Translations under genes and position numbers: made by a program | NCBI GenBank assembly: GCA_023150945.1 | Contig: JAKLJX010000022.1 | Coordinates: 28,158-92,157, forward strand | Source: a bacterium | Lineage (GTDB): Bacteria; Zhuqueibacterota; Zhuqueibacteria; Zhuqueibacterales; Zhuqueibacteraceae | DNA length: 64,000 bases | Direction: 5' to 3' | The notes under the pieces: generated by a model | Told to the model about the DNA's origin: nothing | What the model saw: only the letters and a program-made list of their open reading frames with translations | The model's database searches: none | Shown: in pieces, positions 1 through 64,000 of the stretch | Numbering within the stretch: the stretch's first letter is position 1 | How the letters are laid out: every line of letters begins with the position of its first letter

Positions 1-3000
1 CAGGAGGCTGCCCTGCTGTTGAGCGACGGCCGCAAGCTGCCGGTCAAGGTGAGGCAGGCTGCAAAGCCGCCTTTGTCTTCTGCGCCGGCCGTGCTGAGCG
101 CTTCGCCGGCGGCCCTCGCGCTGCTGCAGAATCCCCCGCCGTTCGGTGTAGTCGTGCCCCAGGGGCCGCAATGTACCGATGGCGAGGTCCACGATGACAA
201 TACCATCGAAAACGGCTATGGCTGGAATCCCTCGCTGGTCTCGGATGGCCGTACGGTGGAGAGATTCAGCCCCGGGCCGCTGCCCTTCAGCCTTACCAAA
301 ATCTGCATTTCCTGGACGCGCACCGGTGCAGACGCGGATATCAGTTTCAATATTCAGGTCTACGATGATGATGGCGCGGGCGGATCGCCGGGCACGCTGC
401 TGACTTCCATTCCGGTGGCGGCGGCTGGAGTTCCTGTGTGGCCGTCAGCGGCCTTCTATGATTTTGATGTTTCCGGCTTGATTGCGGAAATCAATGACCC
501 GCTGGTCTACATTGGCGCGCAGTGGAATCCGATGACGGAGCCGAATTTCTTCATTTGTGCGGATGAGAGTCCCACGACCCCGCTGCAAACCGGTTACGGC
601 CAGAACGATTATGACGGGTTCGTCTGGACGCCGCTGCAAAGCTACTTCCCGGCCTATCGCGCGATGTTTATCCGCGCAGAGGGCGAAGCTGCATCCGGAT
701 GTCCCTGGTTGAGCGAGAGTTTGACTTCCGGCTCGATTCCGGCGGGCGGCAGCCAGGAGGTGACGGTTTCCGTGAGCGCGGGCACGTTGCTTCCCGGAAC
801 CTACAACTGCAATCTTGTTATCGACAGCAACGATCCTGATGAGCCGCAGGTCACGGTGCCGGTGCAGCTCACCGTTACCCCGCTGGCGCCGCCGGACATC
901 GCCGTGAGTCCCGCTTCTTTTGCCTTTACCGTGATGGAAGAAGGCTCGGACAGCGGAATCATGACGATCACGAACACGGCAGCAGCCGGCGCGGATAACC
1001 TGGATTGGGAGATTGAAGAGCAGGAGGCCGTGCTCATGCTCCGCGACGGCCGGAAATTGCCAGTCACTCTGCAAGCACAGAATCGAGATCCCCGTCTGGC
1101 GGCGCAGCGCCAGGGTGAAAAATCCGGCGGCCGTGTGAATGCCGGCGGCTTCGAGGAGACAACTTCGCAACGCGGCCTAAAAGCGCCGGAGGAGAAATTC
1201 GTCGCAGCGCCGTTTACAACGAACACACTGGTGCTGCAACCCGGCGTGTCGATCGGTAACTCCATCCTCGAGGCTCTGGATCAACTCGGCGTGATGCACG
1301 ATTTTCTCATAACCAGCGACTTCACCACCATCGACTTCAGCCTCTATCAGACTATCATCGTTGGAATGGATGGCGGCGCGATCGAGACCGCCAGCGTGCA
1401 GGCGCTCGCCAATGCCGCCGCCAGCGGCAAAAAACTGGTGATGTATGGCGGCACCAACTACGGGCCGTATTACACCGGCATGAGTGCCTACTTGCTGCAG
1501 CACACCGGCACGCAAGGTTGGACCATCTCGGCACCGCCGCATTTGACCGTTACCAGCCCGGGCGATCCGTTGGCAGCCGGCCTGCCCGCCTCCTATACCT
1601 ACGCTGATGCCGCCGCCGCCTTTTACATGCTGCGCATCAATGATCCGGCGGCCACAGTGGTAGCCATGAATGGCGACGGCCATCCGGCTTTGGTGCGCAA
1701 GAGCATCGGCAGCGGCACGCTGGTCTATTCGATCAGCTCCCCGTTTGACGCCTACTATTCGAATCCGTCGGATTTCGAGATTCTCAAGACCATCGTCAGC
1801 AACGCCATCAACGCCGGTGGCTGCAGTTGGTTGACCGAGAATCCGACGAGCGGATCGACTGCGGCGGGAAGCCAGAATCAGGTCAGCCTCGTGGTCAACA
1901 CCATCGGACTGCAGCCGGGTGAGTATGATTGCAATCTTCTCATCACCAGCAATGATCCCGATGAGCCGGAAGTCACGGTGCCGGTGCATCTCACGGTGGT
2001 ACCGAAGCCGCCGGCAGACATTGACGTTTCGCCCTCTTCGTTCAGCTTCACTCTGCCGGAGGAGGAGGGGGTGGCCGCGGCCACGATGACGATCGCGAAC
2101 ACCGCCCCGGCCGGCCATGATGATCTCGAATGGAGCATCGCCGAGCAGGAGGCTACGCTGGTTTTGAGCAATGGCAGGAAACTCGCGGTCAACCTCGGGC
2201 GGCGCAGCAGCGGGGCGGCAACCCAACCCAACGCGCGGCTGGAGAACTTCAATCCCCATGCCGGCAAATACGACGCGGATTTGCCTCCCGGTCCGCCGGT
2301 AATTCAAGGTGCGGGCGGCCCGGATGGCTTCGGCTATACCTGGATCGACAGCGATGAACCCGGCGGTCCGGCCTTCAATTGGCAGGACATCACCGGTGTG
2401 GGCACGCCGGTGAACTTGTCGGATGATTCCTTCATCGAGGTGGCGTTGCCGTTCACTTTCCCGTTCTATGGCGTTGACAAGTCACTGGTGAAGATTTCTT
2501 CCAACGGATTCCTGGCCTTTGGGCCGAACGGGACGGATCTCAACAACACGCCATTGCCCAACGCGGGCCAGCCGAACGACATCATCGCGGCGTTTTGGGA
2601 TGATCTCGACCCGGGCCTGGGTGGAACGATCCACTACTACCACAACGCCGGCGCGAATGAGTTCATCGTGCAATACACCGGGATTCAGCATTTTGGCGGC
2701 AGCGCGCCTTACACTTTTCAAGCCATTTTGCGGTCAAACGGCAGCATGCTGTTCCAGTATCTTGGGATGCAGGGCCCGGTCAATTCCGCCACGCTGGGTG
2801 TCGAGAACAGCAGCGGCACCATCGGCTTGCAGATCGTCTTCAACGCCAATTATGTGCACGATAACCTGGCGGTGGCGATTCAGGCCGCCTGCCCCTGGAT
2901 CTCCGAAGATCCTGTGAGCGGCGTGATCCCACCGGGCGGCAGCGAGCAAGTGGCGCTATCGGTCAGCACTGCCGGTTTGGCGGCTGGAACCTACAACTGC

Positions 3001-5703
3001 AGTCTCCTGGTCAACAGCAATGATCCGGATGAGTCGCAGATTACAGTTCCGGTCGAGTTGATTGTAATTCCGCTGATTCCACCGGAAATCGAGGTCACGC
3101 CGGCCTCGTTTGCCTTCACGCTGCCCTACGGCGATGCTTCAACGAGCGGCACCATGACGATTTCCAATCTGCTGCCGCCCGGCCCCGGCGCCGATAATCT
3201 GGATTGGAACATAACGGAACAAGAAGCAGCGCTGGTTTTAAGCGACGGCAAGAAGCTGCCGGTCAGTGTGCGTCCGCATGGCAGCGGCTCGCGCAAGTCA
3301 CACCTTTCGCCCAGCCGTGTCGATGGAGGGACTCCGGCCGCCGGATTGCTTTCTGCTTCGCCGAGTCTGAGCTTCAATGGCGCCGGCACTGCCGAGGCGC
3401 CGGTCAATCCCGCCGAGGTGCTCTACGACCAGATGGATTCACCGGGTTTGAACAGTATCACCTCCCAGAACTTCGAAGCTGCAAACGATGCTTTCGATAA
3501 CCAGGCGGCGGATGATTTTGTTGTGCCGGCCAGTGACGGCGCATGGACGATCGAGCGCGTGGAAGTGGCAGGGGTTTATTTCAACGGCACTGGGCCGGTC
3601 GCTTCGGTCAACGTGTGGTTCTATCAGAATGCGGGCAATTTGCCGGGAGCAGAAGTGTACAGCGCCCTCGAAGTTGTTCCGAGCGCGGGCATTGCCAACG
3701 GTTCGTTTGTGATCGATCTGCCGGCGCCGGCGATTCTTACGGCCGGCGCGTACTGGGTTTCGGTACAAGCCAACATGGATTTCACGCCCTTCGGACAGTG
3801 GGGCTGGACCGAACGCACGGTGGCGTCGAGCAATCCATCCGCATGGCGCAATCCCGGCAACGGATTTGGCACACCGTGCACCGACTGGGGCCAGCGCGTG
3901 AGCGCTTGTGGTGTCGGTAGCGATCCGGATCTGTTGTTCCGCTTGAGCGGCATGGTCGGCGGCGGGTGTTTGTGGCTGACGGCGAATCCACTGAGCGGCA
4001 GCATTTCACCGGGCGGCAGCGAAACCGTCGAGGTGACCGTGAGCGCCGCCGGTCTGGCACCGGGCACGTACAACTGCACGCTGATCGTCAATAGCAATGA
4101 CCCGGATGAACCGCAGGTGGCAGTCCCGGTTCAGCTCGATATCGTTGTCGATGCCGTGATCTGGATTCCGGATGACGTGCTCAATCCGGATCTTGCGCGC
4201 AAAGCGACGGAGCGTGGGCTGTCCATTGAAACACTACAGAACTTGTCGGTCGCACCCACCAGCCACTTGGAGTTGAAAGCAGCGCTGGAGGCCAACGGCA
4301 AAGCCGTTCTGATTACCAACACCCTGACGCAGGCGGAGATCGCACAGGCCGATTATCTCTTCGTGGTGGCGGGCATCTATCCCAACAATCACGTGATCAA
4401 AGAGACGGATCCCGAAGCGGCGCTCATTGAGAGCTACCTTGCCGCCGGCGGAAAGGTTTACCTCGAAGGCGGCGACGTGTGGTATTACGACCCCATTAAT
4501 CTCAATGGCCATGATTTCGGTCCGTCCTTCCAGATCAACCCGCTGCGTGACGGCAGCAACAATTTGAAGACGGTGCTGGGTGCATGCCTGGCCGAGGGCA
4601 AGGATTTTACTTACTCCGGAGCGAACAATTTCATCGACCAAATCGCGCCCGTGGGCACGGCATGTACCATCCACTCCAATGACAGCCCGGCCTACACCTG
4701 TGGTGTGGCGAACAGCGGAGCTTACGGCCGCACCCTCGGCAACTCGTTCGGGTTCGGCGGGCTGGATGATTTCAGCATCTCCGGCGTGAGCAAAGCCACC
4801 CTCATGGCCTCGTATCTCGATTTCTTCGACAACGGCATTTCGGTCACTGCGGTGACCTACGACTTTCCGGTGGCCAGCGGCGGCTGGTACCTGATTTCGC
4901 TGCCGGTGATCCCGGATGACAACCGCTTGAGCGTCGTGTTTCCGGAGGCGCTGGCGGCATTCGGCTGGGATTTCGCTTCGCAAAGCTACGTTGCTGCCAC
5001 CCGGCTCCTGCCGGCGCGGGGCTATTGGGTCACCATGCCTTCCGCCACCACGGTGACGGTGACCGGGCAGCCGTTGAATCAATACAGTGAAACCTACACC
5101 GCCTCCGGCTGGGATATGCTGGGCTCGGTGATCACCCGCGCCAGTGTGAACGGCGACCCCCAAGGCAACGTGTTTGCGATGTTTGGCTTCGATCCGATCA
5201 ACGGCGTGTATCACTCGGTTCGCGGGTTCGAACCGAAGCAAGGTTATTGGATCGCAGTTGCAGCCAATGAGAATGAGCCTGTTTTCCTCACCGTGAGCCC
5301 GGGAGCGAACGCTGCCCCAGCGCCCAATCCGGCAGCGATGGAGGCTTTCACCAAGCATCACGGGACTAACCCGCCTGCGCCGCCTGCTTACACGATTGAC
5401 GGCGATCGCATGGTGGCGATACCGAAGGAATATGGCCTGGCGCAGAATTATCCCAACCCGTTCAATCCCGAAACGATGATCGAGTTTCAACTGCCCAAGG
5501 CGGGCAGGGTCAGCTTGAAGATCTACAGCGTCCTCGGCCACGCAATTCGCACGCTCGTCGAAGGCGAAATGCCGGCCGGCCTGCACCGCGTGCAATGGGA
5601 TGGCAAGGATCAATCGGGGCGCGTGGCGGAATCGGGCGTCTATCTGTATCGTCTCACGGCCGGCGATTTTGTGAAAAGCAGGAAGCTCGTCTTGCTCAAG
5701 TAA
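1..5703 (+). CDS. Very large secreted modular protein (5'-partial): repeated BACON-like Ig scaffold with inserted cargo domains (including a nidogen/NIDO-like one), C-terminal FlgD-Ig/T9SS-type-A-like sorting domain
   Basis: Frame is open from base 1 ([15 protein letters not shown], the same motif as the internal repeats), so the true start lies upstream. Four 'CxW...SGxI...GTYNC...[13 protein letters not shown]' units; C-terminus '[13 protein letters not shown]...WDGKDQSG...SGVYLYRL...KLVLLK'. Confidence 0.85.
700..4150 (+). repeat. Four dispersed protein-level repeats of a BACON-like Ig domain half, at ~700, 1822, 2890 and 3967
   Basis: CPWLSE/CSWLTE/CPWISE/CLWLTA starts, each followed by SNDPDE and VPVxL. 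The first three are followed by 'PP(D/E)IxVxPxSFxFT...MTIxN...LxWxIxEQEAxLxLxxG(R/K)KL'. Confidence 0.9.
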
Positions 5704-6307
5704 GCGCACAGGGTTCTGTGAACTTGAGAGCTTGAGCCTGCCAGGCGGAACTGCAGCACGCCTGCAGATTCTGGGAATCCGCGGCGACGGGCTTAAGCAT
5801 TCAAGCATGGCTCCGCGTCCATGTCCGTCAAGAGAGACTGCCCGGCCACTTGATCGCTGGCGAATCCAGCCAGAGGAAGCGGCCGGGCCGTGTTGTTTCT
5901 TTGCAGGACAAATGCAACCGGTCATTGCGGGCATGGTAGCGGGTGCCATTTCCATCGCGCGGGCGCCACTCGACGCATGCAGCGGCACGGCCACGGAGGA
6001 AATGAGTGTCCTGGCCGGCGAAATTTGTTCAAACCAAGTCTGCGGCCCGACCTCGAAGTTTGGTGCAGAATCTTTTGCGCAAATGTCATGTCGTGTAAGA
6101 TGGCGCGGTGAAACTATATCGCAACAAACATACACAATTGAAGTGTCAAAAAAGGAGGACGAATATGGCTGGTTGAACGCATGCTGTCGGTTTTCACGCG
6201 GCAACGCAGTCTGGTTGGATTCAAGCTGCGTGGCTGTTCAATCTTGTCGGGTCCAGTGCCCCTCATCATTGCTATGAACTCCTCAGAAAGCAGCCAAGGA
6301 GGAACCC

Positions 6308-9300
6308 ATGTCGGTTACGAAGAGTATTATCCGAACTTTCATTCTGCTCACGGCTTTGCTTGGCGTCGAAGCTTTCGCGCAGCAGGCACCGGTCGGCAGG
6401 GGGTGGACGATTCCGCTCACGTTCACGCCCAATAATCCCAATGCCAATACTTTCCATTTGGAATTCGGCACGAACTCCAACGCGACGGCCGGCTTCGACA
6501 GCGGGATCGACGAGATTGTCCCGCCGCCGGGGTTTACCTATTACGTTCACTTCGTCGCGCCGCCCCCGACCAACTTTCTTCGCAAGGACTACCGCAGCAC
6601 GGAATCGGCCTCCGAGCAATGGATTGCAGTGCTCTCCAATACGATTACGAATAACATCACCACCACCATCACCTGGAATCCCTCCCAGTTCCCACCGGGT
6701 GACATCGCCGGCACGCTGACGATCAACGGCCAGAACATGCTGACTACCGATACGTTGGTGGTCAACCCCTTCACCACTGCGGTGGTGATTCAATACACCT
6801 CGCCGGTGGTCAATGCGCCCACGGCTGACTTTTCCGGTTCACCGTTGAGTGGGCCGGCGCCGTTGTCGGTTACCTTCACGCCTGCAATCACCGGCTCGGC
6901 TGTGATCGACAGCTTCTCCTGGAGCTTCCCCGGCGGCAGTCCGGAAACGGTCAGCGGCGCAGGGATGCCGGCCCCGGTCAATGTGGTTTACAACACTGCT
7001 GGCACGTTTGACGTGTCGCTGACCGTCACGAACAATGCCGGCACGGACACGGAAACAAAGCCCGGATATGTATCTGTGCCTCCGCCCGGCAATGTGCCTC
7101 CGGTTGCTGACCCTCAGAACGTCTCCACCGATGAGGACATGCCCAAGGACATTACATTGACGGCGACCGATCCGGACGACGGCCCGCAGCCACTCACCTA
7201 CACCATTGTTGACTCACCGCAACACGGCACGTTGACGGGCACACCGCCAAGTGTGACGTATTCACCGGCAGCCGACTATCACGGCTCGGACAGCTTCACC
7301 TTCAAAGCCAACGATGGCGCAGACGACAGCAACATCGCGACGGTGTCGATGACGGTCAATCCGGTGAATGATGCGCCAACAGCGAATCCGCAAAACCTCA
7401 CCACGCTGGAAGACACACCGCTTGCCATCACGCTGACCGCCAACGATGTCGATGGTGATGCGTTGACCTTCGCGATCGTCACCTCTCCGGCGCATGGCAG
7501 CTTGAGCGGCACGCCGCCGAACGTGACTTACACGCCGAACGCCAACTACCACGGCCCGGATTCCTTCACGTTCACGGCAGACGACGGCGTGATCGGCACG
7601 GCAGAAGTCAGCGCGCCTGCCACAGTGTCCATCACGGTAACCCCGGTCAATGATGCGCCAGCAGCAAACCCTCAAAGTGTGACCACGGCGGAAGACATAT
7701 CGGTAGCGATCACGTTGACCGGCTCGGATGTGGAAGGGCAGCCGTTGACGTTCGCTATCGTCACGGGTCCCGCGCACGGCACGTTGAGCGGCACGCCGCC
7801 GAACGTGACTTACACGCCCGCCGCCAACTACTTCGGGCCTGATGCTTTTACGATCAAAGCGAACGACGGCGTTTTGGACAGCGACCCCGCAACGGTTTCG
7901 ATTACGGTTACGCCGGTAAACGACGAGCCGGTGGCGAATCCGCAGAATGTCATCGTGCAGGAGGATACATCGACGCCGATCACATTGACGGGCACAGACG
8001 TAGATGGTGACCCGCTTACCTTCACGATCGTGACCAGCCCGGCCAACGGAACGCTGACGGGAACGCCTCCGAACGTGACCTACACGCCGAATTCAGGCTA
8101 TAACGGGCCGGACGCCTTCACGTTCAAAGTGAATGACGGCCAAGCCGACAGCGCACCGGCCACGGTTTCAATTACGGTGATCGAGCAGAATGACCCGCCC
8201 GTGGCAAATCCGCAAAGCGTCACGACCAGCGAGGACACACCGGTGGCGGTCACGTTGAGCGGGTCTGATCCCGAAGACCAGCCATTGACGTTTGCGATCG
8301 TCACTCCTCCGGCGCACGGCACGCTGAGCGGCACGCCGCCGAACGTGACTTACACGCCTACCGCCAACTACTTCGGGCCTGATGCTTTCACGTTCAAAGT
8401 CAATGACGGTGTTTGGGACAGCGACCCCGCGACGGTTTCCATCACCGTCACGCCGGTCAATGATGCACCCGTGGCCAATGATCAGTCAGTCACTACGCCG
8501 GAAGATACGCCGGTCGCAATCACCTTGACTGCAAGCGATGTCGATAACGATGAACTGACGTTTAGCATCATCACAGCGCCTGCTCACGGCACGCTGAGTG
8601 GAACACCCCCAAACGTGGTTTACACCCCGGCGGCCAACTACTTCGGACCCGATGCCTTTGAGTTTGCGGCAGATGATGGACATGCCAATCCGGCGGCAAG
8701 CGATACGGCCACGGTTTCAATTACGGTTACGCCAGACATCGGAAGGCCCATCGCCAATCCTCAAACCGCATCAACCCCTGAAGATACGCCATTACCCATC
8801 ACGTTGACCGGCTCGGATGAGGAAGGCGATCCTCTCACCTTCGCGATTGTCACCTCCCCGGCGCACGGCACGCTCAGCGGTACACCGCCAAACGTGACCT
8901 ATGCGCCCGCAGCCAATTTCTTCGGGCCTGATTCTTTTACCTTCAAAGTCAATGATGGTGTTTTGGACAGCGACCCCGCCACGGTTTCCATCACCGTCAC
9001 ACCGGTCAATGATGCGCCGGTGGCCAACGATCAGAGTGTAACCACCTTTCTCGATTTACCGGTGGCGATTACTCTCACGGCCAGCGATGTTGAAAATGAC
9101 CCGCTGACTTTCATGATAGTAACCGGCCCGGCGCACGGTACGCTGAGCGGCACGCCGCCGAACGTGACCTACACGCCGAGTACCGGCTTCACGGGCAATG
9201 ATGCTTTCACATTTTTGGCCAACGACGGCCAATTGAACAGCAACACGGCGACGGTTACGATTACTGTGGATGAGGAACCTGTAGCTCCGCCGCTTGCAGG

Positions 9301-11293
9301 TTTCTTTGGCACGCCTCTGCTCGGCGTGACGCCGCTCACCGTGCAGTTCACCGACACCTCCACCGGCCTCATCACAAGCTGGCTGTGGGATTTCGGCGAC
9401 GGCCACACCAGCACCGAGCAGAATCCGCAGCACACTTATGATGTGCAGGTCGATCCCAAATTCACCGTCAGTCTCACCGTCACCGGCCCGGGCGGCAGTG
9501 ACACCGAGACCAAGGTGAATTACATTGAAGTGTTGCTCGCCCTCGAGGTCAATATCGAGGCAGCGCCGGCCTCCGGTCTGGCGCCCCTCGCGGTGGCGTT
9601 CAGCAGCTCTTCCAATCTTCCGATATCGAGCTATTCCTGGAATTTCGGCGACGGTGGCGCCAGCACCGACGCGCATCCTGCGCACACTTACCTCCAGCCC
9701 GGGGCGTACACCGTGACGCTGGTCACCGAAACGCCGCTAGGCCGCATCACCACCAGAAAAGTCAACTTTGTGCAGGTCTTCGACTGCTTCACCAAGGCAC
9801 CGCTGAGCCTGGTCTCGGGCAGTCCCACTTATCCCGGCGAAGGTTGGGATAATGCCATCGACGGGGACGTGGATGGCTGGAACGGGACCGTTACTGCGGA
9901 CGGCAACCCGCCGCAAGCCGTCTTCGGCTTTAGCGACGGCAACGCCCGCATGATCGACCGGGTGCGCCTGTTGACCGACACCAACGTGCTTTTCTCCAGC
10001 CGCTGGGTGAAGGAGTTCCGCGTGCTGGTCTCGACCACCGGCACTGCTGATAGCGACTTCAGCGAAGTGTTGGCCGGCGTCAAGACCGGCGGGGCGTGGG
10101 AAGATTTCACTTTTCCCGCGGCCGGCGCCAAGTTCGTCAAACTCGTGATCGACAAACCGGCCGCAGGATTCCGGCAGTTGGGTGAATTCGAGGTCTGGGA
10201 AGCGCTGGATGCAAATCCGCCCGACACTACCCTCTCGAGCATTGCGGTCAGCAGTCCGCACGTTGCCGACGGCGAGGACGCCGCCACGATCACCATCGTC
10301 CTGCGCGACGCCAGCGGCGCGGCGATCACCGGCAAGCCCTCGATTGCCTTCAAGCTGTTTGTCAGCGGCGCGCAGAACAGTGTCAGCGCAGTGACCGAAA
10401 CGACGATTCCGGGAACCTATCAGGCCACGCTCACTTCGCTGACCGCAGAAGTGAAAACCGTTTCAGTGTTGCTGGGCTGCACGCGCCTCAACAAGACGCC
10501 GGCAGGTGAGTTGGCAAGCACGACGTTTGTGCCCATCCCGGTCCAACTCGCCAGCCTGGTGTTCGTGCAGGGCGCCGAGGCGTATCCTGGCGAAGGCTGG
10601 GACAATGCGATTGACGGTGACGTCGAGGATTGGGACGGCACCACAACAATCAGCGGCACGCCCGCGTTTGGCGTGTTCTCCTTCGCCGGCGGGGCCACCG
10701 AGAAGGTCGCAGCCGTGCGCCTGCTAACCGACACCGGCGTGGGCTTCGGGTCGCGCTGGGTGCGGAAGTTCAGGATTCTGGTTTCCACCTCCGGCACGGC
10801 AGCGGGCAATTTCACGGAAGTGCTGCAGGGTGAGCTGAGCGGTGGCGGCTGGCAGGAATTCAGTATGACGCCGGTGTCGGCCAAGTACGTCAAACTGCAG
10901 ATCGACACGCCTGCCTCTGGTTTCCGGCAACTGGGAGAATTCGAAGTCCATGTCACCGGCAGCGGGCTGGCGAAGAGTGCAGCGGCTGAGCAGGTAGAGG
11001 AGGCGGGCCTGCCAATCGAATTCGCCCTGTCGCAGAACTATCCCAACCCCTTCAATCCAGAAACCGTGATTCGCATTGAATTGCCGGCTTCCGTCCCCAC
11101 GCGGCTGGATTTGTATGACCTGCAAGGACGCCTCGTCCGTCGCCTGGTTGACAAGCAGATGACTGCCGGTGTGCACAATCTCAAATGGGATGGCACCGAT
11201 GAGCAGGGCCGGCGCGTCAGCAGCGGCATCTATTGCTATCGTCTGCAGGCAGGTTCGTTCGTGCAGATCAAGCGCATGACGCTGCTCAAGTAG
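6308..11293 (+). CDS. Large secreted adhesin-like protein: signal peptide, PKD, 8 cadherin-like/tandem-95 (Big_9-type) repeats, 2 PKD, 2 discoidin (F5/8 type C-like) domains flanking an invasin-like Ig, CTD
   Basis: SD AAGGAGG before ATG; hydrophobic N-terminus ending AFA-QQ; NDAPVANxQ...HGTLSGTPPNVTYTP...D(A/S)FTF repeats; WDFGDG PKD motifs; paired GEGWDNAIDGD...GFRQLGEFEV; [12 protein letters not shown]. Confidence 0.88.
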   Translation: MSVTKSIIRTFILLTALLGVEAFAQQAPVGRGWTIPLTFTPNNPNANTFHLEFGTNSNATAGFDSGIDEIVPPPGFTYYVHFVAPPPTNFLRKDYRSTESASEQWIAVLSNTITNNITTTITWNPSQFPPGDIAGTLTINGQNMLTTDTLVVNPFTTAVVIQYTSPVVNAPTADFSGSPLSGPAPLSVTFTPAITGSAVIDSFSWSFPGGSPETVSGAGMPAPVNVVYNTAGTFDVSLTVTNNAGTDTETKPGYVSVPPPGNVPPVADPQNVSTDEDMPKDITLTATDPDDGPQPLTYTIVDSPQHGTLTGTPPSVTYSPAADYHGSDSFTFKANDGADDSNIATVSMTVNPVNDAPTANPQNLTTLEDTPLAITLTANDVDGDALTFAIVTSPAHGSLSGTPPNVTYTPNANYHGPDSFTFTADDGVIGTAEVSAPATVSITVTPVNDAPAANPQSVTTAEDISVAITLTGSDVEGQPLTFAIVTGPAHGTLSGTPPNVTYTPAANYFGPDAFTIKANDGVLDSDPATVSITVTPVNDEPVANPQNVIVQEDTSTPITLTGTDVDGDPLTFTIVTSPANGTLTGTPPNVTYTPNSGYNGPDAFTFKVNDGQADSAPATVSITVIEQNDPPVANPQSVTTSEDTPVAVTLSGSDPEDQPLTFAIVTPPAHGTLSGTPPNVTYTPTANYFGPDAFTFKVNDGVWDSDPATVSITVTPVNDAPVANDQSVTTPEDTPVAITLTASDVDNDELTFSIITAPAHGTLSGTPPNVVYTPAANYFGPDAFEFAADDGHANPAASDTATVSITVTPDIGRPIANPQTASTPEDTPLPITLTGSDEEGDPLTFAIVTSPAHGTLSGTPPNVTYAPAANFFGPDSFTFKVNDGVLDSDPATVSITVTPVNDAPVANDQSVTTFLDLPVAITLTASDVENDPLTFMIVTGPAHGTLSGTPPNVTYTPSTGFTGNDAFTFLANDGQLNSNTATVTITVDEEPVAPPLAGFFGTPLLGVTPLTVQFTDTSTGLITSWLWDFGDGHTSTEQNPQHTYDVQVDPKFTVSLTVTGPGGSDTETKVNYIEVLLALEVNIEAAPASGLAPLAVAFSSSSNLPISSYSWNFGDGGASTDAHPAHTYLQPGAYTVTLVTETPLGRITTRKVNFVQVFDCFTKAPLSLVSGSPTYPGEGWDNAIDGDVDGWNGTVTADGNPPQAVFGFSDGNARMIDRVRLLTDTNVLFSSRWVKEFRVLVSTTGTADSDFSEVLAGVKTGGAWEDFTFPAAGAKFVKLVIDKPAAGFRQLGEFEVWEALDANPPDTTLSSIAVSSPHVADGEDAATITIVLRDASGAAITGKPSIAFKLFVSGAQNSVSAVTETTIPGTYQATLTSLTAEVKTVSVLLGCTRLNKTPAGELASTTFVPIPVQLASLVFVQGAEAYPGEGWDNAIDGDVEDWDGTTTISGTPAFGVFSFAGGATEKVAAVRLLTDTGVGFGSRWVRKFRILVSTSGTAAGNFTEVLQGELSGGGWQEFSMTPVSAKYVKLQIDTPASGFRQLGEFEVHVTGSGLAKSAAAEQVEEAGLPIEFALSQNYPNPFNPETVIRIELPASVPTRLDLYDLQGRLVRRLVDKQMTAGVHNLKWDGTDEQGRRVSSGIYCYRLQAGSFVQIKRMTLLK
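7091..9270 (+). repeat. Eight tandem ~90-aa cadherin-like repeats with long stretches of high DNA identity
   Basis: The segment gcgcacggcacg(t/c)tgagcggcacgccgccgaacgtgacttacacgcc recurs at ~7772 and ~8312, with close variants at ~7490, ~8862 and ~9131. Confidence 0.92.
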
Positions 11294-11350
11294 TTCTGTG
11301 TTTAGGATAGCCGGGCATTGGGCCGGCCACCGGCAATAGCGTTAAACAGC

Positions 11351-11382
11351 AAAGGCGATTGAGGCAACTCAATCGCCTTTTT
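11351..11382. terminator. Bidirectional intrinsic terminator between convergent genes
   Basis: aaaggcgattgag-GCAA-ctcaatcgccttt: 13-bp perfect stem, GNRA loop, A/T tails on both sides. Confidence 0.85.
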
Positions 11383-11613
11383 CTATTTGGGAAGCATCGC
11401 AGCGTAGTCTGTCAGACTGCAAAGGAGCCAAGCTGGACGAAACTTCGCGGCCGCGCTGTTTTTTTCAGAACAATACCATGACCCGAATGAGCCGCCACCT
11501 GCGAAAGCAAAAACGCACGCAACGGTGCAATGATACGCAAAGGAAGACTTGACTTCAGTCTTCCCTGAATAGGGTCAACAGACGATTGAAATGCCTTCGC
11601 GAGCCTCTGCGCC

Positions 11614-12654
11614 TCAAGATGCTGCGCCTGTGATCGACGCAACTGCGAGCGGCCGGCCGGCACGCAACGAGGCGGTGGCTGCCAGCGCCGCACGCAAGGC
11701 GGCGATCCCGTCAGCGATGCTGACCGGCGGCTGGCGGTCGTGACGCAGGTTGTCGACGAAATTCAGCAACTGGGAAGTGTACGCCGCGGCGAAGCGCTCC
11801 ATGAAGTAAGGCACGGTGTCGTGCGCGATGCTGTTTTTGGTCATCACCAGCAGCGGCGTTTCGCGCAAATAGCCGATACGCAGCGTGCCGCGCGTGCCGA
11901 GGATTTCCGTGGCAATGTCATAACCGTAGACGCCGTTGCGGCTCAAGTCGATGGCGCCCAGCCGGCCATCCGCGAAGATCAAACTGATGACGGCATTGTC
12001 GATATCGCCCACGCCTGCCATTTCGGGATATGCCAGCACGCCGCCGATAGCGTAGGTGGTTTCGATCTCACCCATGAACCAGCGCGCCAGATCGAGATCG
12101 TGAATGCCCATGTCAACGATCAGCCCGCCGCTGCTGCGCGGATCGGCGTACTCCAGGCTGGGGCGGAAGGGATCGCGGCTGGTGGCGCGAAACACCACCG
12201 GGGTGCCGATTTCGCCTTGATCAATCCTGGCCTTGGCCGCGAGGTAACCGCGGTCGAAGCGCCGCATGAATCCCATTTGAAAAAAGACGCCGCAGCGTTC
12301 GAGCGCATGTCTCATCTCTTCCGCCTCCGCCAGCGAGAGTGACAAGGGTTTCTCGCAAAAAATCGCCTTCTGGCGTTGCGCCGCGGCAATGACCAGCTCC
12401 CGGTGCGTGTGCGTGGGCGTGACGATCACCACCGCATCGATTTCCTTGTCTTCCAGCAACGCGTGAGGATCAGCATACCAGCGCGGCACCTCGAACGCCT
12501 CGGCCACCTGTTGCGCGGTTTCGCGGTTGAGGTCGGCCACAGCGAGCAGGCGCGCTGCCGGTGTGGCTTGGGCGAGATCGCGCGCGTAAACCCGGCCCAA
12601 TCGTCCCGCGCCGATCAAGCCGAGCTTGATTTTGGCTTTGGCATTTTCGGTCAT
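11614..12654 (-). CDS. iolG: Gfo/Idh/MocA oxidoreductase, myo-inositol 2-dehydrogenase-like
   Basis: GLIGAGRLG Rossmann motif, FCEKP, GFMRRFD, DMGIHDLD, RNGVYGYDIATEILG. Confidence 0.72.
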   Translation of the reverse strand: MTENAKAKIKLGLIGAGRLGRVYARDLAQATPAARLLAVADLNRETAQQVAEAFEVPRWYADPHALLEDKEIDAVVIVTPTHTHRELVIAAAQRQKAIFCEKPLSLSLAEAEEMRHALERCGVFFQMGFMRRFDRGYLAAKARIDQGEIGTPVVFRATSRDPFRPSLEYADPRSSGGLIVDMGIHDLDLARWFMGEIETTYAIGGVLAYPEMAGVGDIDNAVISLIFADGRLGAIDLSRNGVYGYDIATEILGTRGTLRIGYLRETPLLVMTKNSIAHDTVPYFMERFAAAYTSQLLNFVDNLRHDRQPPVSIADGIAALRAALAATASLRAGRPLAVASITGAAS

Positions 12655-12685
12655 GTTTGCGCCCTCGCTTGTCTGCGCGGCCGCC

Positions 12686-13627
12686 TTAATGCGGCAGTGC
12701 GGCTTTGGTGATCAACTCAATCTTCACCGGCACGTAGGCCGGCAACGTTTCTCCGCGCATGATTTTCACGGCGTGCTCGACCGCCAGGCGGCCCATCTCC
12801 GCGGGAAACTGCGCGACGGAAGCGGCCAAGGTGCCGGCGGCAATCGCAGTGCGGGCGTCCGCGACGGCGTCAAAGCCGAGGAGGGTGATCTGCCCGGTTT
12901 TACCTGCCGCCGCGATGGCCTCCATCGCGCCGAGCGCCATCATGTCGTTGCACGCGAACATCGCATCCAGAGCGGGATGCGCCTGCAGCAGATTTTGGCA
13001 AACACTGAAACCTTGATCGCGTTCCCAGTTCGCCGGCTGCGAGGCTACGATCGGCATGCCCGGCGCCTCCTGCAAGGCCTCGCGAAAACCGCGCAAGCGC
13101 GCCTCGCTGGTTTCGTGGCCGGGAATGCCTTCGAGAATCGCGACGCGGGCGCGGCCTTGCTTCAGCGCGATGAGATGCCGCCCGGCAACCAGGCCGCCAT
13201 CATAATTGTCCGAGCCGATGAAAGTGGCAACGGTGACGCCCGCGGCCGCCGCCGCCTCTTCATCCAAACGGGTGTCGACGATGATCACCGGAATGCCGGC
13301 GGCGTTGGCTTTGCCGATCGCCGGCACGATTTCACGCGAGCCGCTCGGCACCACGCAGATGACATCGACCTTGGTTTGAATGAGATTCTCGATGATCTGC
13401 ATTTGCTTTTCCACGTCGATTTCGCGTTCGGCGGCCTGCACGGTCAGGCGCACGCCCAATTGCCGGGCTGCGGCTTCCGCGCCTTCCTGCATGTCCATGA
13501 AGAAGGGATTGTTGAGCGTCTTCAGCACCAGCGCCACGCGCGGCCCGCCGGCGGCAGTTTGGCCGCTGTCGCGATTACAGGCCGCGAGCCCGAGAACGAC
13601 AAGCAGACACAGAACGGTTCTTCTCAT
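12686..13627 (-). CDS. Sugar ABC transporter substrate-binding lipoprotein (RbsB/LacI-type fold)
   Basis: Lipobox LAAC after MRRTVLCLLVV (start placed at 13627); TLNNPFF, IGSDNYDGG, NDMMALGA, GFDA. Confidence 0.88.
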   Translation of the reverse strand: MRRTVLCLLVVLGLAACNRDSGQTAAGGPRVALVLKTLNNPFFMDMQEGAEAAARQLGVRLTVQAAEREIDVEKQMQIIENLIQTKVDVICVVPSGSREIVPAIGKANAAGIPVIIVDTRLDEEAAAAAGVTVATFIGSDNYDGGLVAGRHLIALKQGRARVAILEGIPGHETSEARLRGFREALQEAPGMPIVASQPANWERDQGFSVCQNLLQAHPALDAMFACNDMMALGAMEAIAAAGKTGQITLLGFDAVADARTAIAAGTLAASVAQFPAEMGRLAVEHAVKIMRGETLPAYVPVKIELITKAALPH

Positions 13628-13696
13628 GATGACTCCTCGATTGGTCGAACATGATGGATTTCCCGCGGCGGGGCGGGTCTGCAAGCTTCGCGCAGT

Positions 13697-14650
13697 TCAT
13701 TTTTGTGATGATTTCAAACCGGCATCGATCAACACCGCGATGATGATCACGGCGCCGATGATGATTTGCTGCAGGAATGAGGAAACGCCCAGCAGATTCA
13801 ATCCGTTGCGCAGCACGCCCATGATGAACGCGCCGACGAGCGTGCCCAGCAGCGAGCCTTGGCCGCCCATCAAACTGGTGCCGCCGATGACCGTGGCGGC
13901 AATGGCGTCCAACTCATACATTATGCCGGCAATCGGTTGGGCGGAATTCAGGCGCGCGGTCAACACGACGGCGGCCAGCGCGCTGGTCACACCGCAGAGG
14001 CCATAGACCAGGGTTTTGTGCAGGCGCACATTCACGCCGGACAGCCGCGTAGCCTGCTCGTTGCCGCCCATGGCGTAGGTGTAGCGGCCGAACTTCGTGC
14101 GCGCAAGCAGGAAACTACCGGCAGCGTAGACGCAAATCATGATGATCACCGGCACCGGCACCCACAAGATTTCGGCGGTGGCGATTTGCCGGAACTCGGG
14201 CGCAAAACCCGAGATCGGCCGGCCCTCGGCATACACCAGCGCCGCGCCGCGCGCGACACTCATCATGCCGAGCGTGGCGATGAACGGTGGCAGTTTTCCC
14301 AGCGTGACGAGTAGTCCGTTGAGCAGGCCGCATACCCAACCCGCCGCCAGTCCCGCGCACACGGCGAGGGGAATCGGCAGTCCGGCTTGCAGTCCGCTCG
14401 CCAGCACCACGCCGGCAAACGCCACGATCGAGCCTACGGAAAGATCGATACCTGCGGAGATGATCACGAACGTCATGCCGACCGCGATGATGGCATTGAT
14501 CGCAGTCTGCTGCGCGATATTAAGCAGATTGGCAACGGTGAGAAAATGCGGGGTGAGCAGCCACAAGCTCAGGCAGAGGGCCAGCAGACCCAGCAGCGTT
14601 CCCAGTTGCCGGCCGTGAGGTGTGAAAATCTTACTATCTGCCATGATCAC
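13697..14650 (-). CDS. Sugar ABC transporter permease (RbsC family)
   Basis: GIDLSVGS, PPFIATLG, GRYTYAMGGNEQA, YELDAIAATVIGGTSLMGG; start at 14650 or 14644. Confidence 0.9.
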   Translation of the reverse strand: MIMADSKIFTPHGRQLGTLLGLLALCLSLWLLTPHFLTVANLLNIAQQTAINAIIAVGMTFVIISAGIDLSVGSIVAFAGVVLASGLQAGLPIPLAVCAGLAAGWVCGLLNGLLVTLGKLPPFIATLGMMSVARGAALVYAEGRPISGFAPEFRQIATAEILWVPVPVIIMICVYAAGSFLLARTKFGRYTYAMGGNEQATRLSGVNVRLHKTLVYGLCGVTSALAAVVLTARLNSAQPIAGIMYELDAIAATVIGGTSLMGGQGSLLGTLVGAFIMGVLRNGLNLLGVSSFLQQIIIGAVIIIAVLIDAGLKSSQK

Positions 14651-14708
14651 CGAAAGGTGGTTGTTTGCGCGGCACGCGCAAATTGTCTGCGGTTGGCGGC
14701 ATTCCCGG

Positions 14709-16217
14709 TCACGGCTGGCTGCCGGCCGGATGCCCGAGTGCGGCGTTCAAGATTTTTTCCTGGGTGGCGGAGCCGGCGGCGAACTCGGCCGTGAGGCGAC
14801 CCTGATGCATCACCAGAATGCGGTCGCTCATGCCGAGAATCTCCGGCAGCTCGGAGGAGATCATGATGATACCTGCGCCGCGTGCCGTGAGGCGGTTCAT
14901 CAACTGATAGATCTCGACCTTGGCGGCGACGTCGATGCCGCGCGTCGGCTCATCGAAGATGAAAATCTCCGCCTCGCCCGCCAGCCATTTGCTCAGCACG
15001 ACCTTTTGCTGATTGCCGCCGCTGAGATACATCACCTTCTGCCAGAGGCCGGGCGTTTTGATGCGCAGCTCAGCCACGAAACGCCGGGCGAGTGCCGTCT
15101 CTGCTTTGCGATTCACCACGCCCAGCCGCGCCAGCCGACCCAAATTCGGCAGGCTCAGATTTTCCTGCAGAGAAAGAATCGGCACCAGCCCCTGAGCCTG
15201 GCGGTCTTCGGTGAGATAGCCCAGCCCCAGCTTGATGGCGGCCGCCGGTGAGTTTATGCGCACCGGCCGGCCTTTGATCCAAATCGTGCCGGCAGTGCTG
15301 GCCTCGACGCCGAAGAGCACACGGGCCAGCTCCGTGCGGCCCGCGCCCAGCAATCCCGCCATACCCAGCACCTCTCCCCGCCGCAGAGAGAAGGAGAGAT
15401 CGCGCAAGACGCGGCCGCGGCTGAGCTGTTCCACGCGCAGCAGCTCCTCGCCGGCCGGCACTTTTTGCCTGGGGAAATATTCCGCCAGCTCGCGATTGGC
15501 CATCAAGCGCACCAATTGCGCCGGTGTGACTGCGGCGATGTTTTCCGTGGCGACGTGCCGGCCGTCGCGCAGGACGGTGACACGATCACCGACCTCGAAC
15601 AATTCGGCGAGACGATGGGAAATGTAGATGATGGCGACGCCTTTCGCCTGCAGCCGGCGGATCACCGCGAACAGCTCTTGAATCTCCCGGTCCGTCAATG
15701 CCGAAGTCGGCTCGTCCATGATCAACACCTTCGCCTCGACTGACAGCGCTTTGGCGATTTCCACCATCTGTTGCTGCGCCACGCCGAGCCGGCGCACCGG
15801 TGTGCCGGGATCGAGATCGACACCCAACTCGCGCAGCAGACGAGAAGCTTCTGCATGGATTTGCTTGTGCGCAATGAGGCCGGCAAAACCCGCCGGTTCA
15901 TGGCCGAGGAAAATATTCTCCCCGGCGGACAACTCGGGAATGAGATTGAACTCCTGATAGATGATGCTGATGCCGAGTTCGCGGCTGTGCTTGGGATTTT
16001 TGATTTCCACCGGCCCGCCGGCGAGCATGATTTCGCCAGCGTCCTTGCGGTAGGCACCGCTGAGAATTTTCATCAGCGTGGATTTGCCGGCGCCGTTTTC
16101 GCCCAGCAGCACGTGAACTTCACCGGTCGCGACTTCGAGATCGACGCCGGCGAGCGCCACCACACCCGGGAAGCTCTTGCGAATGCCGCGCATGGTGAGG
16201 ACGATATCGTTGGGCAT
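14709..16217 (-). CDS. Sugar ABC transporter ATP-binding protein with two ABC domains (RbsA family)
   Basis: GENGAGKSTL Walker A, MDEPT, YISHRL, LSGGNQQKV, FDEPTRGID. Confidence 0.92.
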   Translation of the reverse strand: MPNDIVLTMRGIRKSFPGVVALAGVDLEVATGEVHVLLGENGAGKSTLMKILSGAYRKDAGEIMLAGGPVEIKNPKHSRELGISIIYQEFNLIPELSAGENIFLGHEPAGFAGLIAHKQIHAEASRLLRELGVDLDPGTPVRRLGVAQQQMVEIAKALSVEAKVLIMDEPTSALTDREIQELFAVIRRLQAKGVAIIYISHRLAELFEVGDRVTVLRDGRHVATENIAAVTPAQLVRLMANRELAEYFPRQKVPAGEELLRVEQLSRGRVLRDLSFSLRRGEVLGMAGLLGAGRTELARVLFGVEASTAGTIWIKGRPVRINSPAAAIKLGLGYLTEDRQAQGLVPILSLQENLSLPNLGRLARLGVVNRKAETALARRFVAELRIKTPGLWQKVMYLSGGNQQKVVLSKWLAGEAEIFIFDEPTRGIDVAAKVEIYQLMNRLTARGAGIIMISSELPEILGMSDRILVMHQGRLTAEFAAGSATQEKILNAALGHPAGSQP

Positions 16218-16299
16218 GACGGGGGTTCTCGGACACTGCCTTCATGATTTGCAGCGAGGCGGTGGTTGCGGCCAAGCATAGACACGAAATGCTACAATG

Positions 16300-17331
16300 T
16301 CAAGTGCCGTTTTGGTTGGAGGAAGGGGAGGAGGGTGCGTCGCCAGCAATCGGCAGGCGCGGAAGCGCATGGCCTCCATCCGATGCGGAGGTTGGTGCTG
16401 GGCGCTGTCTTTGGGGCTCGTGCTCATGACAGGGAAAGCCGCTGATCTCCGCGGCGATCTTGAGATAGGCATTCTTGATGGCAAGTTCGTAGTTTCTTTT
16501 CTCCCGCCAGGTGCCCCGCTTCCACCAGTGCGCCGCTGCCACGCCGTTGAGGTGCCACCATCCCATTTGATTCACATGATCAGCCGGCACTGGGAAATCA
16601 CGCTGAACGATCAATTTGGTGGTGCCGTCATCTGCAACCAGGCGATCCTGCCAGCGCTGCGAGGTGACTGCGACCAGGCCATCATTGTCACCTTCTCTGG
16701 CATAGGTAATTTGCCAGGTCTTTTGAAACGGAAAGAAAGTCAACTCGCGCCGCTGCCAGCCGGCATAGGTTTGATAGATGACGGAATTGCTCGCTTCGGC
16801 ATTGCGCGCGCTGGCGTTGAACTCCCGGCAGGCGGCGGTGGTGAGGCTCTGAAAGCCCTCGAGATTGATGACCTTGCGCAGCGACTCGATGATTCTGGTG
16901 AGGCCGAATTCCAGGAACCAATCGGCCACACTGGCGCCCAAGTGCGGCGTGCCCAACGTGGTGAGGGAAGCGACCTGATCGGCCATGCCGTGCTGCACGA
17001 TCATGTGGCGGGCATCCAGGCCGCCCATGCTGTGGCCGATGAGATGAACTTTGGGCTGGCCGGTCTCCGCCAGGATTTTGCGAACCTGCGCTGCCAGCTC
17101 ACGCGCCCGGGTGTCGACGTCAGCGGCAAAGCTCACGCTGGTGGCGAAAACCTCATAGCCGTGCCGGCGCAAGTGGCTGGCAATGCCTTTGAAATAGTGC
17201 AGGCGATCCGCCACCCGGCTGTCTTCATGCAGATTCAGCTTGCGGATGATGAAGTCGATGAGATAATCCGGACGGGTGATGCCGTGTGCCAGAATGATCG
17301 GATAACCGTGCTTCCCATTCATGAGGCCCAA
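16300..17331 (-). CDS. Alpha/beta-hydrolase lipase/esterase with no signal peptide
   Basis: PIILAHG, GHSMGG nucleophile elbow, TLGTPHLG, DNDGLV (Asp), ADHVNQMG (His). Confidence 0.85.
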   Translation of the reverse strand: MGLMNGKHGYPIILAHGITRPDYLIDFIIRKLNLHEDSRVADRLHYFKGIASHLRRHGYEVFATSVSFAADVDTRARELAAQVRKILAETGQPKVHLIGHSMGGLDARHMIVQHGMADQVASLTTLGTPHLGASVADWFLEFGLTRIIESLRKVINLEGFQSLTTAACREFNASARNAEASNSVIYQTYAGWQRRELTFFPFQKTWQITYAREGDNDGLVAVTSQRWQDRLVADDGTTKLIVQRDFPVPADHVNQMGWWHLNGVAAAHWWKRGTWREKRNYELAIKNAYLKIAAEISGFPCHEHEPQRQRPAPTSASDGGHALPRLPIAGDAPSSPSSNQNGT

Positions 17332-17543
17332 CCCGGACGAATCGAAACCGCAGCGTCGCAGAGAAGGCGGAGAACGTCGCTTTTGGAGGTGACCAATCTG
17401 CGATCACGAGGATTCCGCGGTTCAACTGTCTGCTTGGTGGATAGAAATCTCTCGGAGTTTTGTTCAGAGCCTGAAACGCAAAACGCGATGATTGCCTGGA
17501 GCACTTTGCAGGTGCCGGAGCCGGTCATGCGCAATGGCTGGCG

Positions 17544-19283
17544 TCATTTGCCAAAGAAAAAGAAGATCACACTCGAAGCAAACAGGCCGATCCACAAGAA
17601 GGGCGGAGCGCCCTGCACGAAAGCCACCACGCCGCCGATGATGCACGAGCCTGCCATCAAGCCGCTGCGCAAGCCGCGCAACGGGTTTTCCTGGCGCGGC
17701 GCGTTGAAGATTTGTTGCAGATAGCGCGAAGTTTCCGCGATGAACTCCGGTGCGCGCACCAGCGCATCGACCAATTCCGGCATGCCGCTGAAAAACTGCT
17801 GCAGCAGCCGCACGGGGTCATAGTGTTCGTTGTAAATGGCGTGCACGTGGCGCCGCGACAACGCCGGCACGTCGAGATGGGGATCCAACTGCAAGCCCAC
17901 GCCCTCAAACGTCACCAGCGCCTTCACCATTAATGTCATTTCCACCGGGAAGAAAATGCGAAACCTGCCACCGAGGCGCAGCGATTCGAGGATGAGCTGC
18001 GCCAGGCTCAGGCTGCCATCGGAGGCATGCAGCAAGTAGCGCCGGGACAAGTCAGTCACCGCGCGCCGGAAGCCGGTGGGGTCACCGCCTTCGCCCGGGC
18101 GCGCCATGGCCATCAAGTAGCGCGCCGAGCCGGTGATGTCGCCGTTAACCAGAGCGTGGAAGTAGTACAGCATGCTGAGCTTCATCTTCTCGTCGAATCG
18201 CCCGACCATGCCGAGGTCGATGAATCCGACTTTGGGGCCGGGCAGCACGATGAGATTGCCGGGATGCAAATCAGCGTGAAAAAAGCCGTCGGCATAAAGC
18301 ATCTTGATGATGGCGCCGGCGCCCAGATCGATGATGCGTTGCAGATCTTCCTGGCTCAGTTCCTGCACCTTGGGATCGCCGGGCTTCAGGCCATCGAGAT
18401 AATCCATGCACAGCACGTCGCGCGAGCTTAGCCAGTGATGAATTCTGGGGAAGACCACGTCGGGGTGGCGGGCAAAATTGGCGGCAAAAATTTCGGCATG
18501 ATCGGCCTCATATTTCAGGTCGATTTCTCTTTCGGTGTAGGCGCAAAACTCGTTGATGATCATTTGGGGCTGGTAGCGCGGCAGCAGCCATTCCAGGAGA
18601 TGGGCAAACAATTGCAGCAGCTTGATGTCAGCCAGGATGGCCTCGCGAATGCCGGGCTTGATCACTTTGATGACGACGGTCTCGCCGGTGATGGTCTGTG
18701 CCAGATGGGTTTGCGCAATGGAAGCGGAGCCGATGGCTTGCGGTTCGAGGTGCGTGAACAGCTCGGTCAGCGGGCGGCCCAGGCTGGCGGCAATGATTTC
18801 CGCGATGGCTTCGAACTTGACCTCGGGCACGCGGTCCAGCAGTTGTTTGAGCTCATCGGTGATTTCACGCGGCAGGAGGTCTTCGCGGATGGCCATGATC
18901 TGGCCGAGCTTGATGTAGGTCGGCCCCAGCAGCTCCAACCGCCGGCGCAATTGCACGGGCCAGGGCTGGTCGCGCAGTTCTTTGAGAACGAAGGGCCGCA
19001 CCAGTAGCGCCAGAAAACGGGAGCCGGCGGAATGCAGATACTTGCGTTTGTCGGCAGGGAGGCGCTGCACCGCGGCGAGATGGCTGCCCATGAGCAGGCC
19101 GAACAAATGGCGCAGGAGCAGGAAAAAACGGCGCCCGACCCGCGGCCGGAAAACCGGCGGTGCTGAGGCCGTGGCGTGGAGGTGATACTTGTGGTTGGTG
19201 GCAGGCTGAAACACCTGCACGCGTGCCGCCAGCGGGGGGGAGGCCTCCGCCGCCGGCGCGGGCATGGCTGTGGCTCTTTCCAT
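17544..19283 (-). CDS. ABC1/AarF/UbiB-family atypical kinase with C-terminal transmembrane hairpin
   Basis: GPTYIKLGQ, GSASIAQTH, IKVIKP, FFHADLHPGN, IDLGMVG. Confidence 0.9.
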   Translation of the reverse strand: MERATAMPAPAAEASPPLAARVQVFQPATNHKYHLHATASAPPVFRPRVGRRFFLLLRHLFGLLMGSHLAAVQRLPADKRKYLHSAGSRFLALLVRPFVLKELRDQPWPVQLRRRLELLGPTYIKLGQIMAIREDLLPREITDELKQLLDRVPEVKFEAIAEIIAASLGRPLTELFTHLEPQAIGSASIAQTHLAQTITGETVVIKVIKPGIREAILADIKLLQLFAHLLEWLLPRYQPQMIINEFCAYTEREIDLKYEADHAEIFAANFARHPDVVFPRIHHWLSSRDVLCMDYLDGLKPGDPKVQELSQEDLQRIIDLGAGAIIKMLYADGFFHADLHPGNLIVLPGPKVGFIDLGMVGRFDEKMKLSMLYYFHALVNGDITGSARYLMAMARPGEGGDPTGFRRAVTDLSRRYLLHASDGSLSLAQLILESLRLGGRFRIFFPVEMTLMVKALVTFEGVGLQLDPHLDVPALSRRHVHAIYNEHYDPVRLLQQFFSGMPELVDALVRAPEFIAETSRYLQQIFNAPRQENPLRGLRSGLMAGSCIIGGVVAFVQGAPPFLWIGLFASSVIFFFFGK

Positions 19284-19302
19284 GATGCCTGGGTTTCGTA
19301 AA

Positions 19303-19339
19303 ACAGAAAAAGCTGTCGAACTGCGACAGCTTTTTCTGT
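19303..19339 (-). terminator. Strong hairpin with U-tract between the phasin and ABC1 kinase genes
   Basis: acagaaaaagctgtcg-aactg-cgacagctttttctgt: 16-bp perfect inverted repeat; T-run follows the GC core on both strands. Confidence 0.75.
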
Positions 19340-19496
19340 AAATCTCCGGCGCCTAGGCAATCACACTTGTCTGCCTGTCCGAAATTGATGACCGGCCGCG
19401 CCTGGATCAGCGCAAATGAACCATATGTAATCCCGTGAATCTCACATCATAACCGGCCGGTCAGCAGATCAAACTTTCGGACCTTCACATCAAACA

Positions 19497-19982
19497 TCAC
19501 ATGGCTTTGGCCTTGGGACCGGTTTTTGTAGCCTCCTCCAATCTTTGCACCAGCGCCGCCACGCTTTCCGTGAGCTTGTCGACTTTCTCGGAGAGGATCT
19601 TCACCTCGTCACGGGCAGCTTCGGCCGGCCGCTCCGCCGGGCCGATGACTTTCTTCCGCACGAATTCGGCGGCGTCATCCAGCCGGGCAAAAACGTCGTG
19701 GGTGAATTGCTCCACCTTTTCGCTGACATAGGTGGGCGCCGGCTCGCCGTTGGTCTTCATGGTTTTGCCGTTTTTCTCCACCATCTCCCGGCCGCGCTCG
19801 ACGAACCGGTTGAACAGCTTGGTGCCTTCCTTGTCGATCGTGGAGAATACGCCCAAGCCCGCCAGCCAAATCTCACGCGAGGTCTTGGAGATGCCCTCTT
19901 GCAGCACCTGCAAGGTGCCCTTCGCGTCTTCCACCATTTGTTCGACGGATTTGTGCTCCATCGTCTCTTTTTCGTGAGTCAT
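19497..19982 (-). CDS. Phasin-family (PhaF/PhaI-like) granule-associated protein
   Basis: SREIWLAGLGVF...EGTKLFNRFVERG and C-terminal coiled coil RDEVKILSEKVDKL; SD AAGGAG before ATG at 19982. Confidence 0.82.
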   Translation of the reverse strand: MTHEKETMEHKSVEQMVEDAKGTLQVLQEGISKTSREIWLAGLGVFSTIDKEGTKLFNRFVERGREMVEKNGKTMKTNGEPAPTYVSEKVEQFTHDVFARLDDAAEFVRKKVIGPAERPAEAARDEVKILSEKVDKLTESVAALVQRLEEATKTGPKAKAM

Positions 19983-20369
19983 AATGCACTCCTTTCGAGA
20001 GCTTGCCTCTCGGTTGAATCGCACGTCTCCTGAAAGCGGGTTCGTGGCTTTCTCCTGAATGCCGGCTGCGACACTTAAGCTCTGCGAATACGGAGGCACC
20101 GAAAAGACCGTCCGGACGGCTCTAAACTGACTTCCACTAAAACTTACACGATTGGGCTTGTTGGGACTTGCACATTCCCGCCCGGACGGTTATTCCATCT
20201 TCCATCTTCCTCACAACACGGTGTCTGCCAGGAAACCGCGCCGAAGGCATGCAATTCAAACAACAATCAAATTTGCAATACTCAGGCCACCATTTCCAGC
20301 AGTGGCGCCTCCAATTATTCTGGATTTATCTCATTAAATTCGGTCAAAATTTGCCAGCTTTTCGCAAGG

Positions 20370-20876
20370 TTAGGAATTCTTCCCTTCTCTTTTCTCATCC
20401 TTGCTGCTGGACGCAGGCGGCGGAGGGGGCGCATCGCCAACGCTCTCTGCGCCGGCCTCACCAGTCGCAGGCTGACTCGCCAGCGCGCGAATAATCCTCT
20501 CCAAAGATTCAACCCGACGCTGCAATTGCCGGAGATCCTCGGCGTGGTCGCTGCTGAACAGCTTGTTGATGGCGCCCGGCATCAGAGCGCCAATGCCGTG
20601 GCGCACCTGTTCCAGCCCGCCGTCGATGAGGTTGCTGCCGACCCGGATCAAATCATGCAACAGATCCGTGGTGAGCGGATTGCGGCCTCTTTTCCCTTCT
20701 TCGAGAATCACCTGGGTGAGGGTTTGGGTGGTGATGTCCTCGCCGCTGCTGTTTTCCACCACCTGAACATCGACACCCTTGCGAATCAAGCTGGCGATTT
20801 CTTCGAGAGAAATATACCGGCGCTCCTCGGTGTCATAGAGCTTGCGGTTTTCGTAGCGTTTGATGAGGCGATTCAT
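20370..20876 (-). CDS. phaR: PhaR-like DNA-binding regulator (PHB accumulation regulator N-terminal domain)
   Basis: IKRYENRKLYDTEERRYISLEEIASLIRKG...GEDITTQTLTQVILEE matches the PhaR N-terminal signature. Confidence 0.82.
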   Translation of the reverse strand: MNRLIKRYENRKLYDTEERRYISLEEIASLIRKGVDVQVVENSSGEDITTQTLTQVILEEGKRGRNPLTTDLLHDLIRVGSNLIDGGLEQVRHGIGALMPGAINKLFSSDHAEDLRQLQRRVESLERIIRALASQPATGEAGAESVGDAPPPPPASSSKDEKREGKNS

Positions 20877-20889
20877 ATTCTGGCTCGAA

Positions 20890-20996
20890 TATAACACACC
20901 GCGTTATAAAAGTCAAGGCGAATTTGACGCAATGCGTAACAAATAGAACGAACCACAGCGTACTGAACCACAGAAAATCTATTAATAAAAATAGAT
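20890..20996. promoter_or_regulatory. AT-rich divergent promoter region with inverted and direct repeats (candidate operators)
   Basis: TATAAC-N7-GTTATA (20890-20908), ACGCA-A-TGCGT (20927-20937), GAACCACAG x2 (20950, 20965), ATCTATT-N6-AATAGAT (20977-20996). Confidence 0.5.
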
Positions 20997-21338
20997 ATTA
21001 GTGAATGTGCGATGATTTCAGTTTCCTTATCCTTGCCGCATCGCGTTAGAGAAAACGCCAAAAGATGACGCAACATGTAATGAGAATTGCCTGCAGTGCT
21101 CCTGCATCGTTTCAGCATTCGTGCGCCGGTGCGCAGGGCGGCATTTGGCGACACCTGTGGTCTCGGCGCGGCCGACTGTGACACCCCAAGTTTTCAGAAT
21201 TGCGAAAAATGACAATTCCCGCGAGGCCGGTTCCCGTCACGCCGCCAATAAAATCAAACAAAGCTGAAAGCGATCATCGGCGTGATTGTTGCACAAGCAC
21301 CGGCCAGAAGCATTTGCTCTGTCGGCAAGGAGGCGCGG

Positions 21339-22481
21339 ATGGAACGATATGCAATCGATCTGGCTGAGACGGAATTGAAGGCACAGGTCAGCGAAAACCG
21401 GAAGCACTGTGATCGCCACCTCGACCATGACTTCGCCGTCAAGCTGGTCAAATACGTGCTGGCTCCACTCAACGATTGCTATTTCCGCTCGGAGTTCATC
21501 GGATTCGACCCGCTGCCGGAACGCAACCATCCCGACCGGCCGCTGATTCTCGCGAGCAACCATGCCGGCATGGCTTTTCCGTGGGACGGCATCATTTTCA
21601 TCTCCCAGCTTTTTCGCCGCAACAATTATGATTTCTCCAAAGCGGTGCGCGCGCTCACCTCGCCGATGCTTTCACAAACCACGCTGATGAATCCCTTTCT
21701 GGTGAGCAATTTCTGGAAGAAAGTCGGCAGTGTCGATGCCACCACGCTCAACGTCGAGACCATGATGCAGCAGACCGAGATGAACTTGTTGATCTATCCG
21801 GAAGGCGTGCCCGGCATCGGCAAGGGCTTCGACAAACGCTACCAGTTGCAGCGTTTTGCCACTTCCTTCATTCGCGTCAGTCTGAAGTACCGCACCGACA
21901 TCATTCCGTTTGCCACGGTCAACAACGAGTTCATCAATCCCTATGCTTACCAGTCCGCGACCGTCAACAAAATCGCGAACCTGCTCGGCATCCCCTTTCT
22001 GCCGCTGGGACTGATGACGGCTCTGATTCCCTTTCAGCCCTGGCTGTTCTACTTTGCCTTTCCCGCCAAACTCACTTATGTGATGGGCAGGCGCATCAAA
22101 CCCTACGAGATGATCGACAAACCGCTGAATCGCATCACCGAGCAGGACATCAACCAACTCACCATGCTGGTGCGGCGCCAGATGCAGGCGGAATTGCAGG
22201 AAGCGGTCCGCCGCTACGGCCGCCAGCCGTACGCGCTCAAGGAGTTTTTCACCACCTGCCGCCAGCAGGTGCGGCGCTTTCCCTATTTTCTGCCGTGCTT
22301 TTGGCCTTCGCTGTTTGCGGAGGTGGAACGGCGCAGCCGGCAGCGCGACGACCTGCCGTGGGACATGAGCCTGTGGGCCGGACTCAAGGCGTTTCTGCGG
22401 CGGCCGCTGAGCTTGGCGTTTTTTGTGCCGGTGCTCGGCTGGATTCCGATTCTCTGGCGCGGTTACACCAACAAATCCTGA
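21339..22481 (+). CDS. Lysophospholipid/MGAT-like acyltransferase (PlsC superfamily, MGAT/DGAT2-like subgroup)
   Basis: LILASNHAGMAFPWDG, LIYPEGVPGIGKGFDKRYQLQRF, DIIPFATV; SD AAGGAGG before ATG 21339. Confidence 0.8.
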   Translation: MERYAIDLAETELKAQVSENRKHCDRHLDHDFAVKLVKYVLAPLNDCYFRSEFIGFDPLPERNHPDRPLILASNHAGMAFPWDGIIFISQLFRRNNYDFSKAVRALTSPMLSQTTLMNPFLVSNFWKKVGSVDATTLNVETMMQQTEMNLLIYPEGVPGIGKGFDKRYQLQRFATSFIRVSLKYRTDIIPFATVNNEFINPYAYQSATVNKIANLLGIPFLPLGLMTALIPFQPWLFYFAFPAKLTYVMGRRIKPYEMIDKPLNRITEQDINQLTMLVRRQMQAELQEAVRRYGRQPYALKEFFTTCRQQVRRFPYFLPCFWPSLFAEVERRSRQRDDLPWDMSLWAGLKAFLRRPLSLAFFVPVLGWIPILWRGYTNKS

Positions 22482-22485
22482 CACC

Positions 22486-23118
22486 ATGCATCACGCTGCC
22501 CTGCACCTCGCGCTCAAGCTGGACTACAATGAAATCCCGGTGCCCGAGCGCATCGTCATCCAGTTGGAGCCGGGCGAAATCCGCCTGCTCAAACGCATTC
22601 GCTATCATCAGCACAGCACCGATCCGCTGCGGGCGGTGAAACTCAGCTTGCGTTACGGCGCCGGCCATCATTTGCTGATCGCGATGGAGCTTGCCGGCCG
22701 GATCGTGCTCATTCCCGGCGGAGAATTCCGCTTTGGCGGCACGCGGTTGGTGCTGGTGTGCAAGCCGACGATCGCGCACAACCGCTTGACGTTGCACAAG
22801 GCCACCATCAAGGAAATCGACATGCCGTTGATTCCGCGCTTCTTCGAGGCTTTCGTGCGCGAGCTGGTCAACAAGAGCTTCCTGCCCAACCTCGGCCACT
22901 CACTCAACTTTGATCTCGAGAGCATCCTCGACGAAGTGCGGAAGAAGGTCAACGATTTGGAGCCGATCAACCTCAGCATCGGCAAACAGCATTTTCTCTT
23001 TCGCATCTCCCCCAACATCGAAGACGGCGAGCACGAGCTGACCCTCTCGCATGACGCCATCGTTCTGAAGCTGCACCTGCAATTCACGCCGGTGTTCGAG
23101 ATTTACAGCCGGCGCTGA
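22486..23118 (+). CDS. Hypothetical beta-rich cytoplasmic protein (possibly DUF4403/TULIP-like)
   Basis: Starts 4 nt after the acyltransferase stop; alternating long beta-strands with one long helix; no recognisable catalytic motif. Confidence 0.6.
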   Translation: MHHAALHLALKLDYNEIPVPERIVIQLEPGEIRLLKRIRYHQHSTDPLRAVKLSLRYGAGHHLLIAMELAGRIVLIPGGEFRFGGTRLVLVCKPTIAHNRLTLHKATIKEIDMPLIPRFFEAFVRELVNKSFLPNLGHSLNFDLESILDEVRKKVNDLEPINLSIGKQHFLFRISPNIEDGEHELTLSHDAIVLKLHLQFTPVFEIYSRR

Positions 23119-23184
23119 GCCGGCGTCGGCGCGCGGCGCACCGGGATTGGGATGATTCCGGCCGCGATCCACCACCGCCTTCGC

Positions 23185-23979
23185 TCACGTCTTGTCCTTC
23201 TTGTCGCGAATGTCCTTCAGCAGCTTGGCGGCTTCGGCCTGGTGTTGCGGGTCTTCCCATTGCGCCCGATCCAGCGCGATGCAAGCCTGCAATTGCTCAC
23301 GCGCTTCCTGGTAGCGCTCCAGTTTGATGAGCGTGCGGCCGTACTCCAGGCGGTGGACGGGTTTCCGGCCGTCGAGCGCCACGGCTTGGGCAAACATCTT
23401 GGCCGCCTCTTCCAGCGAGGCGCCGGGCGGCACGCCGCCATAGATGACTTTGGCCGCCGCCTTCATTAACCAATCCAGCGTGGCGATGTTGTAATTCCAG
23501 CGGCCGAGGATGTGATAGGCGCCGTCATGCCGCGGATGGAGGGCAACCGCGCGTTCGGCTTCTTTTTGCACTTCCTTCGAAAGCCGGATCTTGGTCTTGC
23601 CACCTTCGAACAAAGCAACGCGGCCCACGCACAGGGCCAGGGCAAAGTGCGATTCCGCGGAATCGGGATAGAGTTTGACGGCCTGCCGCGCCAGGCTGTC
23701 ACCTTGCAAGTAGATTGCCTTGGCCTGCTTCTTGTCCTTCTGCTCGAAGGTTTTGCCGACATCCGCGCAGGCGCGCGCGGCCTTCCACAGCGCTTCGTAA
23801 TTGTTGGGATCCATCTGCAGCGCAGCGCGGAAATTGCGCAACGCGCCGTCATTGTCGAATGCAGCATACGCTGCGTTCCCCTGCGCCAAAATGCGCTCCA
23901 CCCCGTCTTCTTGCGCGCGGCACTCACGGCTCAACGCCACCAGCATCAGCAGCACGGCCACCAGCCATCGCCAAATCAT
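23185..23979 (-). CDS. Exported TPR protein resembling the RMDN (regulator of microtubule dynamics/PTPIP51) TPR domain
   Basis: Sec signal MIWRWLVAVLLMLVALSRECRA; ALWKAARA, SHFALALCVGRVA, AYHILGRWNYNIA...AAAKVIYGGVPPGASLEEA pattern. Confidence 0.72.
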   Translation of the reverse strand: MIWRWLVAVLLMLVALSRECRAQEDGVERILAQGNAAYAAFDNDGALRNFRAALQMDPNNYEALWKAARACADVGKTFEQKDKKQAKAIYLQGDSLARQAVKLYPDSAESHFALALCVGRVALFEGGKTKIRLSKEVQKEAERAVALHPRHDGAYHILGRWNYNIATLDWLMKAAAKVIYGGVPPGASLEEAAKMFAQAVALDGRKPVHRLEYGRTLIKLERYQEAREQLQACIALDRAQWEDPQHQAEAAKLLKDIRDKKDKT

Positions 23980-24610
23980 GAGATTTCCTCCTCACCGTGG
24001 GTTTTGAGAGACCTCGGATCTTGCATCATTCCGCCTGGGTCGAATGGTTCACTTCGCCGGCCAAAGGCCCCGCGGATTTCACTGCGCTGAAGCCACTAAA
24101 AAAACTCAATAATCATACCATCCCATGACGCAGTGCGTGAACTTGACGGACGGCGCAGCCGAGTGAACAAAGTTCAGGAAATACAGCCAGCGGTGAGCGC
24201 TACCGCGTCTGATTTCGGGGCCGGCCGGTTCTGACCCGGTAGCGCGAACCTGCGCTGATTTCCCAACATTGCGAAGCGTTTTCGAAAGAGTAAGAATTTT
24301 CGCGGTTTCGCATGAAATCCAAAATCCGGCGAAAACCGGCCTCCAGGTGGTAACTGAAACACTCTCAACCAGTTGAATCAGCGCGCCGGCAGCCGCAGCC
24401 AGCGGCACTTTTGCCGGAGCCGGTGGAACAGTTATTGAACGTCATTCAGCGGAATGGCCCGCCTGATTAGCACGATCAGCCCGCCTGAATTCGGTTGCAT
24501 AAGTATTCCTCGGTTGCCTGTCGAGCCGCTGGCTCGCCAGGCGACACCGGCTGAGTCTCCTATCCTAATCAACTGTTCTTCATATAAAACTCTGATGAGA
24601 AGGAGGACTT

Positions 24611-25885
24611 ATGCGAAAAGGGCTGCTGCTATTATTGTTGCCCCTCCTGGCCGCACATTCTCTGCAGGCGAGCGGCTTCAGTATCTATGAATTTGGCGGT
24701 CGTGCCTCGGCCATGGGCGGAGCCGCGGTGGCGTGGGCTTGGGACGGCTCCACGATATTCTACAATCCCGCCGGCCTGGCGTATCTCGATGGCACGCGGA
24801 TATATGGCGGGACCACACTGATCTTTCCCAACAGCCGCTTTGTCGGCGCTGCGCCCGTGTTCAGCAGCGCCATGTATGAAACCCGCGACACGTTTTTCTA
24901 TCCCATCAACTTCTACTTTTCCCATCGCTTCACTCGGAAGTTTGCCGCCGGCCTCGGCGTCACCAATCCGTTTGGTTTGGGAGTGGAATGGTATGATGAC
25001 TTCTCCGGGCGCGGGTATTCCAAGAACGCGCAATTGAAATCGTTCTACATCTCGCCGGTGGTGGCCTATCAAATAACCCCGAATTTCAGCATCGGCGGCG
25101 GCGCAGACCTGGTGCTCGCCAGCGTGAAGTTGGAAAAGAACGTGTTTCTCTTCGACAGTCCGGGCTCGCCGGGCTATGAAGTGGGCGACGTGACGCTGGA
25201 GGGCAACTCCAAGCTGGCGCTGGGATTCAGCGCCAGTGCCATGTTTCGCACCGCGCGGCTGGGTTGGGGCATTCTCTATCGCCACTCGATCAAGAATGAA
25301 TTCAAAGAGGGCGAAGCGGACTTCACGATTTTTGACAATCTCACCGTGCCCAATGCCGGCGCGCTGGCGCGCACCCTGCTGCAGGATCAAAAAGCCAACA
25401 CGGCCATCGAATTTCCCAATCTCATCGCCACCGGCATTCACTACAAATTCACCGATCAGCTTGCGCTCGAGGCCGATTACATCTGGTTCAATTGGTCGGT
25501 GTTCAATGAAATCGCGCTGGACTTTGCCAATGACCGGCTGGATCAAACCATGCTGGAGGAATATGACGATTCCTGGCAGGGCCGGCTCGGACTGCACTAT
25601 CAGTTGAACGATGCGCTCGCGTTGCGCGCCGGTTATATCTACGACAAGACGCCGCAGCCGATTCAAGCGGTCAGCCCGCTGCTGCCAGATGACACGCGCC
25701 ACAACTTCAGCCTGGGCGCGGGCTACACGTTCGGCAAGTATCAAATCGATGCCGGTTACATGCTGGTGCTGCTGGGCAAGCGCACCACTCTCGAAAATGG
25801 CGTGGGCAGGAACTATCACGGTTTCGACGGCACGTATAATTCCCGCGCCGATTTGCTGTTCGCCAGCTTTGGCTACACCTTCTAG
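24611..25885 (+). CDS. fadL: FadL/OmpP1/TodX outer-membrane long-chain fatty acid/hydrophobic compound channel
   Basis: Signal peptide then ASGFSIYEFGGRASAMGGA, FYNPAGLA, NPFGLGVEW, LRAGYIYDKTP, LPDDTRH; C-terminal YTF. Confidence 0.88.
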   Translation: MRKGLLLLLLPLLAAHSLQASGFSIYEFGGRASAMGGAAVAWAWDGSTIFYNPAGLAYLDGTRIYGGTTLIFPNSRFVGAAPVFSSAMYETRDTFFYPINFYFSHRFTRKFAAGLGVTNPFGLGVEWYDDFSGRGYSKNAQLKSFYISPVVAYQITPNFSIGGGADLVLASVKLEKNVFLFDSPGSPGYEVGDVTLEGNSKLALGFSASAMFRTARLGWGILYRHSIKNEFKEGEADFTIFDNLTVPNAGALARTLLQDQKANTAIEFPNLIATGIHYKFTDQLALEADYIWFNWSVFNEIALDFANDRLDQTMLEEYDDSWQGRLGLHYQLNDALALRAGYIYDKTPQPIQAVSPLLPDDTRHNFSLGAGYTFGKYQIDAGYMLVLLGKRTTLENGVGRNYHGFDGTYNSRADLLFASFGYTF

Positions 25886-25954
25886 CGGCGCGGAGCACCA
25901 GCCCGTGATGAATTGGAATCGTGACAATCATGCGTTGTGACCGTGGAGGTCGAT

Positions 25955-27391
25955 ATGCGAAAGTTGACCCATGTGTTGTGCCTTCTCAGTTTGGTTTGGT
26001 GGCTGGGCTGCGGCGTCAAGACACCCGAGCAGCCGGAGCTGAATATCACCGCCAATCAACTCGTCCTCAGCAAAATGGTGGCGCTCGGCAACAGCCACAC
26101 CGCCGGGTTTCAATCCGGCGGTTTGCGTGATGATTTCCAGCAGCACAGCTATCCGTTTTTGATTGCGCAACAAATCGGCAAGGCCGGTGACTTCGAGCTG
26201 CCGCTCATTGCCGCGCCCGGCATCGGCAGCACGCCGGGCAAGCAGCCGCTCAAGCTGGAGAATGGCAAGATCGTGACCCCGGATTTGCAGGTGTCGCCGA
26301 CTTCGCTGTTGTTGAGAGCTTTGCTGGCGCGGCCTTATGACAATCTCGGCGTGCCGGGCGCGACGTTACGCGACATGCTCAACGCCACCGGCGCCGCCAC
26401 TTCCGCGACCGGCACGAACTCCTTTTTCGATCTCGTGCTGCGCAATCCCAACCTCGGCAACACCACGCCGCTGCAACAAATCGCGCTGCTCAATCCCACG
26501 CTGGTGTTGCTGTGGATCGGCGACAGCGACGTGCTGGGCGCGGCGTTGAGCGGTGGCAATCCGGCACTGATTACGCCGCTCTCCGATTTTCAAGCCCGCT
26601 ACACGACGCTGCTGACCGAGTTGCGCCAAAAGACGCACGCCGCCCTCGTCATGGCGAACGTGCCCAACGCCACGGACCTGCCCTACCTCAACACCATGGA
26701 CTTTATCTTCCGGCCGATTCCTGCCCTGGGAATCACCGCGCCCGTGCCGGTGGTGTTCGACGCCAAATTCCAACCGGTGGACTTCGACCCGACGGCGAAC
26801 ACGCTCTACGTGCCGTTGATGACGGAAGAAAAGGAAGTGGCACACTTGACTCTGCCGGCGCTCAGCGCGTATCAAACCGGCCTTGGCATTCCTGACGGCG
26901 CCACGTTGCTGCAACTGGGTCTGCCGGTGGCGCAGGCACAGGCGTTGGAGCAAGGCATGCGCGCTGCCGGCTTGAACCCGACCGGCCAGCCCTTCCCGGG
27001 CACGATGTCGATCACCGCCGCGGAGAAGCTTGCCATCCAGCAGGCGGTGGCGGGATTCAACAGCACGCTGCAGACGCTCGCTGGCCAGTTTCAAGCGGCC
27101 ATCGTCGATTGCAACAGCTTGATGGCCACACTCAATGCCACCGGCCTCGAGGGATATTCCGGCCGCTTTGTGCTGCTGGATCCGCAGAACACCGCCTTCA
27201 GTCTGGACGGTGTGCATCCCAACAACGGCGGCTACGCGCTGATCGCCAACGCCTTCATCGACAAGATCAACGCCACCTTTCAACTCGCCATTCCCAAGCT
27301 GAATCCTGCGGAGTACAAAGGGCAGTACCTGGGCGCGGCAGTGACCGGTGCCGCAGCCGCAGCGGTCGCGCAAGTTCAGGCGCTCTACTGA
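25955..27391 (+). CDS. SGNH/GDSL lipolytic lipoprotein
   Basis: Lipobox WLGC; block I ALGNSHTAG, block II NLGVPGA, block III WIGDSD, block V SLDGVHPN. Confidence 0.82.
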   Translation: MRKLTHVLCLLSLVWWLGCGVKTPEQPELNITANQLVLSKMVALGNSHTAGFQSGGLRDDFQQHSYPFLIAQQIGKAGDFELPLIAAPGIGSTPGKQPLKLENGKIVTPDLQVSPTSLLLRALLARPYDNLGVPGATLRDMLNATGAATSATGTNSFFDLVLRNPNLGNTTPLQQIALLNPTLVLLWIGDSDVLGAALSGGNPALITPLSDFQARYTTLLTELRQKTHAALVMANVPNATDLPYLNTMDFIFRPIPALGITAPVPVVFDAKFQPVDFDPTANTLYVPLMTEEKEVAHLTLPALSAYQTGLGIPDGATLLQLGLPVAQAQALEQGMRAAGLNPTGQPFPGTMSITAAEKLAIQQAVAGFNSTLQTLAGQFQAAIVDCNSLMATLNATGLEGYSGRFVLLDPQNTAFSLDGVHPNNGGYALIANAFIDKINATFQLAIPKLNPAEYKGQYLGAAVTGAAAAAVAQVQALY

Positions 27392-27576
27392 GGCGTGCTC
27401 CCCTCTCCGCAAATCTGATTGTCTCAGCCAGCATCTTGCCACCCGCGGGAATCGCTTCTTTTGCGCGGCGCCGGCCGGGTGGCAGGCTGCGGAGAGTCCC
27501 ATACCGCGCCCGTGCGCGGCGGAAGCACAGCCTGAGTTTGAATGAGTGCCGAGGTGTTTCTGTGAAGGAGGAGGAG

Positions 27577-29457
27577 ATGGAGATCAAAGACTATCAAAAC
27601 ATTCATGCGATGGTGCAAGAAACCATTGCGCGGCGGCCCGGGCAACCCGCCTATCGCTGGTTTGGCGAAGGAGGGAACCTCGAAGCGGTGACCTGGTCGC
27701 AATTCTATGATCATGTCAAGCAGGTCGGCCGGAGTTTGATCGCGCTGGGCATCAATCCGGGCGACAAGATCGCGATCCTGAGTTACACCTGCTATCGCTG
27801 GGTGGTGGCGGACGTTGCCACGGCCAGCATCGGCGCCTGCACGGTGGGCATCTATCATTCCAATTTGGCGCGCGACTGCAAATACATCATCAATCATTCC
27901 GACGCCGTTTTGCTGTTTGCGGAAGATGAAGTGCAACTCAAGAAAGCGCTGGAAATCCGGCCGGGAATTCCCAATATTCGCCGCGTCATTTTGTTCAAAG
28001 GCGCGGCCACGGACGGCTGGGCGATGACGTTCGAGCAGTTTCTGGAGTTGGGGCGGGAGGTGCCGGAGGCGGAATTCGAGCGGCGCACGCGGTTGCCCGT
28101 GCCCGGCGATCCTGCTGCCATCGTTTACACTTCGGGAACCACCGGCCTGCCGAAGGGCGCCGTGCTGACGCACGACAATCTCACTTTCACGCCGCAATCG
28201 GTTTGGCAATGTGTTGACGTGTGGGAGGGCGACGGCCAGTTTCTGTTTCTGCCGCTGGCGCACGTGTTCGCGCGCCAATGCGTGAGTTTTGCCCTGCTCG
28301 CCGGCACCACCACGACATTCACGCGCAGCATGGAAACCATCGTGGAAGACATCAAGATCGCCAAGCCGCAATGGTTTGCGAGCGTGCCGCGCGTCTATGA
28401 AAAAGTCTATGCCAAAGTGTTGAGCAATGCCGAGGCCAAGGGCGGACTGGCGTTGAAAATTTTCCGCTGGGCCTGCGGCGTGGGCGACCGCGTGAGTGAT
28501 CTCAAACTGGCGAAGCAACCGATTCCTGCGCTGCTGCACTGGCAGTATGCGCTGGCGACCAAGCTGGTGTTCCACAAGATCCACGCGGCGCTGGGCGGCC
28601 ACTTGCGCTGGTGTATCAGCGGCGCCGCGCCCATGAGTCCGTCGGTCGCCAAATTTTTCCACGCCGCCGGCATTCTGATTCTCGAGGGCATTGGCATGAC
28701 GGAGAACACCTCTTTCACCAATGTCAACCGCCACGACAACTATCGTTTCGGCTGGGTGGGCCAGCCGGGGCCGGGCATCGAACAGAAAGCTGCACCCGAC
28801 GGCGAGATCCTGTTTCGCGGCCGCAATGTGATGAAGGAGTACTACAAAATGCCGGCGGAAACCGCCGAAACCATCACGCCCGAAGGCTGGTTGCGCACCG
28901 GCGATCTCGGCGAGATCGATGCCGAGAATTTCCTGCGCATCACCGGCCGCAAAAAGGAGCTGATCATCACCGCCGGCGGCAAGAACATTGCCCCATCGCC
29001 GATCGAGAATCTGCTCATGACGTCGAAGTACATCAGCCAGGCCTGTGTTTTGGGCGATCAACGGCAATTCCTGTGCGCGTTGGTGGTGTTGGATCCGGAA
29101 AACATCAAAGCCTATGCGCAGGAGCACGGCATTGCTTTCACCATCATCGATGAGCTGCGCGGCCAGGATCACATCAAACGCTTGATTGAAGCGGAAGTGG
29201 CGGCGAAAAATCGCGAGCTGGCGTCGTTCGAGACCATCAAGAAGATCCGCATCGTGCCGGAGTTCACCATCGAGAATGGCCTGCTGACGCCCACGCTCAA
29301 GATCAAGAAGAACCTGGTGGCGGAGAAATACCGGGCAGAAATCGAAGCGATGTACGCGGAAAACAACCTGCGCGAGGACGCGCGTTTGAACGGCTTCCCC
29401 TTTGGCCGTGAGGCTGCTACCGGCGCACAGCCGTCAGGCAAGAGCGTGCCGTTTTGA
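27577..29457 (+). CDS. fadD: Long-chain fatty acid-CoA ligase (AMP-dependent synthetase)
   Basis: YTSGTTGLPKG, FLPLAHVF, EGIGMTEN, GWLRTGDLG, RKKELIITAGGKNIAP, TPTLKIKK; SD GGAGGAG before ATG 27577. Confidence 0.9.
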   Translation: MEIKDYQNIHAMVQETIARRPGQPAYRWFGEGGNLEAVTWSQFYDHVKQVGRSLIALGINPGDKIAILSYTCYRWVVADVATASIGACTVGIYHSNLARDCKYIINHSDAVLLFAEDEVQLKKALEIRPGIPNIRRVILFKGAATDGWAMTFEQFLELGREVPEAEFERRTRLPVPGDPAAIVYTSGTTGLPKGAVLTHDNLTFTPQSVWQCVDVWEGDGQFLFLPLAHVFARQCVSFALLAGTTTTFTRSMETIVEDIKIAKPQWFASVPRVYEKVYAKVLSNAEAKGGLALKIFRWACGVGDRVSDLKLAKQPIPALLHWQYALATKLVFHKIHAALGGHLRWCISGAAPMSPSVAKFFHAAGILILEGIGMTENTSFTNVNRHDNYRFGWVGQPGPGIEQKAAPDGEILFRGRNVMKEYYKMPAETAETITPEGWLRTGDLGEIDAENFLRITGRKKELIITAGGKNIAPSPIENLLMTSKYISQACVLGDQRQFLCALVVLDPENIKAYAQEHGIAFTIIDELRGQDHIKRLIEAEVAAKNRELASFETIKKIRIVPEFTIENGLLTPTLKIKKNLVAEKYRAEIEAMYAENNLREDARLNGFPFGREAATGAQPSGKSVPF

Positions 29458-31145
29458 GCCGTGCGGCTCCGGACGCGGCCAATCGTACTTGCTCAACACT
29501 CAACGTGATGCCATCGGACATGCGACCGCTTCCGTCTCGTGATTATGACTACCTCGTCATCGGCTCCGGATTTGGCGGCGCCGCCGCCGCGCTGCGCCTT
29601 TCCGAAAAAGGCTACCGTGTTCTGGTGTTGGAAAAGGGCAAATGGTTGAGGGCGGAAGACTTTCCCAAGCGCAACTGGAATTTGAAGAAGTGGCTCTGGT
29701 TGCCGGCGCTGCGTTGTTTTGGATTGTTCAAAATCACCGTTTTCCGCCACGTTGCGATTCTCTCCGGCGTGGGCGTGGGCGGCGGGTCACTGGTTTACGC
29801 CAACACGTTGGCGATTCCCAAAGCCAGGTTCTTTGCCGCCGAGACCTGGGCGCATCTGGCGGACTGGGAGAAGGAGCTGCACGAGTTTTATCCCGTGGCT
29901 TTGCGTATGCTGGGCGCGGCGCCCAATCCCCGCCTGGAGGTGGGTGACCGCGCCCTGCAGCAGTTGGCCGTTGCGTTGGGCAAAGCAGAGCATTTCAATG
30001 TGACCGATGTGGCGGTCTATTTCGGCGAACCGGGAGTGACGGCGCCGGATCCTTATTTCAACGGCAAAGGCCCGGAACGCACCGGCTGCTGCTTCTGCGG
30101 CGGCTGCATGTTGGGCTGCCGCTACAATGCCAAGAACACGCTGGACAAGAACTATTTGCATTTTGCCCAGCAAAACGGCGTGAAGATTCAAGCAGAGGCG
30201 GAAGTCTACGATGTGATCCCGTTGGATGGCGGACCGGGTGCGTCCGGATATCGCGTCAAGTGGCGGTCGTCCACCAAATATTTCAAAAGGCGGGGCGAAT
30301 TCACCTGCCGCGGTGTCGTGTTTGCCGGCGGCGTCACCGGCACGGTCAAGCTGCTGCTGAAGCTGCGGCAGACTTCGCTGCCGCAGCTCTCCGACCAAGT
30401 CGGCGCGGGCATTCGCACCAACTCGGAGAGCCTGATCGGGGTGACGACGTTCGACCGCGAGACCGTTTTCTCCGAGGGCATTGCGATCGGCTCGATTCTG
30501 CATACCGACGAACACAGCCACCTCGAGCCGGTGCGCTATTCTGCCGGTTCGGGCTTTTGGCGCCTGCTTATGTCGCCGCTGGCTTACGGCAGCAATGCCT
30601 TCAGTCGCGCCGCCCGGATCATTGGCGATTTGCTGCGGCACCCGCTCGACAACTTGCGGCTTTTTCTGGTGGATGATTGGTCGAAGCGTACGCAGATCCT
30701 GCTATTCATGCGCACGTTGGAGAGCACGCTGCGGTTTTCGCGCGGCCGCCTGGGGATGAAGTCCACGCTGGCGCAGGGCGTGGCGCCCACGCCCTTCATG
30801 CCCGAAGCCAAAGAGCTGGCGGAGCGCTTCAGCAAGATTGTGAATGGCAAACCCACCGCACTTTCCACCGAGACGCTGCTCGGAATTCCCACCACGGCTC
30901 ACATTCTCGGCGGCGCAGTGATGGGCCAGGATCGCAGCGCAGGCGTGATCGACAAGGATAATCGCGTGTTTGGCTATGCGAACATGTACGTCTGCGACGG
31001 CAGCATGATCTCCGCCAATCCCGGAGTCAATCCCTCACTCACGATATTGGCGCTCACCGAGCGGGCGATGAGCAAGATTCCGCCGTCCCTGCCCGAGCCC
31101 GAGGTCAGCAGAGAGGTGGCAAATGATATTGCACTGGAAACGTGA
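29454..31145 (+). CDS. GMC-family FAD oxidoreductase, cholesterol oxidase ChoD-like
   Basis: YDYLVIGSGFGG, GVGVGGGSLVYAN, CCFCGGCMLGCRYNAKNTLDKNYL, TAHILGGA, NPGVNPSLTI. Real start may be 29508 or 29520. Confidence 0.82.
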   Translation: MSRAAPDAANRTCSTLNVMPSDMRPLPSRDYDYLVIGSGFGGAAAALRLSEKGYRVLVLEKGKWLRAEDFPKRNWNLKKWLWLPALRCFGLFKITVFRHVAILSGVGVGGGSLVYANTLAIPKARFFAAETWAHLADWEKELHEFYPVALRMLGAAPNPRLEVGDRALQQLAVALGKAEHFNVTDVAVYFGEPGVTAPDPYFNGKGPERTGCCFCGGCMLGCRYNAKNTLDKNYLHFAQQNGVKIQAEAEVYDVIPLDGGPGASGYRVKWRSSTKYFKRRGEFTCRGVVFAGGVTGTVKLLLKLRQTSLPQLSDQVGAGIRTNSESLIGVTTFDRETVFSEGIAIGSILHTDEHSHLEPVRYSAGSGFWRLLMSPLAYGSNAFSRAARIIGDLLRHPLDNLRLFLVDDWSKRTQILLFMRTLESTLRFSRGRLGMKSTLAQGVAPTPFMPEAKELAERFSKIVNGKPTALSTETLLGIPTTAHILGGAVMGQDRSAGVIDKDNRVFGYANMYVCDGSMISANPGVNPSLTILALTERAMSKIPPSLPEPEVSREVANDIALET

Positions 31146-31884
31146 GCCGCTTTTCCAGCTTTTTCCTTACGGGGCGCCCGAGCTGCAGGGGGTCCACAAC
31201 GTGTACCTGTCGTGGGCAGCGAGCGCCGCCATCGTGTTTCATCTTCTGGTGCTGGGATTCTGGTTGAGTGGGCGCCTGCTCAGTGAGGAGCCGGAGGTGC
31301 GCTTGGTGCACTTGCGGGTGATTCGGGATGTGGCCGAGCTCGGTCCGCCGCCTGCCATTGCCAGCGCGGCGCAAGCTCTGGCGATCAAAAGCCCGGTCGC
31401 ACGGCCGTCCGTTGGTGTGCCGGTTCCCGTTCCTGATGCGCTGATCACGCCGGAGGCGACGCTGGCAACTCAGGAGGAGATGTCCCAAATGCAGGCGCCT
31501 TTGACAGCCGGCGAAACCGGCGGGGATTCCATGGTGGTGGCGCCGGGCGCAATCCTTTACGGCGAGTCGGCGGAAGAGCCCGGCATGGATGAGTTCATTC
31601 CGTTCGAGATGCCGCCCATGGTGGTCAAGCGAGTGGAGCCGGTCTATCCTGAGCTGGCGCGCAAAGCCGGCCTGCAGAGCAAGATTGTGGTGAAGGCACT
31701 GGTGGACAAACGCGGGCAGGTCAAAAAAGTCGTACCGATTCAGGGCCACGAGATTTTCCACGAGGCGGCAATCCAGGCGATCATGCAATGGGTGTTCAAA
31801 CCTGCACTGCAGCAAAACGAGCCGGTGGCGGTGTGGGTGGCCGTCCCGCTGAACTTCGTGCTGAAAGAATCTCAGAAAAAGTAG
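31123..31884 (+). CDS. Energy transducer TonB-family protein
   Basis: N-terminal TM containing His (IVFHLLVLG), Pro-rich linker, C-terminal PVYPELARKAG...VDKRGQV...QWVFKPA...VAVPLNFVL. Confidence 0.8.
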   Translation: MILHWKREPLFQLFPYGAPELQGVHNVYLSWAASAAIVFHLLVLGFWLSGRLLSEEPEVRLVHLRVIRDVAELGPPPAIASAAQALAIKSPVARPSVGVPVPVPDALITPEATLATQEEMSQMQAPLTAGETGGDSMVVAPGAILYGESAEEPGMDEFIPFEMPPMVVKRVEPVYPELARKAGLQSKIVVKALVDKRGQVKKVVPIQGHEIFHEAAIQAIMQWVFKPALQQNEPVAVWVAVPLNFVLKESQKK

Positions 31885-32124
31885 CGCCGTTCGCTGCAAG
31901 CTTCCGGTTCGCGCCTGCCAGCCAGGCACTTCCTGCAGAATAAAATCTCAGAAGCGTCCCGCCCACAGAAGTGCCATTCGGTTGGGAAGATCTTTGCATT
32001 TCTTCCGTGGCATTTCCACCTTTGCCGGCGAGGCCGTTGTTTCAGCGCGCCAACTCCCGGTTTTTATTTTGCCCGGAAGCCGGCGCAGGCAGTGGTTGCG
32101 GCGCACCGGTGGTCAGGAGCTGCC

Positions 32125-32400
32125 TCAGTTTTTGTACGGCGCGAGCAGGCAGCCTTGCGCACAGCCGGCCTTGTCGGGCCAGAGTGTACAGCCAATGACC
32201 TTCACGTCGAACCGGCCGATCGCCGAGGCCATTGCCGCCGCTTTGGCGTCAATGTGGATGGTGGCAGCCTTTCCTGTTTCCGGGCAAATGAGCTGCCGCT
32301 GTTTGCGATATCGCTGGAACGTACCCAGCACCACCGGCGTCATAACATACAGCAAGGCGAGCGCGGTGATGGCAACGAGAACCAAGAAGGGATGATCCAT
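32125..32400 (-). CDS. Small membrane-anchored protein with four conserved-looking cysteines
   Basis: SD GGAGG before ATG 32400; one TM helix then CPETG...CTLWP...CAQGC. Confidence 0.65.
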   Translation of the reverse strand: MDHPFLVLVAITALALLYVMTPVVLGTFQRYRKQRQLICPETGKAATIHIDAKAAAMASAIGRFDVKVIGCTLWPDKAGCAQGCLLAPYKN

Positions 32401-32851
32401 GACAGCCTCCCTGAGATTGTCCACTTTCAAACGTGGGCAAATTCTGTGCGCAGGCGCCGCTGCTTGACAATCAAGAAATTAGCCGGGCCGGCTTTCGCAG
32501 ATATGCGACAAATTGAGGAATTATTCGCGAGGTTGGGAATCAATTGCAAGCTTGGTACCCAGGCGGCAAGTTTAAGCATTTGAAAATTAGCCGGCTGACC
32601 CAACCAGCGGACGGGCAGGCGCGGCATAAAAATTGAAACTCATTGGCAATCAAGGAGAAATAGGTTGGCGCCGGGTCCGCCGTCCGCCGGAGACTTCTGC
32701 TCATTGGCCGGGAAATGGTGAGCAAGCGTTTGTCGTTCTCCGGGCTCCCTTTGCACACTCCTCCGCGCCTGCGCCAACCGTGTGCGGATGCACGAGCGAC
32801 GACCTTTCGCATGCGCTGTTCATTGCTGTGAACCATCTCAAGGAGCCTACC

Positions 32852-34138
32852 ATGCCCGAAACCCTCAGCATCATCGACAATCGGACCGGAAAGAAATACG
32901 AAGTCCCGGTTGTACATGGCACCATCAAGGCCATGGACTTGCGGCAGATCAAAGTCTCTGATGACGACTTTGGGTTGATGACCTACGACCCGGCCTTTAT
33001 GAACACCGCCAGTTGCCAAAGCCGCATCACCTACATTGACGGCGACAAGGGCATTTTGCGTTATCGTGGCTATCCCATCGAGCAGCTTGCCGAAAAGAGC
33101 ACGTATCTCGAAGTCGCCTACTTGTTGATTCACGGCGAATTGCCGGCGGCGGAGGCCCGCGAGGCGTGGGCCCGGAACATCACCCACCACACGTTGCTGC
33201 ATGAGAACGCCAAGAAGTTCATGGAAGGATTTCACCATGACGCCCATCCCATGGGAATGGTGATCAGCACGCTGGCGGCTCTCTCCACCTTCTATCCGGA
33301 TGCCAAGAACATTCGCGACGCGGAAGCGCGCATGCTGCAGATCTACCGCTTGATCGGCAAGATGCCGACCATCGCCGGCTTTGCCTATCGCCATCGCCGC
33401 GGCCTGCCTTATGTCTATCCGGACAACGAGCTGAGCTACACCGGCAATTTCCTCAGCATGCTGTTCAGGATGACCGAGCTCAAATACAAGCCCAATCCGA
33501 TCATGGAGCGCGCGCTCGACGTGCTGTTCATCCTGCACGCCGACCATGAGCAGAACTGCAGCGCCAACGTCATGCGCAGCATCGGCAGCTCGCTGGCCGA
33601 TCCCTTCGTGGCCATGGCCGGGGCGGCGGCGGCGCTCTACGGTCCGCTGCACGGCGGCGCCAACGAAGAAGTTTTGCACATGCTGCATGAGATCGGTTCC
33701 AAAGACAAGGTGCCCGATTTCATCAAGCGCGTGAAAGCCGGGGAAGGCCGGTTGATGGGCTTCGGCCATCGCATCTACAAGAACTATGATCCGCGCGCCA
33801 AGATCATCAAGGAGACCGCGGACCAGGTGTTCGAAGTCACCGGCCGCAATCCACTGCTCGACATCGCCATCGAGCTGGAGCGCATTGCGCTGCAAGATGA
33901 CTATTTCGTCAAGCGCAAACTCTATCCCAACGTCGATTTCTATTCCGGGATCATTTATCAGGCGATGGGCTTTCCGACGGATGCCTTCACCGTACTGTTC
34001 GCGATTCCGCGTACCGCCGGCTGGATTGCCCAGTGGCAGGAAATGCTGCTCGATTCCGAGCAAAAGATCGCACGGCCGCGCCAAGTCTACCTGGGCGCCG
34101 ACAAGCGCGACTATGTGCCGAGCGAGAAGCGGGTGTAA
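32852..34138 (+). CDS. gltA: Citrate synthase
   Basis: TYIDGDKGILRYRGYPIEQL, LHADHEQNCS, LHGGANE, GFGHRIYKNYDPRA, YPNVDFYSG; SD AAGGAG before ATG 32852. Confidence 0.96.
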   Translation: MPETLSIIDNRTGKKYEVPVVHGTIKAMDLRQIKVSDDDFGLMTYDPAFMNTASCQSRITYIDGDKGILRYRGYPIEQLAEKSTYLEVAYLLIHGELPAAEAREAWARNITHHTLLHENAKKFMEGFHHDAHPMGMVISTLAALSTFYPDAKNIRDAEARMLQIYRLIGKMPTIAGFAYRHRRGLPYVYPDNELSYTGNFLSMLFRMTELKYKPNPIMERALDVLFILHADHEQNCSANVMRSIGSSLADPFVAMAGAAAALYGPLHGGANEEVLHMLHEIGSKDKVPDFIKRVKAGEGRLMGFGHRIYKNYDPRAKIIKETADQVFEVTGRNPLLDIAIELERIALQDDYFVKRKLYPNVDFYSGIIYQAMGFPTDAFTVLFAIPRTAGWIAQWQEMLLDSEQKIARPRQVYLGADKRDYVPSEKRV

Positions 34139-34215
34139 GCAGTGAACCTGGACGCTGGCTGCCGGTCCCCGCGCCGCCCGGCCACCGGCACCCAGCGCCA
34201 AAAAGGAGTGGACCC

Positions 34216-34575
34216 ATGACACGCGTCATGTTGATTGAGGACGAGGCCAATCTGCGGCGGCTTTATCGGCTCGAACTCGGGCTGGAAGGCTACGACGTTA
34301 TCGATGCCGATTCCGAAGCCGAGGCCCTGAGAAAATTGGGACGGGAAAAGATCGATGCCGTGGTGTTGGACCTCCGCCTGTGGGATCATTGGGGGATTGA
34401 TTTGCTGGACGAGATCCTCGCCCGACAGCGGAACGTACCCATCATCATCAACACGGCCTACGGCCAATGGCGGGATGATTTTCACCTCTGGGGCGCCGAT
34501 GCCTTCGTCACCAAGTCATCGGATTTGACCGAGCTGAAGCAGGCGCTGGCGCAAGCCCTCGGCCGGCACAACTGA
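34216..34575 (+). CDS. Single-domain response regulator (CheY-like receiver)
   Basis: LIEDE acidic pocket, VLDLRL phosphoacceptor Asp, INTAY, VTKS. Confidence 0.88.
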   Translation: MTRVMLIEDEANLRRLYRLELGLEGYDVIDADSEAEALRKLGREKIDAVVLDLRLWDHWGIDLLDEILARQRNVPIIINTAYGQWRDDFHLWGADAFVTKSSDLTELKQALAQALGRHN

Positions 34576-35015
34576 GCCGCCGGGGCTCTCTGCCCGGCGC
34601 GGCGGATTTCATGAACGCGATTTTCTTTTCTCTGCAGACCAATGAGATTGGATCAAACCTTCTGTCGCGGCGATCCGGCGGGATAGCCCAATCATCACGT
34701 GGAGCAAGCCATGTTCCCGCGAGGACTGCCGCAGGCCGAGTTGCCCGCGCGCCTGCCAGCCGATCCTCTTGCCTCGCGCCGAAACGGCCAAAGCTGGTGT
34801 CGCAAGATTTCTCCAACCTCCGCCCAGGCTTTGACCGGTCACAGTGATTTCGCCCGCAATGAAATCACCGCTAGAGCTAGTGCTTTAACCAGCCAAGAAT
34901 TTTCGCGCCTGCCCCAGCCAGTTTGCTTTGTTTCCCATCCTTTCCAATTTCCGCACCCGCATTTATTCTTTTCACCGTCAACCGGCTGTTGTTTCGATTC
35001 GGGAGAACTGCCCTC

Positions 35016-35951
35016 ATGAAAATCTCAGTCATTGGCGCCGGTAATGTCGGCGCCACCATCGCGCTGCTCTTGGCACAAAAACGCCTGGGTGACATTGTGC
35101 TGCTGGATGTGGTGCCGGGCATGCCGGAAGGCAAAGCGCTCGACATGGCGGAAGCCAGTCCGGTGGATCGCTTTGAGAGCAACATCGTGGGGACCAGCCA
35201 AATTCAAGACGTGCTGGACTCCGATCTGGTGGTGATGGCCGCCGGCTTGGCGCGGAAACCCGGCATGACCCGCATGGATTTGCTGGCCCACAATGCCGCC
35301 ATCGTCACCAGCGTCATGCGCCAGGTGGCGGAGCTGGCGCCGCAAGCCCTGATCGTGATGGTCACCAATCCCCTGGACGTCATGTGTTATGCCGCATGGC
35401 AGACCACGGGCTTTGCCAAGCAGCGCATCATGGGCATGGCCGGTGGGTTGGATTCAGCGCGCTTGCGCTATTTCATCGCCACCGCGCTCAACGTTTCCGT
35501 GGAAGATACACAGGCCATGGTTTTGGGCGGCCACGGCGATGCCATGGTACTGCTGCCGCGCTACGCGACCGTTTCCGGCATTCCGCTCGCCCAGTTGCTG
35601 CCGGCCTCGGCAATCGCCAAACTCCTCGAGCGCACGCGCGAGGCGGGCACTGAGATCGTGCAGCTCCTCAAAACCGGCAGCGCCTACTACGCGCCCGCGG
35701 CTGCTGCCGCGCAAATGGCGGAGGCCATCGTGCTCGGCGAACGCCGCCTCTTGCCGGCCTCTGCCTATCTCGAAGGCGAATACGGCCTGCACGGCGTGTT
35801 CATCGGCGTGCCGGTCATCATCGGCAGCAACGGTGTTGAGAAGATCGTCGAGATCGAATTGAGCGCGGAGGAACGCGAGGCGCTGCGCCTCTCGGCGCTG
35901 GAGGTGGCGGAGGGAATTCGAGAATGGCAAAAACTCGCCCCGCCGGATTGA
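35016..35951 (+). CDS. mdh: Malate dehydrogenase (LDH-like type)
   Basis: VIGAGNVG, AGLARKPGMTRMDL, VTNPLD, LDSARLR, VLGGHGD, GSAYYAPA. Confidence 0.93.
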   Translation: MKISVIGAGNVGATIALLLAQKRLGDIVLLDVVPGMPEGKALDMAEASPVDRFESNIVGTSQIQDVLDSDLVVMAAGLARKPGMTRMDLLAHNAAIVTSVMRQVAELAPQALIVMVTNPLDVMCYAAWQTTGFAKQRIMGMAGGLDSARLRYFIATALNVSVEDTQAMVLGGHGDAMVLLPRYATVSGIPLAQLLPASAIAKLLERTREAGTEIVQLLKTGSAYYAPAAAAAQMAEAIVLGERRLLPASAYLEGEYGLHGVFIGVPVIIGSNGVEKIVEIELSAEEREALRLSALEVAEGIREWQKLAPPD

Positions 35952-36059
35952 ACCGGCGGAAGAATTGCACTTGGCCGGCGTCGCGCAGGCACGCGACCGG
36001 AGCGCAGCGTCTTCGCGATCATGCTGCCCCGGCGCGCCGGCCGCAACCTGAAACGGAGC

Positions 36060-36365
36060 ATGCCTATGCCTGAACGATTGCTGAGAGAAGAAGAACAATT
36101 CGTGCGCGATCTGCTTTCCTGGGACGCGCAGCGCCGGCCCGTGGAATGGGCGCTTTCCAATCTGGCGTTGATCTTTGGCGGCATTCTGATGGTGTCGACT
36201 TTCATCTTCACCCTGCGGCACCTCACCGACAGTTGGATTCTGCTGGCCACTGTGCCCGGACTTTTGCTGGGACTCCTGCTGGTCGGATTCTACGTGCTGC
36301 TCGGCCGCCGCGTCAAGGAACGCCATCGCCTGGCCGGCATCTTGCGGAAGCTGGTGGCGGAGTGA
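36060..36365 (+). CDS. Small hypothetical membrane protein with two TM segments
   Basis: Two hydrophobic helices followed by a basic tail. Confidence 0.55.
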   Translation: MPMPERLLREEEQFVRDLLSWDAQRRPVEWALSNLALIFGGILMVSTFIFTLRHLTDSWILLATVPGLLLGLLLVGFYVLLGRRVKERHRLAGILRKLVAE

Positions 36366-36767
36366 GGAGGCGGCACATCGTGCGAGCGGGGGGCGATGTA
36401 CTTTTGCGGTAATCAATAAGCGCGTCCGGCGGCCGCGCCTTGGCGCAGCCGGTGCGAATGACGCGTGGCCCCAACTTCCTGCTCAATTGGCGAAGTGGTG
36501 GCCGGTTTGGCAAACGATCAAACAGAGACAAAACATTGCCGGGAGGATTTTTCTACTGTGACTCGATAGTTTTGGCTCATTGAGCGCGCCCCCGCAACGC
36601 TGATTGCAGCCGAAAAGGGAGTCCTGTCGGACTCCGCTCACAGCGGGCGCGGGCAGAATGTATCCTCTCCGTTTGATTCTGTCTGCGCAGGTGGGAGGGG
36701 GAGGAGTCTCATCAAATGGTTGTCGTGATCTGCAAGTTCAATGATGGAGTGCGAAATGAATGGTGAC

Positions 36768-39758
36768 ATGAGACGTTTGGGCTTGGGCGCTGCGCTGCTG
36801 CTTTTGGGATTGCTGCTGGCGCCGAGCCTGTGGGCTGGGGACGGCAATAACAACTTTCGCCTGGCGGTAACCGACGCGCCCGATGACAGCGCCGATTCCA
36901 ATGCCAGAGACATCGTATCCGGTTGCGATTTGGATCAAGACGGCAGGTATGAAATTATCATCACCGATTACAGCTACGGTGGCCGGGCACACGTTTATGA
37001 AATCGTGGGCAACGACGCGCTCGCCTGGGTGTGGTCCTCTCCCGGTACCGACTCGCCTGAGTGGGCGCCCGCCCGTGCCGTACAAGTGGCGGACTTGGAT
37101 GCCGATGGCCGCGGGGAAATCCTGCTTTCGATCTGCCAGAATGGCGCCGCCCCTGGAACTGCCGGAATTCATGTGTTCGAATGGGACGGCGTGACCGACA
37201 ATGGCTATGGGGCCACGCCGATTGCCGTTATTCCCATTGATGCCACCCTGACCGGCGGTTTCACTGAAGATTTCGCGGTTGCTGATCTCGATGGTGATCT
37301 GCGCCCTGAGATTCTTTACCTCAACCGCGGCAGCTTCGAGCAAAACCGCTGCTATGTGCTCTCGATTACGGGATCATTTGAAAGTTCCTGGTCAGTGAAT
37401 GCAGAAGCCGTCTATCGTCAGGAAGCCGGAGATCTCAATGGCTCTCCCTGGGATGTCGCCGTGGCTGACTTGGATGGCGACGGTTTCAAAGAAGCCATCT
37501 ATTCGTTACGCGACGGCGGCGGGGGAATGTTCATCGTGGAAGCAACGGGGCCTGACAGCTACGTTCCCGCAATCACGTTGCACCTCGATCCCTACGCCAA
37601 TGGCTACAGCCTGGAAGGTATGGCCGCGGCTGACGTGAACAGCGACGGCAAAGATGAGCTTTATGTCGCCCTCCAACGAACCGGCAACGTCGCTTCCAGC
37701 GGCCCTCTGATCCTCGTCAGCAGCGGCGACGACGAAGTTGCGGCCATGACGTTTGCAGATAATGTCCGCTATCTTCGCGACGACGGTGCCGGCTGCTACG
37801 GCCTGGCCATCGGCGACCAGGATCACGGCGCCGGCAGCGACGGTCCGGATATCTATCTCACCTCCTTTGGCAGCGAGGGCGTGGGTGGTTTCATTCAGGA
37901 TTTCGAGATCGTCGGCAGCGATCTCCTCGCTCCCGCCAGTTACGTTGAGCATGTGATCTTTCAAGACCTGGCCTCTGCCTGGCCCGGCGGCTTCTTCCAA
38001 ATCGACATTCCTGGTGTCGATCTGGATGGTGACGGCCGGCGGGAAGTGGTGGTGAGCTACACTGGCGAAACTGCCACCGGCGTTTACTTTCGCATTCTCG
38101 AATTCGACCCCAATGATCCGGCGCTGACACTGGTGACGCCCAACGGCGGCGAATCCTGGACGGAAGGCACCAGCGAAACCATCGTGTGGAGCTCGGGGAA
38201 TTTCATCGGCGGCGTGGATCTGGATTACACTACCGATGGTGGCATCACCTGGAAGTCGATCGTCAAGTACTTCCCCAATCATGGCAGTTACGATTGGTCC
38301 GTGCCGTTCGACCCCGCCGATCAGGTGTTGGTGCGAATCGCTGCCGCAGGCAGCGGCGCACCCTTTGACCTCAGTGATGATTACTTCACCATCGCCGTTT
38401 GTGTGAACCAGTCCCCGATCGCCGCGGCGGGCGCAGATCAAACCCTGGCAGCCACTTCACCTGCCGGCGCTGCTGTGACTTTGGATGGTTCTGGCTCCAC
38501 CGATCCTGATCATGATCCCCTTACCTACACTTGGTACGAAAACGGCGAGGTCATTGCCGGACCAACTTCGGAGGCAACCTCACAAATCTCCCTCGCCCTC
38601 GGGGTTCACGATCTCGAGCTGACAGTCGATGATGACAAAGGCGGCGCCGATACCGATCAAGTCACCATCACCGTGGAAGAGGGCCTGGAGATGTTTGCGC
38701 TCTACGCCAACAAATTCGTGGAGATACGCGAGTGTGACGGCTCGGAAGGATGGGCCGGCTCCAACGGAAAACTCACCGTGCTGACCGGCACGCCGAGCAC
38801 GATGGCGATTGATCTGCGTGCCCTCGGTGATATTACCATCTATCGTGACAATACCATTGCCGGTGACGTCATCTCCAATGCCAGTATTCATCTCAACCCC
38901 CGCTCCACGGTGACCGGTGCAACCATTGAGCACGCGGCGCGGTTGCCGCTGCCGCTGCCAGATCCTGTTTTCACCGCCGGCGGCAACAATGTTGTGGTGG
39001 CGAAGAAAGGCTCTCGCAGCCTTACGCCCGGCTCTTATGGCAATGTCACGGTGGGGAAATCCGGCAAGCTCTATTTGCGCGCGGGTGAGTACTACTGGAC
39101 TTCGTTACGGCTGGGGCAAAGCAGTGAAATCCTGATGGATTTGAGCGAGGGATCGCTGCAGGTCAACATCGTTGGCAGCCTGACCACCGGTGATGATGCC
39201 GTGATTGCGATTGCGCCGGCCGGCTCCAGCACGACCCGCGCGGTATTGTTTACCGTGCTGGACGACGGCGTGGTAAGCCTCGGCAATGCCGTGACGTTCA
39301 TGGGAACGTTGCTGGCACCGCAGGCGCACGTGAAGACCTCGAGTGAATTGCGGATGCAGGGCGCGATTTACGCTGATTCGATCACGGGACTCAAGCGGGC
39401 GGTTTTTCTGCATCATTCCTCCATGCAGCAATTGCCGAAGCCGGCTGGAGTGATGGACGAGAAGACTGCAGCTTGGCCACAGGAGTTTGCTCTGTTGCCG
39501 AATTTTCCCAATCCCTTTAACCCGGAGACTGAAATTCGTTTCGCGCTGCCGGAGGCCGGCAGCGTCGTGCTGAAGATCTTCAACACCCTCGGCGAGGAAA
39601 TTCGCATACTGGTGGATGCACGCTTCGAGGCCGGATATCATCGCGTGCGCTGGGATGGCCGGGATCGCAATGGCAAGTCTGCCGCCAGCGGCGTCTATTT
39701 CTGTCAACTCCGCGCCGGCGGATCCGTGCAGGTGATGAAGATGAGTCTGTTGCGGTGA
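36768..39758 (+). CDS. Secreted protein: FG-GAP-like 7-repeat beta-propeller, Ig/PKD domains, beta-solenoid-like region, CTD
   Basis: Signal peptide; DLDQDG/DLDADG/DLDGDL/DLDGDG/DVNSDG/DQDHG/DLDGDG repeats; TPNGGESW; PIAAAGADQT; [13 protein letters not shown]. Confidence 0.85.
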   Translation: MRRLGLGAALLLLGLLLAPSLWAGDGNNNFRLAVTDAPDDSADSNARDIVSGCDLDQDGRYEIIITDYSYGGRAHVYEIVGNDALAWVWSSPGTDSPEWAPARAVQVADLDADGRGEILLSICQNGAAPGTAGIHVFEWDGVTDNGYGATPIAVIPIDATLTGGFTEDFAVADLDGDLRPEILYLNRGSFEQNRCYVLSITGSFESSWSVNAEAVYRQEAGDLNGSPWDVAVADLDGDGFKEAIYSLRDGGGGMFIVEATGPDSYVPAITLHLDPYANGYSLEGMAAADVNSDGKDELYVALQRTGNVASSGPLILVSSGDDEVAAMTFADNVRYLRDDGAGCYGLAIGDQDHGAGSDGPDIYLTSFGSEGVGGFIQDFEIVGSDLLAPASYVEHVIFQDLASAWPGGFFQIDIPGVDLDGDGRREVVVSYTGETATGVYFRILEFDPNDPALTLVTPNGGESWTEGTSETIVWSSGNFIGGVDLDYTTDGGITWKSIVKYFPNHGSYDWSVPFDPADQVLVRIAAAGSGAPFDLSDDYFTIAVCVNQSPIAAAGADQTLAATSPAGAAVTLDGSGSTDPDHDPLTYTWYENGEVIAGPTSEATSQISLALGVHDLELTVDDDKGGADTDQVTITVEEGLEMFALYANKFVEIRECDGSEGWAGSNGKLTVLTGTPSTMAIDLRALGDITIYRDNTIAGDVISNASIHLNPRSTVTGATIEHAARLPLPLPDPVFTAGGNNVVVAKKGSRSLTPGSYGNVTVGKSGKLYLRAGEYYWTSLRLGQSSEILMDLSEGSLQVNIVGSLTTGDDAVIAIAPAGSSTTRAVLFTVLDDGVVSLGNAVTFMGTLLAPQAHVKTSSELRMQGAIYADSITGLKRAVFLHHSSMQQLPKPAGVMDEKTAAWPQEFALLPNFPNPFNPETEIRFALPEAGSVVLKIFNTLGEEIRILVDARFEAGYHRVRWDGRDRNGKSAASGVYFCQLRAGGSVQVMKMSLLR
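39531..39598 (+). repeat. 68-nt near-identical direct repeat (copy 1; copy 2 at 42210-42277) inside two CTD-coding regions
   Basis: 67/68 identical by manual alignment. Second shared block 39726-39761 vs 42405-42440 (34/36) runs past the stop codon. Confidence 0.9.
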
Positions 39759-39936
39759 ACCCCGGATCAATCTGAATCTGAATGTTGCTCGCAGCAAAAT
39801 GCCGGGAGCCGAGTGTCGCGCGGATTAGGCTCGGAATCTGTTGACAAAGTTTCCAGTGCGGAGACGGCTTCCGGCATGCAATTCAGATCATGTGGTTGTG
39901 TAATTCTTGTGCCAGGTTTTCTGAAGGAGATGTGGT

Positions 39937-41226
39937 ATGAAATTGCATTTGGTGAAATGTTGGCTCGTCGTGATCTTTGCTCTGCTTGCTGCCGATCGCG
40001 CGTCGAGCCAGTTGGTGCTGGAGTGGTATGCTACCACGCCCAGCAATGAGAATCATGAAGTGCGAGCAATTGCCCTGACCAATTCCGGCAAGCAAATGTA
40101 TGTTTCCGACTCGTACCCCGATGCCGTGCTGGTCTTCCGAGATGAGCCGAGCGGAACGCCCATTTTCACGTTTGGCGATCCTGCCTGGTCGAGTTGGGTT
40201 GGCCCCTACGGTATTGATGTCGCGACCGACGGTTGGGTCTACCTCGCGGTGTGGGCGGAGAATGACGCCGATCACGCCTTGTGGCGCTGCCGCGCAGACG
40301 GCAAAAAGCTGGAGCGGCTTTGCGGCTTGCCGCAATCGCCCCGAGGCATCAAAGCAGTGGGGCAGGGCAGAAACACTGTGGTGTATGTTTCCGGCACGCT
40401 GGGCCTGGTGATTCGTTGTGTGCAAACTAGGCCAAACGAATTCGAAGCGGAAGTGTTGTTCGAAAGCGGCGTTATTTTGAACCAGCAGTATGTGTTGCCG
40501 GTCAACGCGCAGAAGACGATCTATGTCAGCTCGTGGACTCTTCCCGGAGAGACACCGTACGACACGCCGATCACCAAGTGGGATAACCAGAACGGAGTTT
40601 GGACAAGGGACGAGGGCTTTTCCGTCGGTTATGTGCCGGCTGGCAACGTGCCCTCCATGATATGTGACCGCAAAGAGGATGCGCTTTATTTCCTGCATAT
40701 GGAGGCTTACGCAAGCGATCGGAAAGCACGCATATACAAAGTCAATCCTCAAAGCGGCGAGGAAATGGCCTGGATAGCGGTTGGCAGCAGCATCGGATCG
40801 GGCGGTCGAGGTGGCATCGATATCAGCCAGCATGGTGAAGTATTCTTTGCCATCAAGCAGGGCATGGTCGACGGGTACTACCTTTCCGCAATTGGCAAAG
40901 TCATTGACATGGATTTCGCCAAACCCGGCGGCGCTGCAGATTCCGGCGGTGGGGCAGTTCCCTCAGCTTATGTGCTCCACCAGAATTATCCCAATCCTTT
41001 CAACCCCAGCACCACCATCGAATTTGCCCTACCGCAAGCGAGCTTTGTCACCCTGAAGATTTATGATCTGCTGGGCAATGAAGTCGCCACGTTGGTTTCG
41101 GAAAAACTACCGGCGGGCAGGCACCAGCGCGTGTGGGAGGCGAAGGGTTTGGCGAGCGGGGTGTATCTCTATCAACTATGCGCAGGAGAGCTTTCACAGG
41201 TGAGGAAGATGGCCCTGCTGCGCTAA
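39937..41226 (+). CDS. Secreted beta-propeller-like (NHL-like) protein with CTD
   Basis: Signal peptide; PYGIDVATDG, PRGIKAV, GGIDIS blade motifs; [15 protein letters not shown]. Confidence 0.72.
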   Translation: MKLHLVKCWLVVIFALLAADRASSQLVLEWYATTPSNENHEVRAIALTNSGKQMYVSDSYPDAVLVFRDEPSGTPIFTFGDPAWSSWVGPYGIDVATDGWVYLAVWAENDADHALWRCRADGKKLERLCGLPQSPRGIKAVGQGRNTVVYVSGTLGLVIRCVQTRPNEFEAEVLFESGVILNQQYVLPVNAQKTIYVSSWTLPGETPYDTPITKWDNQNGVWTRDEGFSVGYVPAGNVPSMICDRKEDALYFLHMEAYASDRKARIYKVNPQSGEEMAWIAVGSSIGSGGRGGIDISQHGEVFFAIKQGMVDGYYLSAIGKVIDMDFAKPGGAADSGGGAVPSAYVLHQNYPNPFNPSTTIEFALPQASFVTLKIYDLLGNEVATLVSEKLPAGRHQRVWEAKGLASGVYLYQLCAGELSQVRKMALLR

Positions 41227-41279
41227 TCCAGTGAGGATTTTCATTCAATGCTTCACATTCAATCCACAGGAGGAATCTT

Positions 41280-42437
41280 ATGCGCACGAATCAACTGGCC
41301 GCGCAGCTCCTCGTATGGGCCCTGCTCGCATTACCCGCTGTTGCGGTGAGCCAAATTGCGAGATTCGAAGGCAGCGACCTCGTCCTTGAAAACCGTTTCA
41401 TCAAAGTCACGTTGGCCGCGGAACAGGGCATGATCACTTCTTGGCTCATCAAAGCTACGGGCCAAGAGCTGGCTTATTTTGACCAGGCTGGCAGCAAGGG
41501 CTTGCTGGGCGCGCGTATTTGGACTGGGAATTGGGATGAAGAAGGTGGCTGGCCGACGGAGGTCGGCCGCGCCACGTGGACGAATCAAATCGTCTCCAAT
41601 TCGCGCGCCAGCGCGCTGGTGCGGCAGAGCCTCGCGCTTTCAGAAGGCGGAGTAGCCACCGGTATGAAAGTCGTGAAGAATTTTTTGCTGACCCAAAACT
41701 CTTATCTCATTGCTGCCGAGTATAAGCTCATCAATCGCACCGACCACACGATTGCATTTACTGCGCTCACATTGGAATCAACCGCGAACACCGGGTCGGG
41801 CGGCCGTTTGGGTTATGGCGAGCATGGCTCGAACGCGGTCACGATCATCACACAAGGGCAAGTAGTGGAGAACTTCGATTTCCAATGGATGGCCATGGAA
41901 GTGGAAACGCGCGACGCACTCTTCGGTACGGTCTTCCTGGATCACCGTCCCGCTTTCGCATGGCTCTATGAAGGGGTCGGCGACAATGGCAGAGACATGG
42001 AGCCGCATTTCGGGCCGATGAATCTTGCTTCTGGCGGCACGGAGACTTTTCATTTGTTGATCTACGGCGGGCCGGGCAGCCTCGATTGGTTCTCGCCTGC
42101 CGCATCCTCCCAAAACCAAAGCTTGCTGCGTATGAACGAAGCCGCAACGGAAAAACCGCTGCGCTTCGTGCTGGCGCAGAATTATCCCAACCCCTTCAAC
42201 CCCGAAACCGAAATTCGTTTCGCGCTGCCGGAGGCTGGCAGCGTCGTGCTGAAGATCTTCAACACCCTCGGCGAGGAGATTCGCACGCTGGCAGCCGCGC
42301 CGTTCGCAGCGGGTCATCATCGCGTGTTGTGGGACGGCAAGGATAATGACGGCAAGCCCGTCGCCAGCGGCATTTACCTCTATCAACTCCGCGTGGGCGA
42401 GTTTGTGCAGGTGAGGAAGATGAGTCTGTTGCGCTGA
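41280..42437 (+). CDS. Secreted beta-sandwich (galactose mutarotase-like fold suspected) protein with CTD
   Basis: Signal peptide; LVLENRFIKVTL...GMITSW; [15 protein letters not shown]. Confidence 0.68.
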   Translation: MRTNQLAAQLLVWALLALPAVAVSQIARFEGSDLVLENRFIKVTLAAEQGMITSWLIKATGQELAYFDQAGSKGLLGARIWTGNWDEEGGWPTEVGRATWTNQIVSNSRASALVRQSLALSEGGVATGMKVVKNFLLTQNSYLIAAEYKLINRTDHTIAFTALTLESTANTGSGGRLGYGEHGSNAVTIITQGQVVENFDFQWMAMEVETRDALFGTVFLDHRPAFAWLYEGVGDNGRDMEPHFGPMNLASGGTETFHLLIYGGPGSLDWFSPAASSQNQSLLRMNEAATEKPLRFVLAQNYPNPFNPETEIRFALPEAGSVVLKIFNTLGEEIRTLAAAPFAAGHHRVLWDGKDNDGKPVASGIYLYQLRVGEFVQVRKMSLLR

Positions 42438-42576
42438 ACCAACCTGCTTTCGCAGGTTGAATGTTACGGCTGCAAGTGATCCTCCCGCCGGCGTATCAAG
42501 TGAGGCGCCGGCAGGAGGTATGACAATTTGTGGCAACACCATGTGCGCTGTTCCGAACTTTTATGTGGAGTCCAAC

Positions 42577-44346
42577 ATGAGACCAAACCCATTCCCTGGC
42601 TGGGCGATTACTCTGCTCACGATTGCCCTGTTGGCGTTGCACGGTTGTGAACGGCTCGAGCAAAATTCTCCCACCGGCGTCGAGGCGACCATTGCAAAAC
42701 CAGCCCCGGAGAAAAGCTCGCTGCCGGCTTACCTCTCCAGCCCACCGGACATTATCGTAACCACCACCTCTGATCTCGCCGATTTTGACGGCGGCCAACA
42801 AGTCAGCGATTTGCCCGGCCCGGATGGCCTCGTCTCGTTGCGGGAAGCCATTATCGCGGCCAACAACACTGCCGGGCCGAATGTGATCGGATTCAACATT
42901 TCGACCAGCGACGCGGGATTTGATGGCAGTGTCTTTACCATTCAGCCCCATCCTGCGCAATTGCCGGAACTATTAGATGATGGCACGATCGTAGATGGCG
43001 CCTCCCAATCCGCCTTCACTGGCAACACGAATGCAGCAGGACCCGAAATCTTTTTGGATGGAAACTCAATCGATCCGAATGTCGAGTCCCACGGAATTGG
43101 CATCGCGTCCGCTGCAAATCATATTCATGGACTGGCGATTGGAGGCTTCAGCAAGGGCGTAAGCATTGGCGGTGATCGCGCGAATGACAATCACATCACG
43201 GGTTGCTTTGTCGGTCTCGCCCCGGATGGCGTGACCGCGCATGCCAATCGCATGTGGGGTGTTTGTGCGGCCAATTTTGCCTCCGGCATCCTCATTGGCG
43301 GGCCGGCGCCGGCGGAAAGAAATGTCATCTCCGGCAATGATGGCAGTGGCATTTGGCTCGCGAATTATTTGCAGCACGCGACGATTCAAAACAACTATAT
43401 CGGCACGGATGCCGGCGGTTTGATCGCCGTGCGCAATGGGTCCGGCATCATCGTCACTGATCAATGCCACGACATTCTGATTCAAGGGAGTGTGATCTCT
43501 GGAAATCTCTACAAAGGCATAGGGCTGCGTTTGGTACATGATATTCGCATCGAGGGGAATATCATCGGTCCGGATGCACAACAGGACGCCCTTGCCGGCA
43601 ACGAGCAGCAGGGCATCGCTGCTGACGCGCTGCAACTGGGAGAGTTGATCTCACAACTCATCATTGGTGGCACAGCCTCCCGCCAAGCCAACCTTATTGC
43701 CTGGAATCCTCAGGGCGGAATCATTATTGGTGCGACATTGGAAGATGCGCAGATTCTCGGCAACACGATCACGCGCAACGGCATGTCTGGAATCCACATC
43801 TATGGCAGCACCACGGCCAACACTCTGCTCATTGCGCGCAATGCGATTCATTCCAACTTTGGCTCAGGCGTGAGCGTGAACGGGCCGGGCACCGGCTACA
43901 CGATCTCACAAAACAGCTTCTATACCAATGACATGCTCGGCATTGAGCTGGCGCCTGACTATTCCTACAGCGAGGGCGTGAGTCCCAACGACCCCGGCGA
44001 CGCCGACACCGGTCCCAACGATTTGATGAACTATCCCGTGCTGGAATCGGCCAAGGCCACGCCCGGCAAGCTCATCGTGAAAGGCTATATCGACACGCCC
44101 AATCCCATAACCGTCACCATCGAATTCTTTGCCAATCCGGTGCCTGATCCCGGTGGCGATCCCACCGGCCACGGCGAAGGCGCGATTTATCTGGGCAGTG
44201 ATCGGCCCAATGCGCAAGGCAAATTCACCGCCACTTTGCCGGCAGTAGCCGTCGGCACGCTGGTTACAGCCACCGCCACCGATGCCGCCGGCAACACCTC
44301 GGAATTTGCATTGAACCTGGCGGCAACCGGGCCGGGTTACAAGTAA
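42577..44346 (+). CDS. Lipoprotein with right-handed parallel beta-helix repeats (CSLREA-like N-terminus)
   Basis: Lipobox LHGC; LVSLREAIIAAN; repeated 'I.GN.I' coils and NVISGNDGSG; C-terminal TATATDAAGNTSEFA. Confidence 0.8.
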   Translation: MRPNPFPGWAITLLTIALLALHGCERLEQNSPTGVEATIAKPAPEKSSLPAYLSSPPDIIVTTTSDLADFDGGQQVSDLPGPDGLVSLREAIIAANNTAGPNVIGFNISTSDAGFDGSVFTIQPHPAQLPELLDDGTIVDGASQSAFTGNTNAAGPEIFLDGNSIDPNVESHGIGIASAANHIHGLAIGGFSKGVSIGGDRANDNHITGCFVGLAPDGVTAHANRMWGVCAANFASGILIGGPAPAERNVISGNDGSGIWLANYLQHATIQNNYIGTDAGGLIAVRNGSGIIVTDQCHDILIQGSVISGNLYKGIGLRLVHDIRIEGNIIGPDAQQDALAGNEQQGIAADALQLGELISQLIIGGTASRQANLIAWNPQGGIIIGATLEDAQILGNTITRNGMSGIHIYGSTTANTLLIARNAIHSNFGSGVSVNGPGTGYTISQNSFYTNDMLGIELAPDYSYSEGVSPNDPGDADTGPNDLMNYPVLESAKATPGKLIVKGYIDTPNPITVTIEFFANPVPDPGGDPTGHGEGAIYLGSDRPNAQGKFTATLPAVAVGTLVTATATDAAGNTSEFALNLAATGPGYK

Positions 44347-44370
44347 TACAGTTGAGAAGAGGTGAAACCA

Positions 44371-44919
44371 ATGAAGCGCACCTGCCAACCACCCGCCGCC
44401 ATTGTCGTGATGCTCATGCTCGTATGGTTTTGCGGGAGCATGACGGCCCACGCCCAAACTTCCAGGCCACAGCAGCGGAACGACTTTTTTTGGATGAATG
44501 CCGGATTCGGCGGCACGAATTTCGGCGGGGCTTACGCCCTGGGCTTGTCTGCCCAGTTTGGCATGCACCTCTTTTCGTTTCATTGTGCCACCGCGTACAA
44601 CGTGGAAAGCTCGGAAGTCGGCACGGCGTACAGTGTGCTGTATGGTTTGGGAAGAAGAGGCAGAAAGTCGGCATTCTCGCTCGCAGTTGGATCCGGGGTG
44701 ATGCAGGGCAATCGCCATCACGGTGACTACTTGTATGACTTCGACCCGGTGTGGGGATTCTCCACTGAAGCGCAGTTGTTTGGAAGAATCTCCGAGTACT
44801 TTGGCGCGGGTTTGTCGGTCATGCTCAATCTGAACCGGGAAAAGGACTTTCCCGTGATCTCGTTGTGCGTGCAATTCGGCAGGCTGTGGCGGCTGCCGGA
44901 GTCAGGTAATGAGCCGTGA
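44371..44919 (+). CDS. Small outer-membrane beta-barrel-like exported protein
   Basis: Signal peptide ending AHA; Gly/aromatic alternating strands; C-terminal VQFGRL. Confidence 0.58.
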   Translation: MKRTCQPPAAIVVMLMLVWFCGSMTAHAQTSRPQQRNDFFWMNAGFGGTNFGGAYALGLSAQFGMHLFSFHCATAYNVESSEVGTAYSVLYGLGRRGRKSAFSLAVGSGVMQGNRHHGDYLYDFDPVWGFSTEAQLFGRISEYFGAGLSVMLNLNREKDFPVISLCVQFGRLWRLPESGNEP

Positions 44920-44966
44920 TCGGTGCCGCCACGAACCGGTTTTGTCGTCGCTCTCGGGAGAGTGTG

Positions 44967-45548
44967 ATGCGGCATCTTTTGTCATCCAGCAAAACGCAAT
45001 TTCTCGCCACGGTGATCGCGCTGCTGGCAGCCGGCGATCAATGGGCGAAAGCAGCGGTGCGCCAAGCCATGTCGCCCGGCGAGAGCATTGCGGTTCTGGG
45101 CGACTGGTTCCGCTTGACCTACGTGCGGAACAATCGCGGCTTCTCGTGGTGGGTGCCGGCATTGCCGGCCTGGGCAGGGATCGCGCTCCAACTTCTGTTG
45201 GTTGCCATTCTGCTGTTGGCACTGCCGGTCTATTTGTTTTACACGGAGAAACGGCGACAGAGTATTTGGGCAGACACGGCGTTCATCGCGCTCAGTGCCG
45301 CCTGTCTGGGGCATTTGACGGATAATTTGTTTGTGCCCTTCACCACGGATTTTCTGCGAGTGTGGCATTCACCCAGCGCCAATTTTGCCGATCTCTATGC
45401 CTATGTCGGGCTGGTGGCTTTGGTGATCGAGATTCTTGCTTTGCGCCGCATGCGGCCGTGGCGTGGCTGGCGTGACTTTTTTGCACAGTGCGCCAACACC
45501 CGGCATGAGTTTTTGGCCTTTCTCAGAAGTGCAATTCGAAGAGAATGA
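44967..45548 (+). CDS. Divergent signal peptidase II (LspA-like)
   Basis: GDQWAK, VRNNRGFS, GHLTDN, TTDFL and ANFAD correspond to the LspA motifs; four hydrophobic segments. Confidence 0.7.
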   Translation: MRHLLSSSKTQFLATVIALLAAGDQWAKAAVRQAMSPGESIAVLGDWFRLTYVRNNRGFSWWVPALPAWAGIALQLLLVAILLLALPVYLFYTEKRRQSIWADTAFIALSAACLGHLTDNLFVPFTTDFLRVWHSPSANFADLYAYVGLVALVIEILALRRMRPWRGWRDFFAQCANTRHEFLAFLRSAIRRE

Positions 45549-45751
45549 ATGAAGTGCGCCGCTGCGCCGAATTTTGGAATGTGACATTGTTATCCTGCAA
45601 GGACCCTGTAAAGACCTGGGCACAGCGCCTAGAATTTCACAAGATGCGTCTGCATAACATATCGCGAGATCACCTCCACGAATACTGGCTCGCAAAACCT
45701 CTGGTATTCTGACGGTCACTCCCGATAAACCTGGAGTAGCAGGAGTTGCCC

Positions 45752-47356
45752 ATGATCATGAATCGCAGAACATTTCTCAAAACCACCGCGGCCGCCGGCG
45801 GTGCACTGATCTTTCAACCGGCGCACGCGCTGCGCCCGCTGTACCGCGCTGCCCCAGATTACTTCGGCTTGCATCCGTTTGTGGCGCGTCATCCTGAGGC
45901 AGTTTTCATTATGCGCACGCAGGTCGACGTCAAGACCAACGACGAGGCCAAACGGCAGGTCGGACGCGACCTCGGACGCTCGCTGTTCGTGCGTTTGGGT
46001 GAGGGCGAAGGCGGTGTGCCGCTCACGCACAAAGTTGCCATCAAACCCAATCTCACCTGCCGGGGCAAATGGGACAGCCGCTACACCGTGCTCGGCACCA
46101 TGGGCGTTGTCACCGATGCGTTCTTTGTGGAAGGCCTCATTGAAAGCATGAAGGAATTGGGGCTCTCCGGTGGACAGTTTTTCCTGCGCGAGTCCAATTG
46201 TCCCGAAGACTTTGCCGAGGGCGGCTATTGGGAGATGGCCGGTCGCACCGGCGCGGATCTGCGCGATCTGAGCGCGAAAGTCGGCGTCATCAGCGAAAGC
46301 GATTTGCAATGGCACGAGGTGCCGCAAGGCGTGTGGTTCCGTCGAATTCCCTATCTCTGGCCGGTCAACGCGCCCGAAACGTTTCTGCTCAATATCGCGA
46401 AATTTAAGACGCACGCCATGGGCGTGACGCTGTGCGCGAAAAATCTGCAGGGCTCGATTGCCCACAATTATCAGGCGCACTGCACGGCTCATAATCGCAA
46501 CATGGACATGCCGGCGCAACATCTCAATCCCAGTGCCAAGGCGGACATCCTCGCCAACTACTATCGCCATCTTGCCGATGGCATCCCGCGCTGGGACCGG
46601 CCCGGCGAGAGCGGCGGGTTGTGGCAGGAAACCTGGGCCACGCGCTGTCTGGACAACAATTCCGTCACGCATCCTGATCTTCACCTCATCGAGGGCATCT
46701 ACGGTCGCGACGGCCATTTCGTCGCCGGCCCGAGTGCAGCCGGCCTGGCCACCGATTACATGACCAATATCATCATCTTTGGCGGCAATGCCTTTCATGT
46801 CGATATTGTCGGCCATTGGCTCGCCGGTCACGAGCCGGGCAACTTCGGCTTGTTTCATCTTGCGCTCGAGCGCGGCCTGTCCAGCCAGCTCGATCCCCGG
46901 CGCATTCCGGTGTATGAATGGCAAAGTGACGGCTCGGCGACATTGACTCCGCTCACGGAGTTCGCCCGCACGCCGCTGCGGACTTTCTATCTGCAGCGGG
47001 ATTATGCCGGACAAACCGAGCCGTACTGGCATATGGTCGATGAACCTTTTGACTATCCTACGCTCGTTGCCGGCCGGCAATCGCCTCAGCCCAAAACGTT
47101 TATGCTGCAGCAGAATTTTCCGAATCCCTTTCATCCCACCACCGCCATCGAATTCAGTCTGCCGCGCGCCAGCCATGCCCGGCTGGAGGTTTTCAACCTG
47201 AAGGGAGAGTTGGTGGAAGTGCTGGCCGATCGCTATTTTGCGGCAGGATCGCATTTGGCAGTTTGGAAAACCCGCAGCCAGCCGGCGGGAGTCTATTTCT
47301 ATCGCTTCAGCGGCGATGGCTGGCGCGAGACCAAACGCATGCTGCTGGTGCGTTGA
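45752..47356 (+). CDS. Tat-exported DUF362-domain protein with CTD
   Basis: NRRTFLK twin-arginine signal; KVAIKPNL, NIAKFKTH, KNLQG, LIEGIYG DUF362-type motifs; QNFPNPFHPTT CTD. Confidence 0.78.
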   Translation: MIMNRRTFLKTTAAAGGALIFQPAHALRPLYRAAPDYFGLHPFVARHPEAVFIMRTQVDVKTNDEAKRQVGRDLGRSLFVRLGEGEGGVPLTHKVAIKPNLTCRGKWDSRYTVLGTMGVVTDAFFVEGLIESMKELGLSGGQFFLRESNCPEDFAEGGYWEMAGRTGADLRDLSAKVGVISESDLQWHEVPQGVWFRRIPYLWPVNAPETFLLNIAKFKTHAMGVTLCAKNLQGSIAHNYQAHCTAHNRNMDMPAQHLNPSAKADILANYYRHLADGIPRWDRPGESGGLWQETWATRCLDNNSVTHPDLHLIEGIYGRDGHFVAGPSAAGLATDYMTNIIIFGGNAFHVDIVGHWLAGHEPGNFGLFHLALERGLSSQLDPRRIPVYEWQSDGSATLTPLTEFARTPLRTFYLQRDYAGQTEPYWHMVDEPFDYPTLVAGRQSPQPKTFMLQQNFPNPFHPTTAIEFSLPRASHARLEVFNLKGELVEVLADRYFAAGSHLAVWKTRSQPAGVYFYRFSGDGWRETKRMLLVR

Positions 47357-47438
47357 AGCAGCGGCAAATTTGACGGCGCGCCCTGCGCCACACCGTTTTC
47401 AACTGAACCATGTCATGCCGCCGGGAGGTGCATTGCTC

Positions 47439-47897
47439 ATGAAGCAAAGGCAGTTGCTGAAGCCGGCCGCCCTTCTTCTGCCGATGTTGACCTTGTGCTG
47501 CTGTAATCTGTTCTGCTCCGATATTACGCGACCGATCAATGGACTCAAGACGCACGACGCGCTGCTGCAGCAAGTTAAGGGCTGCCAGCGCACCGGCCTG
47601 GCCAGAGCGGCCACGGCGGATTCCTGCTTCGCATATCAATTCGAAGATGATCTCAAGCTGGAATTCTGCGTGATTGCCAATTGCTGCCCCGATACCAACC
47701 GCTTCAAACTGGCGAGTGTGGTGAGGCAGGATACCATTGCAATCGCCGTGGCGGACACGGCCGCCCGGCTTTGCCATTGCATTTGTCCCTATCTCATTCG
47801 CGCGGAATTCAGAGACCTGCCGGAAGATCATTACGTGGTGGTGTGCAGCTATGGTGATTCACTGTGGCTGGTGCAGCACGTCTACCGCCAGGATTGA
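47439..47897 (+). CDS. Cys-rich hypothetical lipoprotein
   Basis: Basic N-terminus, hydrophobic stretch, LTLC(CC) lipobox; NCC and CHCIC motifs. Confidence 0.6.
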   Translation: MKQRQLLKPAALLLPMLTLCCCNLFCSDITRPINGLKTHDALLQQVKGCQRTGLARAATADSCFAYQFEDDLKLEFCVIANCCPDTNRFKLASVVRQDTIAIAVADTAARLCHCICPYLIRAEFRDLPEDHYVVVCSYGDSLWLVQHVYRQD

Positions 47898-48022
47898 TCC
47901 GCCGGACCGGGTGCCTGTCGACAATGCCGCGGCGGGAATCTCACCGCGCGAGTTTTCCTGTTGACTTGCTGGCCGGAATGATCCACCTTGTGCCCGGCTT
48001 TGCCATAATCAATGGAGGAGAG

Positions 48023-48235
48023 ATGAAGTATGGCGATCTGCTGGTCAATTTTGCCGCCAGCTTTCTGGTGGCATTCGGAGTGACGGTCATCGTGACGCTG
48101 TTGTGGAATCTGATTGTGTCCGGCACGGCAACGGTGGAATGGCAGACTTCGTTGCGCTTGGGAATTTTCGCCGGCATCGTGTTTCCGTTGCTGGAGCTCT
48201 GGCAGCGCAAATCGAAAGGAAGGAAAAGTGATTGA
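48023..48235 (+). CDS. Small two-TM hypothetical protein
   Basis: SD GGAGG; two hydrophobic helices; stop overlaps the ptb start region. Confidence 0.6.
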   Translation: MKYGDLLVNFAASFLVAFGVTVIVTLLWNLIVSGTATVEWQTSLRLGIFAGIVFPLLELWQRKSKGRKSD

Positions 48236-49142
48236 GAATTTCTCTGCGCTGCGCCGAATGGCGCAACAACGCGGCCCCAAGCGGGTCGCGGTGGTGATGG
48301 CTGACGATGAAGTGGCGCTCACCGCCCTGGCGCAAGCCGTGGCATTGAACCTGGCAACGCCAGTGTTGATCGGCGAGGTGGCGCGTATCCGCGAGAAGCT
48401 GGCGACGGTCGAGGCCGGCGCGGCACTCGCTAACGCGATTCTCATCTCCGTGCCGAACGCCAGCGCGGCCGCTGAAACCGCGGTGCATCTTTGCCGCAGC
48501 GGCGAAGTCGACTTGTTGCTCAAGGGCCATTTGCGCACCGATCAACTCTTGCATGCCGTGCTGGACAAACAGCACGGCTTGCGCACCGGCCGCCTGTTGA
48601 GCGATGTGTTGCTTTATGAAGACACGCTGGCCGGCGTCCGCCGCCTGGTGGGCGTGACCGATGGCGGCATCAATGTGTTGCCCACGCTCGAGCAAAAAAA
48701 GCAGATCATCGCGAACGGCGTGGCGGTCATGCACGCACTCGGCTGTGGCCGGCCGCGAGTGGCGTTGATGAGCGCGACCGAGGTGGTGAGCCAAGCCGTG
48801 CCCTCCACCGTCGAGGCGCAGGCGCTGACCGAATGGGCGGCCACCGGCGAGTTGGGTGAATGTAAAGTCTTTGGCCCGCTGGCGCTGGACAATGCTTTGC
48901 TGGAAGCGGCGGCGGCCGCCAAGGGCATTCGCTCGCCGGTTGCCGGCCGCGCCGATCTCATGGTCGTGCCCAATATCGAGGCCGGCAACCTCCTCGGCAA
49001 AGCGGTGAAGTATTTCGGCCAATCTGCGTGCGGCCATGTGATCGTCGGCGCGGCCGTGCCGGTGTTGATTCCCTCGCGCGTAGAAAGCGCCGAAGACAAG
49101 CTCAATGCCGTGGCGTTGGGCGTGGTGATTCAGGCGGGCTAG
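48228..49142 (+). CDS. ptb: Phosphate butyryltransferase
   Basis: LLKGHLRTD, TDGGINVLP, FGPLALDNA, PNIEAGNLLGK, PSRVES; GTG start at 48228; paired with buk. Confidence 0.88.
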   Translation: MIENFSALRRMAQQRGPKRVAVVMADDEVALTALAQAVALNLATPVLIGEVARIREKLATVEAGAALANAILISVPNASAAAETAVHLCRSGEVDLLLKGHLRTDQLLHAVLDKQHGLRTGRLLSDVLLYEDTLAGVRRLVGVTDGGINVLPTLEQKKQIIANGVAVMHALGCGRPRVALMSATEVVSQAVPSTVEAQALTEWAATGELGECKVFGPLALDNALLEAAAAAKGIRSPVAGRADLMVVPNIEAGNLLGKAVKYFGQSACGHVIVGAAVPVLIPSRVESAEDKLNAVALGVVIQAG

Positions 49143-49256
49143 AAGCATCGCCAGGAGGCGAGAACGATTCTGGCAGAATCTGCGCGCAGTATTCTTTGGG
49201 TGACACTGCAGGAGGGAGGCCGGAATCTGCATTGACCTGAAAAGGAGGACAGCAGG

Positions 49257-50222
49257 ATGATTTCAAATTCTCTTTTCATTAGCTATGGCCATCGCGACCT
49301 CGTTTCGACCAACTGGGTGGAGCAGCTCAAACTCTATCTCGCGGCGTTGCGCCGGCAGCAGTTGGTCGAGATCTGGGACGACGGCCGGATTCGCGCCGGC
49401 CAAGACTGGCGTGCCGAGATCAAAGCAGCGATCGATCGGGCAGCCGTAGCCATCTTGCTGATTGGTCCGGGCTTCATGGCATCCGATTTCATTGCCGAGC
49501 ACGAGCTGCCCGATTTGCTGGAAGCCGCCAAAACGCGCGGCGTCAAGATTTATCCATTGATTGTCGGATACTGCAACTATAAACAGAGTGTGCTGGAACG
49601 TTACCAAGCCTTCAATCAACCCGACCTGCCGCTGGAAGCACTGCCAACAGCGGAACAGAACCGGATTCTCAATGCGCTCAGCCTTGCGGTCGATGAGGAT
49701 TTGCGCCATGCCCAGTCGGCTGTTCCGGCTATGCCCGCTGTCGGTCGCGACCTCTACTCCGCCATGAGCGAGATAAGCAGGCATATTGCCGGCACACACA
49801 CCGCTTTTGCTGCACAATGCCGCCGGCGCAATGACTTGGTTCAGACCTTGCGCAAGCGATTGGCGATCAAAAAAATGATCGAGTATGAAAAATTCTTTCT
49901 GCGCTATTACGACCGACTCAATGCGGAAGAGAAATTCGAGTTTGACCAGATTCGCGCCATCACCGAAGGGCCCATGTATCTCGGCAATCAAGCGTTGTTG
50001 GATCTCATCGAGCAGTCCCCTGAGGTGACTCGTGCCTTGCCAGAATTGGGCGAACTCCGGCAGCACCTGGTGTTTTGGCTCAACAAATATGAGCGGGTGT
50101 TCCTGAAACGGCCGCAGATGTGTTTGCTGTACGCTGGCGTTGAGGACGGCGTGCCCTTTCCACCCAGGCTGGGCGCGAAGGTCAAATCATGGCTGGCGGC
50201 TCATGCGCCAGCGGCTGACTGA
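49257..50222 (+). CDS. TIR-domain protein with an unrecognised C-terminal helical domain
   Basis: LFISYGHRD, IWDDGRIRAGQDWRAEI, AILLIGPGFMASDFIAEHELP (putative catalytic Glu); SD AAGGAGG. Confidence 0.85.
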   Translation: MISNSLFISYGHRDLVSTNWVEQLKLYLAALRRQQLVEIWDDGRIRAGQDWRAEIKAAIDRAAVAILLIGPGFMASDFIAEHELPDLLEAAKTRGVKIYPLIVGYCNYKQSVLERYQAFNQPDLPLEALPTAEQNRILNALSLAVDEDLRHAQSAVPAMPAVGRDLYSAMSEISRHIAGTHTAFAAQCRRRNDLVQTLRKRLAIKKMIEYEKFFLRYYDRLNAEEKFEFDQIRAITEGPMYLGNQALLDLIEQSPEVTRALPELGELRQHLVFWLNKYERVFLKRPQMCLLYAGVEDGVPFPPRLGAKVKSWLAAHAPAAD

Positions 50223-50282
50223 ACTGCAGGCATTGCGACTTTTCCGGCGGCTCGGCGCAATGTATTCAATCCAAGAAACGAT

Positions 50283-51365
50283 ATGGCCAAACCGAATTTC
50301 AAAATTCTCGCCCTCAATCCCGGCTCCACTTCGACCAAGCTGGCCCATTTTGAAAACGACCATGCCACCTTCACGGAAAACCTCCGCCACCGCGAGGCGG
50401 ACTTGGCGCTCTTTGCGCGACAGACAATGCTGGCGCAACTGGAATTTCGCTTGCACGCCATGCGGGCGGCGCTGCAGGCACATGCGATCGGCCTGGCGCA
50501 GATCGACGCCGTTGCCGGCCGCGGCGGCCTGTTGAAACCCTTGGCAAGTGGAACCTATCGCGTGAATGAAGCCATGCTGGCTGATTTGCGCCATGCTGCG
50601 CGCGGCGAGCATGCTTCCAATCTCGGCGCTTTTCTGGCGCACGAACTTGCGACGCCGGCCCGCTGCCCGGCGTTCATTGTCGATCCGGTAAGCGTGGATG
50701 AATGGCCGCCGGTGGCGCGACTCTCCGGCCTCGCTGGCTTGGAGCGGGAATGCCTTTCGCATGCGTTGAACACCAAGGCCATTGCCAAGCGTTTTGCGGC
50801 CGAGCAGGGCAGGGGCTACGGTGAATTACGTTTGATCGTGGCGCATCTCGGCAGCGGCATTTCGATCTCCGCGCACGCCGGCGGCAGGATGATCGACGTG
50901 ACCAACTCGCGCGAAGAAGGCGCGTTTTCCACGGAGCGCGCCGGCACCTTGCCGGTGATGAAACTGGTCGAGCTGTGCTTCTCCGGCAAATTCAACCAAA
51001 AGGAAATCGAAACTCGAATCTTTCGCGAAGGCGGCATACACTCCTATCTCGGCACCAAGGATCTTGCGGAGGTGTTGCGCCGCTGCCAGGCCGGCGAAGG
51101 ACAGGCGCAGCTTGTGTACGAGGCGATGCTTCATCAAATCAGCAAGGAGATCGGCGCGATGGCGGCCGTGCTCGGTGGCCGGGTCGATGCCGTCTTGCTG
51201 ACCGGCGGCATGGTCCATGCGAAGGCGTTGGCCGAAGCCTTGACCAGCCAGGTGCAGTGGATCGCGCCGGTTTTTTGTTATCCCGGTGAAGATGAATTGC
51301 AGGCGCTGGCGGAAGGCGCACTGCGCGTGTTACGCGGGCAAGAACGGGCATTGGATTATGTGTGA
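50283..51365 (+). CDS. buk: Butyrate kinase
   Basis: LNPGSTSTK, GRGGLLKP, HASNLGA, HALNTKA, AHLGSGIS, PGEDELQALA. Confidence 0.94.
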   Translation: MAKPNFKILALNPGSTSTKLAHFENDHATFTENLRHREADLALFARQTMLAQLEFRLHAMRAALQAHAIGLAQIDAVAGRGGLLKPLASGTYRVNEAMLADLRHAARGEHASNLGAFLAHELATPARCPAFIVDPVSVDEWPPVARLSGLAGLERECLSHALNTKAIAKRFAAEQGRGYGELRLIVAHLGSGISISAHAGGRMIDVTNSREEGAFSTERAGTLPVMKLVELCFSGKFNQKEIETRIFREGGIHSYLGTKDLAEVLRRCQAGEGQAQLVYEAMLHQISKEIGAMAAVLGGRVDAVLLTGGMVHAKALAEALTSQVQWIAPVFCYPGEDELQALAEGALRVLRGQERALDYV

Positions 51366-51388
51366 ATGACTAGCGCACGAGCAGCAAG

Positions 51389-52021
51389 ATGCTGACTATT
51401 TTTTTGCTGGCAATGCTCATGATGGAATGGCAGACTGAAGAATTGGTGAAGCTGCCGCCGCCGCAACAACGCGGCCAGGTTTCTCTGGAACAAGCGTTGG
51501 CGGCGCGCCGGTCGCTGCGGACTTTCCGTGCCGCTCCATTGGCGTGGAAAGAGATCGGCCAACTGTTGTGGGCGGCACAAGGCGTGACCGAACCACGGGA
51601 GGGCCTGCGCACCGCCCCCTCGGCCGGCGCGCTTTATCCCCTGGAAATTTATGTTGCGACTGCTGCAGGTGTCTTTCATTACCAGCCGCGCGCGCATCAA
51701 GTACAACGCGTGCTCGCCCGCGATTGCCGCGTAGAATTGAGCCGGGCGGCTTGGGAGCAAGAGTGCGTGCGCGACGCACCCGCGGTTTTCATTCTCACGG
51801 CATTCGCCGAACGCACGGCGCGCAAGTATGGCGAGCGCAGCCGGCGTTATGTTGATTTTGAAGCCGGCCATGCCGCTCAAAACCTGCTGTTGCAGGCAAC
51901 CGCGCTGGGTCTGGGCGCCGTGCCGGTGGGCGCATTCAGTGATGCGCGCCTCGCAAGCTTGCTGCCGCTCGCTGCCGGCGAACAGCCGCTTTATCTCATC
52001 CCGGTGGGCCGGCCGGAGTAG
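51389..52021 (+). CDS. SagB/ThcOx-type nitroreductase-family FMN protein (stand-alone)
   Basis: ARRSLRTF, LLWAAQG, RTAPSAGALYPLEIY, EAGHAAQN. Confidence 0.85.
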   Translation: MLTIFLLAMLMMEWQTEELVKLPPPQQRGQVSLEQALAARRSLRTFRAAPLAWKEIGQLLWAAQGVTEPREGLRTAPSAGALYPLEIYVATAAGVFHYQPRAHQVQRVLARDCRVELSRAAWEQECVRDAPAVFILTAFAERTARKYGERSRRYVDFEAGHAAQNLLLQATALGLGAVPVGAFSDARLASLLPLAAGEQPLYLIPVGRPE

Positions 52022-52284
52022 TGTTTGGCAGAATTCGTTCTGCCGGCAGGCGAGCGGGCTGGCTGCGCAACCGGTTGCAACAACGTGGAACGCTTCGCGC
52101 CGAATGCGCCGGGCGCTTCACCGCGCTTGGTTTTGGGGCGGGAAATGTTATCTTGTAGCCGGCATGAGAAGACAACTTGTTGACGCCAGATCAGACGTCT
52201 GTGCACAGGCAGCGGGCGCGCTGGCCTGCAGCGCGCGCCACCAATGTGCAGAAGCAACCGCTTGCTCAGAGAGGAGGAACAAGA

Positions 52285-52740
52285 ATGGAACTGAAGAGCA
52301 CAGCATTTGAAGCCGGCGGCATGATTCCCAAACAGTTCACCTGCGAGGGCGCGAATATTTCGCCGCCCCTGTCCTGGGCGACCGTTCCGGACAGGACCAA
52401 GAGCCTTGCCTTGATTTGTGACGATCCGGATGCGCCCATGGGCATGTGGGTGCATTGGGTGCTGTTCAACTTGCCGGCGGAAACGCGCGAGTTGACGGAG
52501 AATCTGCCCCCGCAAAAGAACCTGCCCAACGGCGCACGCCAAGGTACCAACGATTTCCGCAAAATCGGCTATGGCGGCCCGTGTCCACCTGGCGGTGAGC
52601 ATCGTTATTACTTCAAGCTCTATGCGCTCGACGCCTTGCTCGAGCTCAAGGCCGGCGCGAACAAGGCCGATTTGCTGCACGCCATGGAAGGCCACATTCT
52701 GGCAGAAAGCCGGTTGATGGGAAGGTATCGCCGGCGCTAG
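52285..52740 (+). CDS. YbhB/YbcL-family PEBP (Raf kinase inhibitor-like) protein
   Basis: GANISPPLSW, DDPDAP, WVHWVL, YGGPCPP, HRYYFKLYALD. Confidence 0.9.
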   Translation: MELKSTAFEAGGMIPKQFTCEGANISPPLSWATVPDRTKSLALICDDPDAPMGMWVHWVLFNLPAETRELTENLPPQKNLPNGARQGTNDFRKIGYGGPCPPGGEHRYYFKLYALDALLELKAGANKADLLHAMEGHILAESRLMGRYRRR

Positions 52741-52978
52741 TGGTCTGTCACTTCAGAAAAGCATCGCCACCAGAGATGTCCTCCTGTCAGGATCCTGTGA
52801 AATTTTGAGCACGGCACCAAGTACCCCACAGGATTCCTATGGTATGTCACGCGAAATCACTTGTACAAATCGAGGTGACAAAGCACTCGTGTGCTGTGCA
52901 CGTGGTTGACAAGCATGGATGAATTCTTCGAGACAACAGTCCACAAATCGACGAAGATGGTTGGAAGGGAGCGACGGC

Positions 52979-53602
52979 ATGACGAATCAGTCCGACCGTA
53001 TGACACGAAAGTTTCTGGCCTTTGCTTTCATCGCAGGGCCGCTGCTGCTGCTGTTTTCCGTGGGCGCGTTCACGCTGGGCATTGGTTTGATCCCGCCGGG
53101 CATCACCAGTTGGGTGGAAGGCATCTTCGGCGCCTATGCCCTGGCTTTCTTCGTTCCCATCTATCTCGAATTGGCGCGGCGGCTGAGCGCGACGCATCCG
53201 GTGTGGGGGATGATCACCTCCTTCACCGGACTCTTGGGCGCGACCACGGGCTTTGCAATCGAACTGGGCCGTCCTCTCGAGCATGTCCTGCGGCAGCACG
53301 GCGCCGGCGATGCGGTTTGGCAGGCTTTCTACGCCGCGCCCGGATGGGAATACCTGTCCGTGGCCTTGCTCGGGCCGCTGTTTCCGTTGACCTCGATTCT
53401 GTTGGGGTTTGGGTTTTTGCGCGCCAAAACTTTTCCGGCGTGGGTGGCGGTGTGCTTGATTCTGGCGGGCGTCTTCTTCCCGCTGGCACAAGTGTTGGGA
53501 TGGCAGGTGGCGCTCAAGTTCTTGTATCCTCTTGCAGCCCTGTTGTGGCTGGTCGCGCTTTGGCACATTGCCCGTGAATACCTCAAAACGCAGCCGGCCT
53601 GA
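52979..53602 (+). CDS. Hypothetical multi-pass membrane protein
   Basis: About six hydrophobic helices. Confidence 0.65.
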   Translation: MTNQSDRMTRKFLAFAFIAGPLLLLFSVGAFTLGIGLIPPGITSWVEGIFGAYALAFFVPIYLELARRLSATHPVWGMITSFTGLLGATTGFAIELGRPLEHVLRQHGAGDAVWQAFYAAPGWEYLSVALLGPLFPLTSILLGFGFLRAKTFPAWVAVCLILAGVFFPLAQVLGWQVALKFLYPLAALLWLVALWHIAREYLKTQPA

Positions 53603-53980
53603 GGTGGAATTGCGATTGCGTCACCATGAGCGCAAAATGCGCGCGCGGCTTGGCGCAGGCCCACGTCGCGCCACGGTGGCGGACGCGACGCTCTTCTGCC
53701 AGTCGTGCTGCAGTGCGCAACTACTTGTTGGGTCGTAACGTCTAAATCCTGCGCAATCAGAGCATGCCGCCCTGCAAAAGCGGTGGCATGACAGACACCC
53801 GAGGGATTGAAGCAAGCACGCGTTGTCCGAAAAGCCGGCACAGAATTTTGCCGGCCTGTGGTTTTCGTGAGGTCGGAGACAGAAGCGAGGCTGCAGGCTG
53901 CGATGCGCCATTCGATTCAAGCGGCTGCCATCTTTTCGAGGACCACTCGCGTCTAAACTGAAAAATCCAGGAGGAAACCA

Positions 53981-54367
53981 ATGAGTTGCACCGAAGAAAA
54001 CCGCGGCCCGATCAAGATCTTTCATCTGCAGGGCAAGATCATGGGTGATCCGGAAACGCAAATGATGTGCATCCGGCTGAAGGACATGATTGCCGGCGGC
54101 GTGAATTGCCTGGTGATGGACTTTGGCCAAGTCCAGTGGATCAACAGCAGCGGCATCGGCGCTATTATTGCCTGTCTCACCGCCCTGCGCGATCATGGCG
54201 GCGACATCCGTTTTGCCAATCTGCATCACATGACGCAGCGGTATTTCCATCTCACCAAGCTGGAAACCGTGGTGGAGGCTTACACCAGCGTGGAGGAGGC
54301 GGTGGCCAGCTTTGCCTACAAACCGGCCTCTGCTGAAAATCAACCCGTCGCGGCCGTGGTGCATTGA
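53981..54367 (+). CDS. STAS-domain anti-sigma factor antagonist
   Basis: MDFGQVQWINSSGIG (phosphorylatable Ser motif), FHLTKL; SD GGAGG. Confidence 0.85.
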   Translation: MSCTEENRGPIKIFHLQGKIMGDPETQMMCIRLKDMIAGGVNCLVMDFGQVQWINSSGIGAIIACLTALRDHGGDIRFANLHHMTQRYFHLTKLETVVEAYTSVEEAVASFAYKPASAENQPVAAVVH

Positions 54368-54865
54368 CCACGAATCTCTCGCAGCGCGCAACCGGTTGTC
54401 GCGTAATTGTGAGGCGGGCAGTAGGTTTTCGCCTTCGACGGTGCGCCATCAAACGGCTTCGACGTTCACCGGCACCGCGCGGCAGGGCGGGGGAATTCTC
54501 GCTCGCGGAGCGGGCGCGGGGCGCTCAGCTAATGGCGTTCTAATCGCGCCCGCCTTTGGCTGCCGGCTGGCGGTTCCGCTTTTTTCAGAACTGCGAATCT
54601 TCTCCCGCCCGATTCGCAATCTCGGGGAATTCCGCACTCAGCCGGGCAACCCCACCGCTCTAACCTCCTGATAATCATACCCCGTTTTCGCGTGGCTCTG
54701 ATTTATTTGCGGTACACTTATTGATATTCAACAAAGTGGATCAGTGTGCACTGGCGGTGTGGCTTGTGCCGTTCTGCCCGTGAGCGACCTTCTGGTGTTT
54801 TCCCGCCTGCCAGAGCCAATCTCATCCCCAACCTTCGCAGAGCCACAAACCAGGAGACCACCCCC

Positions 54866-56182
54866 ATGACTGACAAGCCCAGGAATCGCAAACGAGCCAA
54901 AGCGGAATACCGCATGCGCACCCACTTGATTCACGGCAATTATGACAGCAAGAAATGGGACTACGATCACCACGTCGTGCCGCCAATGTCCTCTTCCGCG
55001 ACCTACCGCCTCAGCTCGGCGCAGCGCGGGGCACAGGGCTTTTTCGAGTTTGCCAGCGAGACCACCGACTTCACCAAGCATGTGCCGATTTACATCTACG
55101 AACGCCTGGAGGAGCCGACGCGCGGCATGCTGGAGGAAAATCTTGCCTATGCCGAGGGCGGAGAAATGTGCGTGACCTTTGCGACCGGCATGGCCGCGAT
55201 CAGCGCCACTTTGGGCATGCTGTGTGAATCCGGCCACGAGATCGTGGCGCATCAAGTGCTTTATGGTTGCACCTACAGTCTGGTGACCAATTGGCTGCCG
55301 CGCTACGGTGTGGTGACCAAATTCGTCAATATGCAAAACGAAGAGGAATTGCGCCGGGCCATTTCTTTCAAAACGCGCGTGGTCTATTTCGAAACGCCGG
55401 TGAACCCGGATTTGAGTTTGATCGATATCGGCGCAGTGCGCAAAGTCGTGGATGAAGTCAACCGCGACCGGCCGCTGGAGCGGCAGATCAAGATCGTGGT
55501 CGACAACACCTTTGCCACGCCGTTTTGCCAGCGCCCGATCGCGCTCGGCGCAGATTTTTCCGTGCACAGCCTCACCAAAGACATCGGCGGATTCGGCACG
55601 GATATGGGCGGCGCGGTGATTGGGCCGCGGCGTTTCTACGGCCCGCTTATGCTCTATCGCAAAGATTTTGGTGGGGTGTTGTCACCCAAAAGCGCCTGGA
55701 ATATTTTGGTGTACGGCCTGCCCACTTTGTCGACGCGCATGATCAACCAGCAAAAGACAGCCGGCAGAGTTGCACGCTTCCTGCAGGAGCATCCCAAAGT
55801 GGCGCGGGTGATCTATCCGGGGCTGGAGTCACATCCGCAATTCGAACTGGCCAAGCGTCAAATGTTCGACTATGAAGGCAAGTTTGCGCCGGGCGCCATG
55901 ATCTACTTCGTGCTCAAGGAAACGGATGCGCGCCCCGCCGGCAGCCGCGGTGAGGCCTTCATCGACTACACTGCTGATCACGCCTATTCCATCACGCTGG
56001 CGGTGAGCTTGGGCCAACTCAAGACCCTGATCGAATGTCCCTACTCCATGACGCACTCGGCACTTCCCGAGGAGGAGAAGCGTAAAAGGGGTATGGAACC
56101 CGGTGGCATTCGCCTGGCAATTGGGTTGGAAGATAGGCACGACTTGATCGAAGATCTGCGCGAAGCGCTCGAGCGAGTGTGA
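54866..56182 (+). CDS. PLP-dependent Cys/Met metabolism enzyme, methionine gamma-lyase-like
   Basis: YER, FATGMAAI, LYGCT, ETPVNP, VDNTFATP, HSLTK (PLP Lys), VSLG, IRLAIGLED. Confidence 0.82.
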   Translation: MTDKPRNRKRAKAEYRMRTHLIHGNYDSKKWDYDHHVVPPMSSSATYRLSSAQRGAQGFFEFASETTDFTKHVPIYIYERLEEPTRGMLEENLAYAEGGEMCVTFATGMAAISATLGMLCESGHEIVAHQVLYGCTYSLVTNWLPRYGVVTKFVNMQNEEELRRAISFKTRVVYFETPVNPDLSLIDIGAVRKVVDEVNRDRPLERQIKIVVDNTFATPFCQRPIALGADFSVHSLTKDIGGFGTDMGGAVIGPRRFYGPLMLYRKDFGGVLSPKSAWNILVYGLPTLSTRMINQQKTAGRVARFLQEHPKVARVIYPGLESHPQFELAKRQMFDYEGKFAPGAMIYFVLKETDARPAGSRGEAFIDYTADHAYSITLAVSLGQLKTLIECPYSMTHSALPEEEKRKRGMEPGGIRLAIGLEDRHDLIEDLREALERV

Positions 56183-56240
56183 AATTTGGCAAGGGCGTGA
56201 TAGAGACGAGTGAGTGAGTCAGAAACAGTGATCGGTACAG

Positions 56241-56293
56241 GGTGATCCGCCGGCCGTGATTCTACTGTTGGCACGATTCCGGGGCGGATCACC
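56241..56293 (+). promoter_or_regulatory. Long hairpin ending just before the Shine-Dalgarno of the CMK-like gene
   Basis: ggtgatccgcc / ggcggatcacc 11-bp perfect stem with additional inner pairing; SD AAGGAGG at ~56297. Confidence 0.45.
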
Positions 56294-56308
56294 GGCAAGG
56301 AGGTCGCC

Positions 56309-57034
56309 ATGAGCAAGATTTTCCACGACATTCCGGTGGAGAAGCAGATCCTCAAGCACATGCACCACTGGGAAATGGTACGCACGGAGTGGGCGCAGCA
56401 GGCGAAATCATCGTTGCAGCGGCCGCCGCAAACCTTCGGGCCCTACCTCACCATTTCACGCGAGCAGGGCAGCGGCGGCAACGAGATTTCGCAGCGCCTG
56501 GCGGAGAGGCTGGGTTGGCATCTCTACGACCGCGAGATCATCGAGGCAATTGCCAGCCGCACGCATGTCCGCGAGGAACTGGTGGCGCGTTTCGATGAAC
56601 ATCATCAGAGCGCGATGGATACCTATCTGCGCAATCTCTTCACCGGCCAGCGCTTCGACAACACCCAGTACATTCGCCATCTTTCCCAGGTGGTGCTGGG
56701 TGTCGCGAAATTCGGCCGGGTGATCATTCTGGGCCGAGGCGCGAATTTCATTCTGCCGCCGGAGGCCGGGTTGCGCGTGCGCATCGTCGCTCCGCCGGAG
56801 GCGCGCTGCCGGCGGCTGATGGCAGAGCTGAACTGTGAGGAAAAGAAAGCCTGGCAGATCATCTCCGAAGCGGACAAGAAGCGGCGGGAGTTTTTGCAGC
56901 ATCATTTTCATGCGCACGCCAACGACGCCCTCGCTTATGATGTGACCATCAACACCGCGCATTTCGAGGTCGAAACGGCCACGGAATTTTTGATCACACT
57001 GGCCGGCAGCAGACTCAAGCCGCTGGCCGCATAA
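56309..57034 (+). CDS. Cytidylate kinase-like family protein
   Basis: TISREQGSGG P-loop variant, LYDREII, VIILGRGANF, ADKKRREF, YDVTINT. Confidence 0.82.
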   Translation: MSKIFHDIPVEKQILKHMHHWEMVRTEWAQQAKSSLQRPPQTFGPYLTISREQGSGGNEISQRLAERLGWHLYDREIIEAIASRTHVREELVARFDEHHQSAMDTYLRNLFTGQRFDNTQYIRHLSQVVLGVAKFGRVIILGRGANFILPPEAGLRVRIVAPPEARCRRLMAELNCEEKKAWQIISEADKKRREFLQHHFHAHANDALAYDVTINTAHFEVETATEFLITLAGSRLKPLAA

Positions 57035-57094
57035 GACGCGACGCCGCGCCGGCGGTCCGGCTCGAATCCGCCGGCGCAGGAGACCTGCCTATCC

Positions 57095-58003
57095 ATGTCG
57101 CAAGCCTCCTACCTTGCGCTCCACCAGAGCGGCGAGCTTGCCGCCCGCGCCGAGACGCTGCAGGCGCATCTGCACGATTGCACGCTGTGCCCGCGCCGGT
57201 GCCATGCCAATCGCGCTGCCGGCAAAATCGGCAAGTGCCGCGCCACCGCGGAAGTGGTGATTGCCAGCGCGGGCCGCCATTTTGGTGAAGAACCGGAATT
57301 GGTGGGCTTGGGCGGCTCCGGCACCATCTTTTTCACCAACTGCAATTTGTGGTGCCTGTTCTGCCAGAATTATGAAATCAGCCACCTGAAAATGGGGCAA
57401 CCGGTGACCATCGAGGAGTTGGCCGGCCACATGTTGCATCTGCAGAGCCGCGGTTGCCACAATATCAATCTGGTGACGCCCACCCATTTCGTGCCGCAAA
57501 TCGTCGCGGCGCTGGCGCTGGCGGCCGAGCGCGGCCTGCAGATTCCTCTCGTTTACAACTGCGGCGGCTATGAAGCGGTGGAAACGCTGCAACTGCTCGA
57601 CGGCATCATTGACATCTACATGCCGGACATCAAGTATTCCGATGATGCCAATGCTCGCCGTTTTTCCGGCGTGCGAGACTATTGGCAGCGCGTGCGGCCG
57701 GCGGTGCAGGAGATGCACCGCCAGGTGGGCGATCTCAAAGTCAATCGCTATGGTCTCGCCGAGCGCGGCTTGTTGATCCGGCATCTCGTTTTGCCGCAGC
57801 AGGTGGCCGGTTCGCAGGCAGTGCTGCGTTTCATCGCGGAGGAGATTTCGCGCAACAGTTACGTGAACATCATGGATCAGTACCGGCCGGCATTCAAGGC
57901 GCACGGCTTGCCCGAACTGGCGCGCCGCCTCACGCTGCCCGAATATCATGCCGTGCTGCGTGCGGCGCGGGCGGCCGGGTTGTGGCGCGGGTTCGACACG
58001 TGA
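57095..58003 (+). CDS. Radical SAM protein, PflX-like
   Basis: CTLCPRRC N-terminal Cys motif, HFGEEP, CNLWCLFCQN (CxxxCxxC), INLVTP, YMPDIKY, LLIRHLVLP. Confidence 0.85.
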   Translation: MSQASYLALHQSGELAARAETLQAHLHDCTLCPRRCHANRAAGKIGKCRATAEVVIASAGRHFGEEPELVGLGGSGTIFFTNCNLWCLFCQNYEISHLKMGQPVTIEELAGHMLHLQSRGCHNINLVTPTHFVPQIVAALALAAERGLQIPLVYNCGGYEAVETLQLLDGIIDIYMPDIKYSDDANARRFSGVRDYWQRVRPAVQEMHRQVGDLKVNRYGLAERGLLIRHLVLPQQVAGSQAVLRFIAEEISRNSYVNIMDQYRPAFKAHGLPELARRLTLPEYHAVLRAARAAGLWRGFDT

Positions 58004-58310
58004 GCCGTTTTGCATGCCGGGCGTTGTCACTTTCCCAAATCTGAGAGATTCCACGAGGCAATTTTCAACTCTGCAAAAGCTCTGCTGACCGGGTTTGATG
58101 CTTATGGGATAAGTATTTGAAAAACAGCACAAATCTGCGGAGTCGGGCGGCACTCTTCTTGCGCCCAATCTGCATGCTACGCAGGGCCGGCATTGTGCAA
58201 ATGATCACCAAGAGGAGAAACGGAAGACAGCCTGTGATTTGGTCTGCGTTACCAGGCAGCGCTCCCCATATTAGAGTTTCAGACAGTTTGCATCTCACGA
58301 AAGAAGGTGA

Positions 58311-59453
58311 GTGGCCATGATGATCAAATCTGAAATGGATGCTCTGCTGCAGCATCAACCCGACCCCGACCATCCGGTTCTCAGCGTGTACCTCCAGCAG
58401 GATCGCTCCCGTGGGTTGGAGGCCGTACAACAGATGATGATCGAGCTGAAGCAACGCCTGCGGGCGATCGAACAGCGGCTGGCGAAGGAGGCGCTCGGCA
58501 GTTTTCGCGCGAATACCAGCCGCGTTTTGCGCTTTTTGGAGGAACACAAACTCTTCCGGCAAAGTCTCGCCCTTTTCAGTGATGAGGCCCGGGGGTTTTG
58601 GCGCTGGTACGATTTCAACGTGCCGCTGCGCGGCGGCGTGTGGTGGGAGCCGGCCCCGCATCTCAGCCCGCTGGCTGAAGCCCTGCACGAATATGAGCGC
58701 TTCGGTGTGATTCTCACCAATCGCACGCACAGCCGACTCTTCATGGTTTATCTCGGGGAGATCGAAGAAGCCCAGGAGGCTTTTGCCGCTGCCGAGGTGA
58801 AACACATCAAGACGCCCGCGCGGGATCAACTGCGCTCCCAGCCCACCAATCAACGCCACGCCGAGCGGCACGCCCTCTGGCACCTGAAAAACGTCTCCGA
58901 CAAGATGGATCGTCTGGCAGCCCAATATGCGTTTGACCGGCTGGTGCTGGCGGGCCCGCCGGAAGTGACCAGTGAGCTGCGCCGGTTGCTGCCCAAGCGC
59001 CTGCGCTCGCGCGTGATTGGTTTGCTCAACTTGCCCGTCACCGCCGGCCAGCCCCAAGTGCTCGAGGCCACCATGAGCATCGAGCGCGAAATCGAGACGG
59101 CCGGCAAGCGCGAAATGATTACGGACCTGGTGACGGCTGCGGCCAAGCAGAATCATGCCGCGCTGGGTTTGGCCGACACCCTGCAGGCTCTGCAGGAAGG
59201 CCGGGTTTGGCATCTCATCTACGCCGAGGGCTTCGCCGCCGCCGGCAGGAGTTGCCCGAATTGCGCCAGCTTGTTCGCGGACCAGCATGAGTCCTGCGAC
59301 TACTGCGGCGCCGCGCTGCAGCCGGTGGAGGATTTGATCGAACCCATGGCCGAGCGCGTGCTGTCGGCCGGCGGCATGGTGGAGCGGGTGCGCAGCAGTG
59401 TTGACCAGCAACTGCAGGCCGCCGGCGGCATCGGTGCGTTCCTGCGGTTCTGA
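58311..59453 (+). CDS. Bacterial eRF1/aRF1-like release-factor homologue (baeRF1 type) with zinc ribbon
   Basis: VLSVYL, RLVLAGP, CPNC...CDYC, C-terminal AAGGIGAFLRF resembling the eRF1/pelota GGIGA.LR(Y/F) end. Confidence 0.75.
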   Translation: MAMMIKSEMDALLQHQPDPDHPVLSVYLQQDRSRGLEAVQQMMIELKQRLRAIEQRLAKEALGSFRANTSRVLRFLEEHKLFRQSLALFSDEARGFWRWYDFNVPLRGGVWWEPAPHLSPLAEALHEYERFGVILTNRTHSRLFMVYLGEIEEAQEAFAAAEVKHIKTPARDQLRSQPTNQRHAERHALWHLKNVSDKMDRLAAQYAFDRLVLAGPPEVTSELRRLLPKRLRSRVIGLLNLPVTAGQPQVLEATMSIEREIETAGKREMITDLVTAAAKQNHAALGLADTLQALQEGRVWHLIYAEGFAAAGRSCPNCASLFADQHESCDYCGAALQPVEDLIEPMAERVLSAGGMVERVRSSVDQQLQAAGGIGAFLRF

Positions 59454-59666
59454 AAAACAACTCGTGACCAATGTTGACGGTTTTCGTTTGCATGATGAGT
59501 CGTTGTCTTATTTCTCATGTTTGCAAGCATCTTCCCCGGCACTGGCATGGTCGCTCCATCAGGTAAGTGTGCTTGAGTTCTCTCCCGGAGGGCGCGAGCG
59601 CGCCTGACCGGCATTGGTCCAGCAACGAAGAAACCACCCAGGCAGTCACAAATTATCGAGGCATCT

Positions 59667-60545
59667 ATGCATCTCAATGACAATTTCAAAGATGACCTGG
59701 TCGAGTTCATTCGCCGCACTTCGGTCGAGCTACCGGATGATGTCATCTCCTCCTTGACGCGGGCAACCCAGGCGGAACAGCCCGCCTCCGCGGCCGCCAG
59801 CGCACTGCAAACCATCCTGCAAAACGTGCAAATGTCCAAGCTCGGCACAACGCCGATTTGCCAGGACACCGGCACGCTGATCTTCTATGTGGACTATCCC
59901 GCCGCCATGTCGACCATTCCCCTGCGCAAGATGATCGAAGCCGCCGTGGTGGAAGCCACCGCCAAGTCCTTCCTGCGGCCCAATGCCGTGGACTCGCTCA
60001 CCGGCAAGAACTCCGGCAACAATTCCGGCCGCGAGTTTCCCGTCGTGCATTTCGAAGAATGGCAGGAGCCGCAATTGCGCGTGCGGCTGATGCTCAAAGG
60101 CGGCGGCTGTGAAAATGTGGGCGCGCAATACAGCCTGCCCAACACCAAGCTCGGCGCCGACCGTGATATCGCCGGCATCAAGAAAGTCATTCTCGACGCC
60201 GCCTTTCAAGCGCAGGGCAAAGGCTGCGCGCCCGGCATTTTGGGCGTGGGCATCGGCGGCGATCGCGAAACCAGCTACATGATTTCAAAGAAGCAGTTTT
60301 TCCGCCGGCTGGATGATCGCAATGCCAACCCGGTGCTGGCCGAAATTGAAGACGAAGTGCTGGCCAAGGCCAATCAGCTCGGCATTGGGCCGATGGGATT
60401 TGGCGGCAAAACCACCCTGCTGGGCGTGAAGGCGGATTGGGCGCATCGCCTGCCCGCCAGTTTCTTCGTCAGCGTGTCCTACATGTGCTGGGCCGACCGC
60501 CGGCGCACCCTGATTGTCCGCGACGGCAAAGTGGAAATTCATTGA
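59667..60545 (+). CDS. Class I fumarate hydratase/tartrate dehydratase alpha subunit
   Basis: PICQDTG, KGGGCEN, GCAPGILGVGIGG, GPMGFGG, MCWADRR. Confidence 0.9.
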   Translation: MHLNDNFKDDLVEFIRRTSVELPDDVISSLTRATQAEQPASAAASALQTILQNVQMSKLGTTPICQDTGTLIFYVDYPAAMSTIPLRKMIEAAVVEATAKSFLRPNAVDSLTGKNSGNNSGREFPVVHFEEWQEPQLRVRLMLKGGGCENVGAQYSLPNTKLGADRDIAGIKKVILDAAFQAQGKGCAPGILGVGIGGDRETSYMISKKQFFRRLDDRNANPVLAEIEDEVLAKANQLGIGPMGFGGKTTLLGVKADWAHRLPASFFVSVSYMCWADRRRTLIVRDGKVEIH

Positions 60546-60565
60546 AAAGCCTGTGAGCCGAAAGG

Positions 60566-61192
60566 ATGGAAATCATGATTCGACTTTCACTCCCGGCCAC
60601 CGACGCGGAAATCGCCGCGCTCAAAGTCGGTGACCAAGTCTTGTTGAGCGGCACCATCATCACCGGCCGCGATGCCGCGCATCATTACATGATCGAAAAC
60701 TTCATCAAGCGGGAGCCGCCGGAAAGCGAGCGGCAGATGTATGAGATTCTGCGGCGCGCGCTGGCGGGCAATGTCATCTATCATTGCGGCCCGGTGGTGG
60801 CAAAGGAAAACGGCAAATACCGGTTTGTGGCCGCCGGCCCGACCACCAGCATTCGCGAAGAGCCTTATGAGCATCTGGTGATTGAAAAGTTCAACGTCAA
60901 GGGCGTGATCGGCAAGGGCGGCATGGGCGCCAAAACGCTCGAAGCCTGCCGCAAATTCAAGGCGGCTTATTTCCATGCCATTGGCGGCGCCGCGACGTAT
61001 ATTGCGCAATCCGTCAAGGAAGTGATCGACGTGTACAAGCTCGATCTCGGCGTGCCCGAAGCCATGTGGCTGATTCGCGTGGAAGACTTTCCCGCCGTGG
61101 TCACCATGGACAGCCACGGCGGCAGTCTGCATGCCGAGGTGGAAGCGCGCTCGAAGCAAAAGCTGGAAGAATTATTGTCAACCATCAAGTAA
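60566..61192 (+). CDS. Class I fumarate hydratase/tartrate dehydratase beta subunit
   Basis: LKVGDQVLLSG...GRDAAH, YHCGP, AGPTTSIR, IGKGGM, PEAMW, VTMDSHG. Confidence 0.9.
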   Translation: MEIMIRLSLPATDAEIAALKVGDQVLLSGTIITGRDAAHHYMIENFIKREPPESERQMYEILRRALAGNVIYHCGPVVAKENGKYRFVAAGPTTSIREEPYEHLVIEKFNVKGVIGKGGMGAKTLEACRKFKAAYFHAIGGAATYIAQSVKEVIDVYKLDLGVPEAMWLIRVEDFPAVVTMDSHGGSLHAEVEARSKQKLEELLSTIK

Positions 61193-61210
61193 ACTCGAGT
61201 GAGGACCAAC

Positions 61211-63274
61211 ATGAAAGGTTTTTCCCTGCTGCGGTGGGGGTGTTTGCTGTCGTTTCTGGTGTTGCAATCCGCCCTGCCGCAAACTGCCGCTGACGCCGAT
61301 TTCTGGCAAAAGTATCACACCAGCCGCGCCGCTCGCAAAAGCGAGCAGGCCGGCCTCGCCAAGCGGCTGCTCGCTGCGCCGGCAGTGTCGAATCCGCAAG
61401 CCAGCCAGTGGGACGCGGTGTACTATGACCTGAATCTGGTGCTGGCGACGGCGCCCTACAATCTCGCGGGCACGGTGACCGGCGTGTTTCGCAGCCAGGC
61501 CGCCAATCTCCAGGCGATCACGCTCGATTTCGACTCGCGCGAAGATCTCACGCCGTGGCAATCTCTGCAAGTCACCGGTAACGTCAGCAATTGGTCGCAT
61601 GCCAATTGGATGCTGACCGTGCAGCTTGACCGGCCCTACAATCCCGGAGAAACCTTTCAGATCACCGTGCACTACGCCGGCGTGCCGCGCGCCGGCGGCC
61701 TCAAAGGCTTCGGCTTCGACAAGAATTCCTACGGCGATCTCGTGATCTCGACGTTGAGCGAGCCCTATTTGGCGCGCACCTGGTGGCCCTGCAAAGATGA
61801 TCCCGACGACAAGGCGGACTCGGTGCGCATTGCCGTGACCGTGCCGCAGAACATGGTTGTCGGCTCCAATGGCGTGCTGGTGGCGGAGATCGACAACGGC
61901 AACGCGACCAAAACCTTCGTGTGGAAGGAGAAGTATCCCATCACCACCTACCTGGTTTCACTCGCGGTTTCCAACTACGCCACATTCAGCGCGCAATTCG
62001 AGTATGCGCCCGGCCGCTTCATGCCGCTGATGTACTATGTTTATCCCGCGCAATTGGCCGCTGCGCAGACCGCTTTCGCCAAGCTGCCGGACATGCTGCG
62101 TGTCTATTCCAACCTCTTCGGCGATTATCCCTTCCTCGATGAAAAATACGGCCACGCCGTGTTCGAGTGGGGCGGCGCGATGGAGCATCAAACCTTGACC
62201 AGCATCGGCGGCGTCGGCACCAACTGGGAATACACCTACGCGCACGAGCTGGCGCATCAGTGGTTCGGCGATCTCGTCACCTGTCAGAACTGGGGCGACA
62301 TTTGGTTGAACGAAGGCTTCGCGACCTATTGCGAAGCCTTATGGGTCGAGGCGACGAAAGGCAAAAAAGCCTATTTGGATTATCAGGTGGCCGCGCTCAA
62401 CTATTTGCAGGGCTGGGGCCGCGATCCCATCTACCGCTACGACACGCAAAATCCCTGGTACATTTTTCACAGCACGGTCTACGACAAAGGCGGCTGGGTG
62501 CTGCACATGCTGCGCCGCGTGCTGGGCGATTCGGTGTTCATGAACATTCTGCGCGGGTATCCCAATGACCCGGCTTTCAAGTTCAAGACCGCAACCACGG
62601 CGCAATTCCGCGACTATTGCGAGCAGGTGAGCGGCCGCGAGCTTGATTGGTTTTTCCAGCAGTGGATTTATGAGCCGTACTATCCGGTCTATGAATGGGG
62701 CACGACCGTGCTCTCGTCCCCGGGCGGGAGCTCCCTGTTCATGAAGATCGAGCAAACTCAGTCGCGCGTGTCTGCGGATTACGATCATCTCTACAAGATG
62801 CCGCTCGAGGTGGAAATCGTCTTCCTCGATCGCACCACTGAGCGCTTCACGGTGTGGGATTCGTTGCAGGTGCAGACGTTCGAATTGCCGCTGCGCGCCA
62901 CCCCGGCGGCGGTGCGGCTCGATCCGGAGAATTGGGTGTTGAAGGAAGCGCGCCGCGTGCAGCTCACTGACATTGCAGACCCGGGCGAGGTTGCGCCGGT
63001 GTTCCGGCTGTGGCAGAACTATCCCAATCCCTTCAACCCGAGCACCGTCATTCGCTACGACCTGCCGCAATCCGCCGCGGTGGAGCTGGCGATTTATGAG
63101 GTACAGGGCAAGAAGATCTATACCTTTCCCACGGCCATGCAGGCAGCGGGCAGTCACGCCGTGACGTGGGACGGCAAAGATCAGGCAGGCAACCTGGTGG
63201 CCAGCGGCGTGTACGTGTATCGCCTGAAGATGGGCGGACAGGTTCGGGTGAGAAAGATGATCTTACTGCGGTAG
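61211..63274 (+). CDS. Secreted M1-family zinc aminopeptidase with CTD
   Basis: Signal peptide; WWPCKD, GGAMEHQT, HELAHQWFG..NEGFATY (HExxH-x18-E), YDKG; [14 protein letters not shown]. Confidence 0.92.
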   Translation: MKGFSLLRWGCLLSFLVLQSALPQTAADADFWQKYHTSRAARKSEQAGLAKRLLAAPAVSNPQASQWDAVYYDLNLVLATAPYNLAGTVTGVFRSQAANLQAITLDFDSREDLTPWQSLQVTGNVSNWSHANWMLTVQLDRPYNPGETFQITVHYAGVPRAGGLKGFGFDKNSYGDLVISTLSEPYLARTWWPCKDDPDDKADSVRIAVTVPQNMVVGSNGVLVAEIDNGNATKTFVWKEKYPITTYLVSLAVSNYATFSAQFEYAPGRFMPLMYYVYPAQLAAAQTAFAKLPDMLRVYSNLFGDYPFLDEKYGHAVFEWGGAMEHQTLTSIGGVGTNWEYTYAHELAHQWFGDLVTCQNWGDIWLNEGFATYCEALWVEATKGKKAYLDYQVAALNYLQGWGRDPIYRYDTQNPWYIFHSTVYDKGGWVLHMLRRVLGDSVFMNILRGYPNDPAFKFKTATTAQFRDYCEQVSGRELDWFFQQWIYEPYYPVYEWGTTVLSSPGGSSLFMKIEQTQSRVSADYDHLYKMPLEVEIVFLDRTTERFTVWDSLQVQTFELPLRATPAAVRLDPENWVLKEARRVQLTDIADPGEVAPVFRLWQNYPNPFNPSTVIRYDLPQSAAVELAIYEVQGKKIYTFPTAMQAAGSHAVTWDGKDQAGNLVASGVYVYRLKMGGQVRVRKMILLR

Positions 63275-63278
63275 TCCC

Positions 63279-64000
63279 ATGAGACTTTCAGGCCAGGACA
63301 GAATTCTAGTTCTGCTGTGGGTGACAGTGGCGGCCGTCGTTCCCTGCTTCGGTCAGTGGCAGGGAACGAGCGGCCCTTCCGGCGGGGAGGTTACGGCCAT
63401 TGTGATTCACCCGCGCGATCCGAGTATTGTCTATGCTGTTGCTGCTCAGCCGTATTCCGGCGTACTCAAGAGCTCAGATGGTGGAGAATTCTGGGAGATC
63501 CTGGCCCACGGGCTGGAATTCGACGCTGTCGCTGATCGCAGGCGCTGGCCGCACAGGCTGATTCTGGACGAGATGCAACCAGAAACCTTGTTCGTGGTAA
63601 TCAAGACGGCCAGTTATTATGATGCTGGTGCGCTGTATCGCAGTAACGATGGGGGTGCGAGTTGGGCAATTGTGAATGATATGCAGGTCCATGGCCTGTG
63701 TGTCCGTGGCGGCCTCGTTTTCGCCCTCGGCAAGTCCGGATTGCGTTTTTCTGCAGACGCGGGTGATTCTTGGGTGGTGCGCAACAACAAGATGCTTGGC
63801 GATGAAATCCTTTGGGATGATCAGGGAATTCTCTGGGTCAGTGGCGAGCAAGGCTTGTTTCGTAGCCCCGATTCCGGCAAAACCCATCACCTCTTCGCGT
63901 TTGAAGATCTTTGGAAGGTTCAGTCGTTTGATGTTGCAACGGTGCAGCAGGAAAAGGTTGTGGCAGTCGGTGTTCTCGGTTACGGACCGGGGCATGACAG
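63279..64000 (+). CDS. Secreted BNR/Asp-box beta-propeller protein (3'-partial; absent from the supplied ORF track)
   Basis: Manual translation from ATG 63279 is open to the window end: MRLSGQDRILVLLWVTVAAVVPCFGQW...GPSGGEV...KSSDGGEFW...RSNDGGASW...SADAGDSW...RSPDSG. Confidence 0.85.
   Translation, partial: MRLSGQDRILVLLWVTVAAVVPCFGQWQGTSGPSGGEVTAIVIHPRDPSIVYAVAAQPYSGVLKSSDGGEFWEILAHGLEFDAVADRRRWPHRLILDEMQPETLFVVIKTASYYDAGALYRSNDGGASWAIVNDMQVHGLCVRGGLVFALGKSGLRFSADAGDSWVVRNNKMLGDEILWDDQGILWVSGEQGLFRSPDSGKTHHLFAFEDLWKVQSFDVATVQQEKVVAVGVLGYGPGHD

Follow-up and report, generated by a model that had tools for sequence, protein, structure and literature searches.

Large secreted bacterial proteins can contain Ig-like sequence that is interrupted repeatedly, always at the same point, by stretches unrelated to it, which raises the question of whether the flanking half-domains form one domain around the insert and what role such an arrangement might have. 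A gene of this kind opens the 64,000-nucleotide stretch of bacterial DNA analysed here (the window). An earlier reading, made from the sequence alone, proposed that single Ig domains are split by interchangeable cargo domains within a display stalk, and both structural and comparative evidence now supports this proposal.

The protein and its split units

Positions 1 to 5703 of the window encode, on the plus strand, the last 1900 residues (with the stop) of a 2775-residue ORF whose start, at C35:25533, lies 2.6 kb before the window. From its N-terminus the protein comprises a signal peptide, an S8 subtilisin, five split Ig units, a C-terminal region and, last, a T9SS sorting domain. Everything up to and including the first half of unit 2 lies upstream of the window, namely signal peptide, Peptidase_S8_N propeptide, S8 catalytic domain and unit 1 with its NIDO-like cargo; the features within the window are listed in Table 1. 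The sequence-only reading placed EQEA..G(R/K)KL motifs at nt 1, 1018, 2143 and 3217 and second-half cysteines at nt 700, 1822, 2890 and 3967, and these positions are exact, with the window starting inside the first motif. Its count of four units holds inside the window but falls short for the protein, which has five; unit 1 is wholly upstream, and only part of the unit at nt 1, without its first half, falls inside.

Membership of the S8 family is also evident from the Asp/His/Ser triad motifs DLDTG, HGTHTAG and GTSMACPH, which are readable in the protein sequence. The T9SS machinery encoded in the genome includes a PorU sortase (NF033707, 887 bits; cut-off 420), and a sorting domain is also present in at least 50 further ORFs. 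Judging by its S8 domain with D/H/S motifs, its sorting domain and the presence of PorU, the protein looks functional and secreted. Surface attachment via the sorting domain is assumed by analogy with Bacteroidota biology, the host being an uncultured member of another lineage.

Table 1. Features of the split-Ig protease gene within the window (nt, plus strand).
Feature	Position	Strand	Evidence
C-terminal 1900 aa of the 2775-aa ORF	1..5703	+	Profile search, upstream part: Peptidase_S8 (PF00082) 181.5 bits, Peptidase_S8_N 72 bits
Unit 2: end of EQEA..GRKLPV motif (strand C extension and putative hairpin); window opens inside the motif	1..45	+	
Unit 2: linker (basic, rich in P/A/S) and cargo 2 (beta-rich, unannotated; core ~148-690)	46..690	+	No Pfam match; 545 cluster representatives
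Unit 2: Ig second half, strands C' to G, Cys at nt 700	691..885	+	Half-profile matches
Unit 3: Ig first half, strands A, A', B, C	880..1014	+	NF012200 match; AF2 strands 7-10, 14-19, 23-32, 41-48, pLDDT about 92
Unit 3: EQEA motif, then disordered net-basic linker	1015..1215	+	AF2 residues 50-112 pLDDT about 30; K+R 11 vs D+E 7
Unit 3 cargo: alpha/beta domain, class-I glutamine-amidotransferase-like fold, Cys-less	1216..1815	+	AF2 pLDDT 85-96; Foldseek
Unit 3: Ig second half, Cys at nt 1822	1816..2007	+	Fully stranded only with first half 3 in the construct
Unit 4: Ig first half and EQEA motif	2008..2187	+	AF2 strands 72-75, 79-84, 89-98, 107-120
Unit 4: disordered linker, then NIDO-like cargo	2188..2886	+	PF06119 26.6 bits; AF2 pLDDT 87-98; 72% identity to unit 1 cargo
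Unit 4: Ig second half, Cys at nt 2890	2887..3075	+	Sequence repeats, AF2, half-profile match
Unit 5: Ig first half and EQEA motif	3076..3264	+	Sequence repeats
Unit 5: basic S/G/P-rich linker, then cargo 5, beta-rich, weak DUF7901 match	3265..3957	+	PF25470 E = 0.026
Unit 5: Ig second half, Cys at nt 3967	3958..4149	+	PF22544 match, residues 1324-1378 to profile positions 47-98 of 100
C-terminal region, non-nested, common to upstream paralogue and P0002	4150..5445	+	
T9SS type A C-terminal sorting domain	5446..5700	+	TIGR04183 35.6 bits (cut-off 23); FlgD_ig/Por_Secre_tail matches

Two halves of one Ig sandwich

Profile comparisons and structural modelling show that all five Ig domains of the predicted stalk are discontinuous, the two halves of one domain being joined across an insert. 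The host domain belongs to the HYDIN/VesB/choice-of-anchor-D (PapD-like) Ig family and is cut between strands C and C'. In each unit, strands A-A'-B-C are followed by the EQEA..GRKLPV extension of strand C, which is lineage-specific, a linker, the cargo and strands C'-E-F-G, and these half-domains repeat far above chance (tblastn E = 1e-11 to 1e-24 between copies). The best profile matches reach 50.1 bits for PF22544 (cut-off 25.5) and 49.5 bits for NF012200 (cut-off 45), and either spans only half of its profile. In the split units PF22544 finds second halves only (profile positions 39/46-98), 19 other copies in the same genome match it at positions 1-100, and NF012200 (choice_anch_D) finds the first half of unit 3 (residues 1160-1209) at positions 2-51 of 108. 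The profiles match one half at a time because a family annotated as a contiguous domain of ~100 aa is interrupted here by 230-270 aa. When the cargo is removed in silico, the BACON_2 match improves from 15 to 26 bits and then reaches over positions 2-76 of 94, and contiguous, uninterrupted copies occur in the same genome, e.g. '...LNWSLVADQPWLRANPQSG...'. Furthermore, single-unit proteins (C54, upstream paralogue) have no neighbouring half able to act as a partner, and 121 of the 131 NIDO units in homologues lack a detectable first half directly downstream.

Partner choice was modelled with AlphaFold2 (AF2) in two constructs, in which pairing was read from DSSP strand lengths and pLDDT. The first contained second half 3, unit 4 and first half 5 (pLDDT 87), and the second unit 3 and first half 4 (pLDDT 79). 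In both models the strands of a half reach full length only if its own partner from the other side of the cargo is included: strand E of second half 3 is predicted to span 9 aa with first half 3 and 4 aa without it, and strand B of first half 4 spans 10 aa in the presence of second half 4 but 4 aa in its absence. The expectation that AlphaFold would join the halves into one domain is supported as far as it can be read from strand length and pLDDT. Foldseek relates the model to the HYDIN PapD-like domain 2e6j (probability 1.0) and the CEP192 ASH domain 6fvi (0.96), and its other matches include HYDIN and further ciliary central-apparatus Ig proteins as well as RTX-adhesin split-domain entries (6x5v, 9y9w). 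That the halves are separate complete domains is rejected on the strength of the half-profile matches, the intact copies, the single-unit proteins and the AF2 partner choice.

The Cys pair inside each second half of the protein probably forms a stabilising disulfide, since its co-occurrence fits such a bond: of 513 second halves, 15 contain both cysteines, 497 neither and a single one only one. The split-Ig arrangement is general and widespread. The 120 homologues contain 211 split units, 22 intact copies and at least 25 cargo clusters, and at least 595 split-unit loci are present in GTDB species genomes from more than a dozen phyla; the split and intact counts are lower bounds because the first-half HMM, built from five sequences, is narrow.

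Cargos, linkers and alternative readings

The cargos, of ~200 aa, fold on their own as autonomous domains and represent mutually unrelated families. From unit 1 to unit 5 they are a NIDO-like domain, an unannotated beta domain (JR1), a Cys-less GATase1-like domain (GAT), a second NIDO-like domain and a DUF7901-like beta domain (JR2). The four cargos in the window differ from each other, as the sequence-only reading had it, with mutual similarity undetectable by blastp or phmmer; the cargos of units 1 and 4, both NIDO-like, are 72% identical. These two match NIDO (PF06119) at 28.7 and 26.6 bits (cut-off 25), aligned only over positions 2-53 of 186, and no NIDO structure is among the best 50 Foldseek matches of the multidomain model. 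Cargo 2 has no Pfam or NCBIfam match, and its family comprises 545 cluster representatives, mostly standing alone directly behind a signal peptide. Cargo 3 adopts a GATase1 fold according to Foldseek (probability 1.0; target-normalised TM-score 0.55-0.62 to 2gk3, 3fij and 3soz, with 0.62 for 2gk3). An active amidotransferase was rejected for this cargo, which lacks the GATase nucleophile, and with it a Cys-His-Glu triad, because its sequence contains no Cys. Cargo 5 matches DUF7901 (PF25470) weakly (E = 0.026), and members of the same cluster carry a precomputed PF25470 match; a PDB sequence search with this cargo was empty. The linkers of 20-60 aa are net basic (K+R > D+E in 5/5), rich in P, G, S and A, and modelled as disordered, much as the basic low-complexity linker had been described earlier.

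Pairwise comparisons show that host and cargo have separable evolutionary histories at the level of sequence. In the positional orthologue P0002, three hosts are 76-83% mutually identical around three unrelated cargos, while these cargos are only 65-68% identical to the orthologous cargos here. Unit number and order also differ (NIDO-JR1-GAT-NIDO-JR2 here vs GAT-JR1-JR2 in P0002), so that cargo order is not invariant; a same-genus orthologue, 91% identical, is colinear where assembled. The idea that the conserved flanks serve as recombination anchors finds no support in this gene, where direct DNA repeats spaced 1020-1125 nt apart are 60-78% identical with a longest exact match of 18 nt, but it does in P0002, where the near-identical hosts are accompanied by a 71-nt perfect repeat common to the first halves of units 1 and 2. 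In a FastTree phylogeny built from the 233 host domains after splicing, the branching was too star-like for cargo swapping to be told from concerted evolution, and the pairwise identities and DNA repeats were more informative than this tree.

The protein is likely to be a secreted, T9SS-sorted S8 subtilisin whose stalk of five split Igs displays accessory modules sideways and holds the protease off the surface. Five tandem split Igs with short Pro-rich joints form the stalk between the protease and the C-terminal anchor, and in each of them the chain leaves the Ig after strand C, runs through linker and cargo, and re-enters strands C'-E-F-G directly. If the split domains of RTX adhesins are a guide, the stalk may keep the protease at a distance from the cell surface, with five accessory modules projecting sideways; on the same analogy, the cargos would most likely bind substrates or ligands or mediate oligomerisation, and so target the protease or tether it.

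It is conceivable, if unlikely, that the cargos are not binding modules but regulatory or enzymatic parts of the protease, such as intramolecular chaperones, inhibitors or lattice-forming oligomerisation domains. GH42 and GH164 enzymes are among the sources of the nearest Foldseek matches to the Cys-less cargo 3, where the matching part would be a non-catalytic domain, and in GH42 a GATase1-like domain mediates trimerisation. In addition, it is mostly S8, C25 and M4 peptidases in which these cargo families are met again. However, they are also combined with partners other than proteases or stand alone in surface proteins whose anchors vary, and with at least 25 unrelated families accommodated at one site, generic display is a better explanation than one specific regulatory role.

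A further reading, which we consider quite unlikely, takes the C-C' loop of the PapD-like/choice-of-anchor-D domain as a general-purpose insertion platform for separable cassettes, where gene conversion of host halves would homogenise the scaffold and could swap cargos, and where the linker of the EQEA subfamily may be cleaved, leaving fragments held by shared Ig sandwiches only.

It is very unlikely that the protein is a polyprotein whose linkers are cut by its own S8 or another protease into fragments of cargo n, second half n and first half n+1. The topology would permit such cleavage because each unit has a single long linker, on the entry side, and the fragments would remain non-covalently chained because each Ig sandwich is shared between two of them. 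The disordered basic linkers, with R/K clusters right behind the conserved motif, are compatible with cutting, as are the apparently intact protease domain (S8 match, D/H/S motifs) and the export of the protein as T9SS cargo like RgpA/Kgp. Against this, the basic EQEA..GRKL motif is restricted to four proteins whereas split units occur generally, which means that the architecture as a whole cannot owe its existence to cleavage, and subtilisins are not known for a typical preference for Arg/Lys at P1. Proteolytic processing of the RgpA/Kgp polyproteins is documented, and the fragments envisaged would resemble the processed, still-associated gingipain-adhesin complexes.

Finally, circular permutation, in which second half n and the following first half n+1 would form the Ig with the cargos as beads between, is extremely improbable: these halves do adjoin with a gap of only 3-6 residues, and both orphan halves of the first AF2 model still reach pLDDT 85-94, but contiguous pairing is disfavoured by the partnerless first half 1 and second half 5 (and single-unit proteins left wholly so), by the order of intact homologues, which run from first half to second half, and by the AF2 competition, which gives a complete first half across the cargo (pLDDT about 92, strand B 10 aa) and a degenerate contiguous one downstream (strand B 4 aa, pLDDT 67-88). 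By general Ig topology, a 5-residue Pro-rich linker is too short to lead from where strand G ends to where strand A begins.

Comparison with known systems

Split domains are known from RTX adhesins (Graham et al. 2024, Proteins 92:933, cited in PMC12077191). In these adhesins, as in the proposed display stalk, a sequence-discontinuous Ig-like beta-sandwich lets an autonomous domain bud out before the chain returns to complete the sandwich, several units with differing inserts lie along one fibrillar surface protein, and sequence tools catch fragments of the host domain only. The split point differs, being mid-domain here (four strands, then five), whereas the first piece of FrhA is a single strand (PMC10865825). 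The host Ig is PapD-like HYDIN/VesB/choice-of-anchor-D here and BIg-like in RTX adhesins, export relies on a T9SS sorting domain instead of T1SS, and a protease takes the place of a pure adhesin. Moreover, the five split units stand back to back with no plain extenders between them, and the entry linker is long and disordered; a Pfam and NCBIfam scan of the whole protein detected no RTX repeats, BIg or Ca-binding extender domains.

RrgA, a Gram-positive pilus tip adhesin, has a vWFA domain nested in an Ig domain of the CnaB type. Both proteins place a binding domain, a putative one in the present case, inside an Ig-like stalk domain of a surface protein, but RrgA differs in its Ig family, its sortase/LPXTG anchor, its one nested module instead of a tandem array, and its isopeptide bonds in place of a putative disulfide. 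The host domain itself belongs to the choice-of-anchor D (NF012200)/PF22544 repeats, with intact copies also in homologous proteins. The gingipains RgpA/Kgp of Porphyromonas gingivalis are likewise T9SS proteases with a long non-catalytic C-terminal array and a sorting domain removed by PorU (PMC5445135, PMC10202324), but they are C25 cysteine proteases, and their cleaved-adhesin domains are sequential rather than nested in Ig.

A literature search for T9SS proteases with split PapD-like Ig domains, or for NIDO insertions in bacteria, retrieved no account of either. Large secreted proteins by the thousand, from uncultured FCB-group bacteria, Acidobacteriota, Bacillota and others, show up in sequence-profile tools only as orphan half-domains and "unknown" stretches, and recognition of the split Ig would provide correct boundaries and flag the inserts as candidate ligand-/substrate-binding modules, as in RTX adhesins. 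For engineering, a ~100-aa scaffold with one loop that tolerates at least 25 unrelated inserts of ~250 aa, five of them in a row, could serve as a domain-insertion template. The split-domain principle would reach beyond T1SS RTX adhesins to another Ig family, another secretion system and a protease context, a sign that Ig loops may have been recruited convergently to display domains sideways.

A secreted protease with five nested domains

The studied protein is a secreted protease whose catalytic domain appears intact and whose stalk of five Ig domains looks rigid; each Ig carries a nested autonomous domain (hereafter cargo). Its reading frame is open from the first base of the window, and the start codon lies 2.6 kb upstream, giving a product of 2775 aa. 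The upstream part contains a fifth repeat unit (unit 1), with a NIDO-like cargo 72% identical to that of unit 4, and also the first half of unit 2. The genome encodes a bona fide PorU sortase, which scores 887 bits, and a sorting domain is carried by at least 50 other ORFs. The sequence-only reading had located four EQEA motifs and the four cysteines that open the second halves, and all of these positions are exact (see table). The first halves of the units are homologous to each other, as are the second halves (tblastn E = 1e-11 to 1e-24), while neither blastp nor phmmer relates the four cargos of the window to one another. A putative disulfide is also supported, since its two cysteines, located in strands C' and F, occur together or are missing together in 512 of 513 second halves.

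Features of the studied gene, its neighbours and its relatives (C35, source contig; C54, another contig of the same genome)
Feature	Position	Remarks
Window in genome	C35:28158-92157	
Studied reading frame	window 1-5703 (+)	start ATG at C35:25533
Signal peptide	N-terminus	
Peptidase_S8_N propeptide	after signal peptide	
S8 subtilase domain	after propeptide	181.5 bits; D/H/S motifs seen in sequence
Five repeat units	between S8 domain and C-terminal region	
EQEA motifs	window 1, 1018, 2143, 3217	
Cys opening second halves	window 700, 1822, 2890, 3967	
Cargo 2	window 148-690	family without Pfam or NCBIfam model
C-terminal region	after five units	~430 aa; function unassigned
T9SS type A sorting domain	C-terminal	TIGR04183, 35.6 bits (cut-off 23)
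Next gene	window 6308-11293 (+)	1661-aa T9SS protein
Upstream tandem S8 paralogues	C35:2454-25472	with sorting domains; L001 = C35:18001-34000
S8 domains of these paralogues	C35:2454, 15399, 20193	61-82% identical to studied S8
Nearest upstream paralogue	C35:20127-25472	
T9SS protein with one split Ig	C54:30976-35007	L002; 1343 aa
71-nt direct repeat	L083:6001-12267 (P0002 gene), gene positions 1477 and 2584	P0002, positional orthologue

Among the neighbouring genes, the nearest paralogue contains an FN3-like segment, two copies of the C-terminal 'DAVIWIP...' domain and a PKD domain, as well as one split Ig unit whose cargo is GATase-like. By eye, the product of the next gene contains tandem repeats of ~95 aa, about ten in number (consensus '...VNDAPVANPQSVTT.EDT...LTFAIVT.PAHGTLSGTPPNVTYTP...'), as well as PKD-like segments and two discoidin-like domains.

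One Ig domain from two halves

The two halves that flank each cargo form one domain, and four independent lines of evidence, namely profiles, intact copies, architecture and AlphaFold2 models, lead to this conclusion. PF22544 (HYDIN/VesB/CFA65-like Ig) matches the second halves only from profile position 39 or 46 to 98, and 19 other copies in the genome over positions 1-100. The NCBIfam choice-of-anchor D model covers positions 2-51 of 108 on one first half. Furthermore, BACON_2 scores 15 bits (positions 42-76) with cargo 3 in place and 26 bits (positions 2-76 of 94) once the cargo is cut out in silico. Intact contiguous copies of the Ig domain also exist in the genome, for example four in tandem in a protein on contig C32 ('...LNWSLVADQPWLRANPQSG...').

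Alternatively, each second half might pair with the first half of the following unit, leaving the cargos between contiguous Ig domains. In the studied protein, first half 1 has the protease before it and second half 5 an unrelated domain after it, and both the nearest upstream paralogue and the C54 protein contain a single unit with no neighbouring halves. Similarly, 121 of 131 NIDO units in homologues lack a detectable first half directly after the second half, a count from a narrow HMM that carries a lower-bound caveat. AlphaFold2 constructs that offered the halves a choice of partner, with pairing read from strands and pLDDT, likewise favour the nested arrangement. In the first model (second half 3, unit 4 and first half 5; 49-row alignment, pLDDT 87.3), first half 4 is predicted to form strands 72-75, 79-84, 89-98 and 107-120 and second half 4 strands 365-368, 371-374, 379-387, 394-404 and 411-421, while both orphan halves are degenerate, with strand E reduced to 27-30 in second half 3 and strand B to 451-454 in first half 5. 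In the second model (unit 3 and first half 4; 18 rows, pLDDT 79), second half 3 regains full strands beside its own first half (318-321, 324-327, 332-340, 347-357 and 364-374), and first half 4, deprived of second half 4, is left with just strands 381-384 and 404-407 and a lower pLDDT. A first half is therefore complete in the models only with the second half across its own cargo, which argues for nested and against contiguous pairing.

The cargo is inserted after strand C (LxWxI) and before strand C' (CxWL). A net basic, disordered linker (pLDDT about 30-40; residues 127-144 of the first model and 50-112 of the second) leads into it, and the return from the cargo to strand C' is direct. Foldseek neighbours of the host Ig include HYDIN and other ciliary central-apparatus Ig proteins, the HYDIN PapD-like domain (2e6j) and the CEP192 ASH domain, together with RTX-adhesin entries containing split domains (6x5v, 9y9w).

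Cargos, distribution and modular evolution

One cargo had been described as nidogen-like from sequence; cargos 1 and 4 are NIDO-like (PF06119), just over threshold and matching only the first 53 profile positions. Cargo 3 is confidently modelled as a class-I glutamine-amidotransferase-like alpha/beta fold, with Foldseek matches at probability 1.0 to 2gk3, 3fij and the non-catalytic domains of GH42/GH164; it can be ruled out as an amidotransferase, because it contains no cysteine at all. The family of cargo 2 comprises 545 representatives of 50%-identity clusters, most of which place the domain directly after the signal peptide (residues ~40-220) of secreted proteins of 200-600 aa, accompanied by IPTL-CTERM or T9SS anchors, P-domains, CARDB or DUF11, so that the domain is autonomous and in most cases occurs un-nested. 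Cargo 5 weakly resembles DUF7901.

Among the best 120 of 270 homologues, S8 peptidases and 'choice-of-anchor D' proteins predominate; their sources are Eisenbacteria, Krumholzibacteria, Zixibacteria, Acidobacteriota, Cloacimonadota and Bacillota, including the cultured Limnochorda pilosa. Within this set our own HMMs found 211 split units, with inserts of 160-420 aa, and 22 intact domains, the break on the second-half side falling within 0-5 profile positions in nearly all units. By sequence, the cargos fall into at least 25 clusters (133 NIDO cargos, 17 GATase-like ones, and many small clusters). In addition, a pattern scan of species-representative genomes yielded at least 595 NIDO-unit loci, the matches listed including Calditrichota, Ignavibacteria, Bacteroidota, Rhodothermia, Planctomycetota, Anaerolineae, Dormibacterota, Clostridia and others. 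The C54 protein has three N-terminal jelly-roll domains ending 'DDWF.DD.RL' followed by its split Ig with a NIDO cargo, and the split unit thus also occurs outside proteases in the same genome.

The EQEA..G.KL motif is confined to four proteins, the studied one, P0002 and two further homologues (P0060, P0061), where it accompanies all four cargo types. P0002 is considered the positional orthologue, as it is 59% identical and an S8 paralogue precedes its gene too. The proposed interchangeability of cargos is supported by its three units, which read GAT-JR1-JR2 against NIDO-JR1-GAT-NIDO-JR2 in the studied protein (GAT, GATase1-like; JR1 and JR2, unannotated beta-rich cargos). Its three hosts are 76-83% identical to each other but only 53-64% to any host of the studied protein, and its cargos are 65-68% identical to their orthologous counterparts. 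In units 1 and 2 of P0002, whose cargos are unrelated, the DNA of the first halves shares a 71-nt perfect direct repeat. This pattern indicates recent intragenic gene conversion between host halves and shows that host and cargo have decoupled histories in this family. The suggestion that conserved flanks act as recombination anchors is supported in P0002 but not in the studied gene, where ongoing recombination is not visible, since its repeats show 60-78% identity and the longest perfect match measures 18 nt. The orthologue in a same-genus genome (G001) is 91-92% identical and colinear where assembled, and is split between the end of contig C34 and the start of C205; the break falls within the repeat units, leaving out query residues 675-1259, and is probably a repeat-induced assembly artefact. 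Three other genomes of the genus lack the orthologue.

Proposed function and known split domains

We infer that, once the protein has been exported by the T9SS and has lost its sorting domain, the C-terminus would be attached to the surface, where the stalk would carry the protease at its distal end and display five accessory modules for substrate or surface binding, or for assembly. The basic linkers, previously put forward as maturation sites, may be cleaved and the fragments then chained through shared sandwiches, but the motif is too restricted in its distribution for this to explain the architecture in general.

Split Ig-like domains with budding ligand-binding domains have been a published principle for T1SS RTX adhesins since 2017. 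The studied protein is not a member of this group, as it lacks RTX repeats, BIg extenders and a T1SS signal, and its host Ig family is different. Furthermore, its split is mid-domain, with four strands followed by five, whereas in FrhA a single leading strand is separated. No description of the arrangement in PapD-like/choice-of-anchor-D domains, T9SS cargo or bacterial NIDO proteins was found in the open literature. The split-domain concept is already established elsewhere, while the architecture itself is solid and widely distributed, and should be useful for both annotation and engineering.

What the first reader, a model, noticed from the sequence alone, without database searches (positions are those of the whole stretch)
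16300..31884. Candidate lipid-import and lipid-droplet system: phasin + PhaR without PHA synthase, wired to acyl-lipid enzymes
Seen: 12 contiguous genes covering an OM channel (FadL), lipoprotein SGNH hydrolase, exported TPR protein, acyl-CoA ligase, MGAT/DGAT2-like acyltransferase, orphan beta-rich protein, phasin, PhaR-like regulator, ABC1 kinase, signal-less lipase, ChoD-like oxidase and TonB. No phaC/phaE/phaA/phaB is present in the window. Established: phasins coat hydrophobic inclusions and PhaR senses granules and represses phasin genes; the usual bacterial neutral-lipid synthase is WS/DGAT (HHxxxDG), also not seen here. Inference: PhaR/phasin machinery is re-used for an acyl-lipid (TAG/wax/steryl ester) inclusion fed by scavenged lipids, with synthesis (acyltransferase) and mobilisation (lipase) arms transcribed divergently around phaR.
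Basis: partly seen in the sequence, partly recalled or inferred. Interest (0 to 1): 0.85.

Follow-up and report, generated by a model that had tools for sequence, protein, structure and literature searches.

The report
Phasin–kinase–acyltransferase lipid-body gene cluster
An uncultured sludge bacterium with no bioplastic (PHA) synthase carries PHA-type coat and regulator genes wired to an acyltransferase, a lipid kinase-like protein and a fat-splitting lipase. The same core recurs in three phyla, so it probably builds a so far undescribed kind of bacterial fat droplet.

Summary
All 12 genes are present at 16300-31884. The genome (99% complete) has no PHA synthase of any class and no hit to WS/DGAT or DGAT2, although those two searches had no positive control. 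The same holds for 120 genomes of the phylum (PHA synthase only) and for 20 genomes from KSB1, Calditrichia and Bacteroidota that carry the cluster.

The core is strongly conserved:
- Phasin and an ABC1/UbiB-type kinase are always adjacent.
- A distinct 380-aa PlsC-superfamily acyltransferase family lies next to them in all three phyla.
- Within the window's order, acyltransferase, phasin and PhaR are present together (10 genomes) or absent together (9 genomes).

Variable partners are a cytoplasmic lipase (family-I type here, HSL type in Bacteroidota), a cholesterol-oxidase-like GMC enzyme, FadL with an SGNH lipoprotein, and HMG-CoA reductase (18 of 80 loci, absent from this genome). The "orphan" is predicted to have a TULIP lipid-transfer fold.

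Paired palindromic operators sit in the phaR-acyltransferase gap and are conserved across KSB1 and Calditrichia. The cluster is transcribed in sludge, with phasin highest.

The acyltransferase is not DGAT2/MGAT-like. The stored lipid is unknown; it may be an acylglycerol or an isoprenoid ester.

This is a new variant of granule or droplet systems, resembling plastoglobules and cyanoglobules.

The parts
16300..17331 (-). Cytoplasmic alpha/beta-hydrolase lipase (343 aa, GHSMGG nucleophile elbow, no signal peptide, no TM segment). Last gene of the phaR-phasin-ABC1-lipase strand.
   Evidence: Pfam Abhydrolase_1, PGAP1, DUF676, LCAT and Lipase_2. Best PDB relatives are Pseudomonas/Burkholderia family-I triacylglycerol lipases, E 1.5e-17. 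Conserved after ABC1 in KSB1 and Calditrichia loci. No TM segment.
17544..19283 (-). ABC1/UbiB-family atypical kinase (579 aa) with two C-terminal hydrophobic segments (residues 538-579).
   Evidence: PF03109 E 1e-59. TIGR01982 UbiB scores 311 bits, below its 487.55 cut-off, so it is not a UbiB equivalog. Single copy. Always directly downstream of phasin. Hydropathy.
19303..19339 (-). Perfect 16-bp stem terminator hairpin between phasin and ABC1. The stem sequence CAGAAAAAGCUGUC/GACAGCUUUUUCUG is conserved across the KSB1 family.
   Evidence: Inverted repeat I2. Conserved stem with variable loop in 9 relatives. RNA contig depth falls from phasin to ABC1 across it.
19340..19496 (-). Structured phasin 3'UTR that accumulates as a very abundant short RNA of about 130-155 nt. 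The strand is inferred, not proven.
   Evidence: Contig depth is 3,000-32,000 against 36-330 on the phasin CDS, in two independent metatranscriptome studies. No Rfam family matches. Fold -70.6 kcal/mol, z -4.3. A long stem is kept with compensatory changes in 5 relatives.
19497..19982 (-). Phasin (161 aa from the ATG at 19982), PhaF/PhaI-type PF05597, amphipathic and helical. It is the most highly transcribed gene of the cluster.
   Evidence: PF05597 E 2.4e-19, 70 bits (cut-off 28.8). TIGR01837 59.8 bits, below its 94.7 cut-off. Single copy. RNA depth 36-330 against 2-13 for other cluster genes.
20370..20876 (-). PhaR-like regulator (168 aa). It has the N-terminal PHB_acc_N DNA-binding domain only; no C-terminal PHB_acc domain was detected.
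   Evidence: PF07879 E 2.4e-26. TIGR01848 87.6 bits, below its 109.45 cut-off, matching profile positions 1-83 of 107. 868 homologues of about 150 aa carry only PF07879.
20890..21080 (.). Two pairs of palindromic operators in the phaR-acyltransferase divergent region. 17-mers start at 20890 and 20923 (33 nt apart, flanking the -35 and lying in the spacer of the phaR promoter TTGACT-N17-TATATT) and at 21032 and 21064. Consensus TTACGCAaTGCGTCAAA.
   Evidence: K-mer and position-weight-matrix (PWM) analysis of 10-13 loci. The same paired sites with 33-nt spacing lie upstream of phaR in all KSB1 and Calditrichia loci examined. The best PWM hit in the whole genome is at 20923.
21339..22481 (+). 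Acyltransferase (380 aa) of a distinct, highly conserved PlsC/LPLAT-superfamily family. Invariant blocks are N-H-x-G-x-A-F-P-W-D (SNHAGMAFPWD here) and YPEGVPGIGKGF. It has a Pro-rich hydrophobic segment (residues about 212-233) and an amphipathic C-terminal tail.
   Evidence: PF01553 24.7 bits (cut-off 23), with 23 of 24 family members hitting it and none hitting DAGAT. 853 homologues, about 50% identical across phyla. AF2 model pLDDT 77, pTM 0.81; fold nearest PatA, LpxM and plastid GPAT. Accessory gene co-inherited with phasin and PhaR. Hydropathy.
22486..23118 (+). The 'orphan' (210 aa), predicted to be a TULIP-type (BPI/LBP/YceB-like) lipid-binding beta-wrap protein. Cytoplasmic, and co-transcribed with the acyltransferase.
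   Evidence: No Pfam or NCBIfam hit. 24 homologues, all in the KSB1 lineage. AF2 pLDDT 78, though the other four models are worse. Foldseek top hits are LBP 4m4d, YceB 3l6i, BPI 1bp1, BPIFA1 and OrfX2/P47, probability 0.99-1.0, E about 1e-3. One RNA contig spans 21725-23013.
23185..23979 (-). Exported TPR protein (Sec signal, RMD1-3-like TPR). Conserved only within the KSB1 family.
   Evidence: PF21033 E 2e-16 plus TPR families. Present in L054-L056, L058 and L060.
24124..24142 (.). Candidate extra PhaR-type operator (TGACGCAGTGCGTGAAC followed by TTGACG) between the TPR gene and fadL.
   Evidence: It is one of only 6 exact ACGCANTGCGT sites in 7.37 Mb; 2 of the 6 lie in this cluster. PWM score about 14. 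Retained with one mismatch in the 93% relative L054. Conservation in more distant relatives is not shown.
24611..25885 (+). FadL/TodX-family outer-membrane channel for hydrophobic substrates.
   Evidence: PF03349 E 9e-64. Linked to SGNH, GMC and the acyltransferase also in Bacteroidota loci L088, L090, L099, L101 and L131.
25937..27391 (+). SGNH/GDSL hydrolase lipoprotein (lipobox L-G-C). It always follows fadL.
   Evidence: PF00657 and PF13472. An RNA contig at 24650-26716 joins fadL and sgnh. Synteny.
27565..29457 (+). Long-chain fatty-acid--CoA ligase (FadD11-like).
   Evidence: PF00501 E 7e-68; NF038343 FadD11 363 bits, below cut-off. A 52% paralogue lies elsewhere in the genome. Present in only 4 of 80 related loci.
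29454..31145 (+). Cytoplasmic GMC flavoenzyme closest to cholesterol oxidases.
   Evidence: GMC_oxred_N and GMC_oxred_C. PDB best hits are cholesterol oxidases 1coy/3cox and 1b4v at E 3e-20; the next family scores 3e-10. 68-79% identical orthologues sit next to the acyltransferase in KSB1 and Calditrichia, and 44-51% orthologues in Bacteroidota.
31123..31884 (+). TonB paralogue overlapping the end of the GMC gene. Probably not a conserved member of the system.
   Evidence: PF03544 E 1e-18. Three paralogues in the genome, one at 64% identity. Not seen in related loci.

Best explanation
This is a PHA-independent lipid-inclusion (lipid-droplet-like) system.

Proposed working:
- A PhaR-like repressor binds paired palindromic operators over its own promoter in the divergent phaR/acyltransferase region.
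- By analogy with canonical PhaR, it is titrated away by a hydrophobic inclusion surface. That releases transcription of phaR-phasin(-ABC1-lipase), and probably of acyltransferase-TULIP.
- The phasin is made in large excess, because a terminator after it attenuates read-through into ABC1 and the lipase. It coats the inclusion.
- The monotopic PlsC-superfamily acyltransferase makes a neutral acyl ester from acyl-CoA. The acceptor is unknown: diacylglycerol, or an isoprenoid alcohol or quinol.
- The TULIP-like protein moves lipid between membrane and inclusion.
- The membrane-anchored ABC1/UbiB-type kinase regulates or extracts lipid at the surface.
- The signal-less family-I-type lipase mobilises the store.
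- In this genome a FadL-SGNH-FadD-GMC operon supplies or processes imported lipid. In many relatives HMG-CoA reductase stands there instead.

Shown: gene identities, absence of PHA synthase, cross-phylum conservation, co-inheritance, operators, transcription.
Inferred: the inclusion itself, its contents, the titration mechanism, and the roles of ABC1 and the TULIP protein.
For: 1. No PhaC of class I/II (PF07167) or class III/IV (TIGR01836) was found in this genome, in the 121-genome sample of its phylum, of which 62 have phasin hits, or in 20 cluster-bearing genomes of KSB1, Calditrichia and Bacteroidota.

2. The phasin-ABC1 adjacency is invariant, and the acyltransferase is linked to it in three phyla. 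Among 80 acyltransferase loci, 27 have phasin and 26 have ABC1, despite truncated contigs.

3. Co-inheritance is perfect within the window's order. Ten genomes have acyltransferase, PhaR and strong phasin; nine, including one same-genus and two same-family genomes, have none of them.

4. The hydrolase slot is filled by unrelated neutral-lipid-type esterases: family-I TAG-lipase relatives here and an HSL-type Abhydrolase_3 in Bacteroidota. It has a Ser, not Cys, nucleophile, so it is no synthase.

5. The co-transcribed 'orphan' has a TULIP lipid-transfer fold.

6. The acyltransferase has a Pro-rich hydrophobic segment and an amphipathic tail.

7. Conserved paired operators lie at phaR.

8. In-situ transcription has phasin as the dominant mRNA.

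9. Precedent: cyanoglobules and plastoglobules combine a coat protein, ABC1 kinases and an acyltransferase on neutral-lipid droplets (PMC12223511).

10. From my own knowledge, not tested here: phasin PhaP1 binds triacylglycerol inclusions when expressed in Rhodococcus and Mycobacterium, and PhaR binds hydrophobic surfaces unspecifically.
Against: - No inclusion has been seen; the organism is an uncultured activated-sludge MAG.
- The acyltransferase's product is unknown. It matches no characterised neutral-lipid synthase family (not WS/DGAT, not DGAT2).
- The WS/DGAT and DAGAT genome searches had no positive control. The only independent check was a motif scan.
- About two thirds of acyltransferase loci, mostly Bacteroidota, show no phasin or ABC1 within 8 kb. 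The enzyme can therefore work outside the module, or the partners lie elsewhere.
- PhaR lacks the C-terminal PHB_acc domain that canonical PhaR carries.
- The recurrent HMG-CoA reductase and the ABC1/UbiB link fit isoprenoid-lipid homeostasis in the membrane as well as they fit storage.
- The TULIP assignment rests on one AF2 model out of five of uneven quality.
Confidence: 0.5

Rival explanations
1. This is a membrane isoprenoid or quinone-lipid homeostasis module, not a storage organelle. The ABC1/UbiB-type protein and the amphipathic phasin-like protein act at the cytoplasmic membrane on prenyl lipids (menaquinone, polyprenols, carotenoids). The acyltransferase acylates or remodels a membrane lipid, for example lysolipid re-acylation or quinol acylation. 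The esterase reverses that step, and HMG-CoA reductase and the GMC enzyme adjust isoprenoid flux.
For: - HMG-CoA reductase lies next to the acyltransferase in 18 of 80 loci across three phyla.
- ABC1/UbiB proteins are known for prenylquinone biology.
- DUF445 membrane proteins recur in the Bacteroidota form.
- ABC1 has C-terminal TM segments and the acyltransferase has a hydrophobic segment.
- The cyanobacterial droplet acyltransferase slr2103 is now linked to acyl-plastoquinol (PMC12223511).
Against: - PhaR and phasin are, wherever studied, inclusion-surface proteins.
- The hydrolases are of the neutral-lipid lipase type.
- This genome has the full module but no HMG-CoA reductase at all.
- Phasin is expressed far above the enzymes, as a coat would be.
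Confidence: 0.27
2. This is a genuine PHA-granule system whose polymerase is unrecognised. PhaR and phasin serve PHA made by a non-canonical synthase, for instance one of the alpha/beta hydrolases.
For: The phasin (PF05597) and the PhaR N-terminal domain are bona fide members of PHA-associated families. Class III/IV synthases are also alpha/beta hydrolases of about 350 aa.
Against: - No PhaC-like sequence in 141 genomes searched, with a control genome ringing.
- The cluster hydrolase has the Ser elbow GHSMGG and its nearest relatives are triacylglycerol lipases.
- That slot is taken by a different hydrolase family in Bacteroidota.
- The partners (acyl-CoA ligase, LPLAT, TULIP, FadL) are acyl-lipid proteins.
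Confidence: 0.05
3. This is an ordinary lipid-scavenging and catabolic locus. FadL, SGNH, FadD, lipase and GMC degrade imported lipid, and PhaR, phasin and ABC1 merely happen to lie beside it.
For: FadL-SGNH-FadD-GMC-TonB reads as an uptake and activation operon, and its parts are co-transcribed in pairwise RNA contigs (fadL-sgnh, fadD-gmc, gmc-tonB). The organism lives in lipid-rich activated sludge.
Against: - The core (phasin-ABC1-acyltransferase, with or without PhaR and lipase) is conserved where FadL, FadD and TonB are absent.
- Acyltransferase, phasin and PhaR are co-inherited.
- No beta-oxidation genes are in the cluster.
Confidence: 0.04

Closest known systems
PhaR-PhaP autoregulatory circuit of PHA granules (Cupriavidus necator, Paracoccus denitrificans); PhaF/PhaI phasins of Pseudomonas (PF05597)
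   Same: - A PF05597 phasin and a regulator with the PHB_acc_N DNA-binding domain.
- The regulator gene is preceded by its own repeated operators overlapping the promoter.
- The phasin is the most highly expressed gene.
- A hydrolase gene sits in the same unit, like phaZ.
   Different: - No PHA synthase of any class in the genome or its phylum.
- PhaR lacks the C-terminal PHB_acc domain and scores below the TIGR01848 cut-off.
- The partners are an LPLAT acyltransferase, an ABC1 kinase, a TULIP-like protein and a TAG-lipase relative, instead of PhaC, PhaA, PhaB and PhaZ.
Plastoglobules of chloroplasts and cyanoglobules of Synechocystis (PMC12223511)
   Same: A neutral or prenyl-lipid droplet carrying an abundant amphipathic coat protein, ABC1-family kinases, an acyltransferase, lipid-binding proteins and isoprenoid-lipid enzymes. 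The gene set here has the same functional composition.
   Different: - The coat here is a phasin, not a fibrillin.
- The acyltransferase is PF01553, not DGAT2-like (slr2103 and PES are PF03982).
- The hosts are non-photosynthetic KSB1, Calditrichia and Bacteroidota.
- The genes are clustered and under a PhaR-type repressor.
- In Synechocystis, phasin marks separate PHB bodies.
- No localisation data exist here.
Actinobacterial triacylglycerol/wax-ester lipid droplets (WS/DGAT Atf enzymes; TadA, MLDS/MLDSR of Rhodococcus)
   Same: A cytoplasmic neutral-lipid store with a dedicated coat protein, and a regulator that (for MLDSR) binds both DNA and droplets. Lipases mobilise the store.
   Different: No WS/DGAT homologue was detected. 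The coat and regulator families are unrelated. The ABC1 kinase and TULIP protein are not part of the actinobacterial system as described.
UbiB/Coq8 (ubiquinone-biosynthesis ABC1 proteins)
   Same: ABC1 domain with a C-terminal membrane anchor. NCBIfam UbiB is the best hit.
   Different: The score is below the equivalog cut-off (311 against 487.55 bits). There is no ubiE or ubiJ context. It is paired with a phasin in every locus.
PlsC/AGPAT lysophosphatidate acyltransferases and other LPLATs (PatA, LpxM, plastid GPAT folds; TMEM68-type TAG synthases, the last from my own knowledge)
   Same: Weak PF01553 match, LPLAT fold, conserved His and Asp, and a PEG block.
   Different: - Motif I is H-x7-D (NHAGMAFPWD), not H-x4-D.
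- The protein is an accessory gene absent from sister genomes, so it is not the housekeeping PlsC.
- It forms a tight family that is about 50% identical across phyla, with a 130-residue C-terminal extension.

Membership tests
PHA granule system (PhaC + phasin + PhaR) | A PHA synthase (PhaC class I-IV) encoded in the genome | tested here: not met
   PF07167 and TIGR01836 gave 0 hits in the 99.3%-complete genome, while the Caulobacter control rang. Also 0 of 121 genomes sampled from the phylum (own genome included) and 0 of 20 cluster carriers.
PHA granule system (PhaC + phasin + PhaR) | Phasin domain protein | tested here: met
   PF05597 70 bits, above the 28.8 cut-off. TIGR01837 is below its cut-off (59.8 against 94.7).
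PhaR (TIGR01848, PHA synthesis repressor) | N-terminal PHB_acc_N DNA-binding domain plus C-terminal PHB_acc granule-binding region; score above the equivalog cut-off | tested here: inconclusive
   PHB_acc_N scores 92 bits (cut-off 25). No PF05233 hit. TIGR01848 scores 87.6 against a 109.45 cut-off and matches profile positions 1-83 of 107. Conserved self-operators fit PhaR-like behaviour.
WS/DGAT neutral-lipid synthase (PF03007) | A protein with the WS_DGAT catalytic domain and the HHxxxDG motif | tested here: not met
   0 of 21 genomes, but no control genome rang. A motif scan of all ORFs of at least 300 aa found HHxxxDG in a plausible context only in NRPS condensation domains.
DGAT2/MGAT family (PF03982) for the acyltransferase | Match to the DAGAT profile | tested here: not met
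   0 of 24 family members match PF03982 even at E up to 5, while 23 of 24 match PF01553. No DAGAT in the 21 genomes, though no control rang.
PlsC/LPLAT acyltransferase superfamily (PF01553) | Profile match, H-x4-D motif I, PEG motif III, LPLAT fold | tested here: inconclusive
   The profile match is just above cut-off (24.7 against 23 bits). The fold matches PatA, LpxM and GPAT at probability 0.96-0.99 but with low TM-scores. YPEG is invariant, but motif I is H75-x7-D83, not H-x4-D.
ABC1/UbiB atypical kinase family | ABC1 domain; for UbiB proper, a score above the TIGR01982 cut-off and a ubiquinone context | tested here: met
   PF03109 scores 202 bits, so family membership is met. UbiB equivalog membership is not met (311 against 487.55 bits), and no ubi genes are adjacent.
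Plastoglobule/cyanoglobule-type lipid droplet | Droplet localisation of coat protein, ABC1 kinases and acyltransferase; neutral or prenyl-lipid core | not testable with these tools
   Only the gene content can be compared. The fibrillin coat was not looked for and DGAT2-like enzymes were not found; a phasin and an LPLAT stand in their place.
Class I cholesterol oxidase (GMC) | Closest similarity to cholesterol oxidases; sterol 3-beta-OH oxidation and isomerisation active site | tested here: inconclusive
   The best solved relatives are cholesterol oxidases at E 3e-20, against 3e-10 for the next GMC family. Catalytic residues and substrate were not examined. No fatty-alcohol oxidase appeared among the solved structures matched, so that comparison could not be made.
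TULIP (BPI/LBP/CETP/SMP/YceB) lipid-binding fold | Long helix wrapped by a highly curved beta-sheet forming a lipid tube | tested here: inconclusive
   The AF2 best model has pLDDT 78 and pTM 0.62, but the other four models have pLDDT 34-65. Foldseek top hits are all TULIP proteins at probability 0.99-1.0, E 1e-3 to 5e-3, TM up to 0.59. No sequence-family hit.
Bacterial family-I triacylglycerol lipase | Alpha/beta fold with G-H-S-M-G nucleophile elbow; normally secreted | tested here: met
   GHSMGG is present. The best PDB hits are P. aeruginosa and Burkholderia lipases at E 1e-17, over about 100 residues only. It differs in having no signal peptide.

The most novel reading that the evidence does not exclude
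Non-photosynthetic bacteria of at least three phyla (KSB1, Calditrichota, Bacteroidota) possess a plastoglobule-like organelle. It would be a phasin-coated droplet of isoprenoid-derived neutral lipid, for example acyl-menaquinol or polyprenyl, steryl or carotenoid esters. A new LPLAT family would build it, an ABC1/UbiB kinase would govern it, and its supply would be coupled to HMG-CoA reductase. This would make the link between ABC1 kinases and lipid droplets ancient and independent of photosynthesis. It would also give UbiB-family proteins a role in organisms that lack ubiquinone.
Probability: 0.2. Interest if true: 0.9.

Novelty: new variant of a known kind. Interest (0 to 1): 0.78.

Why it matters
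- Bacterial neutral-lipid storage is understood almost only through WS/DGAT enzymes in Actinobacteria and some Proteobacteria. PhaR and phasin are taken as markers of PHA. This module shows that "PHA" annotations in KSB1, Calditrichota and many Bacteroidota are misleading.
- It nominates a large uncharacterised acyltransferase family (more than 850 clusters at 90% identity) as a possible new lipid-ester synthase.
- It gives ABC1/UbiB-type kinases a testable partner, the phasin, in bacteria without ubiquinone.
- It offers a bacterial counterpart to plastoglobules that is genetically compact.
- Cultured carriers exist (Hymenobacter species), so the idea is directly testable.
- For wastewater biology, it suggests how an abundant sludge bacterium hoards lipid.

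Tried and rejected
- **Regulon members elsewhere in the genome.** A PWM scan found a paired operator-like site on contig C34. It lies among an integrase and small ORFs with no family hits, so it was a dead end. A site on C24 is intragenic.
- **Operator upstream of the phasin.** No shared motif lies in the phaR-phasin spacer. The phasin is probably co-transcribed with phaR.
- **DGAT2 kinship of the acyltransferase.** Rejected.
- **PDB fold search for the acyltransferase.** It gave only generic LPLAT folds with low TM-scores, so there is no functional transfer.
- **WS/DGAT and DAGAT genome searches.** They returned nothing, but the tool's control panel also returned nothing. I added a motif scan, which is weak evidence.
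- **Rfam for the abundant 3'UTR RNA.** Only sub-threshold terminator-like hits.
- **Strand of that RNA from adapter remnants.** X28 and X37 point in opposite directions, so the strand is inferred only from co-linear contigs in X32 and X38.
- **Literature searches.** Searches for phasin with ABC1/UbiB, with Bacteroidota, and with neutral lipid found no description of this module.
- **Patatin-lipase variants.** Earlier notes of this scan report them in other phyla. I did not retrieve those loci, so I use them only as leads.
- **HMG-CoA reductase in this genome.** tblastn with two orthologues found none.

Full report
**1. What is in the sequence**

ORF listing and profile searches confirm twelve contiguous genes at 16300-31884.

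Minus strand, transcribed leftwards from about 20880:
- A PhaR-like regulator (20370-20876; PHB_acc_N, E 2e-26).
- A PF05597 phasin (19497-19982; E 2e-19).
- A perfect 16-bp terminator hairpin (19303-19339).
- An ABC1/UbiB-family kinase (17544-19283; E 1e-59) with two C-terminal hydrophobic segments.
- A signal-less alpha/beta-hydrolase (16300-17331). It has a GHSMGG elbow, and its nearest solved relatives are Pseudomonas and Burkholderia triacylglycerol lipases (E 1e-17).

Plus strand, diverging from phaR:
- A 380-aa acyltransferase (21339-22481).
- A 210-aa protein with no family hit, starting 4 nt after the acyltransferase stop (22486-23118).

Then follow:
- An exported RMD-like TPR protein on the minus strand.
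- A plus-strand run: FadL channel, SGNH lipoprotein, FadD11-like acyl-CoA ligase, a GMC flavoenzyme and a TonB paralogue.

The GMC enzyme's best solved relatives are cholesterol oxidases, at E 3e-20 against 3e-10 for any other GMC family. The flanks hold an ABC-transporter ATPase and citrate synthase.

**2.

The window lies in a 7.37-Mb MAG that is 99.3% complete. Closest record titles name candidate division KSB1, and the source is activated sludge.

| Search | Scope | Result |
|---|---|---|
| PhaC_N (class I/II) | own genome | 0; Caulobacter control rang |
| TIGR01836 (class III, also catches class I/IV) | own genome | 0; Caulobacter control rang |
| Phasin PF05597 | 121 sampled genomes of the phylum | 62 hit |
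| Either PhaC model | same 121 genomes | 0 |
| Either PhaC model | 20 cluster carriers from KSB1, Calditrichia, Bacteroidota | 0 |
| WS/DGAT PF03007 | 21 genomes | 0; no control rang |
| DAGAT PF03982 | 21 genomes | 0; no control rang |

Because the last two searches lacked a positive control, I also scanned every ORF of at least 300 aa for HHxxxDG. A credible context appeared only in NRPS condensation domains.

**3.

- Phasin, PhaR and the acyltransferase are single-copy in this genome.
- A KSB1 relative at about 65% identity has lipase-ABC1-phasin-PhaR facing acyltransferase-orphan. HMG-CoA reductase and the GMC enzyme follow.
- I aligned acyltransferase homologues and used the alignment to fetch 80 loci from species-representative genomes. 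I then mapped all window proteins onto them.
- KSB1 relatives keep the whole set, including TPR-FadL-SGNH (L054-L058, L060).
- Calditrichia keep lipase-ABC1-phasin(s)-PhaR, acyltransferase and GMC (L063, L070, L080).
- Many Cytophagales, Cyclobacteriaceae and Hymenobacter genomes have acyltransferase-(esterase)-phasin-ABC1. They often also have GMC-FadL-SGNH on the other side and HMG-CoA reductase beyond.
- Locus L088 reads: SGNH, FadL, GMC, then diverging acyltransferase, Abhydrolase_3, phasin, ABC1, DUF445, HMGR.

Counts over the 80 loci, which are lower bounds because many contigs are short:

| Neighbour of the acyltransferase | Loci of 80 |
|---|---|
| Phasin | 27 |
| ABC1 | 26 |
| HMG-CoA reductase | 18 |
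| DUF445 | 12 |
| PhaR | 11 |
| Abhydrolase_3 | 11 |
| GMC | 10 |
| FadL | 10 |
| SGNH | 9 |
| Family-I-type lipase | 8 |
| Orphan | 8 |
| FadD | 4 |

Searching from PhaR instead gave about 150-aa homologues carrying only the N-terminal domain. Every context I opened had PhaR-phasin-ABC1 in a row.

Within the window's own order the three key genes are all-or-none. Ten genomes have acyltransferase, PhaR and the strong phasin. Nine have none, including one same-genus and two same-family genomes. In G058 the acyltransferase lies on a different contig from phasin and PhaR, so co-occurrence does not rest on adjacency alone. The acyltransferase is therefore an accessory gene tied to the phasin system, not the housekeeping PlsC.

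**4. The individual proteins**

*Acyltransferase*
- The family is very well conserved: about 50% identity between phyla and 853 clusters.
- Invariant blocks are N-H-x-G-x-A-F-P-W-D and Y-P-E-G. A Pro-rich hydrophobic stretch (IPFLPLGLMTALIPFQPWLFYFAFP) and a long amphipathic C-terminal extension follow.
- It matches PF01553 just above cut-off and never PF03982.
- Its AF2 model (pLDDT 77) resembles PatA, LpxM and plastid GPAT only at fold level.
- Motif I is H-x7-D, not H-x4-D.

*Orphan*
- The best AF2 model (pLDDT 78; the other four models are worse) retrieves only TULIP-fold lipid binders at the top: LBP, BPI, BPIFA1, E. coli YceB and OrfX2/P47. Probability is 0.99-1.0, E about 1e-3 and TM up to 0.59.
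- I treat this as a moderately confident lipid-transfer assignment.

*Hydrolase slot*
- It is filled by a family-I lipase relative in KSB1 and Calditrichia and by an HSL-type Abhydrolase_3 in Bacteroidota.
- Earlier unverified notes of this scan describe patatin lipases in the same position in other genomes.
- Non-orthologous replacement by classic neutral-lipid esterases argues for an acyl-ester substrate. It argues against a hidden PHA polymerase, as does the Ser nucleophile.

**5. Regulation**

- Comparing the region upstream of phaR in ten loci revealed a conserved palindrome, consensus TTACGCAaTGCGTCAAA (core ACGCA-N-TGCGT).
- It always occurs as two sites 33 nt apart. One lies just upstream of the -35 box, the other in the spacer of a TTGACT-N17-TATATT promoter (window 20923 and 20890).
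- A second pair lies 110-160 nt further into the divergent region (window 21032 and 21064).
- The arrangement holds in KSB1 and Calditrichia.
- The top-scoring site of the whole genome is the one at 20923.
- Only six exact ACGCANTGCGT sites exist in 7.37 Mb. Two are in this cluster, the second at 24128 between the TPR gene and fadL. That one is kept with one mismatch in the 93% relative. I regard it as a candidate only.
- No shared motif lies between phaR and the phasin gene, and that spacer is only 83-166 nt in several relatives. This suggests a phaR-phasin(-ABC1-lipase) transcript attenuated at the conserved terminator.
- This is the logic of the canonical PhaR circuit. Titration by an inclusion surface is inferred by analogy.

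**6. Expression**

- Metatranscriptome assemblies from several activated-sludge studies contain the cluster at 99-100% identity.
- Contig depth is a crude measure. With that caveat, phasin is the dominant mRNA of the cluster, at 36-330 against 2-13 for the other genes and 70-90 for the neighbouring citrate synthase.
- Single contigs join acyltransferase to orphan, fadL to sgnh, fadD to gmc and gmc to tonB.

**7. Interpretation**

The data show a conserved, co-inherited and expressed module. In it, PHA-type coat and regulator proteins operate without any PHA synthase, alongside acyl-lipid enzymes and an ABC1 kinase.

The simplest mechanism is a phasin-coated inclusion of a neutral acyl ester:
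- It is made by the acyltransferase.
- It is served by a TULIP-like carrier.
- It is governed by the ABC1 protein.
- It is mobilised by the lipase.
- PhaR acts as the surface-sensing repressor.

Its functional composition matches plastoglobules and the recently characterised cyanoglobules: a coat protein, three ABC1 kinases, a DGAT2-like acyltransferase, a START lipid binder and isoprenoid enzymes (PMC12223511). There, however, the coat is fibrillin and phasin marks separate PHB bodies.

What is stored is open.
- The TAG-lipase and HSL-type hydrolases and FadD point to acylglycerols or wax-type esters.
- The recurrent HMG-CoA reductase, the cholesterol-oxidase-like GMC enzyme and the ABC1/UbiB family point to isoprenoid alcohols or quinols. 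The cyanobacterial slr2103 is now linked to acyl-plastoquinol.
- This particular genome lacks HMG-CoA reductase altogether. It has FadD and GMC where close relatives have HMGR.

The main rival is a membrane isoprenoid-lipid homeostasis module without a storage body, which I put at about 0.27. A cryptic PHA system and a coincidental catabolic locus are unlikely.

**8. Novelty**

Full-text searches found no description of a phasin-ABC1-acyltransferase module. Other first-stage notes of this scan had independently flagged similar clusters in other genomes, none followed up for this form.

I class it as a new variant of a known kind: inclusion coat and regulator systems, or lipid droplets. It rests on an uncharacterised acyltransferase family and a new partnership for ABC1 kinases.

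**9. Side observation**

The 155-nt phasin 3'UTR (19340-19496) accumulates as short discrete fragments at 30- to 400-fold the depth of the coding region. This holds in two independent studies.
- It folds stably.
- It has no Rfam match.
- It is conserved, with some compensatory pairs, only in genus-level relatives.
- Its strand is inferred from contigs co-linear with the mRNA.
- It may be a stable 3'UTR-derived RNA.

Noticed in passing
window 19340-19496 (minus strand inferred): The phasin 3'UTR is present in metatranscriptome assemblies as short fragments with adapters at both ends. Depth is 3,000-32,000 against 36-330 on the phasin CDS, in two independent studies. It is structured, has no Rfam family, and is conserved only in genus-level relatives, where a long stem shows compensatory changes. 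It may be a 3'UTR-derived small RNA or a very stable decay product.
   Followed up: partly
window 19303-19339; loci L054-L062 and L001: The terminator stem CAGAAAAAGCUGUC/GACAGCUUUUUCUG after the phasin gene is conserved in sequence across the KSB1 family while the loop varies. That is unusual for a plain intrinsic terminator.
   Followed up: partly
L055, L057-L060, L066, L067, L069, L075-L078, L080, L086, L088, L090, L098, L108, L136: HMG-CoA reductase, with the HMG-CoA_red_N domain, lies next to the acyltransferase or phasin module in 18 of 80 loci from three phyla. The window's own genome has no HMG-CoA reductase by tblastn. I did not check whether the carriers have a full mevalonate pathway.
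   Followed up: partly
L015-L033 and L037-L053 (other families of the same phylum): A second, shorter (about 105-130 aa) phasin-like family is spread through about 50 of the 121 sampled genomes of the phylum, none with PhaC. In at least four loci (L047, L049, L050, L051) it again lies next to an ABC1 kinase.
   Followed up: partly
L088 1561-2763; also L077, L086, L090, L098: In Bacteroidota versions, DUF445 membrane proteins recur beside ABC1 and HMGR. In L088 an ArsA/Get3-like ATPase with an HSP20-like domain sits next to the SGNH gene.
   Followed up: no
G000 contig C34 27506-27577 (locus L134 4506-4577): A pair of operator-like sites (TGACGCATCGCATTAAA and TGACGCACCGCGTTAAA, 55 nt apart) lies in an intergenic gap near a phage-type integrase and several small ORFs with no family hits.
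   Followed up: partly
L138 and L066 (same Calditrichia MAG, JANQQU): The module is split between two contigs. One carries phasin-PhaR-phasin-ABC1 and the other carries DUF445-acyltransferase-HMGR. The parts therefore co-occur even when not adjacent.
   Followed up: no
L002 10832-11320; L136 3768-4256: A split AhpC/TSA peroxiredoxin reading frame (43 aa plus 112 aa) sits between HMG-CoA reductase and the GMC gene in two KSB1-type loci. It may be a selenocysteine or stop-codon read-through gene, or a pseudogene.
   Followed up: no

What the first reader, a model, noticed from the sequence alone, without database searches (positions are those of the whole stretch)
21339..22481. MGAT/DGAT2/TMEM68-like acyltransferase as a possible non-WS/DGAT storage-lipid synthase
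Seen: NHAGMAFPWDG and YPEGVPGIGKGFDKRYQLQRF, with a long C-terminal amphipathic tail; the gene is divergent from phaR. Established: this motif pattern belongs to the MGAT-like branch of the PlsC superfamily, and eukaryotic relatives (MGAT, DGAT2, TMEM68) make DAG/TAG. Inference: it makes the lipid that the phasin coats rather than membrane phospholipid.
Basis: partly seen in the sequence, partly recalled or inferred. Interest (0 to 1): 0.6.

Follow-up and report, generated by a model that had tools for sequence, protein, structure and literature searches.

The report
DGAT2-like acyltransferase in phasin lipid-droplet cluster
This gene encodes an uncharacterised acyltransferase, distantly like the enzymes that make storage fat in eukaryotes and cyanobacteria, and it travels with a droplet-coat protein, its regulator and a lipid kinase in bacteria that cannot make bioplastic, so it probably builds a so far undescribed kind of bacterial fat droplet.

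Summary

It has the GPAT/PlsC fold, but it is not a canonical PlsC. The genome has its own PlsC and OlsA-like genes, and profile comparison with them is near noise. Its nearest relatives carry double PF01553 and PF03982 (DGAT2) matches, as TMEM68 does.

The main new result concerns PHA synthase. The 99%-complete genome has PhaR and one phasin but no PHA synthase. None was found in 121 genomes of its phylum, 81 Calditrichota or 10 Bacteroidota genomes that carry the cluster.

The acyltransferase co-occurs with PhaR in 10 of 10 genomes in its own phylum and in 13 of 14 Calditrichota genomes. It lies next to a phasin-like gene and an ABC1 kinase in three phyla. Lipid uptake, activation and lipase genes are nearby.

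Best reading (confidence 0.55): it is the ester synthase of a neutral-lipid droplet module resembling cyanoglobules or plastoglobules. The acceptor lipid is unknown, and nothing has been tested biochemically.

Another reader of this scan noted the Bacteroidota version of the cluster on other DNA.

The parts
21339..22481 (+). Acyltransferase gene, 380 aa, of a divergent LPLAT/PlsC-superfamily clade with DGAT2/MGAT-like features
   Evidence: PF01553 scores 24.7 bits against a cut-off of 23. The fold matches GPAT1, PlsC and GPAT at Z 11-12.5. The family alignment is A1.
21558..21590 (+). Motif I variant NHAGMAFPWDG (His75 ... Asp83, H-x7-D instead of H-x4-D)
   Evidence: Invariant N74 H75 G77 M78 A79 F80 P81 W82 D83. 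Outgroups share it as NH[AS]G..P[WY]DG.
21795..21857 (+). Motif III/IV block YPEGVPGIGKGFDKRYQLQRF
   Evidence: Invariant Y153 P154 E155 G156 G159 I160 K162 G163 F164 Y168 Q171. In the outgroups the block continues as RGGFVKLA, which is DGAT2 motif 4 (PMC10171310).
21957..22067 (+). Internal Pro-rich hydrophobic segment (residues 207-243), a candidate membrane or droplet hairpin
   Evidence: Kyte-Doolittle value up to 1.92. pLDDT is low here.
22371..22469 (+). Conserved C-terminal hydrophobic segment (residues 345-377; NPxxxAFFxPxLGWIPxLxRGY)
20370..20897 (-). PhaR-like regulator, divergent from the acyltransferase
   Evidence: PF07879 E 2.4e-26. TIGR01848 scores 87.6 bits, below its cut-off of 109. 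It co-occurs with the acyltransferase.
19497..19982 (-). Phasin (PF05597), the only one in the genome. The start at 19982 is inferred from homologues; the open frame runs to 20099.
17544..19283 (-). ABC1/UbiB-family atypical kinase, the only true ABC1 member in the genome
   Evidence: PF03109 E 1e-59. It is the only strong hit in G000. Within the order it occurs in the same genomes as the acyltransferase.
16300..17331 (-). Lipase-like alpha/beta hydrolase (PGAP1/DUF676/LCAT-like)
   Evidence: Conserved beside the ABC1 kinase in KSB1 and Calditrichota loci.
20925..20939 (.). Operator-like palindrome TGACGCAATGCGTAA in the phaR-acyltransferase spacer, next to a predicted phaR promoter
24126..24140 (.). 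Second copy of the palindrome (TGACGCAGTGCGTGA), between the TPR gene and the fadL operon
   Evidence: The extended motif occurs only at these two places in 7.37 Mb. Copies sit at the same position in L001 and L002.
22486..23118 (+). Conserved 210-aa protein of unknown function, starting 5 nt after the acyltransferase stop; probably co-transcribed
   Evidence: No Pfam or NCBIfam hit. The AF2 model was unusable.
24611..25885 (+). FadL-type outer-membrane transporter for hydrophobic compounds
   Evidence: PF03349 E 9e-64.
25937..27391 (+). GDSL lipase/acylhydrolase
27574..29457 (+). Long-chain fatty acid-CoA ligase (FadD11-like), the likely source of the acyl donor
   Evidence: PF00501. NF038343 E 4e-108, below its cut-off. 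Start read.
29454..31145 (+). GMC oxidoreductase, cholesterol-oxidase-like
   Evidence: NF058674 scores 585 bits over its full length, below the cut-off of 850. The same family lies next to the acyltransferase in 9 or more loci.

Best explanation
The gene encodes a monotopic, membrane- or droplet-associated O-acyltransferase. It belongs to a distinct, uncharacterised clade of the LPLAT (PlsC/GPAT-fold) superfamily that lies on the DGAT2/MGAT/TMEM68-like side rather than the PlsC side. I propose that it esterifies a hydrophobic alcohol with a fatty acyl group to make a neutral ester. Candidate acceptors are diacylglycerol, or an exogenous or isoprenoid alcohol such as a sterol, prenol or quinol. 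The acyl donor is most likely acyl-CoA from the FadD-like ligase in the same cluster. The ester would phase-separate into droplets coated by the neighbouring phasin-like protein. The PhaR-like repressor would bind the TGACGCA-N-TGCGT palindromes and control the cluster, by analogy with PHA systems, where PhaR is titrated off the DNA by nascent granules. The ABC1 kinase, lipases, FadL and the cholesterol-oxidase-like enzyme would serve regulation, mobilisation and supply. Shown here: the fold, the motifs, the clade placement, the absence of PHA synthase, the co-occurrence and the conserved gene order. Inferred: the catalytic roles of His75, Asp83 and Glu155, the acyl donor, the acceptor, droplet formation and PhaR control.
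For: 1. Fold and family. PF01553 is above its cut-off. VIA-align gives Z 12.5 to GPAT1, 11.7 to 7zkq_T, 11.5 to PlsC and 11.2 to plant GPAT, while unrelated chains score 5 or less.
2. Not the housekeeping enzyme. The genome has a PlsC above the TIGR00530 cut-off, a second PlsC-like gene and an OlsA-like gene. The target has no TIGR00530 hit. hhalign to those paralogues gives probability 9%, against E 1e-35 to 1e-54 to its own wider clade.
3. DGAT2/MGAT-like side. The nearest outgroup families carry PF01553 plus PF03982, which is the TMEM68 signature (PMC5417663). They also contain RGGFVKLA and VPVAIVGAEE, which match DGAT2 motifs 4 and 5. The whole clade has YFR, as Slr2103 does (PMC10171310). 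In the Atlas, 23 of the 30 nearest clusters carry both families. Once PF01553 clusters are removed, DGAT2/MGAT1 clusters come first.
4. No PHA to coat. PhaC_N, class I and class III PHA synthase models find nothing in the 99.3%-complete genome. They also find nothing real in 121 genomes of the phylum. PhaC_N finds nothing in 81 Calditrichota or in 15 cluster-bearing genomes.
5. Co-occurrence. In the phylum sample the acyltransferase is in 10 genomes, and all 10 have PhaR. Within the order, the ABC1 kinase is in exactly those 10 of 19 genomes. In Calditrichota, 13 of 14 acyltransferase genomes have PhaR, against 6 of 67 genomes without it, and the two genes are sometimes about 0.9 Mb apart.
6. 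Gene order. Acyltransferase, phasin-like gene and ABC1 kinase are adjacent in KSB1, Calditrichota and at least four Bacteroidota families. Recurrent neighbours are FadL, GDSL lipase, an HSL-type lipase, a GMC oxidoreductase and HMG-CoA reductase.
7. Shared operator-like palindrome. It occurs only twice in the genome, both times in this cluster, and is conserved in orthologous spacers.
8. Precedent. On cyanoglobules, DGAT2-like Slr2103, ABC1 kinases and a structural coat protein sit together (PMC12223511). Slr2103 makes TAG, phytyl esters and acyl-plastoquinol (PMC12048435).
Against: There is no biochemical or cell-biological evidence for droplets or neutral lipids in any of these organisms. 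The target and all 15 aligned homologues fail to match PF03982 even at E 10, so the link to DGAT2 runs through intermediate families, motifs and a language-model score of 0.81-0.82, which is only a lead. Motif I is H-x7-D, not the canonical H-x4-D, so the catalytic dyad is an assumption. Many family members (Raineya, Microscilla, Flexithrix, Thermonema and others) have unrelated neighbours. Six Calditrichota genomes and G013 have PhaR without this acyltransferase. The WS/DGAT search found nothing, but its control matched nowhere, so the absence of that enzyme is not established. The genome has no sterol or hopanoid cyclase and no HMG-CoA reductase, so an isoprenoid acceptor would have to be imported or MEP-derived.
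Confidence: 0.55

Rival explanations
1. It is a membrane-lipid acyltransferase (lysophospholipid, lyso-aminolipid or similar). Together with the phasin-like protein, the ABC1 kinase and DUF445 it forms a membrane-lipid homeostasis or stress module, and no storage droplet is involved.
For: The only direct family matches are PF01553 and a faint GlsA hit. Motif III keeps the PEG of AGPATs. The structural matches include PlsC and a complex I assembly-intermediate chain that I take from memory, unchecked, to be tafazzin. Bacteroidota neighbours include GDPD and DUF445 membrane proteins. Bacteria with neutral-lipid droplets are rare.
Against: PlsC and OlsA functions are already encoded elsewhere in the genome. 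The profile match to them is near noise. This reading does not explain why a PhaR-like repressor and a phasin track this gene in phyla where no PHA synthase was found. It also does not explain the linkage to FadL, an acyl-CoA ligase and lipases.
Confidence: 0.2
2. The end product is as in the best explanation, a neutral lipid, but the mechanism differs. The enzyme is an acyl-CoA-independent transacylase that takes acyl groups from phospholipids, as proposed for TMEM68/DIESL and as tafazzin does.
For: Motif I is non-canonical, H-x7-D. TMEM68/DIESL is reported to make TAG at the expense of membrane phospholipid (PMC10482677; bioRxiv 10.1101/2024.04.14.589399). 7zkq_T, which I take from memory to be tafazzin, is among the top structural matches at Z 11.7. 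GDPD and lipases are frequent neighbours.
Against: A long-chain acyl-CoA ligase sits in the same cluster under the same operator-like motif. The structural scores do not separate transacylases from acyl-CoA enzymes: Z 11.2-12.5 counts as tied.
Confidence: 0.12
3. The cluster is an ordinary PHA locus. An unrecognised PHA synthase exists, and the acyltransferase has an accessory role, for example supplying or modifying hydroxyacyl units.
For: PhaR (PF07879) and phasin (PF05597) are classic PHA-granule proteins.
Against: No PhaC_N, class I or class III synthase was found in the genome or in 121 genomes of the phylum, and no PhaC_N in a further 96 genomes, although the control genome (Caulobacter) was detected each time. 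In G013 the PhaR-phasin pair sits beside a PKS-type lipid synthase instead.
Confidence: 0.03

Closest known systems
Slr2103 / MFAT of Synechocystis (DGAT2-like multifunctional acyltransferase on cyanoglobules)
   Same: It is a bacterial, soluble or monotopic DGAT2-like acyltransferase with degenerate DGAT2 motifs (YFR, an altered HPHG). It works on a lipid droplet that also carries ABC1 kinases and a structural coat protein (PMC10171310, PMC12223511, PMC12048435).
   Different: The target does not match PF03982 at all. It keeps a PEG motif III and has a conserved 120-residue C-terminal extension. It is found in non-photosynthetic KSB1, Calditrichota and Bacteroidota. Its partners are a phasin-like protein and PhaR rather than fibrillin. 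I could not make a direct alignment with Slr2103.
TMEM68 / DIESL (animal MGAT/DGAT-like member of the glycerophospholipid acyltransferase family)
   Same: It is a PF01553-family protein on the border with PF03982. It has a non-standard motif I spacing (H129...D135) and TAG-synthesising activity (PMC5417663, PMC9916437, PMC10482677).
   Different: TMEM68 has N-terminal transmembrane helices and resides in the ER. The target has no N-terminal TM segment; its hydrophobic segments are internal and C-terminal. The double Pfam signature appears in the target's relatives, not in the target.
Plant PES1/PES2 (ELT family phytyl ester synthases of plastoglobules)
   Same: An acyltransferase domain related to Slr2103 makes prenyl esters and TAG on droplets that carry ABC1 kinases (PMC12048435, PMC12223511). 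A hydrolase accompanies the acyltransferase.
   Different: In PES the hydrolase is fused to the acyltransferase. Here the lipase-like genes are separate neighbours. Not compared by sequence.
Bacterial WS/DGAT (AtfA type, PF03007)
   Same: It plays the same proposed physiological role: the final esterification step for bacterial neutral-lipid inclusions.
   Different: It has an unrelated fold and family. No PF03007 match was found in the genome, but the control was uninformative.
PlsC (1-acyl-sn-glycerol-3-phosphate acyltransferase, TIGR00530)
   Same: Same superfamily fold (Z 11.5 to T. maritima PlsC). Shares the catalytic His and motif III PEG. Database annotations of homologues use this name.
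   Different: There is no TIGR00530 hit. Motif I is H-x7-D. The target is 380 aa, against about 240 aa for PlsC. hhalign probability to the genome's own PlsC is 9%.

Membership tests
LPLAT / PlsC-GPAT superfamily (Pfam PF01553) | Match to PF01553 above the gathering score | tested here: met
   24.7 bits against a cut-off of 23. All 16 aligned members match, best E 2.7e-8.
LPLAT / PlsC-GPAT superfamily (Pfam PF01553) | GPAT/PlsC alpha-beta acyltransferase fold | tested here: met
   AF2 model with pLDDT 74 and pTM 0.78. Z 12.5 to GPAT1, 11.5 to PlsC and 11.2 to GPAT, with the next unrelated chain at 5.0.
LPLAT / PlsC-GPAT superfamily (Pfam PF01553) | Motif I H-x4-D catalytic dyad | tested here: not met
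   The sequence is NHAGMAFPWD. The residue at +5 from His75 is Phe, and the first invariant Asp is at +8. The His is conserved but the spacing is not canonical.
LPLAT / PlsC-GPAT superfamily (Pfam PF01553) | Motif III xxEGxx | tested here: met
   Invariant Y153-P154-E155-G156. Motif definition from PMC5417663.
Canonical PlsC (TIGR00530 AGP_acyltrn) | Score at or above the TIGR00530 cut-off | tested here: not met
   No TIGR00530 hit at E up to 1. The paralogue in L082 scores 106.2 against a cut-off of 102.95.
Canonical PlsC (TIGR00530 AGP_acyltrn) | Profile similarity to bona fide PlsC/OlsA | tested here: not met
   hhalign of A1 against the genome's own PlsC/OlsA gives probability 9.2% and E 0.0036. 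Against its own wider clade it gives 99.9-100%.
DGAT2/MGAT family (Pfam PF03982) | Match to PF03982 | tested here: not met
   None of the 16 members matches at E up to 10. There is no PF03982 match in the genome.
DGAT2/MGAT family (Pfam PF03982) | N-terminal YFP/YFR tripeptide | tested here: met
   Y48 is invariant, F49 is at 90% or more, and R50 follows, giving YFRS. The tripeptide is shared by nearly all outgroups. Motif from PMC10171310.
DGAT2/MGAT family (Pfam PF03982) | Motif 1 (H/E)PH(G/S) | tested here: inconclusive
   The target has SNH[AS]G. Slr2103 has HNGG (PMC10171310). The resemblance is loose.
DGAT2/MGAT family (Pfam PF03982) | Motif 4 RxGF(V/I)(K/R)xA | tested here: inconclusive
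   The target has RFATSFIRVS, a degenerate form. The nearest outgroup families have RGGFVKLA exactly.
TMEM68 / MGAT-like LPLAT subgroup (CDD cd07987) | Double PF01553 and PF03982 domain signature | tested here: inconclusive
   The target matches PF01553 only. Outgroups P0225, P0230, P0243 and P0260 carry both. In the Atlas, 23 of the 30 nearest clusters carry both.
TMEM68 / MGAT-like LPLAT subgroup (CDD cd07987) | Match to the CDD model cd07987, or a clade with named TMEM68, MGAT or Slr2103 sequences | not testable with these tools
   No CDD library was available and no named eukaryotic or Synechocystis sequences could be retrieved. The homologue search with P0230 returned only bacterial proteins annotated as PlsC.
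PHA granule system (PhaC-PhaR-PhaP) | A PHA synthase in the genome | tested here: not met
   PF07167, TIGR01836 and TIGR01838 find nothing in G000, which is 99.3% complete. The same searches detected the Caulobacter control.
PHA granule system (PhaC-PhaR-PhaP) | PhaR DNA-binding domain and a phasin | tested here: met
   PF07879 E 2.4e-26 and PF05597 E 2.4e-19. TIGR01848 and TIGR01837 are both below their cut-offs.

The most novel reading that the evidence does not exclude
Non-photosynthetic FCB-group bacteria (KSB1, Calditrichota, many Cytophagales and other Bacteroidota) possess a plastoglobule-like lipid-droplet organelle. A DGAT2-like acyltransferase of a new clade would build it, a phasin-like protein would coat it, and a dedicated ABC1 kinase would tune it. 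In KSB1 and Calditrichota, a PhaR repressor would have been re-used to sense neutral-lipid droplets instead of PHA. Given the recurrent cholesterol-oxidase-like, HSL-lipase, FadL and HMG-CoA reductase neighbours, the cargo may be steryl, prenyl or quinol esters rather than TAG.
Probability: 0.3. Interest if true: 0.8.

Novelty: new variant of a known kind. Interest (0 to 1): 0.62.

Why it matters
Bacterial neutral-lipid storage is currently explained almost entirely by WS/DGAT enzymes, and in cyanobacteria by Slr2103. Phasins and PhaR are read as markers of PHA metabolism.

If this module works as proposed, three things follow:
- A second, widespread family of bacterial storage-lipid synthases exists, in 428 GTDB species across several phyla.
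- PhaR and phasin annotations do not imply PHA.
- The trio of DGAT2-like acyltransferase, ABC1 kinase and coat protein, known from plastoglobules and cyanoglobules, is not confined to the photosynthetic lineage. This bears on the origin of lipid droplets.

It would also give the ABC1/UbiB kinases of ubiquinone-free bacteria a testable role. Cultured carriers exist (Hymenobacter mucosus, H. daecheongensis), so the idea can be tested directly.

Tried and rejected
- **PDB by sequence.** Nothing was found with the protein. With the profile, only chance p300 hits at E about 0.7 appeared.
- **Foldseek against the PDB.** It gave the right fold, but only at E 3e-3. VIA-align was needed for clear scores.
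- **Pfam at E up to 10 on 16 members.** This was meant to catch PF03982 and found none.
- **Looking for named eukaryotic relatives.** I searched through the nearest outgroups and found only bacterial proteins generically named PlsC. Placement against MGAT, DGAT2, TMEM68 and Slr2103 therefore stayed indirect.
- **Structure of the conserved 210-aa downstream protein.** The model had pLDDT 39 and was unusable, so no fold search was run.
- **WS/DGAT search.** There was no hit, but the control genomes contain no WS/DGAT either, so the negative result is weak.
- **Fatty acyl-CoA reductase search (PF07993).** Only weak generic NAD-binding hits of 51 bits or less appeared, so there is no obvious route to wax alcohols.
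- **Endogenous sterol or hopanoid acceptor.** I rejected this for this genome, which has no squalene or oxidosqualene cyclase and no HMG-CoA reductase.
- **Core palindrome.** At 2 mismatches, ACGCA-W-TGCGT is not enriched in the window. As an exact core, ACGCA-N-TGCGT is not enriched in the genome either: 6 copies against about 8.6 expected. Only the extended form and its conservation in orthologous spacers carry weight.
- **Literature.** The searches found no description of this module outside cyanobacteria.
Full report
**1. The observation**

window:21339-22481(+) is a clean 380-codon ORF. Its ATG lies 8 nt after an AAGGAGG. Homologues align from the first residues, so the longer GTG-initiated frame from 21282 is not needed.

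The gene is divergent from a PHB_acc_N (PhaR) gene at 20370-20897(-), across a 441-bp spacer.

The protein is conserved over its full length, including the roughly 120-residue C-terminal extension. More than 850 proteins match it, from 428 GTDB species. Named records are KSB1, Calditrichota, many Bacteroidota (Cyclobacteriaceae, Hymenobacter, Flexithrix, Thermonema, Raineya, Saprospiraceae) and a few Leptospiraceae.

In a 16-sequence alignment with 48-75% identity to the query, N74 H75 G77 M78 A79 F80 P81 W82 D83 and Y153 P154 E155 G156 G159 I160 K162 G163 F164 are invariant.

The 'amphipathic tail' is only partly right. Residues 263-310 score as amphipathic helices. Residues 207-243 and 345-377 are Pro/Trp/Phe-rich hydrophobic stretches that look like monotopic hairpins.

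**2. What kind of protein it is**

- **Family models.** Pfam gives only PF01553, just above its cut-off. NCBIfam gives only a faint GlsA hit, far below its cut-off, and no TIGR00530 hit.
- **Solved structures.** None is detectable by sequence.
- **Fold.** An AF2 model (pLDDT 74, pTM 0.78) aligns to human GPAT1 (Z 12.5), chain T of a complex I assembly intermediate (Z 11.7), T. maritima PlsC (Z 11.5) and plant GPAT (Z 11.2). From memory I take chain T to be tafazzin; I did not check this. PatA and LpxM follow at Z 7-8, and unrelated chains score 5 or less. The core, residues about 10-300, is therefore an LPLAT-type acyltransferase.
- **Motifs.** Motif III (PEG) is canonical. Motif I is not: the first invariant Asp is 8 residues after the His, not 5.

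**3. It is not PlsC**

The genome has four other PF01553 genes. One passes the TIGR00530 cut-off, one nearly does, and one is OlsA-like.

Profile-profile comparison of the family against these paralogues gives probability 9% and E 0.004. Comparison against three neighbouring families found by an exhaustive HMM search gives E 1e-35 to 1e-54.

**4. The DGAT2/MGAT-like side**

- **Outgroup domains.** The neighbouring families are bacterial (myxobacteria, cyanobacteria and others). Several of their members carry both PF01553 and PF03982. That double signature is the one described for TMEM68 (PMC5417663).
- **Shared motifs.** Aligned with the target, these families share YFR, NH[AS]G..P[WY]DG and PEGxxGxGK..RYxLQRF. 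They continue with RGGFVKLA and PIVPVAIVGAEE. These correspond to the YFP/YFR tripeptide and to motifs 4 (RxGF(V/I)(K/R)xA) and 5 (VPxxxFG) of DGAT2 and Slr2103 (PMC10171310). The target's own motif 4 is degenerate (RFATSFIRVS).
- **Atlas.** 23 of the 30 nearest clusters carry both Pfam families. With PF01553 clusters excluded, the top clusters are eukaryotic DGAT2, an algal DAGAT and MGAT1-like, but only at 0.81-0.82, which is a lead.
- **Against.** No member of the target family matches PF03982 even at E 10. I could not obtain named MGAT, DGAT2, TMEM68 or Slr2103 sequences for a direct alignment or tree.

The placement is therefore consistent and likely, but indirect.

**5. The neighbourhood**

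| Coordinates | Strand | Gene |
|---|---|---|
| 16300-17331 | - | lipase-like alpha/beta hydrolase |
| 17544-19283 | - | ABC1/UbiB kinase |
| 19497-19982 | - | phasin |
| 20370-20897 | - | PhaR-like regulator |
| 21339-22481 | + | acyltransferase |
| 22486-23118 | + | conserved 210-aa protein of unknown function |
| 23185-23979 | - | exported TPR protein |
| 24611-25885 | + | FadL |
| 25937-27391 | + | GDSL lipase |
| 27574-29457 | + | FadD11-like fatty acid-CoA ligase |
| 29454-31145 | + | GMC oxidoreductase |
| 31123-31884 | + | TonB_C protein |

The GMC oxidoreductase aligns end to end with the cholesterol oxidase model at 585 bits, below its cut-off of 850. The phasin is the only PF05597 gene in the genome. 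The kinase is the only true ABC1 member.

**6. No PHA synthase**

The genome is 99.3% complete. PhaC_N, class I and class III PHA synthase models find nothing in it, although the Caulobacter control is detected.

- **Own phylum.** PhaC_N is absent from all 121 sampled genomes, and the class III model gives only noise, none of it in carriers.
- **Calditrichota.** PhaC_N is absent from 81 genomes.
- **Cluster-bearing genomes.** It is absent from 5 Calditrichota or KSB1 genomes and 10 Bacteroidota genomes that carry the cluster.

Whatever the phasin coats, PHA made by a known synthase is very unlikely.

**7. Co-occurrence**

- **Own phylum (121 genomes).** The acyltransferase is in 10 genomes. 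PhaR is in exactly those 10, plus G013 and a weak hit in G020. Three genomes of the same family that lack the acyltransferase also lack PhaR.
- **Own order.** A low-scoring ABC1 subtype (200-225 bits) is present in exactly the same 10 of 19 genomes. A different, higher-scoring ABC1 type is common elsewhere in the phylum.
- **Calditrichota.** 13 of 14 acyltransferase genomes have PhaR, against 6 of 67 without. In complete chromosomes the two genes can lie about 0.9 Mb apart, so the association is not only adjacency.

Related genomes are not independent, so I give no statistic. The pattern does repeat in two phyla.

**8. Conserved gene order across phyla**

Clustering all ORFs of 80 loci gives these orders:

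- **KSB1 and Calditrichota:** lipase, ABC1 kinase, phasin and PhaR on one strand, divergent from the acyltransferase. FadL, GDSL, GMC or HMG-CoA reductase are often nearby.
- **Bacteroidota, type 1:** HMG-CoA reductase, DUF445, ABC1 kinase and a small phasin-like gene, divergent from the acyltransferase.
- **Bacteroidota, type 2:** GDSL, FadL and GMC divergent from acyltransferase, HSL-type lipase, phasin-like gene and ABC1 kinase. Hymenobacter mucosus (L071) carries the core part of this order: acyltransferase, HSL-type lipase, phasin-like gene and ABC1 kinase.

The small Bacteroidota protein matches PF05597 weakly (E 1e-4). It matches the KSB1 phasins by hhalign at probability 78% and E 2e-5.

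Many other family members have unrelated neighbours.

**9. A shared operator-like site**

A palindrome, TGACGCA-N-TGCGT(A/C)A, lies about 30 bp upstream of phaR, at 20925-20939. A second copy lies between the TPR gene and fadL, at 24126-24140.

- **Genome count.** The extended motif occurs only at these two places in the 7.37-Mb genome. The core alone is not enriched.
- **Conservation.** One to three copies are conserved in the phaR-proximal spacers of L001-L005, L008-L010, L017 and L031. In L004 one copy is 39 bp before the acyltransferase start. Copies upstream of fadL occur in L001 and L002.
- **Promoters.** Both window copies abut the only two sigma-70-like promoter matches in the 5.5 kb scanned. 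These are consensus matches only.

I infer, but have not shown, that this is the PhaR box and that the acyltransferase and the uptake operon belong to one regulon.

**10. Mechanism proposed**

FadL and the GDSL lipase bring in fatty acids, and possibly other hydrophobic alcohols. The ligase makes acyl-CoA. The acyltransferase sits in the membrane by its hydrophobic hairpins and uses His75 as the base, with Asp83 and Glu155 assisting. It esterifies a lipid alcohol.

The neutral ester accumulates and buds as a droplet coated by the phasin-like protein. PhaR leaves its operators when droplets appear. The lipases mobilise the store. The ABC1 kinase regulates, as ABC1 kinases do on plastoglobules and cyanoglobules, where they sit with DGAT2-like Slr2103 and a coat protein (PMC12223511).

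The acceptor is unknown. DAG is the default. The cholesterol-oxidase-like and HSL-type neighbours, and HMG-CoA reductase in relatives, point to sterol, prenol or quinol acceptors, and Slr2103 and PES do use such acceptors (PMC12048435). This genome has no triterpene cyclase and no HMG-CoA reductase, so such acceptors would have to be imported or MEP-derived. No clear fatty acyl-CoA reductase was found, which argues against de novo wax esters.

**11. Rivals**

- **Membrane-lipid acyltransferase in a membrane-homeostasis module (0.2).** It fits the bare family assignment. It does not explain the PhaR and phasin linkage where no PHA synthase was found.
- **Acyl-CoA-independent transacylase making the same product (0.12).**
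- **Ordinary PHA locus with a hidden synthase (0.03).**

**12. Novelty and verdict**

I found no description of this family or module. It is best called a new variant of a known kind: a DGAT2-like neutral-lipid synthase with droplet proteins, as in cyanobacteria and plastids. It differs by belonging to a new clade, by occurring in non-photosynthetic phyla, and by having PhaR and phasin as partners.

All functional statements are inference from sequence, structure prediction, gene order and phyletic pattern. Interest is 0.62.

Noticed in passing
window 20925-20939 and 24126-24140: The palindrome TGACGCA-N-TGCGT occurs only twice in the 7.37-Mb genome, both times in intergenic regions of this cluster. 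It is conserved upstream of phaR in KSB1 and Calditrichota loci. It is a candidate PhaR operator that differs from the operators I recall, unchecked, for proteobacterial PhaR.
   Followed up: partly
L090 (G013:C10:12000-29000), about 229-9725: One genome of the same class has PhaR and a phasin without this acyltransferase. There the pair sits directly after a 2530-aa PKS-like gene (KR and DH domains) and before a phosphopantetheinyl transferase. This is a second case of PhaR and phasin attached to a non-PHA lipid pathway.
   Followed up: partly
window 29454-31145: A GMC oxidoreductase aligns over its full length with NCBIfam's cholesterol oxidase model (585 bits, cut-off 850), in a genome without a sterol or hopanoid cyclase. 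The same family lies next to the acyltransferase in KSB1, Calditrichota and Cytophagales loci.
   Followed up: partly
window 22486-23118: A conserved 210-aa protein with no family match starts 5 nt after the acyltransferase stop. It is found only in the KSB1-type loci. The AF2 model was unusable (pLDDT 39).
   Followed up: partly
window 17544-19283; phylum sample: The cluster's ABC1 kinase is the only one in the genome. It belongs to a lower-scoring subtype (200-225 bits to PF03109), distinct from the 250-288-bit type that is widespread in other classes of the phylum.
   Followed up: partly
L002, L004, L005, L006, L013, L027 and Bacteroidota loci L022-L025, L033, L035, L037, L045: A class I HMG-CoA reductase with the PF25653 N-terminal domain is the second most frequent neighbour of the acyltransferase across phyla. 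The window's own genome has no HMG-CoA reductase at all.
   Followed up: partly
L035:9157-10080 and equivalents in L029, L037, L046, L048, L053, L069, L071, L076, L079: In Bacteroidota, a hormone-sensitive-lipase family esterase (GESAG subfamily) lies immediately downstream of the acyltransferase on the same strand. This suggests a pair of enzymes for synthesis and hydrolysis.
   Followed up: no
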